Below are positions 1 through 24,000 of a DNA stretch of 24,000 nucleotides, one piece after another; positions within the stretch are counted from its first letter, which is position 1, and every line of letters starts with the position of its first letter. Source of the stretch: Bacillota bacterium (GTDB lineage Bacteria; Bacillota; Clostridia; Acetivibrionales; DSM-1351); assembly GCA_023443515.1 (NCBI GenBank), contig JAEZUC010000079.1:23664-47663 (forward strand). The letters run 5' to 3'. The notes beneath the pieces are model-generated. The model had not been told where the DNA came from. It made no database searches and was given only the letters and a program-made list of their open reading frames with translations. The position numbers and the translations under genes were made by a program.

Positions 1-1
1 A

Positions 2-319
2 CTAAATACATATGAGTACGACGGTGTAATAAACTCAAAACCCGGTGCATCAAAATACCATGCAGGTAACTACGGTGTTGTTTATAATATAAAAATAAAC
101 CATGCGGCAAATAAAAGGATTATAATAAGTCCCAAATGGACACAGGACAGACCATATGCAACCATTGTTTACAGTGTAAATAATGGCCCGTGGATTGTGG
201 GTGAAAAGATTACAACGGGAATGTTCTGGATAGAAGAGCTTGGGGACAGCCAGACTGCAAATGTCAGGTTTATGCTTCCGGGAGGCAACTGTGGAAGCTA
301 TTTTGTCTCATTTGAATAA
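2..319 (+). CDS. 3' end of a CDS that starts upstream of the window; hypothetical protein (C-terminus ...MLPGGNCGSYFVSFE*)
   Basis: Frame 2 is open from position 2 to a TAA at 317-319. It has no start codon in the window, so it is missing from the ORF track. I recognised no family motif. Confidence 0.5.
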   Translation, partial: LNTYEYDGVINSKPGASKYHAGNYGVVYNIKINHAANKRIIISPKWTQDRPYATIVYSVNNGPWIVGEKITTGMFWIEELGDSQTANVRFMLPGGNCGSYFVSFE

Positions 320-359
320 GTTAAGGCGAAATTGATTAGTACCAAGTAATAATATCTAG

Positions 360-388
360 TTTTAAACCGAATCATATTGTGCTATAAT
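360..388 (+). promoter_or_regulatory. Putative sigmaA-type promoter for fabV (extended -10)
   Basis: TGcTATAAT at 380-388, with a weak -35 (TTTTAA/TTTAAA at 360-366) at 16-17 bp spacing. It lies ~80 bp upstream of the fabV start. Confidence 0.4.
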
Positions 389-465
389 ATACAGTGGAAA
401 ACAAAAAATAGTATGTTAAGCATTAATTGGCTTATTATATAAAGCTCAAATTCAAGGAGGATTTT

Positions 466-1653
466 ATGATAGTTTCGCCTAAATTCAGAGGATTTATTTG
501 CACAACATCTCATCCGGCAGGCTGTGAATATAGTGTCAGTAAACAGATTGAGTATGTTAAAAATCAAAAAAGAGTAGATGGTGCTAAAAAAGTACTGGTT
601 ATTGGTGCTTCAACAGGGTACGGACTGGCATCAAGGATAACAGCTGCATTTGGTTGCGGAGCTGCTACAATCGGTATATTCTTTGAAAGGCCTGCAGCTA
701 AAAATAAAACAGCCTCTGCAGGATGGTACAATTCGGCGGCTTTTGAGAAAATGGCAAAAGAAGAAGGCCTGTATGCAAAAAGTATAAACGGTGATGCCTT
801 TTCAAATGAAATCAAACAGAAAACTATTGATTTAATAAAAAAAGACCTTGGTAAGATAGACATGGTAGTTTACAGTCTGGCTTCTCCAAGAAGGACACAC
901 CCTGTATCCGGTGATGTGTTCAATTCAGTTATAAAGCCTATTGGTAAAACTTATACATCAAAAACGGTAGATTTCCATACCCAGCTTGTTTCTGAAACTA
1001 CCATTGAACCGGCCAATGATGATGAAATCAAACAGACTATTGCAGTAATGGGCGGTGAAGACTGGGCAATGTGGATGGATGCCCTGAAAAATGCCGATGT
1101 TCTTGAGGAAAATGTAATTACACTGGCATATTCCTATGTAGGCCCTGAAATGACTCATTCTGTTTACAGAGAGGGAACTATCGGAAAAGCCAAGGATGAC
1201 CTTGAGGCTACTGTGGCAAAAATTGACGAGAGTCTTAAGGGTATTGGCGGAAAAGCTTATGTCTCCATTAATAAAGCTGTTGTAACACAAGCCAGTGCAG
1301 CTATACCTGTTATATCTCTTTATGTCAGTGCCTTATTTAAAGTAATGAAAGAAAAAAATATCCATGAGGGATGTATTGAACAAATGTACAGAATGTTCAG
1401 CGACAGGATATATTCAGGAGATTTGAAACTGGACAGCAAGGGCAGAATCTGTATGGATGATCTGGAAATGCTACCTGAGATTCAGGCTGAAGTAACAAAA
1501 CTCTGGAACCAAGCCAATAACGAAAATGTGAAAGACATTACTGATATTGAAGGCTACAGAAAAGAGTTTTTCAGACTTTTTGGTTTTGAATTTGAAGGTG
1601 TTGACTATAACGCTGATGTTAATATAGAAGTAAGTATTGATGGAATAAATTAA
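466..1653 (+). CDS. fabV: Trans-2-enoyl-CoA/ACP reductase (NADH), FabV/Ter family
   Basis: The N-terminus MIVSPKFRGFICTTSHPAGC...QIEYVK and the Rossmann segment VLVIGASTGYGLASRI are characteristic of FabV/Ter. Length is ~395 aa. AAGGAGG at 454-460 lies 5 nt before ATG 466, so the TTG at 427 in the ORF track is an over-extension. Confidence 0.9.
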   Translation: MIVSPKFRGFICTTSHPAGCEYSVSKQIEYVKNQKRVDGAKKVLVIGASTGYGLASRITAAFGCGAATIGIFFERPAAKNKTASAGWYNSAAFEKMAKEEGLYAKSINGDAFSNEIKQKTIDLIKKDLGKIDMVVYSLASPRRTHPVSGDVFNSVIKPIGKTYTSKTVDFHTQLVSETTIEPANDDEIKQTIAVMGGEDWAMWMDALKNADVLEENVITLAYSYVGPEMTHSVYREGTIGKAKDDLEATVAKIDESLKGIGGKAYVSINKAVVTQASAAIPVISLYVSALFKVMKEKNIHEGCIEQMYRMFSDRIYSGDLKLDSKGRICMDDLEMLPEIQAEVTKLWNQANNENVKDITDIEGYRKEFFRLFGFEFEGVDYNADVNIEVSIDGIN

Positions 1654-1663
1654 ACTTACTGTT

Positions 1664-1724
1664 AAAAGCATAAACCCGGTGAAATTCTGCATAGTGGAGT
1701 TGTTTTGGGTTTATGCTTTTTTTA
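1664..1724 (+). terminator. Rho-independent terminator after fabV
   Basis: AAAAGCATAAACCC (1664-1677) pairs with GGGTTTATGCTTTT (1707-1720), followed by a T-run. The loop is long. Confidence 0.7.
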
Positions 1725-1875
1725 TTGTTCTGAAAATTATTATATAAAATAGTAAATTATTCTATAAAACATTGGTATAGTGATATATAATAAAATAAAC
1801 AATCACAATACACATTTTCGTTGCAATAACTAACGGACTATAAAGGGGCAGCTTAAAATATTAATGGAGGTGTTT

Positions 1876-4164
1876 ATGTTTTTTAAAAGAAAAAAAGGCA
1901 TAAAACCTGGGCAATATAAAACGCTGGTTAACATAATTAATAATAACAACTATAAAAGCCTTTCGGATAATGAACTTCAACAATTAATTAATAATTATAA
2001 AAAACGCTTAGATAATTTTATCATCCGTGACAGTCAACAATTTGTTAATGAATATATGACAGATTGTTTTGCAATAACAAAAGAGATAAGCAGGCGTGTA
2101 TTAAATCTTGAACCATATGATTCGCAACTTCTGACAGGTATTGCATTATACTTAGGAAAAATTGCAGAATTGCCCACAGGAGAGGGAAAAACATTAGCAG
2201 CTGTTTTTCCGGCAGTATTAAACGCACTCTCCGGCAAAGGTGTTCACATTTTTACCTTTAACGATTACCTTGCAAAAAGAGACGCGGAATGGATGAAGGG
2301 GATATATGAATTCTGGGGATTAAAAGCGTCATATATTCAGGAAAATATGGACAGGCCTCAAAGAAGAAGGGCATATTTGGCTGATATAACTTATGTTACG
2401 CCAAAAGAAGCTGGTTTTGATTATCTAAGGGATTCTATAGTCTATGATAAAAATGAAATTGTACATAGGCCATTCAACTCTGTAATTGTTGACGAGGCAG
2501 ACGCAATTCTTATTGATGAAGCCAGGACACCTCTGGTCATAGCAGGAAGTATGGGCTTGCAGCAAAAAATTGACAACCGTCTGGTAGAACTGGTGGGATT
2601 ACTGAGACGGAATATTGATTATGCAATTGATGAGAGCAGCAGAAATGTTTATCTGACCGAAGCCGGCAGTTCTGTAGTTGAAAATTATCTTGACTGTGGG
2701 AACCTGTATAATCCCAAAAATGTAGAAACGCTTACACATATAAATAATATGCTTCATGCTAAAGTCCTTTTAAAACGGGATATTCATTATATTATTAAAG
2801 ATGGGCGTATCGAAATCATAGATGAATTTACAGGAAGGATTGCAGACAGACGAAAGTGGGATTATGGACTTCAGATGGCTCTTGAAGCTGTTGAAGGAAT
2901 AGACTCCATACCAAGTAATAAAATACTTGGAAAAATAACAATTCAGAATTTTATAAGCTTGTATCCGCATATGTCAGGAATGACGGCAACGGCAAAGTCG
3001 TCTGAGGAAGAATTCCTAAGTACATATGAACATGATGTCTATGTTGTCCAGCCAAATAAAAAATGTATTCGTGTTGATTTCGATGATTTTGTTTACACAC
3101 ATAAAGAAGCAAAATACAATGCCATAGTTAATGAGGTTCGCGCTTCGCATAACCAAGGACGGCCTGTATTGATAGGTACTTCAAGCATTAAGGAATCTGA
3201 GATGTTGGCAGGTATGCTGAAACAGCAAGAAATAGTATGTGTGGTATTAAATGCAAAAAACGATGCAGAAGAAGCAAAAATCATTGCGCTGGCGGGAAAA
3301 CTCGGGGCCGTTACTGTGTCTACCAATATGGCAGGACGTGGAGTTGACATAAAACTAGGTGGAGAAAATTGCCCTGAAGATACAGAAAAGGTGTTGGAAT
3401 TGGGTGGACTTTATGTCATCGGAACCAACAGAAACGAATGCGTGAGAATTGACAACCAGTTGAGGGGCAGGGCTGGAAGGCAGGGTGACCCCGGCTCTTC
3501 ACGCTTTTTTATAAGTTTGGAAGATGATTTATTGGTGCAGTTTGGTATAGGAAAGGTTATACCAACCAAATATTATGGCATAAGGCAGGCCGAAAAGGTT
3601 GATGACAGCAAACTTTTAGCATTGATATGCCATATACAGAGAGTAGTCAACGGTCAGAACTTTGAGATAAGAAAAACACTGGGCAAATACTCGTATCTCC
3701 TTGAATGGCAGAGAAGAACATTTTTCAAAAACAGGTTTGAAGTTTTGTCCTGTAATACTCCGGGGATTTTGTCCGTAGAGAAAAAGGAGTTATACAAAGA
3801 ACTGTGCGATAAGTATGGAAAAGAAAGAGTTGATGAAATTCAGAGAAAAGTATCCCTTAATTGCATGGACGAATTCTGGTATGATTTTCTTGAATATTGT
3901 GAAAATATTAAGGAAGGAATAAATCTGGTTTCGGCAGGAAGAAAAGATCCTGTGGACGAGTTTAACAGACTTAGTATCAATAAATTTGAACAGCTGCATG
4001 AGGAAATCAATGAAAAAATATTGAATACCCTCCAAGACATAGATTTTTCCATGGATGACTGCCAGTTGGCAGATAATGGATTTCAAACACCTTCAGCTAC
4101 CTGGACCTATATAATTAACGACAGCATAAAAGTTAAAAATTTTACACTATTCAGCAGATTATAA
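1876..4164 (+). CDS. secA2: SecA-family preprotein translocase ATPase; short (~762 aa) SecA2-like paralog lacking the C-terminal zinc-binding tail
   Basis: Motifs seen: Walker A PTGEGKTLAAV; DEAD-like VDEADAILIDEARTPLVIAG; MTATAKSSEEEF; LNAKN...EA.IIA.AG; VTVSTNMAGRGVDIKLGG; RIDNQLRGRAGRQGDPG. GGAGG at 1866-1870 favours ATG 1876 over ATG 1864. There is no Cys-rich C-terminus. Confidence 0.85.
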   Translation: MFFKRKKGIKPGQYKTLVNIINNNNYKSLSDNELQQLINNYKKRLDNFIIRDSQQFVNEYMTDCFAITKEISRRVLNLEPYDSQLLTGIALYLGKIAELPTGEGKTLAAVFPAVLNALSGKGVHIFTFNDYLAKRDAEWMKGIYEFWGLKASYIQENMDRPQRRRAYLADITYVTPKEAGFDYLRDSIVYDKNEIVHRPFNSVIVDEADAILIDEARTPLVIAGSMGLQQKIDNRLVELVGLLRRNIDYAIDESSRNVYLTEAGSSVVENYLDCGNLYNPKNVETLTHINNMLHAKVLLKRDIHYIIKDGRIEIIDEFTGRIADRRKWDYGLQMALEAVEGIDSIPSNKILGKITIQNFISLYPHMSGMTATAKSSEEEFLSTYEHDVYVVQPNKKCIRVDFDDFVYTHKEAKYNAIVNEVRASHNQGRPVLIGTSSIKESEMLAGMLKQQEIVCVVLNAKNDAEEAKIIALAGKLGAVTVSTNMAGRGVDIKLGGENCPEDTEKVLELGGLYVIGTNRNECVRIDNQLRGRAGRQGDPGSSRFFISLEDDLLVQFGIGKVIPTKYYGIRQAEKVDDSKLLALICHIQRVVNGQNFEIRKTLGKYSYLLEWQRRTFFKNRFEVLSCNTPGILSVEKKELYKELCDKYGKERVDEIQRKVSLNCMDEFWYDFLEYCENIKEGINLVSAGRKDPVDEFNRLSINKFEQLHEEINEKILNTLQDIDFSMDDCQLADNGFQTPSATWTYIINDSIKVKNFTLFSRL

Positions 4165-4256
4165 TTTAATGGTTATGTGACATAACAAAAAATATTCAGT
4201 ATATCAGTAAATTATGGTACAATTATACATAATATCTTTTTTTTGCAGGTGATTGG

Positions 4257-4961
4257 ATGATACGGATTTCCCTTTGCGATGATGAAAACCAAATTACTGG
4301 AACATTAGCCGCCAACCTAAAAGGCATAAGGCCTGATATAGAAGTACTTTCCTATGATAGCGGAGAGAACTTGCTCGAAAGTAAATATCTGTATAACGAT
4401 ATAGTATTACTGGACATTGAGATGAACGGAATAAACGGTATTGAAACGGCCATTGAGCTTCGCAAAGGCGGCTATGAAGGAATGATTATATTTCTAACAT
4501 CTCACAAGGAAATGGTTTTTGATTCTTTTCGGGTCAAGCCGTACAACTATATTGTTAAGCCCATTGATATAAATAAAGTTAACAATATACTCAACAATGC
4601 CATAAATGAAATTATAGACAGGAAAACTACCCATTTCGAAGCCGTGTGCAACAATCGTACTTTCAGAATACAGCTAGAAGACATTTATTACTTTGAGTGT
4701 AACGGTAGAAAAGTTGATATTTATTCAAAAAACGGGACAATTACTATTTTGGGAAAAATGAATCAAATAGAAGCCTCTCTCAGAAATAAGCAGTTTTTCA
4801 GGTGCCATAAGGGTTATCTTGTAAATCTAGAGCACGTTTGCGAATTTTCAAATAATGAGATTATTTTGACCAATAACCAGAAGGTTTTAATCAGCAGACT
4901 AAAAATTAATTTATTCAAGGAGGCTTTTAAGGCGTTTATGAAAGGAAATATAAAATGCTAG
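4257..4961 (+). CDS. LytTR-family (AgrA/ComE/PlnC-like) response regulator
   Basis: N-terminal receiver (ISLCDDE...VLLDIEMNGINGIE...IIFLTSH) and a C-terminal LytTR-type DNA-binding region (IYYFE...RCHKGYLVNL). The stop overlaps the start of the downstream kinase. Confidence 0.88.
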   Translation: MIRISLCDDENQITGTLAANLKGIRPDIEVLSYDSGENLLESKYLYNDIVLLDIEMNGINGIETAIELRKGGYEGMIIFLTSHKEMVFDSFRVKPYNYIVKPIDINKVNNILNNAINEIIDRKTTHFEAVCNNRTFRIQLEDIYYFECNGRKVDIYSKNGTITILGKMNQIEASLRNKQFFRCHKGYLVNLEHVCEFSNNEIILTNNQKVLISRLKINLFKEAFKAFMKGNIKC

Positions 4962-6283
4962 TGATTTTGGCAAACAGCCTAATTGATTTAATTTCAAGTA
5001 TATTTGAAATACTGATTTTTGTTTTTATGATTTCAATATTTTTAGACTTTACCGAAAGAGCCAATAAAAACGTAATACTATATTTTGTTATATACGGATT
5101 GCTTAAAGTTGTCAAAATTATTTTTCCTATTGTATTTTTAGTTGACTTTATCACTTCTGTATTTGTACTGATTTTTGTTTTTATTGCTTTCAAAGGGAAC
5201 ATTGCACACAAATTATTTGCATTTTCTACAGCGGTTTGTCTTAACTATGTTGTTGATATTTTTATTATCTCCTTTACAAACATGGGATTTAATTATAATT
5301 TGTTTTTCAGCACATTATCCGGAGGAGTAAGGGGTATATGGGTTACCATAATCAAAATTATACTGGTTATTCTTGTATACATACTACTGAAGAACTTTGC
5401 CACTACCACAACATTAAAAATAAATATACTTTCATCTGTTCAGACCTTAATTCTCATCATGCTTCCTGCCTTCAGCTTTGCTACAATCACAATTCTTGAC
5501 TGGGGAGTAAGGAATTTTGTAGATGTACCTGTAAATACTTCAGCATTCCTGCTTATAGCATCCTTATGCACAATAATATATAACGTAATAGTAATGATTT
5601 TAATTGATAAGATGATTCTTAATAAAAAATATAAACATCTCAATGAAATGTCAGAAGCTCAGCTTAGAACACAGTTCAATCATTACGAACAGATAATGAG
5701 TAAAAACCAGGAAACCAGGAAGCTAAAACATGATATGAAAAATCATCTTAGATTAATTAGAACCTTGATAGAAAATAATGACATAGATGAAGCAAAGGAG
5801 CTCCTTGACGAGATTGAGGATACTATGCGCGGACTTGACCTTGAAATAAGCAGCGGTAATAGTATCACAGATGCAATATTAAACGAAAAGAACAAGATGG
5901 CACATAATCTGGGAATAAAATTTGAGTTTTCCGGGATATTGCCAAGGGAGAACTTTATAAATCCCTTTGATATCAGTACAATTTTTTCAAATGCTTTGGA
6001 TAATGCTATAGAAGCAGCTGTGAAGTCCGATGACTCTGAGAGGTTTATCAGGGTTTTCACATACATTCAGGGCAAATGCCTGTTTATTTTAATTGAAAAT
6101 TCAGTTGAAAAGGATATTAAAATTACAGGAAAAGAGATTGAGTCTACAAAACAAAACAAGGAACATCACGGCTTTGGCCTCAAAAATATTAATGACAGCG
6201 TGGAAAAGTACGGAGGCGGACTGAGTATTATTTGTGAAAATAAAGTATTCAAACTGGAAATATTACTTAATATAAAAATATAA
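4955..6283 (+). CDS. AgrC-like (HPK10-type) polytopic sensor histidine kinase with GHKL ATPase domain
   Basis: About 6-7 hydrophobic helices in the first ~220 aa. H-box KLKHDMKNHL, N-box FSNALDNAIEA, G-box HGFGLKNI. A 7-nt overlap with the RR gene suggests translational coupling. Confidence 0.85.
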   Translation: MLVILANSLIDLISSIFEILIFVFMISIFLDFTERANKNVILYFVIYGLLKVVKIIFPIVFLVDFITSVFVLIFVFIAFKGNIAHKLFAFSTAVCLNYVVDIFIISFTNMGFNYNLFFSTLSGGVRGIWVTIIKIILVILVYILLKNFATTTTLKINILSSVQTLILIMLPAFSFATITILDWGVRNFVDVPVNTSAFLLIASLCTIIYNVIVMILIDKMILNKKYKHLNEMSEAQLRTQFNHYEQIMSKNQETRKLKHDMKNHLRLIRTLIENNDIDEAKELLDEIEDTMRGLDLEISSGNSITDAILNEKNKMAHNLGIKFEFSGILPRENFINPFDISTIFSNALDNAIEAAVKSDDSERFIRVFTYIQGKCLFILIENSVEKDIKITGKEIESTKQNKEHHGFGLKNINDSVEKYGGGLSIICENKVFKLEILLNIKI

Positions 6284-6289
6284 AACATG

Positions 6290-6351
6290 CATTTTGTGAC
6301 ATTATAGAGACATGTTATGTAAAAAATATTGAATATAACTGTAAATATAAT
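6290..6351 (+). promoter_or_regulatory. Putative LytTR-dependent promoter of the pheromone gene: two 9-bp direct repeats 21 bp apart, plus a -10 box
   Basis: CATTTTGTG (6290-6298) and CATGTTATG (6311-6319) match at 7/9 with a 21-bp period. TATAAT is at 6346-6351, and the -35 (AAAATA at 6323-6328) is poor, as expected for an activator-dependent promoter. Confidence 0.4.
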
Positions 6352-6399
6352 AAACTGTATTTGGTTGAAGTTATGACATTGCCAAATACAGTTTTTTTT
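6352..6399 (+). terminator. Rho-independent terminator/attenuator between the kinase gene and the peptide gene
   Basis: Perfect 13-bp inverted repeat AAACTGTATTTGG (6352-6364) / CCAAATACAGTTT (6382-6394) with a 17-nt loop, followed by a T-run through 6399. It abuts the AGGAGG of the next gene. Confidence 0.6.
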
Positions 6400-6412
6400 A
6401 AGGAGGATTTTT

Positions 6413-6568
6413 ATGAGTAAGAAAAACGTTTGTATGGATATTAAGGCAGATCAATTTGTAGATTTAAATAATGAAGAGGCTATGCAGATAGATGGTGGGA
6501 TTGATTCGCCAAGGCAATGCGTTAATACTATTATTATAGGTATAATTAAGATTATAAATTATTTTTAA
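6413..6568 (+). CDS. Double-glycine-leader peptide precursor (51 aa); candidate secreted peptide pheromone or small class II bacteriocin
   Basis: Not in the ORF track (too short). AGGAGG at 6401-6406 lies 6 nt before ATG 6413. Translation: MSKKNVCMDIKADQFVDLNNEEAMQIDGG|IDSPRQCVNTIIIGIIKIINYF. The leader fits the GG-leader pattern (L-x-x-E-E-x-x-x-I-x-GG). The predicted mature peptide of 22 aa starts at nt 6500. Confidence 0.75.
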   Translation: MSKKNVCMDIKADQFVDLNNEEAMQIDGGIDSPRQCVNTIIIGIIKIINYF

Positions 6569-6596
6569 AGGCTATCAATTTTTGTAAGAATAGAAG

Positions 6597-6872
6597 GTGG
6601 AATTAATTGTAAGTTTGTCTTTTTTAAATAGCGAACCGGATTGTATGGATAAAGCCCGTACTTCGTTTATTTTGGGTATAGTTGATACCGTGGCTTGGCT
6701 ATTGCCTATTATAGGGATTCCGGTTTCAATTGTAGGACTGATATTAGGGATACTTGGTATAAAATCAACTAAAAGATGGATGGCAGTTGTAGGTATTATG
6801 CTTTCTAGTATTTTTCTTGTTGCGGCAATAATCAACGTAATAATAGGAGCATTAAACCAACTTGGTAAATAA
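6597..6872 (+). CDS. Small two-TM membrane protein (DUF4190-like pattern); candidate immunity/accessory protein
   Basis: Two hydrophobic helices (FILGIVDTVAWLLPIIGIPVSIVGLILGILGI and WMAVVGIMLSSIFLVAAIINVIIGAL). The start is ambiguous: GTG 6597 sits too close to GAAGG, and TTG 6615 or ATG 6645 are alternatives. Confidence 0.6.
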   Translation: MELIVSLSFLNSEPDCMDKARTSFILGIVDTVAWLLPIIGIPVSIVGLILGILGIKSTKRWMAVVGIMLSSIFLVAAIINVIIGALNQLGK

Positions 6873-6902
6873 GGTGTTTTATAAGCTCAAAGGAGAATTT
6901 AA

Positions 6903-7301
6903 ATGGCACTATCAGCAGTAGAAAAGGACTATCGATTGAGAAATGTCCTTACTTTAAGAAAAAAAATGACAAGCCGAGAAGTCATATTGGAGATTTTGAA
7001 GTTAAAAAAATTTCTTAAAGACAACGGGCTAAAAAAGAATGGATTCATAACAACGGTAACATTTTCAATAGAGATGCAAGACGGAGTACCTTTAATAGAT
7101 ATGGAAATACTTGTTCCGTTACCAAAAAGAGTAACCATAACGAATGAATATATTTTTAAACCTATTTTTCATGTGGTTAATGCGGTATGTATTTCAAAAG
7201 AAAGTGATAAGGAAACAAGCAGAATACATAATTTATTGTGTTGGAATATCTACGACAAAATAATGGGAAGCAAACAGCAAAAGGATTTTCTTCTAGCTTG
7301 A
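6903..7301 (+). CDS. Truncated/degenerate paralog of the GyrI-like (SbmC-fold-like) protein at 10714-11184
   Basis: AGGAG at 6891-6895. It aligns with the 156-aa paralog through ...EYIFKPIFHVVNAV, then diverges. It has an internal deletion and stops right after a shared KDFL motif, so the final beta-strands (MVIDVYIGV) are missing. It may be a decaying duplicate. Confidence 0.6.
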   Translation: MALSAVEKDYRLRNVLTLRKKMTSREVILEILKLKKFLKDNGLKKNGFITTVTFSIEMQDGVPLIDMEILVPLPKRVTITNEYIFKPIFHVVNAVCISKESDKETSRIHNLLCWNIYDKIMGSKQQKDFLLA

Positions 7302-7338
7302 TATATATAGTACTTTTTAATTTTATTAGCTTTTCCGA

Positions 7339-7358
7339 AATATCGGTTTACCGATATT
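7339..7358. repeat. 20-bp palindrome AATATCGGTttACCGATATT
   Basis: Perfect 9-bp arms (7339-7347 and 7350-7358) with a 2-nt spacer. The spacer is too short for a good hairpin loop, so this looks more like a dimeric regulator site. Confidence 0.35.
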
Positions 7359-7392
7359 CATTTCTATTTACAATTTATATGTAATCTTTGAA

Positions 7393-7440
7393 AAGGCGTT
7401 CAAGCTTCTAATAGTAGAAGCTGAATGCCTTTCATCTTTC
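7393..7440 (+). terminator. Rho-independent terminator ending the peptide / TM-protein / GyrI-like unit
   Basis: AAGGCGTTCAAGCTTCTA (7393-7410) pairs with TAGAAGCTGAATGCCTT (7415-7431), with one bulge, then a T-rich tail. Confidence 0.65.
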
Positions 7441-7493
7441 TATCTCTGTAAAGAACAAAGAAGTAGAAGATAGAGAATCAATATAACAGTATA

Positions 7494-7521
7494 TTTACAA
7501 ATTATGATATAAATGTATAAT
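7494..7521 (+). promoter_or_regulatory. Putative sigmaA promoter of the hydrolase-HK-RR operon
   Basis: TTTACA (7494-7499), 16 bp spacer, TATAAT (7516-7521). It lies ~37 bp upstream of the TTG start at 7558. Confidence 0.5.
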
Positions 7522-7557
7522 ATATTTAGATTTTAATATTTTTAAGGTGATGCTATA

Positions 7558-8532
7558 TTGAATAAATTTATATCCGAACAAATAGACAGATTATCTCTCC
7601 GACAACTACATAAAAGAAAAAGTTTCGTTTCACATTTTATAGCACCAAACATGCAACCCGTAAAATCAGGCGAGTTTTCTTCATATTTTGATACTCCGTC
7701 CATCCCGAAAATAAAATTACAGGAGGAAAAGAATTCATATTATACTACAGGAACATTTTCATATGACAGTCAGATAAGAAATAACAACAAAAGTAATGAA
7801 AAAGTTTTTGGATACTATCACAGAAATTCAAACGATGAGGATTCAACCAATGTAATTCTTGTTCATGGATGGAGAATGGATGATTACAAGAACATTGACA
7901 GTATTTATTTAAAAAGCTTTTTGGATTCAGGATATAATGTTTATCACTTTATAATGCCGTATCATTTTCAGAGGAACTCAAATGAATCCACATATAATGG
8001 GGAACTGTTTGTTACCTCTAACATTGATAGGACACTATTATCAGTAAAACAGGCTGTATCTGATTTAAGGGCATTGGTTAAATGGCTTAAATCAAACACA
8101 CAAGGTAAAGTTATACTAATAGGAGTAAGTCTTGGAGGCTTTTTGACAAATCTGACAAGTGCTGTAGAGAGGGATATTGATATACTGATATCCGTATTTT
8201 ATGCAAATAGTCTGGCAAACGCTGTCTGGAATACAATACCCGGAAAGTACATAAAGAACGATTTTATTAAAAGTTCATTTTCATATGAACAATTATTGAA
8301 CTATTGGGTCGTTATCACCCCCAGCTTATACCAGCCCGCTATTCCTAAAAACAATATATTACTGTTAAGTGCTGCTTATGACCAATACATAAGCTTGGAA
8401 GATTCCAACGAATTATGGTCAAAATGGGGAAAACCTCAAAGGCATATTTACAATTGCGGACACTCAGGCATTGTACTTTTGAGAAATATAATAAGAAAGG
8501 ATTCTTTAGAGTTTATTAATAGCAAACTATAG
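7558..8532 (+). CDS. Alpha/beta-fold serine hydrolase (unknown substrate)
   Basis: Oxyanion region ILVHGW; nucleophile elbow GVSLGG; candidate acid in LLLSAAYDQY; candidate His in NCGHSG. TTG start with AAGGTGA at 7544-7550. Confidence 0.75.
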   Translation: MNKFISEQIDRLSLRQLHKRKSFVSHFIAPNMQPVKSGEFSSYFDTPSIPKIKLQEEKNSYYTTGTFSYDSQIRNNNKSNEKVFGYYHRNSNDEDSTNVILVHGWRMDDYKNIDSIYLKSFLDSGYNVYHFIMPYHFQRNSNESTYNGELFVTSNIDRTLLSVKQAVSDLRALVKWLKSNTQGKVILIGVSLGGFLTNLTSAVERDIDILISVFYANSLANAVWNTIPGKYIKNDFIKSSFSYEQLLNYWVVITPSLYQPAIPKNNILLLSAAYDQYISLEDSNELWSKWGKPQRHIYNCGHSGIVLLRNIIRKDSLEFINSKL

Positions 8533-8547
8533 GTTGGTGGATTATAT

Positions 8548-9945
8548 ATGTTGGTTTTATTTATTGCATTATGGGTAATAGCAGGTATACTCATAAGAAC
8601 TGATCCCCATAATCGGGCCACAAGGTGGGGGAGTGCCCTTGCTTTTTTTTCAGGTTTTGGAGGTCTGGGAATTTTTCTAAGAGAATATTCTTTCACGCTC
8701 TCGGACACTAATACTAAATTTATAATTTATTCGGCAACATCGTTCATGTTCACATTGTCTACCCAAATAGCTCCGTATATTGTTTTAATATATAGTATTA
8801 TATATACAGGAACATTAAATAATTTTAAATTTATTTCTAAATATTGCCACGTCATATTTTTTATTCCGGTAATAATAATGTATTTGATTTACCCGTCTAT
8901 ACCGGATTATAGACCATCATTTTTAATTCTTAGCCTATGGGTTGTACCCTATGTACTTTTTGCAAACTACCTGTTGATTTATTCATATAAAGCTGAGAAA
9001 AATGCACGTAAAAAGCAGCAAAGATTGCTTACTTGCATATTAATTACGCCTACAACCCTGTTTGCTATTACGGCTAATTATATTTTAAGAGCATTCCGGA
9101 TTGAGAGTATATGGAGATATAATGCGATTACAATATCGGTCGCTTTCATAATATTCGTATATGCAAGCTTCAGGTATGGAGTTATGGGGGTTAGAGTTAA
9201 ATTTGAAAAATACCGTTTGGACAGTACTATTAAGGCTATAACCTCAGGAACATCAATTATGAATCATAGTATAAAGAATGAGATTATAAAAATAGGAATG
9301 TGTACAAATACGATTAAATCCAAACTTAAAAATCAAAATATCAATATCCCGGATATTGACGAAAATATTGGATTTATTCTTGATTCTAGTGATTACCTTA
9401 CAAAGATGGTTAAGCATATTCAGAAGCATATTCAAGAGATTACCTTGAATGAGCAGGTTAATAATGTTAAGGATATATTTACAAACTCTATAAACATGGT
9501 AATTCCATTTATAAAAAATAAAGAAATCATACTGGAAAACAATTTTCACAATGACATTTTTATAAAATGTGATAGCCTTCATATTCAGGAAGTGTTTCAT
9601 AATGTATTAAAAAATGCCATAGAAGCGGTGGAAGAGGCAGGTAAACTCAAGATAGATGCTGTTTCAAATAAATCAACATTTATTATTGCTATAAGTGACA
9701 CTGGATGCGGAATATCAAAAGAAAATCTTCCTTATGTATTTGATCCGTTTTTTTCCACTAAACGAACCAGTAATAATTTTGGACTGGGGCTATCATATTG
9801 TGTTAACGTTATGAACTTACATGGTGGTAAATTGGAAGTAATCAGCGAAAAAAATGTGGGAACAACGATACAAATTATTTTTCATAAAAGTAGAGTATCC
9901 GGTTTGCTTGATAAGCAAATCAAAAGGAGTTTGGTCAATGGATAA
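8548..9945 (+). CDS. Polytopic (about 6-7 TM) sensor histidine kinase, HisKA/HATPase_c type, with no obvious extracytoplasmic domain
   Basis: Hydrophobic N-terminal ~210 aa. H-box IMNHSIKNEI, N-box NVLKNAIEAV, DTGCGI, FDPFFSTK, GLGLSYC. It starts 15 nt after the hydrolase stop. Confidence 0.85.
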   Translation: MLVLFIALWVIAGILIRTDPHNRATRWGSALAFFSGFGGLGIFLREYSFTLSDTNTKFIIYSATSFMFTLSTQIAPYIVLIYSIIYTGTLNNFKFISKYCHVIFFIPVIIMYLIYPSIPDYRPSFLILSLWVVPYVLFANYLLIYSYKAEKNARKKQQRLLTCILITPTTLFAITANYILRAFRIESIWRYNAITISVAFIIFVYASFRYGVMGVRVKFEKYRLDSTIKAITSGTSIMNHSIKNEIIKIGMCTNTIKSKLKNQNINIPDIDENIGFILDSSDYLTKMVKHIQKHIQEITLNEQVNNVKDIFTNSINMVIPFIKNKEIILENNFHNDIFIKCDSLHIQEVFHNVLKNAIEAVEEAGKLKIDAVSNKSTFIIAISDTGCGISKENLPYVFDPFFSTKRTSNNFGLGLSYCVNVMNLHGGKLEVISEKNVGTTIQIIFHKSRVSGLLDKQIKRSLVNG

Positions 9946-10573
9946 AATACAGGTAATGATAGTTGAGGATGATCCTGCATGGATTAAAATATTAAATTCT
10001 TTTCTTTCGCAGGAGGAGGATATATTTGTTAAGGCTTCAGCAAACAGTAAAGACGAAGCTGTACGGCTGGCGATAGATATCAAAATAGATGTAATAATTA
10101 TGGACATTAATTTGTCTGAAAACCTTAAGGATGGGGTTGTTGCAGCACTTGAAATAAAGGAATTTTCCGATTCCAAAATAATCATGTTAACATCGTATAA
10201 TGACGATGAACTAATCAAAGATTCCTTTGAAGTTGGAGCTGTAGATTATCTTCTAAAAGAGGATTATTTGGATTTGCCAAACACAATAAGAAAAACATAC
10301 AACAATCGCTCGTCAATACAGGTAATTCTTAATGACTATGCAAGACTTAAAAAAGATGAAAGGTTAAGGGAATTGACAACAGCAGAAAAGGAAGTATTTG
10401 AACTTATAGAACAAGGACTTTCCCAATCACAAATTGCTACAAAATTATCAAAGACAAACAACACGTTGCGTACACAGGTCAAGAATATACTAAAAAAACT
10501 TGGAGCTAAAAATAGTAAGGAAGCTGTAAAAAAAATTAAATACAAGGATATTTTCCACAAATATAAACTATAA
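9938..10573 (+). CDS. NarL/LuxR-family response regulator (REC + LuxR-type HTH)
   Basis: The start MDKIQVMIVEDDP is preceded by AAAAGGAG and overlaps the kinase stop by 8 nt. Phosphoacceptor context VIIMDINL. C-terminal HTH LTTAEKEVFELIEQGLSQSQIATKLSKTNNTLRTQVKNILKKLG. The 9854 start in the ORF track is an over-extension. Confidence 0.88.
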   Translation: MDKIQVMIVEDDPAWIKILNSFLSQEEDIFVKASANSKDEAVRLAIDIKIDVIIMDINLSENLKDGVVAALEIKEFSDSKIIMLTSYNDDELIKDSFEVGAVDYLLKEDYLDLPNTIRKTYNNRSSIQVILNDYARLKKDERLRELTTAEKEVFELIEQGLSQSQIATKLSKTNNTLRTQVKNILKKLGAKNSKEAVKKIKYKDIFHKYKL

Positions 10574-10576
10574 AAA

Positions 10577-10597
10577 GGGGTTATAAAATATAACCCC
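10577..10597. terminator. Hairpin after the RR gene (weak or bidirectional terminator)
   Basis: GGGGTTATA (10577-10585) pairs with TATAACCCC (10589-10597) around a 3-nt loop. There is an A-run upstream but no T-run downstream on the + strand. Confidence 0.35.
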
Positions 10598-10713
10598 TAA
10601 CTCTCAGAATAGTGGTATGAAAAATAACTGTAGTAGGAAAAAAGATATTAATATATAATACACGTAGACATTAATTTACAAATAATAATCAATTAGGGGA
10701 AAATGTAAAATAC

Positions 10714-11184
10714 ATGATACAATCAGGAAAAGAATTTAAACTAGAAAACGTTTTATCTCTAAGAAAAAAAATGACCCAGGAAGAAATAAAAAATGAAATG
10801 GGTAAAATAGGTAAGTTTTTACAGGATAATGGAATAAAAAAAGCCGGACCGATTGTTACCGTAACTTTTGATATTGAAGAAAATTGTGGGCAAGCTCTTA
10901 TGGATATGGAACTCCTTGTTCCAATAGATAAGAAGTTTGATTTTTCAGCAGAATATATATTTAAGCCATTTTTTTACATATTTGATGCTGTATATGCAAG
11001 GCATGAAGGTAATCCTGCAACATTACAAAATACATATAATGAGATACTTGCATATATACAACAGAATAAATTACAACAGATAACGGCAGGTTATAATGTT
11101 CAGGTTAAAGATTTTTTGCCAGGAATGACAGATGATGAGATGGTAATTGATGTTTACATAGGTGTAAGTCGCAATGTACTGTAA
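10714..11184 (+). CDS. Stand-alone GyrI-like / SbmC-like small-molecule-binding-fold protein (156 aa); candidate immunity or peptide-binding factor
   Basis: The length and secondary-structure-like pattern track E. coli SbmC (157 aa) segment by segment. Examples: beta1 EFKLENVLSLRK, helix EMGKIGKFLQDNGIKKAGPIVTVTFD, MDMELLVPI, second repeat FDAVYARHEGNPATLQNTYNEILAYIQQN and MVIDVYIGV. This fold assignment was made by eye, not by HMM. Confidence 0.55.
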   Translation: MIQSGKEFKLENVLSLRKKMTQEEIKNEMGKIGKFLQDNGIKKAGPIVTVTFDIEENCGQALMDMELLVPIDKKFDFSAEYIFKPFFYIFDAVYARHEGNPATLQNTYNEILAYIQQNKLQQITAGYNVQVKDFLPGMTDDEMVIDVYIGVSRNVL

Positions 11185-11318
11185 TTACCTGCTGTAAGCC
11201 ATGGGACAGTAGTTAATATAAACTATGAATGTAAAAACTTTATTATTGAAGTTTATGCGCAGAATGGAGAGAAGAGGATACATTTGTAGAAAAATTAGAT
11301 AAAAGTGAGGTAGAAATT

Positions 11319-11555
11319 ATGACATATGCTATGAGTTTAAACAATGTTGGTTTTGCTGAGTTGACACAGGATGAAATGATGTGTGTTGATGGAGGAAACC
11401 TTTTTGGTGATGTTTGCAAAGTTGTTACTTGTGCTACTGTAAGTGCGGTAATTGGCGCTGTAGTTTCTCCATATGCTACACCAGCAGGAGGATATATAGC
11501 AGGAGTAGTATCATATGAGATAATATCCCAGGCGTGGGATAAAGCTTTCAAATAG
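11319..11555 (+). CDS. Class II (GG-leader) bacteriocin precursor, peptide 1 of a putative two-peptide pair
   Basis: GAGG RBS upstream of ATG 11319. The leader MTYAMSLNNVGFAELTQDEMMCVDGG (GG codons at 11391-11396) is followed by a 52-aa hydrophobic core, NLFGDVCKVVTCATVSAVIGAVVSPYATPAGGYIAGVVSYEIISQAWDKAFK. The core has two Cys and small-xxx-small motifs. Confidence 0.8.
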   Translation: MTYAMSLNNVGFAELTQDEMMCVDGGNLFGDVCKVVTCATVSAVIGAVVSPYATPAGGYIAGVVSYEIISQAWDKAFK

Positions 11556-11572
11556 GATAGGAGGTGCAAGTT

Positions 11573-11791
11573 ATGGGAGACTTCATTGAATTAAATTATG
11601 AAGAAATTCAAGCTATAGAAGCTGGCGGATTATTGTCTGCGGTTTGTGGAGCAGCAGCAGGTGCCATTGTTGGATTGTATGTTGGTGGTACCGCAGCAGC
11701 AATAAGTGGTGATTCAAAAAATATTGTCCAGTCTGTAATTGCGGGTGCATCAACAGGATTATGGGTGGGGTTGGGCTGCCCTATTCCGTAG
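11573..11791 (+). CDS. Class II (GG-leader) bacteriocin precursor, peptide 2 of a putative two-peptide pair
   Basis: GGAGG at 11559-11563 favours ATG 11573 over GTG 11564. The leader MGDFIELNYEEIQAIEAGG (GG codons at 11624-11629) is followed by a 53-aa Gly/Ala-rich core with GxxxG motifs (GAAAG, GAIVG, GLYVG, GLWVG) and Cys near both ends (positions 6 and 50). Confidence 0.8.
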   Translation: MGDFIELNYEEIQAIEAGGLLSAVCGAAAGAIVGLYVGGTAAAISGDSKNIVQSVIAGASTGLWVGLGCPIP

Positions 11792-11804
11792 ATAAATAAT
11801 TTAA

Positions 11805-11855
11805 GAACCAGATATGCGGATTAAAATTATTCTGCATATTTGGTTCTGGATTTTT
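11805..11855 (+). terminator. Rho-independent terminator after the bacteriocin genes
   Basis: GAACCAGATATGCGGA (11805-11820) pairs with TCTGCATATTTGGTTC (11831-11846), with two G-U positions, followed by TGGATTTTT. Confidence 0.7.
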
Positions 11856-11947
11856 ACTGGTACTGTATTAATTACAGGCACTGAACGCATTAGCAAGAAT
11901 TAATATATATAATAAATATAAATAAAATGTCTAGGGAGAATTTTATT

Positions 11948-12163
11948 ATGAGTATTAAGAATAAGTTATTTGTAAAAAAGATATTTAAAAAATTCATACC
12001 AATGTGTATTGCTATATTAGGATTATATCTTTTAGATATATATTATTTTAGACGGGATGAATTCAGGATCAGTTATGTAATAATTATAGTAATAACTTGT
12101 TTTGCTGTTGTGACCATATCAAGTATTGTAAATACAAAAAAAGATAATAATGGAGTTAGCTAA
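11948..12163 (+). CDS. Small two-TM membrane protein; candidate bacteriocin immunity/accessory protein
   Basis: AGGGAGA at 11933-11939 favours ATG 11948 (MSIKNKLF...). Two hydrophobic helices (FIPMCIAILGLYLLDIYYF and ISYVIIIVITCFAVVTISSIV). TAATG overlap with the ABC transporter start. Confidence 0.6.
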   Translation: MSIKNKLFVKKIFKKFIPMCIAILGLYLLDIYYFRRDEFRISYVIIIVITCFAVVTISSIVNTKKDNNGVS

Positions 12164-14361
12164 TGCAAACCCTATTCAAACATTTCTACTGTGTCAAACA
12201 ACATGACATAACAGATTGCGGAGCAGCTTGTCTGGCTACTATCAGCAAGCAGTACGGTTTTAAAACTTCAATAACAAAAATAAGAGAGATTGCAGGAACA
12301 GACAAACAAGGTACAAATGCATATGGAGTGATAAAGGCAGCTGAGAGTCTTGGTTTCACAGCCAAGGGAGTAAAGGGAAATCAGGAGGCCTTTTTTTCTG
12401 AGTTTCCTTTGCCATGCATAGCACATGTTGTCGTCGAAGGTACATTGCTTCACTATGTGGTTATACATAAGATAACAAAAAAGCAGGTTATCGTTGCTGA
12501 CCCCGGAAAGGGTATAGTCAAGTATGTTCCGGAGGAATTCTTTAAAATCTGGACTGGTGTACTTATATTGATGGTTCCTAATGTTACTTTTAGCAAGGGT
12601 AATAATACAAAGGGCCTTTTTTCCCGTTTCTCTAATTTGCTGATGCCTCAGAAGAAGCTACTTGTAAATATATTTTTTACATCTCTCATATACACTATTT
12701 TAGGTATTTTGGGATCTTTTTATTTTAAATTCCTTTTGGATGACATTTTGCAGTACAATCTGGAAAAGACCTTGCATGTTATATCCATAGGCATTATTCT
12801 GCTCTACCTTTTCCAGACTCTATTGGGAGCATTTCGTTCTCACATGGTTCTGTACTTGTCACAAAAAATTGATATACCTCTTATACTGGGGTACTATCAG
12901 CATGTTCTGGGACTTCCAATGAATTTTTTCGGAACAAGAAAGGTTGGAGAAATCGTATCCCGTTTTATGGATGCCTCAAAGGTAAGAGATGCCATATCAG
13001 GTGCAACGCTTACCATAATGATAGATACCCTGATGGCTGTGGCAGGAGCTGTTATTCTATACATGCAGAATTCTACATTGTTTATAGTTGCGGTAGTAAT
13101 AGCGACTATATATGGCATTATTGTTTTTGCATTTAATAAGCCAATCAAAAAAGTAAATCAAGAACAAATGGAAGAGAATGCACAGCTTACCTCCTACCTT
13201 GTAGAATCACTGAATGGAATTGAAACAGTTAAAACCTTCAACGCCGAGGAGGAAGCATCCCTTAAAACCGAAACAAGGTTCGTAAAGCTACTTCGCTCGA
13301 TATTCAAAGGCGGTGTAATTAATAATTTTCGTTCATCAATTACATCCTTCACTGCATTGGCGGGAGGAACAGTCATATTGTGGGTGGGTGCATGGAATGT
13401 AATAAAAGGAAACATGACAGTAGGTCAATTGCTTGCATTTAATGCTCTGCTGGGATACTTTCTGGAACCTATCAAAAACCTCATCAATCTCCAACCAATG
13501 ATACAAACAGCAGTAGTAGCATCAGACAGACTAGGTGAAATATTTGACCTGGAATTGGAAAAGAGTGAAAAAGAGAACGAAAAGATTAAACCCCTTGATT
13601 TAAAAGGTGACATAACCTTTAAAAATGTAGATTTCAGGTATGGAACACGTTCCCTTGTACTAAAAAATATTAATATTACCATAAAGCAGGGCGAAAAAAT
13701 TGCATTGGTAGGGGAAAGCGGGTCGGGTAAAACCACTCTTGTTAAGCTTTTATTGAACCTGTATACCTGGGAAAAAGGCGAAATAGCAATAAAAGACTAT
13801 AACATAAAGGATATATCCTTTGAGTCCCTGAGAGAAAAACTTGCATACATATCCCAGGATATATTCATGTTCAGCGGAACAATACGGGAAAATCTAACCC
13901 TTGGTGACAAAAATATTAGTATGGAAGAAATTATCGAGGCTTGTAAAATGGCACAGGCACATGAATTTATAAACAAGCTTCCATTGCGGTATGAGACTTA
14001 TTTGGAGGAAAACGGTGCAAATTTGTCTGGAGGACAAAAACAAAGGCTTGCTATAGCCAGAGCAATTTTGAAAAAACCCGACATATTTATAATGGACGAG
14101 GCAACCAGTAATCTTGATTCAATTTCAGAGAAGGCCATAGAGAAAACACTGGAAACTGTTTGCAGCGGAGTAACAACGATTATAATAGCACACAGACTAA
14201 GCACTATAAAACGATGTGACAGGATTTTTGTAATGGAAGACGGCAGTATTATGGAACACGGTAGCCATCAGGAGCTTATGGCACTTGGAGGAAAGTATTT
14301 TGAGTTATGGAAGGAGCAATTAACTGAAAAAGAGGAACAAACCATAGGAGGGAAGGTTTAA
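12163..14361 (+). CDS. Peptidase-C39-containing ABC transporter (PCAT; bacteriocin/pheromone maturation and export, ComA/LagD/CvaB type)
   Basis: N-terminal C39 domain with an intact catalytic Cys (QHDITDCGAACLATISKQYG; Cys codon at 12217-12219), plus HYVVIH and VADPGKG. Six-helix TMD. Walker A GESGSGKTT, signature LSGGQKQR, Walker B IFIMDEATS. Confidence 0.93.
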   Translation: MQTLFKHFYCVKQHDITDCGAACLATISKQYGFKTSITKIREIAGTDKQGTNAYGVIKAAESLGFTAKGVKGNQEAFFSEFPLPCIAHVVVEGTLLHYVVIHKITKKQVIVADPGKGIVKYVPEEFFKIWTGVLILMVPNVTFSKGNNTKGLFSRFSNLLMPQKKLLVNIFFTSLIYTILGILGSFYFKFLLDDILQYNLEKTLHVISIGIILLYLFQTLLGAFRSHMVLYLSQKIDIPLILGYYQHVLGLPMNFFGTRKVGEIVSRFMDASKVRDAISGATLTIMIDTLMAVAGAVILYMQNSTLFIVAVVIATIYGIIVFAFNKPIKKVNQEQMEENAQLTSYLVESLNGIETVKTFNAEEEASLKTETRFVKLLRSIFKGGVINNFRSSITSFTALAGGTVILWVGAWNVIKGNMTVGQLLAFNALLGYFLEPIKNLINLQPMIQTAVVASDRLGEIFDLELEKSEKENEKIKPLDLKGDITFKNVDFRYGTRSLVLKNINITIKQGEKIALVGESGSGKTTLVKLLLNLYTWEKGEIAIKDYNIKDISFESLREKLAYISQDIFMFSGTIRENLTLGDKNISMEEIIEACKMAQAHEFINKLPLRYETYLEENGANLSGGQKQRLAIARAILKKPDIFIMDEATSNLDSISEKAIEKTLETVCSGVTTIIIAHRLSTIKRCDRIFVMEDGSIMEHGSHQELMALGGKYFELWKEQLTEKEEQTIGGKV

Positions 14362-14362
14362 A

Positions 14363-16240
14363 ATGAAGGAAATTTTAGTTGACATAAATGAACTTACGGA
14401 CAGCCGTGAAATGTATCATACAAAACCTCACCCATTTGTATGGATATTTACATATATTTTACTGGGGTTGGTTATAGTAGCTGTAACATGGGCAGCATTT
14501 GGAAAAAAGGAAATAGTAGTAAAGGCCTCCGGCCAGGTACGGCCTGAATCCGGAATAAGTACTGTCAGGAATATTGTTGAAGGGGAGCTGAAAAGTACTA
14601 ATTGTAGACAGGGAATGTCAGTAATGGCGGGAGAAATTTTATACATAATCAAACATGACAATCTTCTGGTGGAAAGGGAGTCGGCGGAAGTAAAGCTTAA
14701 AGAGTTGGAAAAAGAGTTGGAAAACCTTCAAATATATAGAAAATGCATTTCGTCAGAAGAAAACAATTTTGATCCTGCAAAGGAGCCTGTATATTATGAA
14801 AAGGTTAGAAAGCTTTTGATGGATATAAAATTTTCGCAAACTGATACGGCCTATAAAACTACAAGGCTTAGTGAAGAAAAGCTTCTGAACAGTACACAAC
14901 TGAGCAAAAATCTTAAAGAGATAGAATTCTTAAAAAAGTATATAAAATCCTTGGATAACAATAGAAATTATTTAAATTCAGGAAATGAACTGGAAAAGCA
15001 GTACAAACAGAAATATGATAAGTATCTTATAGCAAAAACAGAAATACAAAGAAAATATGACCAACAAGCTAATGAAATAAAGAGTAACAGCCCTGAAGCC
15101 ATGAAACAGTCACTGGAGGAGGAAAAATCCCAGTTAAGGGCATATGAGACACTGAAAAAGAGCATCGGCGAAGCAAAAAATAATTTTCAGTCCGGGGATA
15201 GGTATTCATATCTTTATACGGAATATGAAAATAGATTTAACTTTCTGAAAAATACATACGAGGAGAAAAAACGATTATACGAGGCATACCTTTCATTGAG
15301 CGGAATAGCCATTACAAAATCCGAGCTGGAGGATGCACGAGTGCAAATGCAGAATGCGCAAGGAGAATATACATCCTATAAAAGCAAGTTTATGTCTGAA
15401 TTGGAAAATAATATAAATAATATACAAATCAGCATAAAAGAAAAAGAAAGTAAGGTTTCCGGTACACAGGACAAACAGGGGTTTCTTAATTTAAATGAAA
15501 AGGACAGAAAAAACAGCTTGAAAGCACTGTATTTGCAGGAGAGAAATGATGCAGCCCAAGCAATAGACAATTTAACGGATACGGTGGGAACGCTGAAACA
15601 AAAAAATGTCCTTTCAGATGCAGAACTAAAAACCATAACCGAAGCAGACGGTCAAAATGAAGACTCCTTGAACTACTCACTGGTAGAAAGAACAAAGGTT
15701 CAGGAAGTTGTTGTCACTGATGAAAAGATTAAAGCAGTAACAGATAGTATTACAGGAGTTAGAGAAAATATTAAAAAACTGGAACTGAGTATAAACAATG
15801 CCATTGTAAAGGCCAGTGTAAACGGAACCGTTAACATAATCGCGGAAATGTACCCCGGGGATTTGATGCCGGCAGGAGCTGAAATATTAACGATAATCCC
15901 TAACACCAATTCAGCTTTTAAAATGCAGATGACTGTCAGCAATAAAGACATAGGTGAAATAAATACAGGGGATACGGTTAAATATAGCTTTGCAGCCCTA
16001 CCTTACAGGGAATACGGACAGGTAGCAGGAAAAATAACAAGTATATCAAAGGATGCAGTCAATAACTCAAGCGGTCAAAGCTATTATGTCGTCGAAGCCA
16101 CCGTTCCCGTAACAAAACTGGTCAGCAATTCGGGGAGACAGGGAGAAATAAAGGCAGGAATGATATGTGAAGCAAATGTAATAACGAAGCAAAAGAGCTT
16201 TTTACGCTATTTTCTTGAAAAAATAAATTTGCTTGATTAA
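14363..16240 (+). CDS. HlyD-family membrane fusion/accessory protein with an unusually long coiled-coil region (625 aa)
   Basis: N-terminal anchor FVWIFTYILLGLVIVAVTWAAF. A lipoyl-like half (VKASGQVRPES...). About 350 aa of heptad-rich, K/E/Q/L-rich sequence. C-terminal beta-barrel region (VKASVNGTV...AGMICEANVITKQKSFLRYFLEKI). It starts 1 nt after the ABC transporter stop. Confidence 0.85.
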   Translation: MKEILVDINELTDSREMYHTKPHPFVWIFTYILLGLVIVAVTWAAFGKKEIVVKASGQVRPESGISTVRNIVEGELKSTNCRQGMSVMAGEILYIIKHDNLLVERESAEVKLKELEKELENLQIYRKCISSEENNFDPAKEPVYYEKVRKLLMDIKFSQTDTAYKTTRLSEEKLLNSTQLSKNLKEIEFLKKYIKSLDNNRNYLNSGNELEKQYKQKYDKYLIAKTEIQRKYDQQANEIKSNSPEAMKQSLEEEKSQLRAYETLKKSIGEAKNNFQSGDRYSYLYTEYENRFNFLKNTYEEKKRLYEAYLSLSGIAITKSELEDARVQMQNAQGEYTSYKSKFMSELENNINNIQISIKEKESKVSGTQDKQGFLNLNEKDRKNSLKALYLQERNDAAQAIDNLTDTVGTLKQKNVLSDAELKTITEADGQNEDSLNYSLVERTKVQEVVVTDEKIKAVTDSITGVRENIKKLELSINNAIVKASVNGTVNIIAEMYPGDLMPAGAEILTIIPNTNSAFKMQMTVSNKDIGEINTGDTVKYSFAALPYREYGQVAGKITSISKDAVNNSSGQSYYVVEATVPVTKLVSNSGRQGEIKAGMICEANVITKQKSFLRYFLEKINLLD

Positions 16241-16280
16241 ATCGCTGTAAAGGTTAAATAAATTATAGGAGTGAGATTAA

Positions 16281-17501
16281 ATGTTAAAGAAAAAGTTTAG
16301 CATAGTTATATTAGTTTTATTTTTGCTGGCTGCACCGATTAATGCCGTGAGAGCCGCTTACGTTGTTCCACTTGATAAATGGAGTTTGGGAGATAGCTTT
16401 ACTCTGCAATACGGTACGGGAAATTCAACAAAGTACACATATGACGAAATGCAGAATCTGTATTTAAATAATTACTATAATGTTCAGAGCACAGAAATTG
16501 ATATAGAAAACAGCAATCTGCTTTACCATCAGTATTCTTTGGAGCTTGATAAGGTTAATAATGATATTGTAAACATAAAAAAACTCATTGAACAAAATAA
16601 GGACGTCGATGAATATCAAAAGCAACTGGCTGATCTAATAACACTAAAGGCAGAATTGTACGTGGAAAAGGAAACCAGTAAGTTTATGTATAATAATTCA
16701 GACCTGTATCGGAACATTAAACGTACTTCACAATTATCCTTATTCAGAGACAATATATATAATACGAAACTTTTGTACGAAAAAGGCTTGGTTCAGAAAA
16801 CACTGGCCGAGTATGCAAGATTACAAGCAAATGCAAGAGAGATAAACAAATCAAAAGATATGGCCTTCCAGTCAGATATAGACTTATATACTGCTGATTA
16901 TGACTATTATATCAGTCGGCAGGAATTACTTACCCAGCAAGTCAGCGCAAATATGGAGAATCTATTGAGCAGCAGCGGGATGGACACAGCAAGGGCGGTA
17001 ACAATCAGCGTTCCTGTAGCACCACTTAGGGTTATTCCACTCAAAAATTATTCAGACGTAGAAAAAAGCAGTTACTTTAATGATTATAAAAGTATGCAGT
17101 TAGGAGAAAAGCTACGGATTCTGGACGGAAAGATAAGCATATTGAAAGAATACTATAAGGATTCATCCAACGAGGTAAAGCTGGCTTTGAACGAAAAAAA
17201 ACAGGCAGAGCTTGAGGCAAGGAGATGGCTTGTTCAAAGAAGAGCTATACTTCAGAATTATTACTCTGCTTATAAAAACAAATATGTTGAAGCAGGAATA
17301 AAAGAAAAGAAAGCAAATGCACTCTACCACAAGTACCTGATAATAAAAAATAAATACAACTACAACCTTGCAACCGAGCTGTCTTTAAAGAAAGCTGAAG
17401 TAGATTACAAAACAGCAGTGCAAGAAGCCTGGGACATTTTTTGCGGATATGTGGAACAACTTGGTAAAATTGAAAAGGCAATAAGTGGAAACATAGAATA
17501 G
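16281..17501 (+). CDS. Secreted coiled-coil protein with TolC/OEP-like two-repeat organisation (tentative outer-channel-like partner of the ABC/HlyD pair)
   Basis: Signal peptide MLKKKFSIVILVLFLLAAPINAVRA|A (AxA site). Two internally similar halves, each beginning with a 'YTYDEMQNLYLNNYYNVQS'/'KNYSDVEKSSYFNDYKSMQL'-type segment and ending with an 'ATELSLKKAEVDYKTAVQEAW'-type segment. This resembles the OEP repeat logic. AGGAG RBS. The family call is by pattern only. Confidence 0.45.
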   Translation: MLKKKFSIVILVLFLLAAPINAVRAAYVVPLDKWSLGDSFTLQYGTGNSTKYTYDEMQNLYLNNYYNVQSTEIDIENSNLLYHQYSLELDKVNNDIVNIKKLIEQNKDVDEYQKQLADLITLKAELYVEKETSKFMYNNSDLYRNIKRTSQLSLFRDNIYNTKLLYEKGLVQKTLAEYARLQANAREINKSKDMAFQSDIDLYTADYDYYISRQELLTQQVSANMENLLSSSGMDTARAVTISVPVAPLRVIPLKNYSDVEKSSYFNDYKSMQLGEKLRILDGKISILKEYYKDSSNEVKLALNEKKQAELEARRWLVQRRAILQNYYSAYKNKYVEAGIKEKKANALYHKYLIIKNKYNYNLATELSLKKAEVDYKTAVQEAWDIFCGYVEQLGKIEKAISGNIE

Positions 17502-17511
17502 AAAACTAGAT

Positions 17512-18159
17512 TTATTCTTTAATGATTATGCCCAACAGCTTTGACAAGGAGAGGGCTTGAAATTCATTGACTATGGCTCCCTTTAGTTCAGGCCCCTTGA
17601 TAAGCAGACCTTCCATTTTACAGGAAGTAAAATCAATGCCTTTTAGCATGGTTCCTGTAAATTCTACTGATACCAGAGTACATTGTTCAAATTCCACATC
17701 CTTTAGCTGAGCTTCCCATATGTAGCTGTTAGAAAGGTTTGAATTCTCAATGCGACTCCGGGTGATATATGAGTTTGTTAAATTTGAATACTGCATATTG
17801 CAGGAGCTGACAGATATATCACTGAGTCTTGTGTGAGAAAGTATGATGCCGGTAAGATTACAGTTGATAAATTCAGTGTTTCTGAATACCGCATCACTGA
17901 AATCCATATTTGAAATATCACAATCCCTGAATATAACATTGTCAAACACAAAGTTCTGCACATCACATTTATTGATACTGCATTTTTCAAGAATACATTT
18001 GCTAAATTCTACAGAAATGGAAGAAATGTCATTCAGACGGCAGTTTTTAAAGTGGTAGTTTTCAATATCATAACCCGATGAGGTTAAGTTCATAACTACT
18101 TCTTTCATATTTTCAGATTCTAAGAGGCTATCAGGTATTTTTGGTTTTTGTAGTTTCAT
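17512..18159 (-). CDS. Pentapeptide-repeat protein (Qnr/MfpA/McbG-like fold)
   Basis: Tandem A(D/N)LXX-type pentapeptides through most of the protein (e.g. FRDCDISNMDFSDAVFRNTEFINCNLTGIILSHTRLSDISVSSCNMQYSNLTNSYI). GGAGA lies 7 nt upstream of the ATG at 18159, so the 18201 start is an over-extension. It is convergent with the TolC-like gene across a 10-bp gap. Confidence 0.85.
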   Translation of the reverse strand: MKLQKPKIPDSLLESENMKEVVMNLTSSGYDIENYHFKNCRLNDISSISVEFSKCILEKCSINKCDVQNFVFDNVIFRDCDISNMDFSDAVFRNTEFINCNLTGIILSHTRLSDISVSSCNMQYSNLTNSYITRSRIENSNLSNSYIWEAQLKDVEFEQCTLVSVEFTGTMLKGIDFTSCKMEGLLIKGPELKGAIVNEFQALSLSKLLGIIIKE

Positions 18160-18425
18160 TGTTAAATCTCCATTGAGGTACTTTACAAAAAAGTATAGCA
18201 TCCGATAAAAATTTATTCAACATAAGCTGAAATCTTTACTAAAGGTTTGGTCTATCACGTTTCAAAACTGTTAATTTACTAACAAAGTATTGAAATAGCA
18301 ACTAAAAAGAGGTAAAATTACTTTGGTTATTTGAATGGAAATTTGGATATTATACATATTGCAATCATTTCCTAAATTTTGACTCATCTTTAAATAAATA
18401 AAAATATATACAGGAGCGTGAAGTT

Positions 18426-20366
18426 ATGAGCATGATGAACAAAAAAACAATTGAAGACATTGATGTTGCCGGCAAAAAGGTAATAGTAAGAGTTGATTTT
18501 AACGTGCCATTGGACGCAGACAGAAAGATCACTGATGATAAGAGAATAGTTGGAGCACTTCCTACAATCAAGTATCTTGTTGACAAGGGAGCCAAGACTA
18601 TACTTGTATCCCATTTGGGAAGACCAAAGGAAGGTTTTGAAGATAAATTCAGCATGAAGCCGACAGCTGTAAGACTTGGCGAACTTCTCGGAAAAGAAGT
18701 AATAATGGCTAAAGATGTTGTAGGCGAAGATGCAAAGGCAAAGGCTGCTGCATTGAAAGACGGCGAAGTTCTTATGCTTGAGAACGTAAGATTCCACAAG
18801 GAAGAAACAAAGAATGATGCTAACTTTGCAAAAGAACTTGCAAGCATGGCTGAAATATTTGTAAACGATGCTTTCGGAACTGCTCACAGAGCACACGCTT
18901 CTACTGCAGGATTAGCTGACTATCTGCCTGCTGTATGCGGATTCCTTATAAAGAAAGAAATCGAATTCATGGGTAAGGCATTGGCAAACCCTGCAAGACC
19001 ATTCGTAGCAATACTTGGTGGTGCAAAGGTTTCTGACAAAATCGCAGTTATCGAAAACCTCATTGACAAGGTTGATACTTTGATAATCGGTGGTGGTATG
19101 GCTTATACCTTCTTAAAGGCAAAAGGATATCACATCGGAAATTCAATCTGTGAAGAGGAAAAAATTGACCTTGCTAAGACTCTTATGGAAAAAGCAGAAG
19201 CAAAGGGCGTTAACTTGATGCTTCCAATAGGAAGTATGGTAGCTCAGGAATTCAAGAACGATACTGAAATCAAATACGTTCCATCAGATGCAATGCCAGA
19301 CGGATGGATGGGTATGGATATCGGTTCACTTACAATAGAAAAATTTGCAAAAGAAATAAAGAAAGCAAAAACAGTTATCTGGAACGGACCTATGGGTGTA
19401 TTTGAATTCCCTAACTTCGCAACAGGTACAAAGGAAATAGCAAAGGCAGTTGCAGAATCAGGAGCACTTTCAATAGTTGGAGGCGGAGATTCAGCTGCTG
19501 CAGTTGAACAACTCGGTTTTGCTGATAAGATTACACATATTTCAACAGGTGGAGGAGCTTCTCTTGAATTCTTAGAAGGTAAAGAGCTTCCTGGTATAGC
19601 AGTACTTATGGATAAGAATCCAAGAAAAGTTATTGCTGCTGGTAACTGGAAAATGAATAAGACTGCTTCAGAAGCTGTTGCATTTGTAAATGCATTAAAG
19701 CCTGCTGTTGCTGATGCAAAAAATGAAGTAGTAGTTGGTGTACCATTTATATGCCTGCCTGGAGTTGTTGAAGCTGCCAAGGGTTCAAACATAAAGGTTG
19801 CAGCACAGAACATGCACTGGGAAGAAAACGGAGCATTTACAGGAGAAGTTTCCGGCCCGATGCTTGCAGACCTTGGTGTTGACTATGTAATAATCGGTCA
19901 CTCTGAAAGAAGAGAGTATTTCGGAGAAACCAACGAAATGATAAACAAAAAGGCTCATGCAATATTCAAATATGGTATGACTCCGATCGTTTGCTGCGGT
20001 GAAACACTCACTCAGAGAGAACAGGGAGTTACAGCTGACCATATCAGATATCAGATAAAGGTAGCATTACTCGACTTGACTGCTGAGCAGGTTAGCAAGC
20101 TAGTTATTGCTTACGAACCAATCTGGGCAATCGGAACAGGTAAGACTGCAACAAATGAACAGGCAAATGAAGTTTGCGCAATTATCAGAGAATTAGTTGT
20201 TGAGCTTTATGGCTCAGAAGTAGCTGAACAGGTTAGAATCCAATACGGCGGAAGCGTAAATGCTAAGAATGCAGCTGACTTGTTTGCAATGTCTGATATA
20301 GACGGCGGACTTGTTGGTGGAGCAAGCTTAAAGGTTGAGGATTTCTCAATAATAGCCAAAGCGTAA
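18426..20366 (+). CDS. pgk/tpiA: Bifunctional phosphoglycerate kinase / triosephosphate isomerase (in-frame PGK-TIM fusion, 646 aa)
   Basis: The PGK part runs from [10 protein letters not shown] to [23 protein letters not shown]. It continues without a stop (junction ~19611-19625, linker K-NP-RK) into TIM, which has [16 protein letters not shown] and [19 protein letters not shown] at 18412-18416. Confidence 0.92.
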
Positions 20367-20413
20367 ATCTTACCAGTCTGTAAAAAAATTAGCTAAAGAA
20401 TAATGAATTATCT

Positions 20414-20439
20414 GACCCTCCGGTTAGTACTGGAGGGTC
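20414..20439 (+). other. GC-rich intercistronic stem-loop between pgk/tpi and gpmI
   Basis: GACCCTCC (20414-20421) pairs with GGAGGGTC (20432-20439), extendable by 1-2 bp. No T-run follows, so it is not a canonical terminator. Confidence 0.5.
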
Positions 20440-20474
20440 TAACTATAGTAATAATAAAAGAGGGAGATAACCAT

Positions 20475-22010
20475 ATGGAAAAGAAATTAGTAACATTAAT
20501 GATCCTTGATGGCTTCGGAAACAACCCGAAACAAGAAGGAAATGCCATACAGGCTGCAAAAAAGCCAAATCTGGACAGCTATCTTACTAAGTATACAAAC
20601 ACCATTGTTCATACAAGCGGTATGGATGTAGGACTGCCTGAGGGTCAGATGGGAAACTCTGAGGTTGGTCATACCAATATCGGTGCAGGAAGAATTGTTT
20701 ATCAGGAATTAACAAGAATAACTAAATCAATACAGGATGGGGATTTCTTTGAGAAAGAGGAATTCTTAAAGGCAGTAGAAAACTGCAAAAAGAATAATTC
20801 CAAACTTCATCTGTTCGGACTTTTATCTGATGGTGGAGTACACAGCCACAACACACATTTATATGGTTTAGTTGAAATGGCGAAAAGGAATGGCCTGAAA
20901 GATGTATTTATACACTGCTTCTACGATGGAAGAGATGTTCCTCCGGATAGCTCAAAGATATACACAGAAGAGCTTGAAGCAAAACTGAAAGAAATCGGAG
21001 TAGGTAAAATTGCGTCTGTAATGGGCAGATACTATTCCATGGACAGAGACAACCGCTGGGAAAGAGTACAGCTTGCATATGATGTAATGGTAACCGGAAA
21101 AGGTTTGACTGCAAATTCTGCAGTTGAAGCAGTAGAGTCATCTTTTTCCAAAAAAGAATTCGATGAATTTGTAAAGCCTACTGCAATAATTGAAAACGGT
21201 AAACCCGTTGCTACAATAGATGCAAACGATTCAGTAATATTCTTCAACTTCAGACCTGACAGGGCAAGAGAGATAACAAGAACCTTTGTTGACCCTGAAT
21301 TCAAAGGCTTTGAAAGAGAAAAAGGCTTCTTCCCTCTATTCTTTGTTTGTATGACACAGTATGACAAGACAATGCCGAACGTTGTGGTTGCGTTCAAGCC
21401 TCAGACTTTGGAAAATACCTTCGGAGAATACGTAAGCAGACTTGGCTATAGACAGCTTAGAATAGCAGAAACAGAGAAGTATGCGCATGTTACCTTCTTC
21501 TTCAACGGTGGTGTAGAAACACAGTACGAAGGAGAAGACAGGGCACTTATACCTTCACCGAAAGTAGCTACTTACGACTTAAAACCTGACATGAGTGCAT
21601 ATGAAGTTGCTGAAGAAGCGGTTAAGAGAATTGATTCAAAAGAATACGATGTTATAATTCTTAACTTTGCTAACTGTGACATGGTAGGACATACGGGTGT
21701 ATTTGATGCTGCAAAGGCTGCTGTTGAAGCAGTTGATGAATGTGTAGGAAAAGTAGTTGATGCTGTTACTGCACAGGGTGGGGTGGTATTGATAACTGCC
21801 GACCACGGAAATGCAGAGCAGATGGTTGATTATGATAACGGAGGAGCATTCACTGCACATACTACAAACGTAGTACCACTTATAGGTATTGGTTTGGGAA
21901 ATGCAACTCTTAAAGAAGGAAGACTTGCTGACTTGGCACCAACTATACTTGACATAATGGGTGTTGATAAGCCTGCTGAAATGACAGGAACTTCACTTCT
22001 ACAGAAATAA
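20475..22010 (+). CDS. gpmI: 2,3-bisphosphoglycerate-independent phosphoglycerate mutase
   Basis: MEKKLVTLMILDGFG, GNSEVGHTNIGAGR, SDGGVHSH, CDMVGHTG and ADHGNAE motifs. AGAGGGAG at 20459-20466 supports ATG 20475. The track start at 20403 runs through the hairpin and is an over-extension. Confidence 0.93.
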   Translation: MEKKLVTLMILDGFGNNPKQEGNAIQAAKKPNLDSYLTKYTNTIVHTSGMDVGLPEGQMGNSEVGHTNIGAGRIVYQELTRITKSIQDGDFFEKEEFLKAVENCKKNNSKLHLFGLLSDGGVHSHNTHLYGLVEMAKRNGLKDVFIHCFYDGRDVPPDSSKIYTEELEAKLKEIGVGKIASVMGRYYSMDRDNRWERVQLAYDVMVTGKGLTANSAVEAVESSFSKKEFDEFVKPTAIIENGKPVATIDANDSVIFFNFRPDRAREITRTFVDPEFKGFEREKGFFPLFFVCMTQYDKTMPNVVVAFKPQTLENTFGEYVSRLGYRQLRIAETEKYAHVTFFFNGGVETQYEGEDRALIPSPKVATYDLKPDMSAYEVAEEAVKRIDSKEYDVIILNFANCDMVGHTGVFDAAKAAVEAVDECVGKVVDAVTAQGGVVLITADHGNAEQMVDYDNGGAFTAHTTNVVPLIGIGLGNATLKEGRLADLAPTILDIMGVDKPAEMTGTSLLQK

Positions 22011-22052
22011 AGAGCATAATTGTTCAAAGTGCTGTTATAACTACATTTCGAG

Positions 22053-22094
22053 AAAATCCACCGGTATGAAGATAAAAAAAGGTGGATTTTTTTT
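22053..22094 (+). terminator. Rho-independent terminator after gpmI
   Basis: AAAATCCACC (22053-22062) pairs with GGTGGATTTT (22081-22090), followed by more T residues through 22094. Confidence 0.75.
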
Positions 22095-22157
22095 AATCTT
22101 TTGGAGGATAATTTTACCATATATAGAATATATTATGTAAAAGAGGAGGTGCACTAA

Positions 22158-23234
22158 ATGAAAAAACCCTCGAAAGTGATTTTGCATCTTAAAAAGTTTG
22201 CAAACAATTACAAAAAGCTGGGTTCTGTGCTTTATTACTTTTATAGATTGCTGAAATCTTCGTATTTCAGAACCTTTGTAAACTTTCTTTTTACATTTGT
22301 ATTTGCTTTTCAGATGCAACTTACCGACTTTAAGACATATAATATCTATGAAAAGGAATTTTACCGGGATAAACTGCATATACTGGTAACATTCGTGTTT
22401 ATTATCGGGTACAATTGGGTAACCTTAATGATAGATAATTACCAGAAATACAAGAATCGCAGGGTAAAGTGCCTCAAAGAAGTAATAAACAGGGAAGCCG
22501 TAATAAATCAGACAATTAGCAGAAAATTGAACGGCATAACCAGAAGTGTCGGTGTTAAAGCAGTTATGATACCTTCAAAAGCCGACTTCAGCACTCTCAG
22601 CTATCAGGATATTGCCTCACTGGTATGCCACAACATTTATGATGCTATAAAAATTTCAACAGAAACAGACACTCATCAGGTTTCTCTTATACATAGATTC
22701 AAAGAGAAAAAAACCGGAAGAGAATACGTTAAAATGATTAGCTATGGTAATTCGAATCAGATTTCGCCAAGCATATTTGATAAGCACTTCTATCTTGACA
22801 GTGATCTGAATTATTATCATGTAAAAATATTTAATGAACAGCAGAACGATATTTATATATTAAAAAATTCCGGCGAGATAAAAAAAGAATTTGTATATGG
22901 TAAAAAGTGCACCGAAAAAAATATCGAACAATACATTGCTATCCCTGTATTCTGCGAAAATGAAGGAATAGTTTCACTTTTGCAAATTGAGATATCAGAA
23001 AAACAAATGTTGGGAAGAACTACTGAAGAAATAAGAGAATTTGTAAAGCCATTTATGGCCTATGTACATATCCTTATGGTAAATTACTACAGGGATGAAC
23101 TGTTTAATGTATTAATTAAGAAATTTGATATTCTAAAGAAAAGTAAAGATAGAAGAAAGAGTTATCTGGAAGGGATGAGTAAGTATGAGCAACACTATGG
23201 GGAAAATAATTCATATATTGCCCCAAGGGACTAA
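22158..23234 (+). CDS. Hypothetical membrane-anchored protein; the C-terminal ~200 aa has a GAF-like pattern (tentative)
   Basis: AGAGGAGG RBS at 22142-22149. Two N-terminal hydrophobic helices (FRTFVNFLFTFVFAF and LHILVTFVFIIGYNWVTLMI). The C-terminal segment ...QYIAIPVFCENEGIVSLLQIEIS resembles the conserved end of GAF domains. I recognised no catalytic motif. Confidence 0.6.
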   Translation: MKKPSKVILHLKKFANNYKKLGSVLYYFYRLLKSSYFRTFVNFLFTFVFAFQMQLTDFKTYNIYEKEFYRDKLHILVTFVFIIGYNWVTLMIDNYQKYKNRRVKCLKEVINREAVINQTISRKLNGITRSVGVKAVMIPSKADFSTLSYQDIASLVCHNIYDAIKISTETDTHQVSLIHRFKEKKTGREYVKMISYGNSNQISPSIFDKHFYLDSDLNYYHVKIFNEQQNDIYILKNSGEIKKEFVYGKKCTEKNIEQYIAIPVFCENEGIVSLLQIEISEKQMLGRTTEEIREFVKPFMAYVHILMVNYYRDELFNVLIKKFDILKKSKDRRKSYLEGMSKYEQHYGENNSYIAPRD

Positions 23235-23382
23235 TGATAACGCACATAATACCGGATTTTTGCATGAAGACACGGATTTTATTCAGGATCATGGTACTTT
23301 TGAAGACAGAAGACAACAGCTTATAAGCGAGTATGAAAGGGAACTGAGGATATTTAAAAATAATTCTATGCTAATGACATAG
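23185..23382 (+). CDS. Small hypothetical protein (65 aa) overlapping the 3' end of the previous gene in another frame
   Basis: ORF only. It overlaps 22158-23234 by 50 nt, has only a weak purine-rich region upstream, and is followed by the hairpin at 23404-23427. Coding status is uncertain. Confidence 0.3.
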   Translation: MSNTMGKIIHILPQGTNDNAHNTGFLHEDTDFIQDHGTFEDRRQQLISEYERELRIFKNNSMLMT

Positions 23383-23403
23383 AAAAAAATAATAATTATA
23401 TTT

Positions 23404-23431
23404 ACTCCCGAGTGACTTTCCGGGAGTTTTT
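23404..23431. terminator. Hairpin terminator between convergent genes
   Basis: ACTCCCG (23404-23410) pairs with CGGGAGT (23421-23427), followed by TTTTTATTTTTT on the + strand. It also lies immediately after the stop of the minus-strand XRE gene. Confidence 0.6.
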
Positions 23432-23789
23432 ATTTTTTCTTAGGAGAGTTGTTGCTGGATTTGTATTTAGTTTTTATTAAGTCTATATATTCCTCAACCT
23501 TTTTCAGAGCTTCATCAGGAAGACCCTTAACATCAAGATTATAAGGGATTTTTGATTCTGCTACAAAATCATCGGAAAAATGTCTGATTTCGGTACGACC
23601 AACAAGATAATCCACAGACACATTAAAGTAATCAGCGATGGTTTTTAAAACATTTTCATCTTTTGGAAATCTGTCATTAGCCTCATAATAACCAATAACT
23701 CTGGCAGAAACGTTTATTAATTCACCCAAATCCTTTTGGGTAATATCACGTTCTTCCCTTAGTTCTCTTAATCTGTCACCAAATCTCAT
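23430..23789 (-). CDS. XRE-family helix-turn-helix transcriptional regulator (~119 aa)
   Basis: MRFGDRLRELREERDITQKDLGELINVSARVIGYYEANDRFP is a typical Cro/C1-type HTH. GGAGG lies 7 nt upstream of the ATG at 23789, so the 23822 start is an over-extension. Confidence 0.85.
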   Translation of the reverse strand: MRFGDRLRELREERDITQKDLGELINVSARVIGYYEANDRFPKDENVLKTIADYFNVSVDYLVGRTEIRHFSDDFVAESKIPYNLDVKGLPDEALKKVEEYIDLIKTKYKSSNNSPKKK

Positions 23790-23840
23790 AAATCTGCCTC
23801 CAAATATAAATATAACAGGCAAAAAAAATCATTTGATAAA

Positions 23841-23859
23841 ATAGAATAAAATATTCTAT
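23841..23859. promoter_or_regulatory. Palindromic candidate operator ATAGAATAaaaTATTCTAT in the divergent promoter region
   Basis: Perfect 8-bp arms (23841-23848 and 23852-23859). It lies 52 bp upstream of the XRE start and 8 bp upstream of the -35 of the rightward promoter. Confidence 0.45.
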
Positions 23860-23866
23860 AAAAATG

Positions 23867-23895
23867 TTGAAATCGAACAAAATATGCGATATAAT
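23867..23895 (+). promoter_or_regulatory. Near-consensus sigmaA promoter firing rightward toward a gene beyond the window end
   Basis: TTGAAA (23867-23872), exactly 17 bp spacer, TATAAT (23890-23895). A GAGGTGA RBS at 23991-23997 sits at the window edge. Confidence 0.6.
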
Positions 23896-24000
23896 AATAG
23901 TGTAAGGAAAAACCTCAAATTTATACTTGAGATTTATTCTTTGCAAAGAAGGTCAAGAAATCCGTTTTACCTGATGATATCCTTTTATATGAGGTGATTA

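Follow-up and report, generated by a model that had tools for sequence, protein, structure and literature searches.

Why should a single bacterial locus carry two different two-component systems (TCSs) when it encodes only one exporter? We addressed this question for the window (the whole 24 000 nt stretch of DNA analysed here), comparing it with related loci.

Gene content of the locus

All of the genes named in a preliminary description were found on the + strand at the coordinates it gave, and gene content and family matches agree with the composite it set out, in which two different TCSs share a locus with three GG-leader peptides and a three-part exporter. The features are as follows.

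4257–4961, +, RR1: response regulator of the resident 'type A' circuit (Pfam LytTR 2.1e-23, Response_reg 8.9e-13)
4955–6283, +, HK1: AgrC/ComD-type (HPK10-like) polytopic histidine kinase (Pfam HATPase_c_5 4.7e-26)
6413–6568, +, pep1: 51-aa GG-leader precursor, leader ...NNEEAMQIDGG
6597–6872, +, small 2-TM protein, immunity-like: two hydrophobic segments, weak DUF4190 match
6903–7301, +, DUF5085a: 132 aa, C-terminally truncated DUF5085/GyrI-like paralogue
7440–13148, +, imported 'type B' segment: absent from L013, L001 and L002
7558–8532, +, alpha/beta-hydrolase: cytoplasmic, ABHD18/RcgR-like (Pfam Abhydrolase_6/ABHD18)
8548–9945, +, HK2: polytopic histidine kinase (Pfam HATPase_c 2e-21)
9938–10573, +, RR2: NarL/LuxR-type response regulator (Response_reg 2.2e-17, GerE 9.3e-10)
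10714–11184, +, DUF5085b: full-length DUF5085/GyrI-like protein (Pfam DUF5085 29.5 bits)
11319–11555, +, pep2: 78-aa GG-leader bacteriocin precursor (Pfam Bacteriocin_IIc 32.1 bits)
11573–11791, +, pep3: 72-aa GG-leader glycine-zipper-rich precursor, leader ...EEIQAIEAGG
11927–12163, +, small 2-TM immunity-like protein: two hydrophobic segments
12163–14361, +, chimeric C39 peptidase-ABC exporter (TIGR01193 702 bits, Peptidase_C39 1.6e-40)
14363–16240, +, HlyD/LcnD-type membrane-fusion accessory protein: 625 aa (HlyD_3 1.2e-13)
16281–17501, +, p406: secreted, 406 aa, TolC-like fold in the AlphaFold2 model

The locus is a genuine gene cluster for a peptide pheromone and a two-peptide bacteriocin, and belongs to a Gram-positive bacterium resembling Ruminiclostridium. 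An identical copy is present on each of 10 contigs, which come from several sequencing runs, so the composite is not a one-off. Compared with L071, a related locus described below, all of its genes have dN/dS values of 0.05–0.37 and are therefore under purifying selection.

Two modules with separate histories

In R. papyrosolvens C7 (L013) and two MAGs (L001 and L002), the same chromosomal site holds only the LytTR circuit, pep1, the 2-TM protein, the truncated DUF5085 gene and ABC-HlyD-p406. Relative to these genomes, the window has approximately 5.7 kb of additional sequence (approx. 7440–13148). This stretch runs from the hydrolase, HK2 and the LuxR-type regulator through DUF5085b, a pair of GG peptides with glycine zippers and an immunity gene into the ABC gene, of which it covers the 5' 985 nt; only about 95 bp stand in its place in the insert-less genomes. 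Backbone homology to them, as judged by blastn, ends at 7439. Elsewhere the additional block, module B, is autonomous with its own exporter (L040 and L129), and 7548–11396 of the window is 86% identical to L040; a Paenibacillus locus (L015) has module B without the hydrolase. The ABC gene itself is chimeric, with a type-B-like 5' third and a type-A-like remainder. Informative sites place the breakpoint at approximately 13146–13150 (102 type-B-like and 37 type-A-like sites to the left, 33 and 123, respectively, to the right; Fisher p 8e-20). The 5' 985 nt are 90% identical to L040 and 78–83% to L013, L001 and L002, while the 3' part is 82–87% identical to the latter three and 78% to L040.

A second composite lineage (L071–73) shares the gene order of the window but has other junctions and cargo: the ABC gene of L071 is type-A-like throughout, and its left junction and cargo peptides are unlike those of the window. 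Between the window and L071, dS is 0.11–0.32 in the insert and 0.57–1.4 in the backbone, and the backbone of the window is nearer to the insert-less genomes than to L071. The much lower dS of the insert, together with the differing junctions and cargo, therefore points to modules with separate histories. Consequently, the neighbourhood comparison goes largely against inheritance of the locus as one block: the insert-less site, the autonomous block, the chimeric ABC gene, the differing junctions and cargo and the dS values all separate the sub-modules. The canonical full LytTR version of the locus is seen in L003, with the order RR-HK-inducer peptide-DUF5085-two peptides-ABC-HlyD-p406-like. The composite arose twice at one site, which could mean that the combination is selected for.

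The composite might instead be ancestral, with L013, L001 and L002 having lost the cassette by deletion and no import at all. Decay is frequent in bacteriocin loci, DUF5085a is truncated in all lineages, and remnants of HK2 (17–108 nt of its 5' end beside the stand-alone hydrolase copies L075 and L076, and a 46-aa fragment in L079) indicate that cassette deletions do happen. Deletion fits poorly, however, with an ABC 5' end that is closer to the separate L040 than to the site-matched relatives, with an insert dS 3- to 10-fold below that of the backbone between the two composite lineages, with the proximity of the window's backbone to insert-less genomes, or with the differing junctions of the two composites. 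We consider this history, already disfavoured, to be improbable.

The hydrolase-HK2-RR2 triad

The hydrolase scores 101 bits against the NCBIfam RcgR model, below the cutoff of 182. It is followed by a kinase and regulator also in Paenibacillus (L078) and the B. cereus group (L080), and in 13 of the 34 hydrolase loci with enough downstream sequence (three genome-derived, plus metagenome contigs). Hydrolase, HK and LuxR-type regulator are thus a conserved, portable triad across Firmicutes. HK2 shares 92% amino acid identity with its counterpart in L040 and has full-length relatives at 33–40% identity in Paenibacillus and Bacillus, every one of them adjoined by a response regulator. Pfam finds no HisKA domain in HK2, although an H-box (NHSIKNE) can be seen. 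Gene calls on an identical contig suggest that RR2 starts at 9938 rather than 9854. Although first described as unrelated, this second TCS is a regulator that travels with the DUF5085/two-peptide cassette.

The resident LytTR circuit

RR1 is 89–92% identical at the amino acid level to its counterparts in L013, L001 and L002 (dN/dS 0.07–0.09), and HK1 has approximately 6–7 TM/hydrophobic segments (dN/dS 0.05). The putative pheromone is the mature pep1 22-mer, IDSPRQCVNTIIIGIIKIINYF; four other lineages (L001, L002, L013 and L071) have a nearly identical mature part, and pep1 is the sole GG peptide in the insert-less relatives. It has no glycine zipper, yet the conserved, truncated DUF5085a sits downstream, which we count against our preferred explanation. 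For the intervening 2-TM gene (6597–6872; dN/dS ~0.1), gene callers place the start at 6645. A search of the sequence preceding pep1, RR1 and the ABC gene gave no canonical LytTR boxes (9-bp direct repeats approx. 21 bp apart).

DUF5085 proteins and the two-peptide cassette

The two proteins first described as GyrI-like paralogues are reinterpreted here as DUF5085 proteins, with the GyrI-like fold retained. They are 46% identical (E 2e-34). In every lineage, DUF5085a is missing some 35 conserved residues (~35 aa) at the C terminus; its dN/dS is 0.17–0.23. DUF5085b falls just under the Pfam DUF5085 cutoff (29.5 versus 30 bits), while 12 of 15 family members match. Its AlphaFold2 (AF2) model (pLDDT 90.6) has a GyrI-like fold (TM 0.75–0.81), with structural neighbours that include the sequestration-type resistance proteins CtaZ, STM3175 and SbmC. 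DUF5085 genes adjoin Gly/Ala-rich glycine-zipper GG peptides in at least nine loci from several families. The family is known for cytoplasmic immunity proteins that sequester the glycine zippers of T7SS toxins (PMC12744356, PMC10434224); among its members, ExiAB and TipE bind the zipper and neutralize glycine-zipper toxins in the cytoplasm (PMC12744356, PMC10434224). By analogy, DUF5085b is a putative cytoplasmic sequestering immunity factor.

The leader of pep2 is kept in L040, L071 and L003 while its mature part varies, and pep3 has six overlapping [GAS]xxxGxxx[GAST] motifs and 39% Gly+Ala. The following 2-TM gene (11927–12163), whose stop overlaps the ABC start codon, has a counterpart of the same type at the matching position in L040, L015 and L071.

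It is conceivable that the peptides are not antimicrobial, the locus being a pure signalling or competence-like system, or pep2 and pep3 exported membrane peptides of another role, with the DUF5085 proteins as small-molecule-binding regulators. The GyrI-like fold is shared with the effector-binding domains of BmrR, EcmrR and Rob, many DUF5085 relatives carry AraC-family or effector-binding source annotations, and pep1-only loci of the L013 type have an exporter and no obvious toxin. However, neither DUF5085a nor DUF5085b has a DNA-binding domain (Pfam, AF2 model), pep2 exceeds the Pfam Bacteriocin_IIc cutoff (32.1 versus 27.1 bits), the class IIb pattern, a pair of GG peptides with a small TM gene after it, recurs in many loci, and the experimentally studied DUF5085 members are anti-toxin immunity proteins. 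We therefore give this reading very little credence.

The export module

The C39-ABC protein scores well above the TIGR01193 cutoff (702 versus 524 bits). The HlyD protein, with one N-terminal TM, matches TIGR01843 and TIGR01000 below their cutoffs and has precomputed HB_LcnD/LcnD_C/Beta-barrel_AprE matches. For the third component, described earlier as TolC-like, the resemblance is one of fold. The p406 AF2 model (pLDDT 87.9, pTM 0.79) retrieved only TolC/OprM/CmeC/CusC-type structures among the top 42 Foldseek PDB matches, but p406 has no match in Pfam or NCBIfam, and sequence comparison of its family with OEP proteins found no similarity (Pfam; hhalign against OEP-like proteins of other Firmicute loci). 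Its stubby predicted strands, of 5–7 residues, would not suffice for a barrel that spans a membrane. Among 1.84 billion representatives, only 10 clusters belong to the family, which is restricted to Ruminiclostridium (dN/dS of p406, 0.13–0.18). OEP-family proteins occupy the p406 position in L019 (32.5 bits, above cutoff) and L012, and TolC-like proteins are described from pump operons of Firmicutes that are monoderm and bear an S-layer (PMC8809574).

Transcription units and cross-talk

Hairpins are predicted at all four sites proposed previously. The first (6352–6399; 14 bp plus a U-run, dG −16.5, z −3.6) lies in the HK1-pep1 gap, an intergenic region almost invariant in five lineages; that this terminator-like element directly precedes the pep1 RBS counts against our preferred explanation. 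Strong hairpins close the pep1 unit (7389–7434; dG −26.3, z −6.2) and follow pep3 (approx. 11798–11855, plus U5; dG −26.1, z −7.0). The GC-rich 10-bp hairpin after RR2 (10576–10598; dG −13.4, z −2.9) is conserved in L071 and L040, but no T-run follows on the + strand, making it a weak terminator. Four transcription units are plausible.

A 9-mer, ATAACWGTA, occurs exactly three times in the 24 kb (0.69 expected by chance), in every case shortly before a −10 box, namely those of pep1 (6335), the hydrolase (7483) and DUF5085b (10624). This is the only hint of cross-talk between the circuits. The RR1 and pep1 promoters also share a 26-nt element (85% identity).

The two TCSs might form a designed cascade. 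For example, a quorum signal through pep1/HK1/RR1 could license either the exporter or the hydrolase-HK2-RR2 operon, with RR2 in turn starting bacteriocin production. Both sequence elements, the stability of the composite on its 10 contigs, purifying selection throughout and the need for a single exporter to serve both circuits would suit this scheme. So would the two or more origins of the composite at one site, with junctions that differ, as these are compatible with the combination being selected for. Each module is, however, a stand-alone locus elsewhere with a different evolutionary history, the 9-mer is only partly conserved in the orthologous promoters of L071, L040 and L075, and no recognizable LytTR or NarL operator pairs were found. 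Hierarchical control by design is accordingly doubtful.

A locus probably built from recombined modules

We favour, with a probability of about 0.65, a functional class II pheromone/bacteriocin locus built by homologous recombination from two autonomous modules with the roles proposed below. The locus owes its two sensing circuits to recombination between a resident locus and a self-contained bacteriocin cassette that carried a regulator of its own, which makes it an evolutionary mosaic rather than a purpose-built hierarchy. The resident module A comprises RR1(LytTR)-HK1-pep1-2TM-DUF5085a and, downstream, ABC-HlyD-p406. Here, the C39-ABC protein would cut pep1 at the GG site and export it, HK1 would sense the 22-mer and RR1 would autoinduce the pep1 unit. 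The imported module B (approx. 7440–13148) would have brought hydrolase-HK2-RR2(LuxR), followed by DUF5085b-pep2-pep3-immunity, along with the C39 and first TM part of the ABC protein. HK2/RR2 is probably the cassette's own regulator, given an adjacency conserved from Clostridia to Paenibacillus. Together, pep2 and pep3 may form a two-peptide, glycine-zipper, membrane-active bacteriocin; DUF5085b, by analogy with ExiB and TipE, would prevent the glycine-zipper peptide(s) from doing damage in the cytoplasm until their export, while the 2-TM protein of module B would guard against the secreted peptide. All three peptides would leave via the one chimeric ABC protein. Its partners, the long HlyD and p406 with its TolC fold, probably provide a conduit across both the thick wall and the S-layer. 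Recombination would thus have juxtaposed both circuits, any cross-control being secondary.

Comparison with known systems

Class IIb loci with three-component regulation include pln of Lactiplantibacillus plantarum, blp of Streptococcus pneumoniae, cbn and sak. Like these two-peptide bacteriocin loci (reviewed in PMC2850506), the window pairs an HPK10-type kinase and a LytTR regulator with an inducer peptide that has a GG leader, places a small gene for membrane immunity after two neighbouring GG-leader GxxxG peptides, and encodes a C39-ABC exporter with an accessory protein. It differs in its RR-HK-peptide gene order, in that the search for LytTR direct-repeat boxes gave no clear ones, in the added LuxR-type TCS with hydrolase and DUF5085 genes, and in its 625-aa accessory protein, which is followed by a third component of TolC fold. 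Parts of the combination, for which the preliminary description knew no described example, have precedents: TolC-like proteins in monoderm Firmicutes (PMC8809574) and DUF5085 immunity proteins (PMC12744356, PMC10434224).

The ABC-adaptor-third component gene order resembles HlyB-HlyD-TolC and the loci of monoderm TolC-like proteins (PMC8809574). p406 shares with TolC/OMF proteins a signal peptide, a duplicated long-helix topology and Foldseek matches to OMF structures only, but differs in having no Pfam OEP match, strands too short for a barrel and a Ruminiclostridium-restricted family. Unlike those of TolC/OMF type I secretion, the substrates here are GG-leader peptides.

ExiA/ExiB (S. aureus) and TipE (S. 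gallolyticus) are DUF5085 cytoplasmic immunity proteins for T7SS LXG glycine-zipper toxins (PMC12744356, PMC10434224). As there, small soluble DUF5085/GyrI-like proteins lie beside genes for glycine-zipper, membrane-active toxins, with separate membrane immunity proteins alongside and two paralogues per locus. The putative toxins of the window are, however, GG-leader peptides of ~50 aa exported by an ABC transporter rather than LXG proteins using the T7SS, DUF5085a is truncated, and toxin binding by the window's DUF5085 proteins is putative. DUF5085b also has the fold of CtaZ (R. cellulolyticum), AlbA/STM3175 and SbmC (TM 0.64–0.75) and presumably likewise protects the producer by binding a toxic product; those proteins bind small molecules or protect gyrase, whereas the presumed ligand of DUF5085b is a hydrophobic peptide helix.

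RcgR, encoded on Rhizobium favelukesii pLPU83a, acts by a mechanism that is itself not known (PMC13055273). The window's hydrolase is homologous to it over nearly the full length (E 7e-29), and both genes lie beside a LuxR-family regulator circuit. RcgR belongs to NCBIfam NF047337, 'putative quorum lactone hydrolase', but the hydrolase scores well below that family's cutoff and comes from another phylum and context. In Bacillus subtilis, peptide-sensing ComP-ComA pairs a polytopic kinase of the HisKA_3 type with a LuxR-type regulator and has ComQ/ComX as partner. HK2/RR2 similarly pairs a multi-TM sensor kinase with a NarL/LuxR-type regulator in a peptide-linked locus; unlike ComP, HK2 has a HisKA-like H-box, a hydrolase partner and no dedicated pheromone gene.

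In the com-blp system of Streptococcus pneumoniae, two peptide circuits share exporters; both are LytTR-type and lie at separate loci, with recombination hot spots, variable cargo and 'cheater' variants. The window would likewise have two peptide-sensing circuits with a common C39-ABC export step, a recombination hot spot and variable cargo, but its second circuit consists of a polytopic HK and a LuxR-type RR and lies physically inside the first locus.

Gene content of the locus

ORF listing and profile searches recovered every gene element named in the preliminary description, all on the forward strand.

Genes of the composite locus
4257–4961, +, RR1, LytTR-domain regulator (LytTR 2.1e-23)
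4955–6283, +, HK1, AgrC-type GHKL kinase (HATPase_c_5 4.7e-26)
6413–6568, +, pep1, 51-aa peptide with a double-glycine (GG) leader
6597–6872, +, two-transmembrane (2-TM) protein
6903–7301, +, DUF5085a, GyrI-like, 132 aa
7558–8532, +, alpha/beta-hydrolase (predicted catalytic Ser in GVSLGG)
8548–9945, +, HK2, polytopic kinase
~9938–10573, +, RR2, LuxR/GerE-type regulator (Response_reg 2.2e-17; GerE 9.3e-10)
10714–11184, +, DUF5085b, 156 aa, paralog of DUF5085a (46% identity)
11319–11555, +, pep2, GG-leader peptide (Pfam Bacteriocin_IIc 32.1 bits, cutoff 27.1)
11573–11791, +, pep3, GG-leader peptide
11927–12163, +, 2-TM protein, overlapping the ABC start codon
12163–14361, +, C39-ABC exporter (TIGR01193, 702 bits)
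14363–16240, +, HlyD/LcnD-type adaptor, 625 aa
16281–17501, +, p406, secreted protein of 406 aa

The two adjacent GG-leader precursor genes of a class IIb bacteriocin are represented by pep2 and pep3, which carry two and six zipper motifs (GxxxG or glycine zipper), respectively, those of pep3 overlapping; the small membrane immunity gene of this class is represented by the 2-TM ORF at 11927–12163, whose immunity role is putative. The genes expected of a LytTR three-component circuit of the AgrCA/ComDE/PlnBCD type are also present: HK1 is an HPK10-type kinase, RR1 a LytTR regulator, and the adjoining pep1, the putative inducer, has a mature 22-mer, IDSPRQCVNTIIIGIIKIINYF, that hardly varies among the loci with an HK1 orthologue. 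RR2 is of the NarL/FixJ type, with receiver and GerE/LuxR helix-turn-helix domains. In HK2, Pfam detects HATPase_c and no HisKA or HisKA_3 domain; alignments to AtoS, KinD and ZraS span the H-box region.

Comparison with related loci

A scan with the ABC protein, taking one genome per species, yielded 67 loci, the closest being those of Ruminiclostridium papyrosolvens C7 (L013) and several ‘Bacillota’ MAGs. By tblastn and blastn, L013 and the loci of two MAGs (L001 and L002) lie at the same chromosomal site, with enoyl-CoA reductase and SecA-like genes upstream and genes for a pentapeptide protein and PGK-TIM downstream. They have RR1, HK1, pep1, the 2-TM protein, DUF5085a, ABC, HlyD and p406 in common with the window, and match it at 85–87% identity over 1852–7439 and 12162–24000. 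The 4.7 kb between these two segments corresponds to only ~95 bp in all three relatives. Window 7548–11396 instead matches a different locus, L040, at 86%; there, hydrolase, HK2, RR2, DUF5085, two GG peptides and a small TM gene precede the locus's own exporter genes, whose products match those of the window at 90% (ABC), 61% (HlyD) and 40% (p406-like) amino acid identity.

The junction on the exporter side was sought at sites in the ABC gene where the consensus of the insert-less loci (L013 = L001, ‘type A’) differs from L040. Over the first 985 nt, the window agrees with L040 at 102 sites and with type A at 37; over the remainder, it agrees with type A at 123 sites and with L040 at 33. The breakpoint that fits best lies at 13146–13150 (Fisher p 8e-20). 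Judged by this pattern of sites, the ABC gene of the window is a chimera, and the breakpoint delimits an imported segment of ~7440–13148 that supplied the exporter with its C39 peptidase domain and initial transmembrane helices. Several sequencing runs together gave 10 contigs with the identical locus.

A second composite lineage (ENA scaffolds L071–73) occupies this site too, with its genes in identical order. Its cargo peptides, of 89 and 83 aa, are L040-like, its left junction keeps ~40 more bases of backbone sequence, and the L071 ABC gene resembles type A over its whole length (identity to L013 of 92% in the 5′ part and 90% in the 3′ part). Between the window and L071, dS is 0.11–0.32 in the insert vs 0.57–1.4 in the backbone, and the window backbone is nearer to the insert-less genomes than to L071. 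Together, these differences argue that the cassette moved between lineages after their divergence, and it probably entered this slot at least twice. Values of dN/dS lie between 0.05 and 0.37 over all genes, so no gene looks like a pseudogene, including the truncated DUF5085a, the hydrolase and p406. The locus is composite, as the preliminary description held, as well as recurrent and under selection; the designed hierarchy of two two-component systems also proposed there finds no support in comparative genomics, where we see cassette exchange between autonomous loci instead.

Each module has counterparts elsewhere. L003 is a complete LytTR version, with regulator, kinase, inducer GG peptide, DUF5085, two peptides, ABC, HlyD and a p406-like gene, so the L013-type locus looks like a version in which signalling and export were retained and the two-peptide cargo is absent. 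In the window and in L071, that cargo slot is refilled. For the inserted module, a Paenibacillus locus (L015) combines an HK2-like kinase, a LuxR-type regulator, DUF5085, two Gly/Ala-rich GG peptides, a small TM gene, ABC and HlyD, and a metagenome contig (L129) has this set plus the hydrolase. The second two-component system, initially called unrelated, is therefore best read as the cassette's own regulator. No separate pheromone gene is present within this module; the bacteriocin may double as its signal, or the signal may be something that the hydrolase acts on.

Several features of the flanks were noted. A single 646-aa ORF at 18426–20366 encodes PGK (Pfam, residues 9–386) fused to TIM (residues 403–645), with 98% amino acid identity in L013, L001 and L002. 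Directly upstream of the locus, the SecA-like gene (1864–4164, 766 aa) has a dS between relatives of 0.8–1.4, vs ~0.2 for PGK-TIM, and the relatives have ~2.7 kb extra between the enoyl-CoA reductase and SecA-like genes (window junction 1851/1852); on both counts, the variable island may extend upstream of the reported locus. Convergent with p406 is a pentapeptide-repeat gene (17512–18201, reverse strand; Pentapeptide_4 5.6e-33), kept beside the locus in all type-A relatives; gyrase protectors include both pentapeptide and GyrI-like proteins. A 358-aa ORF at 22158–23234 has no Pfam match and is 93–94% identical at the amino acid level in relatives.

Promoters, hairpins and control

A generic promoter and terminator scan was uninformative because its counts equalled shuffled expectation, and hairpins were judged by folding. 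The four hairpins of the locus fold far better than shuffled controls; that at 10576–10598 has no coding-strand T-run. Across five lineages, the HK1–pep1 intergenic region (6284–6412) is almost invariant, exceeding the adjacent coding sequence in conservation. Within it, a terminator-like hairpin with a U-run (6352–6399) stops a few bases before the pep1 ribosome binding site; this hairpin, which has a TATAAT box immediately 5′ to it, could be an attenuator or leader structure.

Alignment of promoter regions revealed a conserved extended −10 promoter for RR1. Canonical LytTR box pairs (~9-bp direct repeats ~21 bp apart) were absent from 4165–4256 and 6284–6412, where nothing more was seen than GACAT repeats at a spacing of 11 nt and a 26-nt element common to the RR1 and pep1 promoters (4187–4212 and 6321–6346). 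This element is related to the motif ATAACWGTA, found exactly three times in the 24 kb (0.69 expected), at 6335, 7483 and 10624, in each case just upstream of a −10 box, in the pep1, hydrolase and DUF5085b promoters. The motif is only partially conserved in orthologous promoters, and among sequence features it alone hints at common control. Two other candidates were discarded: the palindrome GTTATGTGACATAAC at 4172, considered as an operator, is unique to the window and lacks conservation in orthologous promoters, and TGTGACAT has three matches, not clearly above chance.

The hydrolase–kinase–regulator triad

Relatives of the hydrolase at 40–50% identity are widespread across Firmicutes. A metagenome scan with the single protein found no relatives, and a profile scan found 56 loci. 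The order hydrolase–HK–LuxR regulator recurs in Paenibacillus chartarius (46, 40 and 49% identity to the hydrolase, HK2 and RR2) and in a Bacillus cereus-group genome. Among the 34 hydrolase loci with enough downstream sequence (three of them genome-derived, the others metagenome contigs), 13 have the triad, often adjoining XRE-type regulators and conjugation-like or AimR-like genes. In the Bacillus cereus-group locus (L080, 5852–10956), the triad precedes an XRE HTH gene, then a gene of the AimR family (similar to arbitrium receptors) and an ORF of 50 aa. The AimR-like neighbour raised the idea of carriage by phages, which was dropped when a hydrolase-profile scan of IMG/VR found nothing.

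Stand-alone copies of the hydrolase gene bear traces of HK2. Remnants of the HK2 5′ end lie beside close Ruminiclostridium copies (108 nt at ~11041–11098 in L076 and 17 nt at ~10978–11011 in L075), and a 46-aa HK2 fragment is found at 7984–8160 beside an Anaerobacterium copy (L079). Such remnants read as signs of decayed triads. The L075 copy and the insert-less locus L001 are in one MAG.

Of the named relatives of the hydrolase, the best is RcgR, which in rhizobia modulates plasmid transfer that depends on TraR. Assignment to the RcgR family (NF047337) was rejected because the score of 101 bits is under the curated cutoff of 182, and because the RcgR mechanism is itself unknown (PMC13055273).

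The export genes and p406

The ABC, membrane-fusion and third-component genes are contiguous (12163–17501), an order kept in seven Ruminiclostridium loci. The third component, p406, carries a signal peptide and had been described as TolC-like, a label that holds for the modelled fold and not for an OEP sequence match or for strands of membrane length. Sequence searches of Pfam (including OEP, PF02321), NCBIfam and PHROGs gave no match, and hhalign comparison with the OEP-like proteins of two other Firmicute loci (L019 and L012) gave probabilities below 1%. Among 1.84 billion representatives, only 10 clusters belong to this family, and all are near Ruminiclostridium; one member, on a contig that ends inside HlyD (L068), is 98% identical to that of the window. 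The AlphaFold2 model (pLDDT 87.9, pTM 0.79) has the duplicated strand–strand, long-helix-hairpin topology of TolC, and the top 42 PDB matches in Foldseek are all OMFs (E 1e-5 to 2e-2, TM 0.39–0.55). The predicted strands (39–44, 49–53 and 239–245) span five to seven residues, too short in this model for a membrane barrel.

From its Ruminiclostridium affiliation, we infer that the host lacks an outer membrane. TolC-like proteins have been reported in pump operons of monoderm, S-layer-bearing Firmicutes (PMC8809574). In other Firmicute loci, the third gene at the p406 position matches Pfam OEP, above the cutoff in L019 and just below it in L012. It is reasonable to suppose that the long HlyD and p406 would form a wall-spanning duct. 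Just downstream of the export genes in two Paenibacillus loci are TraB/PrgY-family proteins (L012 15234–16499, 3e-63; L029 13892–15112, 4e-70) with Cu_amine_oxidN1 domains; PrgY is known as a pheromone-shutdown protein in Enterococcus.

The DUF5085 proteins

The two paralogs first described as GyrI-like are assigned to DUF5085, a family matched by 12 of the 15 locus-linked relatives (best E 1e-10). DUF5085b itself scores 29.5 bits on Pfam PF16895, for which the cutoff is 30, and DUF5085a has no match. The AlphaFold2 model of DUF5085b (pLDDT 90.6) is a GyrI-like double-SHS2 fold, with Foldseek TM scores of 0.75–0.81 to EcmrR-C, CTR107 and CtaZ; among its structural neighbours are proteins that confer self-resistance by sequestration, namely CtaZ (R. 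cellulolyticum), STM3175/AlbA-type and SbmC. No TM segment or DNA-binding domain was found in DUF5085b. Its sequence has no significant match in the PDB, so there is no deposited ExiB-like chain for sequence comparison.

The DUF5085 proteins ExiA/ExiB and TipE neutralize glycine-zipper, membrane-depolarizing T7SS toxins in the producer cytoplasm; the zipper is bound by a hydrophobic groove of ExiB, and protection from outside is the task of separate membrane proteins (PMC12744356, PMC10434224). A DUF5085 gene lies beside the gene for a putative glycine-zipper toxin in the window and in at least eight other loci, and in ABC-anchored loci of Ruminococcus, Oscillospiraceae, Paenibacillus and Ruminiclostridium it adjoins Gly/Ala-rich GG peptides. 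By analogy, the most economical reading is that DUF5085b would be a cytoplasmic immunity or holding factor for pep2 and pep3, with the 2-TM protein as extracellular immunity. DUF5085a, whose final ~35 residues are missing in every lineage, is perhaps an ExiA-like partner.

Upstream of the autonomous L040 locus, a 1076-aa ORF with repeated P-loop motifs (12–3242) is FtsK/EssC-like by eye, which raises the possibility of T7SS genes near a DUF5085 locus. The homologues in L003 (8447–8872) and L026 (8592–9059) contain in-frame stop codons and are probably pseudogenes. In R. cellulolyticum (L137, 9001–9471), a DUF5085 gene 62% identical to DUF5085b lies between cellulosomal (dockerin) genes with no bacteriocin locus nearby, and may be an orphan immunity gene.

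Implications and comparison with known systems

A seemingly ‘designed’ two-circuit antimicrobial locus was built by cassette exchange, with recombination end-points mapped to within a few bases, inside a transporter gene. Three by-products stand out: the link between DUF5085 and GG-leader zipper bacteriocins, the TolC-fold component and the portable triad. Taken jointly, they would make DUF5085 a general class of pre-export immunity or holdase proteins, the exporter a true tripartite duct in a monoderm, and the triad an undescribed portable module, a tentative reading to which we give a probability of roughly 0.3. If it is true, the DUF5085 class spans T7SS LXG toxins and ABC-exported GG-leader bacteriocins in Clostridia and Bacilli; the bacteriocins exit via C39-ABC, a very long HlyD and a barrel-less TolC-fold protein across wall and S-layer; and the triad switches the cassette, with a hydrolase that would make or destroy the signal.

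The lineage-restricted p406 bears on the role of TolC-like proteins in bacteria without an outer membrane, and the conserved hydrolase–kinase–LuxR module identified here sits also in mobile elements of Bacillus and Paenibacillus. Many DUF5085 genes of the present kind are now mis-annotated as AraC or effector-binding regulators. The analogy with ExiB and TipE would carry the newly described DUF5085 immunity to glycine zippers from T7SS toxins to ordinary double-glycine bacteriocins. Those proteins act in a T7SS/LXG context, whereas LXG and T7SS genes are absent from the window, and its putative toxins are GG-leader peptides accompanied by an ABC exporter.

What the first reader, a model, noticed from the sequence alone, without database searches (positions are those of the whole stretch)
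6413..6568. Unlisted 51-aa double-glycine-leader peptide directly downstream of the LytTR/AgrC-like pair: candidate autoinducing pheromone
The ORF track misses this gene. It has a strong AGGAGG RBS with 6-nt spacing. Its leader, ...FVDLNNEEAMQIDGG, matches the GG-leader logic recognised by C39 peptidases. The predicted 22-aa product is IDSPRQCVNTIIIGIIKIINYF, with a polar N-terminus, a hydrophobic C-terminus and a single Cys. It sits next to the kinase/regulator pair, as induction peptides do (PlnA, BlpC, ComC, IP-673), although the gene order here is RR-HK-peptide. Its only plausible processing enzyme is the PCAT 5.6 kb downstream. That would link the signalling module functionally to the export module.
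Basis: partly seen in the sequence, partly recalled or inferred. Interest (0 to 1): 0.75.

Follow-up and report, generated by a model that had tools for sequence, protein, structure and literature searches.

The report
Clostridial double-glycine peptide pheromone candidate
A real, conserved 51-codon gene next to a sensor kinase/regulator pair encodes a small exported peptide that most likely is the bacterium's own quorum-sensing signal; this is a familiar kind of circuit, but it is undescribed in cellulose-degrading clostridia.

Summary
The ORF at 6413-6568 is real. It has an AGGAGG ribosome-binding site 6 nt upstream. It is called as a 51-aa hypothetical protein in public assemblies and is under purifying selection (pN/pS 0.28; mature part 0.15).

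It belongs to a very small unannotated peptide family: 11 true clusters among 1.84 billion representatives, all in Ruminiclostridium-like genomes, including R. cellulolyticum H10. Every family locus holds a LytTR regulator, a 6-7-TM HATPase_c_5 kinase, a short double-glycine (GG) peptide with an 18-26-aa mature part, and a PCAT1-like C39 ABC exporter. In most loci this peptide is the only GG peptide.

Its promoter carries two invariant direct repeats (nrCATkTTrTGnmA) in 21-bp phase. This double repeat occurs once per locus. The regulator-kinase operon has a conserved extended -10 promoter and ends in a hairpin terminator that overlaps the peptide promoter.

Mature-peptide similarity tracks kinase sensor-domain similarity after controlling for the kinase core (partial Mantel r=0.36, p=0.019). 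One locus is a sensor-plus-mature-peptide mosaic.

The pheromone reading is therefore supported in silico (about 0.6) but not proven. A regulated small bacteriocin with a downstream immunity gene remains possible. The Cys is not conserved, so a disulfide dimer is unlikely. New member of a known kind.

The parts
4205..4213 (+). Extended -10 promoter (TGGTACAAT) of the regulator-kinase operon; presumed constitutive
   Evidence: TGGTA(C/T)(A/T)AT is conserved in 9 of 10 family loci, while upstream DNA is not; no LytTR repeats.
4257..4961 (+). Response regulator: receiver domain plus LytTR DNA-binding domain
   Evidence: Pfam LytTR 2.1e-23 and Response_reg 8.9e-13. It overlaps the kinase start by 7 nt.
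4955..6283 (+). Membrane histidine kinase: 6-7 TM sensor (residues 1-217), H-box KLKHDMKNHL, HATPase_c_5 core
   Evidence: Pfam HATPase_c_5 4.7e-26. TM profile. The only PDB hit is the AgrC kinase module 6E52.
6288..6322 (+). Two direct repeats, TGCATTTTGTGACA (6288-6301) and GACATGTTATGTAA (6309-6322), in 21-bp phase; predicted LytTR regulator binding site
   Evidence: Core positions are invariant in the nine aligned loci while the spacer varies (repeats tabulated for eight loci). The exact pattern occurs once per family locus, always upstream of the peptide. It is the only high-scoring site in the window: 36.4, against at most 16.4 in shuffles (the matrix was built from these sites).
6329..6356 (+). 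Peptide promoter core: -35 TTGAAT (6329-6334), 16-nt spacer, -10 TAAACT (6351-6356)
   Evidence: Both hexamers are conserved across the nine aligned loci; the spacer is 16 or 18 nt. The transcription start site is not mapped.
6352..6399 (+). Hairpin (14-bp stem 6352-6365/6381-6394) plus U-run. Likely the intrinsic terminator of the regulator-kinase operon, overlapping the -10 and start site of the peptide promoter
   Evidence: -16.5 kcal/mol, z -2.7. It is kept in 7 of 9 aligned loci, with a compensatory GG/CC to AA/TT change in L010. C-G to T-A change in L096.
6401..6406 (+). Ribosome-binding site AGGAGG
   Evidence: 6-nt spacer to the ATG.
6413..6499 (+). Peptide precursor, 29-aa double-glycine leader (MSKKNVCMDIKADQFVDLNNEEAMQIDGG)
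   Evidence: F-15, L-12, E-8, I-4 and GG are conserved family-wide. Position -7 is A/Q/K, which is atypical.
6500..6568 (+). Predicted mature 22-mer IDSPRQCVNTIIIGIIKIINYF plus stop codon
   Evidence: Mature part pN/pS 0.15. Family mature parts are 18-26 aa, net charge 0 to +3, with an aromatic C-terminal motif.
6615..6872 (+). 85-aa 2-TM membrane protein (alternative GTG start at 6597 gives 91 aa), weakly DUF4190-like, co-transcribed with the peptide; immunity or accessory role unknown
   Evidence: Present in most family loci but not all (absent in L010, L017, L095). It does not co-vary with the mature peptide.
6903..7301 (+). 132-aa diverged paralogue of the DUF5085/GyrI-like protein; last gene of the peptide operon
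   Evidence: 45% identical to 10714-11184 by tblastn. A terminator-like hairpin follows.
7441..12162 (+). Strain-variable cargo cassette: alpha/beta hydrolase, second kinase, LuxR-type regulator, DUF5085, two GG bacteriocin-like peptides (11319-11555, 11564-11791), 78-aa 2-TM immunity-like protein
   Evidence: Absent from L003, L005, L006 and L008, which carry the identical kinase. Boundaries from blastn. Domains.
12163..14361 (+). Peptidase-containing ABC transporter (PCAT); predicted to cleave after GG and export the peptide
   Evidence: TIGR01193 at 702 bits, above the 524 cutoff. 919 bits to PCAT1 (4RY2). Cys19, His97 and Asp113 align with the catalytic residues.
14363..16240 (+). LcnD/HlyD-type accessory protein (625 aa, long coiled coil)
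16281..17501 (+). 406-aa secreted coiled-coil protein of unknown function, conserved after LcnD
   Evidence: N-terminal signal-like segment. No Pfam, NCBIfam or PDB match. Syntenic in family loci.

Best explanation
The gene encodes the precursor of a secreted, unmodified peptide pheromone belonging to a three-component quorum-sensing circuit.

Proposed mechanism:
1. The regulator and kinase are made from a constitutive extended -10 promoter. Their transcript stops at the hairpin at 6352-6399.
2. Basal transcription from the peptide promoter yields the 51-aa precursor.
3. The PCAT1-like transporter binds the leader, cleaves after Gly29 and exports a peptide of about 22 residues. LcnD, and possibly the 406-aa secreted protein, assist.
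4. At threshold concentration the peptide binds the polytopic sensor domain of the kinase, which phosphorylates the LytTR regulator.
5. The regulator binds the two direct repeats at 6288-6322 and activates the peptide promoter. This creates positive feedback and induces the co-transcribed membrane protein and DUF5085-like protein.
6. In relatives with cargo genes downstream of such repeats, bacteriocins are induced as well.

Shown in silico: the gene is real and conserved; the leader and protease features are present; the repeats are conserved and unique per locus; the four core genes always co-occur.

Inferred: cleavage site, export, receptor binding, autoinduction, and the position of the transcription start inside the hairpin.
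For: - **Real coding gene.** RBS, 51 codons, pN/pS 0.28 overall and 0.15 in the mature part.
- **Always in the same company.** The family members whose loci were examined each sit next to a family kinase/regulator pair (50-95% identical kinases) and, wherever the contig extends far enough, a PCAT. The whole family is 11 true clusters among 1.84 billion representatives.
- **Sole GG peptide in most loci.** This holds in L003/5/6/8, L010, L012-L016, L018 and H10. The exporter has no other local substrate and the kinase no other local candidate ligand.
- **Promoter repeats.** Invariant double direct repeat in 21-bp phase, the spacing typical of LytTR regulators (established knowledge). It occurs once per locus. 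L011 has a second, weaker copy in front of its DUF5085-bacteriocin operon. The same repeat type lies next to unrelated LytTR regulator genes in metagenomes, consistent with it being a LytTR box.
- **Co-variation with the sensor.** Partial Mantel, mature vs sensor given kinase core: r=0.36, p=0.019. Mature vs kinase core given sensor: r=0.08, p=0.31. Leader vs sensor given kinase core: r=0.14, p=0.23.
- **Mosaic locus L094.** Its kinase core and leader are closest to the window clade, but its sensor and mature peptide are closest to L010.
- **Peptide properties.** Mature peptides are 18-26 aa with net charge 0 to +3, like induction peptides and unlike typical 30-70-aa cationic class II bacteriocins (comparison from general knowledge).
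- **Competent protease.** The PCAT has the intact catalytic Cys/His/Asp. Val133 sits at the position of PCAT1 Gly135, which fits a beta-branched I/V at -4 under the size rule proposed in PMC6959990.
Against: - There is no experimental datum: no transcript, peptide or response has been measured.
- The peptide is co-transcribed with a small 2-TM protein, the classic position of a bacteriocin immunity gene. It is not co-transcribed with the kinase and regulator, as classical induction peptides are.
- The only local output of the predicted regulator site is the peptide operon itself, which fits 'regulated product' as well as 'autoinducer'.
- A distant regulator-kinase pair carries the same repeat type in front of a GH3 glycosidase gene. 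Kinase/LytTR pairs of this sort are therefore not always peptide sensors.
- Leader position -7 is Ala (Gln/Lys in relatives). The L(-7)A change lowered CtA binding to PCAT1 (PMC6959990).
- The Mantel test rests on 9 taxa and short peptides.
- No LytTR repeats were found upstream of the PCAT or the regulator gene.
Confidence: 0.6

Rival explanations
1. The peptide is only a small class IId-like bacteriocin or toxin. The downstream 2-TM protein (and perhaps the DUF5085-like protein) confers immunity. The kinase senses some other cue and simply switches the operon on.
For: - The operon order is peptide then small membrane protein.
- The predicted regulator site controls just this operon.
- The mature part contains an amphipathic, hydrophobic helix-like stretch.
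- A distant kinase/LytTR pair with the same repeat type drives a non-peptide target.
Against: - At 18-26 aa and net charge 0 to +1 in most members, the peptides are short and weakly charged for a pore-forming bacteriocin.
- The membrane protein does not co-vary with the mature peptide: L094 vs L096 are 59% identical in the membrane protein but 19% in the peptide. It is also missing in L010, L017 and L095.
- This model does not explain the specific co-variation of the mature peptide with the sensor domain.
- No other candidate ligand gene is seen in the cargo-less loci.
Confidence: 0.15
2. The peptide is bifunctional, acting both as autoinducer and as antimicrobial (as reported for plantaricin A; from general knowledge), with the 2-TM protein protecting the producer. 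This is a sub-case of the best explanation with an added killing function.
For: It combines the evidence for signalling with the immunity-like gene position.
Against: The peptides carry low charge. The membrane protein is not universal and does not co-vary with the peptide.
Confidence: 0.15
3. The peptide is an exported GG peptide with another role, such as an interspecies signal, an inhibitor of a competitor's kinase, or a cell-surface factor. It is not sensed by the adjacent kinase, or it is barely expressed because the hairpin blocks read-through.
For: The terminator-like hairpin sits between the kinase gene and the RBS. The atypical -7 residue may make it a poor PCAT substrate.
Against: Purifying selection on the mature part is strong. 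A dedicated conserved promoter with regulator-type repeats is present. The peptide co-varies with the sensor domain.
Confidence: 0.1

Closest known systems
Three-component pheromone systems of class II bacteriocin and competence loci (ComCDE/ComAB, BlpCHR/BlpAB including S. gallolyticus GSP, PlnABCD, SppIP-K-R, CbnS-K-R)
   Same: - A GG-leader precursor yields a short unmodified peptide.
- The kinase is polytopic with a HATPase_c_5 core, and the regulator is of the LytTR type.
- A C39 ABC exporter works with an LcnD-type partner.
- Direct repeats in 21-bp phase lie in the pheromone promoter.
- Bacteriocin cargo is variable, as in the window, L011, L017, L095 and L096.
   Different: - No sequence similarity to any known pheromone family; there is no Pfam or NCBIfam hit.
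- The gene order is regulator, kinase, terminator, then peptide. The regulator-kinase operon has its own conserved extended -10 promoter, rather than one autoinduced peptide-kinase-regulator operon.
- The peptide is co-transcribed with a 2-TM protein and a GyrI-like DUF5085 paralogue.
- Most loci carry no bacteriocin at all.
- The leader lacks the hydrophobic -7 residue.
- The host is a cellulolytic clostridium rather than a lactic acid bacterium or streptococcus.
PCAT1/CtA of Clostridium (Acetivibrio) thermocellum (PDB 4RY2, 6V9Z; PMC6959990)
   Same: The exporter is a close full-length homologue (919 bits, E 1e-275) with an identical catalytic Cys/His/Asp arrangement. The leader logic L(-12), E(-8), G(-2), G(-1) is the same.
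   Different: CtA has a 66-residue cargo of unknown function. Here the substrate would be a 22-residue peptide paired with a kinase and regulator. Position -7 is Ala, not Leu. The residue equivalent to PCAT1 Gly135 is Val133.
Agr autoinducing-peptide systems, including R. cellulolyticum Rc-AIP1 (agrD1 Ccel_2126; PMC8251862)
   Same: The kinase and regulator are of the AgrC/AgrA type (HATPase_c_5 plus LytTR). Both occur in the same genus and both are peptide quorum-sensing systems.
   Different: There is no AgrB or AgrD here. The peptide is linear with a GG leader and is exported by a PCAT, not cyclised by AgrB. This is a separate locus.

Membership tests
Double-glycine-leader peptides processed by C39 ABC transporters | Gly-Gly (or GA/GS) at -2/-1 ending an N-terminal leader of about 15-30 residues | tested here: met
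   The leader ends ...QIDGG at residue 29. GG is invariant in all family members.
Double-glycine-leader peptides processed by C39 ABC transporters | Consensus L(-12)xxxE(-8)L(-7)xxxxGG with hydrophobic residues at -4, -7, -12 (and -15) | tested here: inconclusive
   F-15, L-12, E-8 and I-4 are present. Position -7 is Ala (Gln/Lys in relatives) instead of Leu/Met. The consensus and the L(-7)A effect are taken from PMC6959990.
Double-glycine-leader peptides processed by C39 ABC transporters | A cognate PCAT with an intact catalytic Cys/His in the same locus | tested here: met
   12163-14361 hits Peptidase_C39 at 1.6e-40 and TIGR01193 above its cutoff. Cys19, His97 and Asp113 align with the PCAT1 catalytic residues Cys21 and His99 and the Asp of VADPGKG. 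The PCAT is syntenic in the family loci whose contigs extend past the peptide operon.
Double-glycine-leader peptides processed by C39 ABC transporters | Cleavage after GG and export demonstrated | not testable with these tools
   This needs in vitro cleavage or LC-MS. The mature N-terminus can differ from the prediction, as with the GSP 21-mer versus the predicted 24-mer (PMC8545107).
Three-component peptide-pheromone systems (induction peptide + HPK10-type kinase + LytTR regulator) | Kinase with a polytopic (5-8 TM) sensor and a HATPase_c_5 / AgrC-type core | tested here: met
   6-7 TM-like segments in residues 1-217; H-box KLKHDMKNHL; PF14501 at 4.7e-26; the only PDB hit is AgrC.
Three-component peptide-pheromone systems (induction peptide + HPK10-type kinase + LytTR regulator) | Response regulator with a LytTR output domain | tested here: met
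   PF04397 at 2.1e-23.
Three-component peptide-pheromone systems (induction peptide + HPK10-type kinase + LytTR regulator) | Pheromone gene promoter carries two imperfect direct repeats about 21 bp apart upstream of -35 | tested here: met
   Repeats at 6288-6301 and 6309-6322 are invariant across loci and occur once per locus. Regulator binding itself was not tested.
Three-component peptide-pheromone systems (induction peptide + HPK10-type kinase + LytTR regulator) | Pheromone gene co-transcribed with the kinase and regulator genes in the order peptide-kinase-regulator | tested here: not met
   The order is regulator-kinase, then a hairpin terminator, then a separate promoter and the peptide. 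This is conserved in all family loci.
Three-component peptide-pheromone systems (induction peptide + HPK10-type kinase + LytTR regulator) | The peptide activates its cognate kinase (autoinduction) | not testable with these tools
   There is only indirect support from co-variation of the mature peptide with the sensor domain (partial Mantel r=0.36, p=0.019) and the L094 mosaic.
ComC (PF03047) and Bacteriocin_IIc (PF10439) sequence families | Significant match to the family profile | tested here: not met
   The peptide has no Pfam or NCBIfam hit at E<=0.01/0.1. By contrast, the cargo peptide at 11319-11555 matches Bacteriocin_IIc above its cutoff.

The most novel reading that the evidence does not exclude
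In most Ruminiclostridium genomes, including the genetically tractable model cellulolytic species R. cellulolyticum H10, the locus carries no bacteriocin. On this reading it is a stand-alone ComCDE/ComAB-like quorum-sensing circuit, a second peptide signalling system beside Agr. Its local outputs are only a 2-TM protein and a GyrI-like DUF5085 protein, and its real regulon lies elsewhere (for example sporulation, cellulosome expression or DNA uptake). Its exporter is the closest relative of the structural model PCAT1, which would supply a physiological role for that transporter type. The overlap of promoter and terminator would be a device that insulates signal production from the constitutive receptor transcript.
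Probability: 0.2. Interest if true: 0.65.

Novelty: new member of a known kind. Interest (0 to 1): 0.45.

Why it matters
Peptide pheromones with double-glycine leaders are well understood in streptococci and lactic acid bacteria. None has been characterised in cellulolytic clostridia, where only Agr cyclopeptides are known (PMC8251862).

If the reading is right, the family would give a defined linear signal, a receptor and a promoter in a genetically tractable, industrially relevant genus. It would also be a natural short substrate for a close homologue of PCAT1, the structural model of these exporters. The several peptide-sensor variants could be used to study specificity.

The value is incremental rather than conceptual, because the circuit logic is standard.

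Tried and rejected
- **Known-family searches.** Pfam, NCBIfam and Rfam found nothing for the peptide or its intergenic region.
- **Literature.** Searches for this locus in Ruminiclostridium found nothing. The Agr AIP paper concerns another locus.
- **Distant kinase homologues.** 73 loci with 25-39% identical kinases have an upstream LytTR regulator but no PCAT, no GG peptide and no comparable repeat after the kinase. The architecture is therefore specific to the Ruminiclostridium clade.
- **Metagenome-wide pattern scan for regulon members.** It did show the same repeat type beside other LytTR systems that drive a GH3 gene or a phosphatase-like gene.
- **LytTR repeats elsewhere in the window.** None were found upstream of the regulator gene, the PCAT or the cargo genes.
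- **Profile search of 1.84 billion proteins.** The top hit, P0138, is a spurious 3815-aa repeat protein.
- **Hairpin covariation.** Statistics on the 9-sequence alignment are weak: 2 compensatory pairs, and 37 of 500 shuffles reach the observed score.
- **Disulfide-linked dimer.** Rejected because the Cys is absent in most family members.
- **Alternative start at Met8.** Rejected because the RBS precedes Met1 and the MSKKN N-terminus is conserved.

Full report
**1. Observation**

AGGAGG lies at 6401-6406, six nucleotides before the ATG. The gene is missing from a >=60-aa ORF list only because of its length.

Gene callers found the same 51-aa gene on nine public contigs that carry the identical kinase. 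Homologues 82-98% identical occur in R. papyrosolvens, Clostridium sp. BNL1100 and R. cellulolyticum H10, all named 'hypothetical protein'.

Among six close relatives pN/pS is 0.28. The leader is at 0.53 and the mature part at 0.15. For comparison, the kinase is at 0.08 and the regulator at 0.12. This is a real protein-coding gene whose mature part is the more constrained half.

**2. Context**

Upstream lie a LytTR response regulator (4257-4961) and, overlapping it by 7 nt, a kinase (4955-6283). The kinase has 6-7 TM segments, an H-box KLKHDMKNHL and a HATPase_c_5 core. Its only PDB relative is the AgrC kinase module.

Downstream genes are, in order:
- an 85/91-aa 2-TM protein (6615 or 6597 to 6872);
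- a 132-aa diverged DUF5085/GyrI-like paralogue (6903-7301);
- an alpha/beta hydrolase;
- a second kinase;
- a LuxR-type regulator;
- a full-length DUF5085 protein;
- two GG-leader bacteriocin-like peptides (11319-11555, which matches Bacteriocin_IIc, and 11564-11791);
- a 78-aa 2-TM protein;
- a PCAT (12163-14361);
- a 625-aa LcnD/HlyD protein;
- a 406-aa secreted coiled-coil protein.

The PCAT passes the TIGR01193 cutoff. It is a full-length close homologue of PCAT1 of C. thermocellum (919 bits), with the catalytic Cys, His and Asp aligned.

**3. A strain-variable cassette**

Contigs with the identical kinase fall into two forms. In L003, L005, L006 and L008 the stretch 7441-12162 is absent and only 95 bp replace it. 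The PCAT then starts about 1 kb after the peptide gene, and the peptide is the only GG peptide in the locus. The 5.6-kb distance in the window is therefore secondary.

**4. The family**

Kinase homologues of at least 50% identity are confined to Ruminiclostridium-like genomes. In every such locus a short GG-leader ORF follows the kinase. The predicted mature parts are:

| Source | Mature part |
|---|---|
| window | IDSPRQCVNTIIIGIIKIINYF |
| H10 | VDSPRQCITTIIIGIIKIIDYF |
| L012 | VTGNPRTEISVIITGILKVIDFFS |
| L094 | ADAHGRESSNTFFDGIVKIINFFTGK |
| L010 | SNADVRQAWDSFYNGIVSIINYFTGK |
| L011 | TSTRKDFSIIIDAIINFFK |
| L018 | SFRSSVNNIINLFQSIFN |
| L017 (R. sufflavum) | TGVRENNASISSVFKGICSFFARLF |
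| L095 | TSVRENNSSVYKSIYSCFLRFFR |
| L096 | NSSRNLFAIFLEKLSSIFN |

They are 18-26 aa long with net charge 0 to +3. Each has a polar N-terminal part, in most cases with one Arg, and an amphipathic C-terminal part that mostly carries an aromatic pair near its end. The Cys is not conserved.

A profile search of 1.84 billion representative proteins found only 11 true members.

Four genes are always present together: regulator, kinase, peptide and PCAT. The 2-TM protein, the DUF5085 protein, LcnD and the 406-aa protein are usual but not universal; L010 lacks them.

Larger bacteriocin-like GG peptides with a different, canonical leader (MSLNN.GFAEL..DEM..VDGG) occur only in some loci: the window, L011, L017, L095 and L096. 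In most cases they follow a full-length DUF5085 gene. This pattern, a constant signalling and export core with turnover of cargo, is the one known from blp and pln loci (general knowledge).

**5. Regulatory anatomy**

Aligning the kinase-peptide spacer of nine loci gives a sharp footprint. Two direct repeats, nrCATkTTrTGnmA, lie at 6288-6301 and 6309-6322, exactly 21 bp apart. Their core positions are invariant while the 8-nt spacer varies. They are followed by -35 TTGAAT (6329-6334) and, 16 nt later, -10 TAAACT (6351-6356).

The exact pattern CATNTTNTG-N12-CATNTTNTG occurs once in each family locus, always at this place. A position matrix finds no other comparable site in the window: 36.4 against at most 16.4 in shuffles. 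This test is circular for the site itself, though not for the absence of others. L011 has a second, weaker copy in front of its DUF5085-bacteriocin operon. Two imperfect repeats in 21-bp phase just upstream of -35 are the hallmark of LytTR-regulated promoters (established knowledge of AgrA, ComE and PlnC/D).

The regulator-kinase operon differs. It has a conserved extended -10 (TGGTACAAT, 4205-4213) and no conserved repeats.

Between the kinase stop codon and the peptide RBS lies a 14-bp hairpin followed by a U-run (6352-6399; -16.5 kcal/mol, z -2.7). It is conserved, with compensatory changes in L010 (21-bp stem, z -8.9) and L096. Its 5' arm overlaps the -10 and the expected transcription start.

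My inference is as follows. The hairpin terminates the constitutive regulator-kinase transcript. The peptide mRNA starts inside the hairpin and so escapes termination. Peptide synthesis would then depend on its own regulator-controlled promoter. This has not been shown.

After the 132-aa gene there is another terminator-like hairpin. The PCAT promoter region of the short loci shows no repeats.

**6. Signal or bacteriocin?**

Arguments for a signal:
- By elimination, the peptide is the only exported peptide available to the kinase in most loci.
- The candidate regulator site controls the peptide's own promoter.
- The peptide's size and charge fit induction peptides.
- The mature part co-varies with the sensor domain.

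On the last point, across nine non-redundant loci:

| Comparison (partial Mantel) | r | p |
|---|---|---|
| Mature peptide vs sensor domain, given kinase core | 0.36 | 0.019 |
| Mature peptide vs kinase core, given sensor | 0.08 | 0.31 |
| Leader vs sensor domain, given kinase core | 0.14 | 0.23 |

Locus L094 makes this visible. Its kinase core (74%) and leader are closest to the window clade. Its sensor domain (59% vs 53%) and mature peptide (50% vs 42%) are closest to L010.

The 2-TM protein does not follow the peptide: L094 and L096 are 59% identical in that protein but 19% in the peptide. This argues against it being a specific immunity protein.

Arguments against a pure signal:
- The peptide-then-small-membrane-protein order is the classical bacteriocin-immunity arrangement.
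- The order regulator-kinase-peptide, with a separate promoter, departs from peptide-kinase-regulator operons.
- The only local output is the peptide operon itself.
- Leader position -7 is Ala/Gln/Lys, whereas L(-7)A weakened CtA binding to PCAT1 (PMC6959990).
- A distant kinase/LytTR pair in gut metagenomes has the same repeat type, after a terminator, in front of a GH3 glycosidase gene. Such pairs therefore do not always sense peptides.
- The statistics rest on few independent contrasts.

I put about 0.6 on 'cognate autoinducer'. I score the dual signal-plus-antimicrobial variant separately at about 0.15, a bacteriocin-only role at 0.15 and other roles at 0.1.

A detail in favour of PCAT processing: Val133 sits at the position of PCAT1 Gly135. 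Under the size-complementarity rule proposed in PMC6959990, this matches the I/V found at -4 in the pheromone-type and two-peptide-bacteriocin leaders examined here.

The true N-terminus may differ from the prediction, as shown for the GSP 21-mer versus the predicted 24-mer (PMC8545107).

**7. Comparison with known systems and novelty**

Functionally this looks like ComCDE/ComAB, BlpCHR/BlpAB or PlnABCD. It meets the defining features that can be tested in silico, with two exceptions: operon order (not met) and the -7 leader residue (inconclusive). It has no sequence membership in ComC or Bacteriocin_IIc.

It is distinct from the Agr cyclopeptide system already described in R. cellulolyticum (PMC8251862). 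No paper in the searched library mentions the locus.

I classify it as a new member of a known kind, with several variant features: split transcription units, overlap of promoter and terminator, stand-alone loci without cargo, accessory DUF4190-like, DUF5085 and coiled-coil proteins, and a PCAT1-type exporter. Interest is moderate (0.45). The finding is solid, useful and testable in a tractable organism, but conceptually expected.

Noticed in passing
window 7441-12162: A 4.7-kb cassette holds an alpha/beta hydrolase, a second kinase, a LuxR-type regulator, DUF5085, a two-peptide GG bacteriocin pair and an immunity-like gene. It is present in some strains with the identical LytTR-paired kinase and absent in others. 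It replaces 95 bp that include the PCAT promoter, and the immunity-like gene's stop codon overlaps the PCAT start.
   Followed up: partly
window 6903-7301 and 10714-11184: Two paralogous DUF5085/GyrI-like proteins are about 45% identical; the first has a divergent C-terminus. In relatives a full-length DUF5085 gene usually precedes the bacteriocin cargo, and in L011 it follows a second LytTR-type repeat pair. Its function is unknown; an immunity or effector-binding role is conceivable.
   Followed up: partly
window 16281-17501 and 14363-16240: A 406-aa secreted coiled-coil protein with no family or PDB match is conserved directly after an unusually long (625 aa) LcnD/HlyD protein in most family loci. 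It may be a third component of the export apparatus.
   Followed up: partly
window 1864-4164: A 766-aa SecA paralogue sits immediately upstream of the regulator gene. The same arrangement is seen in most family loci (window, H10, L010, L011, L013-L016, L018) but not in L012 or L017. It may be a SecA2-type accessory ATPase.
   Followed up: no
window 12163-14361: The PCAT is a very close full-length homologue of PCAT1 (C. thermocellum; PDB 4RY2, 6V9Z), the structural model of this transporter class. Val133 replaces the PCAT1 Gly135 that contacts leader position -4.
   Followed up: yes
L188 6190-6300 (also L139, L157, L168): A distant LytTR regulator/kinase pair from gut metagenomes is followed by a terminator, then the same type of double repeat (GCATTTTGTGCCA-N8-GCATCTTGTGCCA), then a 968-aa membrane-anchored GH3 glycosidase gene. 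This suggests a carbohydrate-related regulon for an Agr-type two-component pair.
   Followed up: partly
L095 186-2740 (- strand): Next to the family locus lies a radical SAM/SPASM enzyme gene with three tandem precursor-like peptides (MWKKP...(V/T)NLDE(L/I)S...(L/I)ETNGG...). This looks like a separate RiPP cluster.
   Followed up: no
L095 5100-7066 and L017 11313-12289: In these relatives the LytTR-type repeats stay directly after the kinase gene. In L095, homologues of the window's two-peptide bacteriocin plus an immunity-like gene lie between the repeats and the pheromone-like gene, so the cargo there appears to sit under the same promoter. In L017 about 0.8 kb with no clear gene lies between them.
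   Followed up: partly
L010 11705-11890: In place of the 2-TM protein there is a 61-aa ORF whose C-terminus (…KIGGINYFLL…) echoes the C-terminal IINYF of that locus's peptide. It could be chance or a remnant of a duplication.
   Followed up: no
window 18426-20366: A single 646-aa ORF carries both phosphoglycerate kinase and triosephosphate isomerase domains (a PGK-TIM fusion). A pentapeptide-repeat protein lies on the minus strand at 17512-18201.
   Followed up: no
window 6551-6578 (- strand): A near-consensus sigma-70-like match (TTGATA-16-TATAAT, 11/12) sits on the minus strand inside the 3' end of the peptide gene. No minus-strand gene follows it. Promoter-like matches in the region are no more frequent than in shuffles, so it is probably chance.
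   Followed up: no

Follow-up and report, generated by a model that had tools for sequence, protein, structure and literature searches.

The gene under study encodes a protein of 156 aa, starts with an ATG codon and stands at the head of a cassette for two peptides with double-glycine (GG) leaders, a peptidase-containing ABC transporter (PCAT) and its accessory proteins. The neighbouring features of the window, i.e. of the whole 24,000 nt stretch of DNA that was analysed, are listed in Table 1.

Table 1. Features of the bacteriocin locus and of the upstream pheromone module (positions in the window)
Feature	Position	Strand	Basis or remark
GG-leader pheromone-like peptide	6413..6568	+	5' of the decayed paralog
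2-TM protein	6597..6872	+	Between pheromone-like peptide and decayed paralog; TM prediction
Decayed paralog of the GyrI-like gene, pheromone module	6903..7301	+	46 % identity over 119 aa
10 bp GC-rich hairpin, upstream edge of the unit	10576..10598	+	Directly 3' of a LuxR-type response-regulator gene
Promoter-like region of the GyrI-like gene	10624..10674	+	ATAACTGTA box and 28 nt element, repeat family D9
Stand-alone GyrI-like/DUF5085-like protein, 156 aa, cytosolic	10714..11184	+	ORF, Pfam, AlphaFold2, Foldseek, TM prediction, dN/dS
Intergenic region from the GyrI-like gene to peptide gene 1	11185..11318	+	Without terminator; putative internal -10-like element
GG-leader peptide 1: 26 aa leader ending in GG, 52 aa hydrophobic core	11319..11555	+	Pfam Bacteriocin_IIc
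GG-leader peptide 2: leader MGDFIELNYEEIQAIEAGG, glycine-zipper core GxxxGxxxGxxxG	11573..11791	+	Five GxxxG motifs
Intrinsic terminator closing the GyrI-like/peptide unit	11805..11855	+	Stem of about 20 bp, then UUUUU
Small 2-TM protein, conventional immunity candidate	11927..12163	+	Two TM segments predicted
Peptidase-containing ABC transporter, PCAT1-like	12163..14361	+	Pfam C39, ABC_membrane and ABC_tran
HlyD/LcnD-type accessory (membrane fusion) protein	14363..16240	+	Pfam HlyD_3
Secreted TolC-like (outer-membrane-factor fold) protein	16281..17501	+	AlphaFold2, Foldseek and synteny

The transcription unit appears to be confined to the GyrI-like gene and the two peptide genes. The hairpin at its upstream edge has no U-run on the plus strand, so that a function as terminator can only be presumed. 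At its downstream end, the hairpin after the second peptide gene folds with a minimum free energy of -35.5 kcal/mol (z -5.0), which none of 200 shuffled sequences reached. No terminator was found in the 135 nt gap ahead of the peptide genes (fold z -1.0), in agreement with the earlier note, which had placed the GyrI-like gene first in the bacteriocin unit with no terminator before the bacteriocin genes. This gap holds a conserved palindrome and a -10-like element; a TGATATAAT-like motif is kept there in an alignment of nine loci and may act as an internal -10 element.

In the promoter-like region of the GyrI-like gene, the 28 nt element recurs at positions 7509-7536, 5' of a hydrolase-kinase-regulator operon, and exact matches of the ATAACTGTA box occur only at 6335 and 10624, each in a promoter gap. 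Across the window, 10 matches of ATAACTGTA compare with 9.9 expected, and the box is therefore a weak lead in the absence of any enrichment; six of the ten matches lie in promoter gaps of the locus.

The first GG-leader peptide matches Pfam Bacteriocin_IIc (32.1 bits, above the cut-off of 27.1), and the cores of both peptides are predicted from their sequences to be membrane-active glycine zippers. The stop codon of the small transmembrane protein gene overlaps the start codon of the PCAT gene, and comparable small transmembrane ORFs precede the PCAT at other loci; by analogy, this protein would be the conventional immunity factor. The transporter aligns with PCAT1 of C. thermocellum (4ry2) at 919 bits. 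Searches with the peptides against PDB sequences gave no match to the PCAT1 substrate CtA, and no CtA-like peptide was recognisable at PCAT loci of about 61 % identity. The accessory protein also matches the NCBIfam models type_I_hlyD and bacteriocin_acc, both below their cut-offs. For the TolC-like protein (AlphaFold2 pLDDT 89.4), the top 44 Foldseek matches in the PDB are all outer-membrane factors, CmeC, OprM and TolC among them, and its gene is kept 3' of the HlyD gene in the closest loci.

Fold and family of the GyrI-like protein

A single domain fills all 156 aa of the protein (Pfam, AlphaFold2), in which no transmembrane segment or signal peptide was predicted and the Pfam scan detected no DNA-binding domain. 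The AlphaFold2 model, whose input included 46 homologs, has a pLDDT of 91.6 and a pTM of 0.84, and DSSP gives its element order as E-H-E-E / E-H-E-E. The model thus consists of two tandem beta-alpha-beta-beta modules in one domain, i.e. the duplicated SHS2 fold that characterizes the GyrI-like superfamily. Accordingly, all 30 Foldseek matches in the PDB at E <= 0.001 were GyrI-like domains, including EcmrR (E 1e-7, TM 0.78), CTR107, CtaZ, STM3175, lin2189, BmrR and SbmC (1jyh; E 9e-5, TM 0.64). The GyrI-like fold, its duplicated pattern and the lack of a DNA-binding domain, all claimed in the earlier note from the sequence alone, have therefore held up, and the model did not fall into an unrelated fold. 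The resemblance to SbmC stands at the level of the fold, but SbmC is the closest relative neither by sequence nor by structure.

At the sequence level, no Pfam family reached its threshold in the scan of the protein. The top family was DUF5085 (PF16895), with 29.5 bits (E 1.2e-6) against a gathering threshold of 30 and an alignment spanning profile positions 13-127 of 141, while the family that the earlier note had singled out for an HMM search, GyrI-like (PF06445), scored 18.6 bits (E 2e-3), below its threshold of 26, and Cass2 a likewise sub-threshold 17.2 bits. The precomputed annotation of an identical protein (P0001) lists PF16895.11, and DUF5085 matches 37 of 46 relatives at E <= 0.01 (best E 5.9e-8), compared with 22 of 46 for PF06445. 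Searches of PDB sequences by phmmer or with the family profile returned nothing significant. Taken together, this soluble, cytoplasmic protein probably belongs to the DUF5085 branch of the GyrI-like proteins.

The family comprises 708 representative clusters (50 % identity, E <= 1e-3), its representatives are 150-160 aa long, and the five longest of 150 listed carry no informative domain fusion. Database names such as 'AraC family transcriptional regulator' and 'effector-binding domain protein' are explained by the resemblance to the effector-binding domains of MerR/AraC regulators; an AraC-type regulator was rejected, as the protein has no DNA-binding domain. The dN/dS values of the intact gene against four homologs (0.08-0.25) indicate purifying selection. 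Five polar residues are invariant in the family (R17, D64, E66, K84 and Y127), among them the acidic pair D64/E66, and Tyr/His residues are conserved as well.

Conservation and co-variation across related loci

The co-occurrence with GG-leader peptides and PCATs, for which the earlier note had proposed a survey, is pronounced. In 37 of 55 species-level loci a GG-leader call on the same strand starts no more than 450 nt downstream, about 33 of them bona fide, compared with a control rate of 7.4 % of 847 windows (binomial p about 1e-23), and a PCAT1-like gene is found within 10 kb at 33 of 57 GyrI-like loci. In more than 25 loci the order is GyrI-like gene, GG peptides, small transmembrane proteins, PCAT and HlyD, and the synteny with GG peptides and PCAT spans Ruminiclostridium, Paenibacillus, Ruminococcus, Lachnospiraceae, Alkaliphilus and others. 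The first peptides have a conserved leader (MTxAMxLNNxxFxELTxxEMxxVDGG), zipper-like motifs occur in 24 of the 33 peptide cores examined (31 loci), and nearly every cassette also encodes small transmembrane proteins of the kind known from class II immunity. Conversely, the gene was present at 13 of 17 PCAT loci with a PCAT at least 64 % identical and adequate flank, and it is missing with PCATs of about 57-61 % identity. In many Clostridia, the GyrI-like gene is conserved as the one that heads a peptide-bacteriocin export cassette.

There are several departures from this arrangement. At about 12 of 55 loci the gene is an orphan, with neither a GG peptide nor a PCAT in 10 kb, e.g. in the R. papyrosolvens group, where it lies among cellulosome genes. 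On plasmid pRUMAL03 of R. albus 7, a distant homolog lies between a LytTR-HK gene and huazacin RiPP genes, which have another ABC export system and no PCAT. At one locus (L015), the gene adjoins only a pheromone-like GG peptide and a PCAT, the first peptides of L046 and L053 are not Gly-rich, and at two PCAT1-like loci with Gly-rich GG peptides (L073 and L074) the gene was not found within the available sequence.

Most related loci hold a single GyrI-like copy. In the window, a truncated paralog in the pheromone module, described in the earlier note, does exist (E 2e-34 to the GyrI-like protein), but past about residue 97 the match shifts frame and the continuation contains a stop codon. We therefore rejected it as a second working copy and regard it as a frameshifted remnant. 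In L015, the pheromone-like peptide, the 2-TM protein and the GyrI-like gene follow each other in the same order, and there the GyrI-like gene is intact.

Whether the protein is matched to its cargo can be judged from co-variation. Over 24 loci, GyrI-like identity is unrelated to the core identity of the first peptide (Spearman rho 0.08). The proteins of the window and of L004 are 81 % identical, with peptide cores of 29 % identity, and those of L050 and L056 are 86 % identical, with cores of 28 %. The lack of co-variation with the peptide core points away from a cognate immunity protein of the classical kind, which is unlikely, and towards a generic component that serves the cassette as a whole. 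Indeed, we give very little credit to protection against the mature bacteriocin of the same locus after its export, even though the gene shares a transcription unit with the bacteriocin genes and self-protection by GyrI-like proteins is known from SbmC and from AlbA. A further example of such self-protection is CtaZ (PMC9545259). Besides the missing co-variation, the protein is cytosolic, while the peptides are predicted to be membrane-active from outside, the gene lies upstream of the structural genes and not downstream, and the small transmembrane proteins already provide candidates in nearly every cassette, including this one.

Divergence of the GyrI-like protein follows that of the PCAT (rho 0.56), and only weakly that of the leader (rho 0.23), as might be expected of an export escort, i.e. 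a targeting chaperone that recognizes the GG leader or the PCAT peptidase domain and delivers the precursors. The conserved leader, the pairing with a pheromone GG peptide and a PCAT alone in L015, and the confinement to PCATs of at least 64 % identity would also suit such a function. However, PCAT1 needs no helper to bind and cleave its substrate in vitro, specificity residing in the contact between leader and PEP (PMC6959990), the pRUMAL03 homolog accompanies a different ABC system, orphan copies occur, and the correlation with the PCAT may mirror only the common descent of the cassette frame. We consider an escort rather improbable.

A regulatory function, in which the protein would act as an isolated effector-binding domain, respond to a peptide or small molecule and influence, in trans, a quorum-sensing two-component system or the bacteriocin promoter, is also unlikely but deserves to be kept in mind. 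GyrI-like domains are usually the effector-binding domains of MerR/AraC regulators, EcmrR and BmrR being top structural matches, and at about 15 of 42 loci, as on pRUMAL03, the gene is immediately preceded by a regulator of the LytTR-HK, Agr (AgrB) or LuxR type. The palindrome and -10-like element ahead of the peptide genes, the cargo-independent conservation and the invariant polar residues, compatible with a defined ligand, point the same way. Yet the protein has no DNA-binding domain, nor is one fused to it in the five longest of the 150 listed representatives, and DUF5085 as the top-matching family has no known regulatory member. Moreover, it is the downstream GG peptide that is conserved, whereas the upstream position is variable: divergent PCATs, transposases or integrases, and metabolic genes all occur there.

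Among solved structures, the nearest ones have small aromatic or cationic compounds or antibiotics as ligands, and the protein could be a small-molecule binder or detoxifier, e.g. a multidrug binder like CTR107/SAV2435, a sequestering protein like CtaZ or a hydrolase like lin2189, with an indirect link to the bacteriocin genes. The D64/E66 pair, the conserved Tyr/His residues and the orphan copies away from bacteriocin genes are in line with this, but hitch-hiking would hardly account for a synteny with GG peptides and PCAT that is tight and keeps its direction in many taxa, and Pfam detected no biosynthetic genes for a small-molecule antibiotic in the window. We regard this explanation as highly improbable.

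Cytoplasmic binding of peptide precursors as a possible role

Tentatively, we favour the interpretation that this soluble protein of the DUF5085 branch, as a core component of PCAT1 cassettes, binds the hydrophobic bacteriocin precursors in the cytoplasm before export. What we infer here, i.e. binding partner, binding site and protective effect, takes by analogy the two-compartment logic of ExiAB and ExiCD for the T7SS toxin EsxX as its template. The protein would be made together with the GG-leader peptides encoded downstream of it, and the cleft between its two SHS2 helices would bind hydrophobic, Gly/Ala-rich (glycine-zipper-like) peptide segments. The bound precursors would stay soluble and off the inner face of the producer membrane until the PCAT cleaves and exports them, whereupon the exported peptide would be countered by the small transmembrane proteins encoded beside the transporter.

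The idea of peptide binding as a non-canonical form of immunity, raised in the earlier note, is now stronger, because the closest family, DUF5085, includes proven cytoplasmic immunity proteins and because the synteny between the gene and GG peptides is kept across tens of species. The fold, too, has neighbours that serve self-resistance by sequestration (CtaZ, STM3175 and SbmC), which by analogy would suit a binder. Cytosolic location, the structure of the unit, the PCAT as part of the synteny and purifying selection argue in the same direction, as does the homolog beside another peptide class, the huazacin RiPPs of pRUMAL03.

Several observations speak against precursor binding. Cargo co-variation is lacking, unlike what would be expected from TipE, which is reported as specific, and cytoplasmic neutralisers of the ExiAB type are not expected as orphans. 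The pheromone-only context of L015, the first peptides of L046 and L053 and the apparent absence of the gene from L073 and L074 fit poorly as well, and the five invariant polar residues could mean a polar ligand site and not a hydrophobic groove.

It is tempting to speculate, although with more doubt, that the protein serves PCAT1-type exporters as a generic cytoplasmic holdase or neutraliser that tolerates diverse cargo sequences. Its gene might then form the left border of the cassette, the PCAT being the right one, and serve as a homologous anchor for swaps of the peptide/immunity module, with the decayed upstream copy as a possible scar of such a swap.

Producers of hydrophobic glycine-zipper bacteriocins must shield their own membrane from the precursors inside the cell, and the safety of precursors with double-glycine leaders has so far been credited to the leader alone. 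If precursor binding is true, a conserved cytoplasmic binder would be a second protective layer, parallel to that described for T7SS toxins in work from 2023-2025, and the principle of 'compartment-specific immunity' known for T7SS toxins would also cover ribosomal class II bacteriocins. For PCAT1, which serves as a structural model transporter, this would mean an unrecognized partner, the first soluble one of its class. In practice, the gene might improve the heterologous production of toxic bacteriocins and, as a marker, guide the genome mining of clostridial peptide cassettes.

Comparison with known systems

The best structural matches are effector domains of MerR/AraC regulators (EcmrR, BmrR, Rob and BrlR), with E 1e-7 and TM 0.78-0.79 for the C-domain of EcmrR. 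These regulators have an N-terminal DNA-binding domain, whereas the GyrI-like family is stand-alone in all listed representatives. In this respect the protein is more like SbmC/GyrI (1jyh), which is also stand-alone, about 155 aa long, of duplicated SHS2 fold and free of a DNA-binding domain. SbmC protects against microcin B17, a peptide-derived toxin, and acts on DNA gyrase. However, it ranks only 20th among the structural matches, with 11 % identity, and no sequence homology was detected at E <= 10 (phmmer, family profile, PDB sequences). Furthermore, nothing at this locus suggests gyrase, and the peptides are hydrophobic and of membrane type.

Immunity proteins of class II bacteriocins are small transmembrane proteins, four-helix bundles of the EntA type or CPBP/Abi proteases. 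The GyrI-like protein shares with them the location in a bacteriocin locus and a presumably protective role, but it is a soluble alpha/beta protein without cargo specificity, its gene precedes the structural genes both in the window and at about 33 related loci, and the conventional candidates are encoded separately in the GyrI-like cassettes.

CtaZ of Ruminiclostridium cellulolyticum (7zhe/7zhd) sequesters closthioamide and thereby protects its producer (PMC9545259). It is likewise a stand-alone GyrI-like protein of the same genus, encoded with the genes of its antibiotic, and none of the other PDB matches is as similar in sequence (20 % identity, TM 0.76-0.78), although no sequence-profile relationship with the GyrI-like family was detectable. 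Its ligand is a small polythioamide and not a ribosomal peptide, and its gene context is different.

An independent hint that the association between GyrI-like proteins and PCATs recurs comes from the pneumococcal rtg PCAT locus, where rtgX, described as a 'GyrI-like hypothetical protein', is present in 21 % of strains (PMC7018657). The likeness, i.e. a GyrI-like protein in a locus for a PCAT and GG peptides, is drawn from this description; no Streptococcus protein was among the named homolog matches.

The closest parallels are immunity proteins of T7SS toxins. TipE, a DUF5085 protein of S. gallolyticus, neutralizes TelE through direct binding (PMC10434224), and ExiAB of S. aureus ST398 sequesters the glycine zipper of EsxX in a groove of ExiB, leaving protection from outside to the membrane proteins ExiCD (PMC12744356); the targets of TipE and of ExiAB are both glycine-zipper membrane toxins (PMC10434224, PMC12744356). 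Neither TipE nor ExiAB has a PDB entry, the structural deposition of ExiAB being an EMDB map only (PMC12744356). The differences are clear: export here relies on a PCAT/HlyD/TolC-like system and there on the T7SS, their genes lie in T7SSb/LXG toxin loci, while Pfam found no T7SS, LXG, WXG100 or Lap genes among the ORFs of the window, where GG peptides, PCAT, HlyD and two-component systems are the neighbours, and the GyrI-like gene lies upstream of the toxin genes and not downstream. ExiAB is a heterodimer encoded by an adjacent pair, whereas here one copy is intact and the second, 3.8 kb upstream, is frameshifted, and TipE is reported as specific, whereas the present protein does not co-vary with its cargo. 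Regardless, DUF5085 is the top Pfam family of the GyrI-like protein (a family-level match just below threshold), and on both sides the proteins are soluble, of about 150 aa and of duplicated SHS2 (GyrI-like) fold. Both co-occur with toxin genes in producers (PMC10434224, PMC12744356) and have as gene neighbours membrane-active peptides or toxins that carry glycine-zipper motifs, and in both systems separate membrane proteins are candidate (here) or proven immunity factors that act from outside.

Fold and family of the GyrI-like protein

The open reading frame of the GyrI-like gene is real, and its product has neither a predicted TM segment nor a DNA-binding domain. Pfam gave DUF5085 at 29.5 bits (E 1.2e-6; cut-off 30), GyrI-like at 18.6 bits and Cass2 at 17.2 bits, while NCBIfam returned zero matches. 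The AlphaFold2 model, built from 46 homologs, was confident (pLDDT 91.6, pTM 0.84), with the element order strand-helix-strand-strand, repeated twice. In Foldseek against the PDB, all 30 matches at E <= 0.001 were GyrI-like domains, i.e. the EcmrR C-domain (E 1e-7, TM 0.78), CTR107, CtaZ, STM3175, lin2189, BmrR and BrlR among others, with SbmC (E 9e-5, TM 0.64) at rank 20. Therefore, the fold had been called correctly in the earlier note, whereas other proteins stand closer than SbmC; no significant match came from sequence searches of the PDB.

A word-seeded search found 94 family clusters, a profile search 242, and an exhaustive HMM search 708 representatives at E <= 1e-3 (460 at E <= 1e-10, 128 at E <= 1e-30). 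The family is large and, throughout the members looked at, stand-alone: nearly all of the 150 representatives listed measured 150-160 aa, and none of the longer ones carried an informative domain fusion. Among 46 members searched with Pfam (E <= 0.01), 37 matched DUF5085, 22 GyrI-like and nine Cass2. A dN/dS of 0.08-0.25 indicates purifying selection on the gene.

Features of the window
Feature	Position	Strand	Remarks
Short SecA-like protein, 766 aa	1864-4164	+	directly 5' of LytTR regulator
ATAACTGTA, two exact copies	6335-6343, 10624-10632		promoter gaps of pheromone gene and GyrI-like gene
Paralog of GyrI-like gene	6903-7301		46% identity over 119 aa, E 2e-34
28-nt element, two copies	7509-7536, 10647-10674		75% identical
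Alpha/beta hydrolase, multi-TM histidine kinase, LuxR-type response regulator	7558-10573	+	
GC-rich hairpin	10576-10598		3' of LuxR-type response-regulator gene, the upstream neighbour of the GyrI-like gene
GyrI-like gene	10714-11184	+	ATG start, 156 aa
Peptide 1	11319-11555		Pfam Bacteriocin_IIc above threshold
Peptide 2	11573-11791		carries GxxxGxxxGxxxG zipper
Strong hairpin with U-run	11805-11855		after second peptide gene, z -5.0
2-TM protein	11927-12163		first gene of second unit, overlapping PCAT start codon
TolC-like secreted protein, 406 aa	16281-17501	+	3' of HlyD gene
Pentapeptide-repeat protein	17512-18201	-	cassette flank
Phosphoglycerate kinase-triosephosphate isomerase fusion, 646 aa	18426-20366	+	followed by iPGM

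Synteny and transcription

Scanning one genome per species yielded 57 loci, from Ruminiclostridium, Paenibacillus, Herbivorax, Alkaliphilus, Tepidibacter, Clostridium, Ruminococcus, Lachnospiraceae, Vulcanibacillus and others. A peptidase-containing ABC transporter (PCAT), 58-90% identical to that of the window, lay within 10 kb in 33 of them. A same-strand ORF with a double-glycine (GG) leader started at most 450 nt downstream in 37 of the 55 loci with enough downstream sequence, about 33 of these ORFs being bona fide on inspection, against 7.4% of 847 control windows (p about 1e-23). The recurrent order is GyrI-like gene, one to eight GG peptides, small TM proteins, then PCAT and HlyD, and zipper-like motifs occur in 24 of 33 peptide cores (both window peptides and, for 31 loci, the first peptide downstream). 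In a reverse survey of 54 metagenomic loci with the PCAT as query, 17 had a PCAT at least 64% identical and an upstream flank of 3 kb or more; 13 of these carried the gene, which was absent beside PCATs of about 57-61% identity. The synteny with the cassette is solid and conserved.

Upstream, the neighbour varies. Regulators there are a LytTR-kinase pair, in some cases together with AgrB, or one of LuxR type; other loci have a divergent PCAT, a gene for a transposase or integrase, or a metabolic gene. A regulatory effector-binding module would suit the regulators among these neighbours and is, in our estimation, unlikely. In three Ruminococcus loci (L034, L041 and L042, at about 9000-10000), the gene lies after an Agr-type module of LytTR regulator, kinase and AgrB, the gap having room for an AgrD-like peptide, and the bacteriocins downstream remain GG-leader peptides with PCAT export. 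On the R. albus 7 plasmid pRUMAL03 (NC_014826.1, 5751-15113), a distant member (28% identity, 153 aa, best Pfam match DUF5085 at 22 bits) is flanked by LytTR-GHKL kinase genes and two huazacin RiPP genes, the latter accompanied by a radical-SAM enzyme, an ABC transporter and a CPBP protease. Thus, the association reaches another antimicrobial-peptide class.

As the earlier note had proposed, no terminator was found in the 135 nt that separate the GyrI-like gene from the gene of peptide 1, a stretch which folds no better than shuffles (z -1.0). Given the strong hairpin after peptide 2, the GyrI-like gene and both peptides therefore form one unit. When the gap was aligned across nine loci, a conserved TGATATAAT-like element with a small palindrome in front emerged, so the peptide genes may additionally possess a promoter of their own.

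Cassette history and neighbouring genes

The second GyrI-like copy of the earlier note does exist; beyond about residue 97, similarity moves to another frame with a stop codon, so that it is a decayed, frameshifted copy. In L015, a related locus in another genome, the order is LytTR regulator, kinase, GG pheromone, 2-TM protein and an intact GyrI-like gene, with the PCAT immediately next. Window positions 4257-7301 match L015:7353-12953 in gene order, the GyrI-like copy being intact only in L015. Therefore, the window resembles a cassette of the L015 type into which a second module (hydrolase, kinase, LuxR regulator, GyrI-like gene, two peptides and TM protein) has apparently been placed ahead of the PCAT and after the GyrI-like gene; this insertion appears to have left the upstream copy frameshifted.

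ATAACTGTA resembles LytTR-type boxes in reverse complement, and four of its eight one-mismatch copies fall in other promoter gaps of the locus (4218, 6387, 7483 and 7509). Since its total count in the window equals chance expectation, the placement alone is suggestive. Two of the promoters bearing it share the 28-nt element.

A two-component operon headed by a hydrolase is unusual beside bacteriocin genes; it is kept as a block in the related locus L004 (79-92% identity), and its hydrolase weakly matches the NCBIfam 'RcgR family putative quorum lactone hydrolase' (101 bits, cut-off 182). The TolC-like protein had no match in Pfam or NCBIfam. Its AlphaFold2 model (pLDDT 89.4) consists of long helices nearly throughout, and its best 44 Foldseek PDB matches were all outer-membrane factors (CmeC, OprM, TolC, CusC; best E 8e-6, TM about 0.5). 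Ruminiclostridium papyrosolvens, R. josui and Clostridium sp. BNL1100, all considered monoderm, have homologs of 71-80% identity, and the trio of PCAT, HlyD and TolC-like protein is unexpected for a Gram-positive.

The pentapeptide-repeat protein has a 52% identical homolog in L015, about 9 kb downstream of the GyrI-like gene. With microcin B17, gyrase is protected both by pentapeptide-repeat proteins (McbG, Qnr) and by SbmC/GyrI; that the two folds meet at a single bacteriocin locus could be chance. The SecA-like protein may be an accessory SecA tied to the locus, with homologs in L015 (56% identical, likewise upstream of the LytTR regulator) and in L037 (38%, about 5 kb downstream of the GyrI-like gene). 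An iPGM gene also adjoins the cassette in L038, and insertions may recur at the glycolytic cluster.

Possible function and known systems

Across 24 loci, pairwise identity of the GyrI-like protein correlated with that of the PCAT (Spearman rho 0.56), less with the leader of the first peptide (0.23) and hardly with its core (0.08). Unrelated cores lie beside GyrI-like proteins 81-86% identical (window/L004, L014/L022, L050/L056), which counts against cognate, sequence-specific immunity. The proposed immunity or peptide-binding role is supported in part: conserved synteny with GG peptides speaks for it, and the correlations speak against cognate immunity. The GyrI-like gene belongs to the conserved frame of the cassette, with peptides and TM proteins as its variable middle. 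Classical immunity acting from outside is highly improbable, and an escort directed at the leader or the PCAT, the two partners with the higher correlations, is distinctly unlikely.

In the favoured though tentative reading, the protein would bind hydrophobic, Gly/Ala-rich stretches of the precursors while these are still in the cytoplasm and awaiting export, in a generic and not a cognate manner, and the TM proteins would supply immunity outside. This reading is, however, weakened by the absence of co-variation with the cores, by about 12 orphan loci (e.g. the R. papyrosolvens group amid dockerin genes), by L015 having a pheromone peptide only, by first peptides that are not Gly-rich in a few loci, and by the invariant polar residues R17, D64, E66, K84 and Y127. 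A hitch-hiking small-molecule binder or enzyme, to which orphan loci and polar residues would be less foreign, is very unlikely.

Cytoplasmic binding before export has parallels, and given TipE and ExiA/ExiB, DUF5085 is no longer of unknown function. The DUF5085 member TipE binds and neutralises TelE, a glycine-zipper pore-forming T7SS toxin (PMC10434224); in a 2026 preprint, TipE belongs to a cytosolic pre-secretion complex, and the identity of the TelE segment that it binds is put in question. The soluble ExiA/ExiB dimer sequesters the EsxX glycine zipper, which is taken up by a hydrophobic groove that ExiB has between its two SHS2 helices. Protection from outside falls to the membrane proteins ExiCD, and co-occurrence of exiAB with the toxin gene fits protection ahead of secretion (PMC12744356). 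The window PCAT very closely resembles PCAT1, a structural model transporter (919 bits to 4ry2), in which coupling of cleavage to export avoids toxic cargo loose in the cytosol, and no soluble partner is described in that work (PMC6959990). The only literature mention of a GyrI-like/PCAT association that we found is 'rtgX, GyrI-like hypothetical protein', without assigned function, in the pneumococcal rtg locus (PMC7018657). We infer that the protein is of the toxin-sequestering DUF5085/GyrI-like type, here recruited to PCAT bacteriocin cassettes. As in the TipE and ExiAB systems, glycine-zipper peptides occur in the window together with a soluble DUF5085-like protein and with small TM proteins as separate products, whereas its exporter, in contrast to the T7SS, is a PCAT with HlyD and a TolC-like protein.
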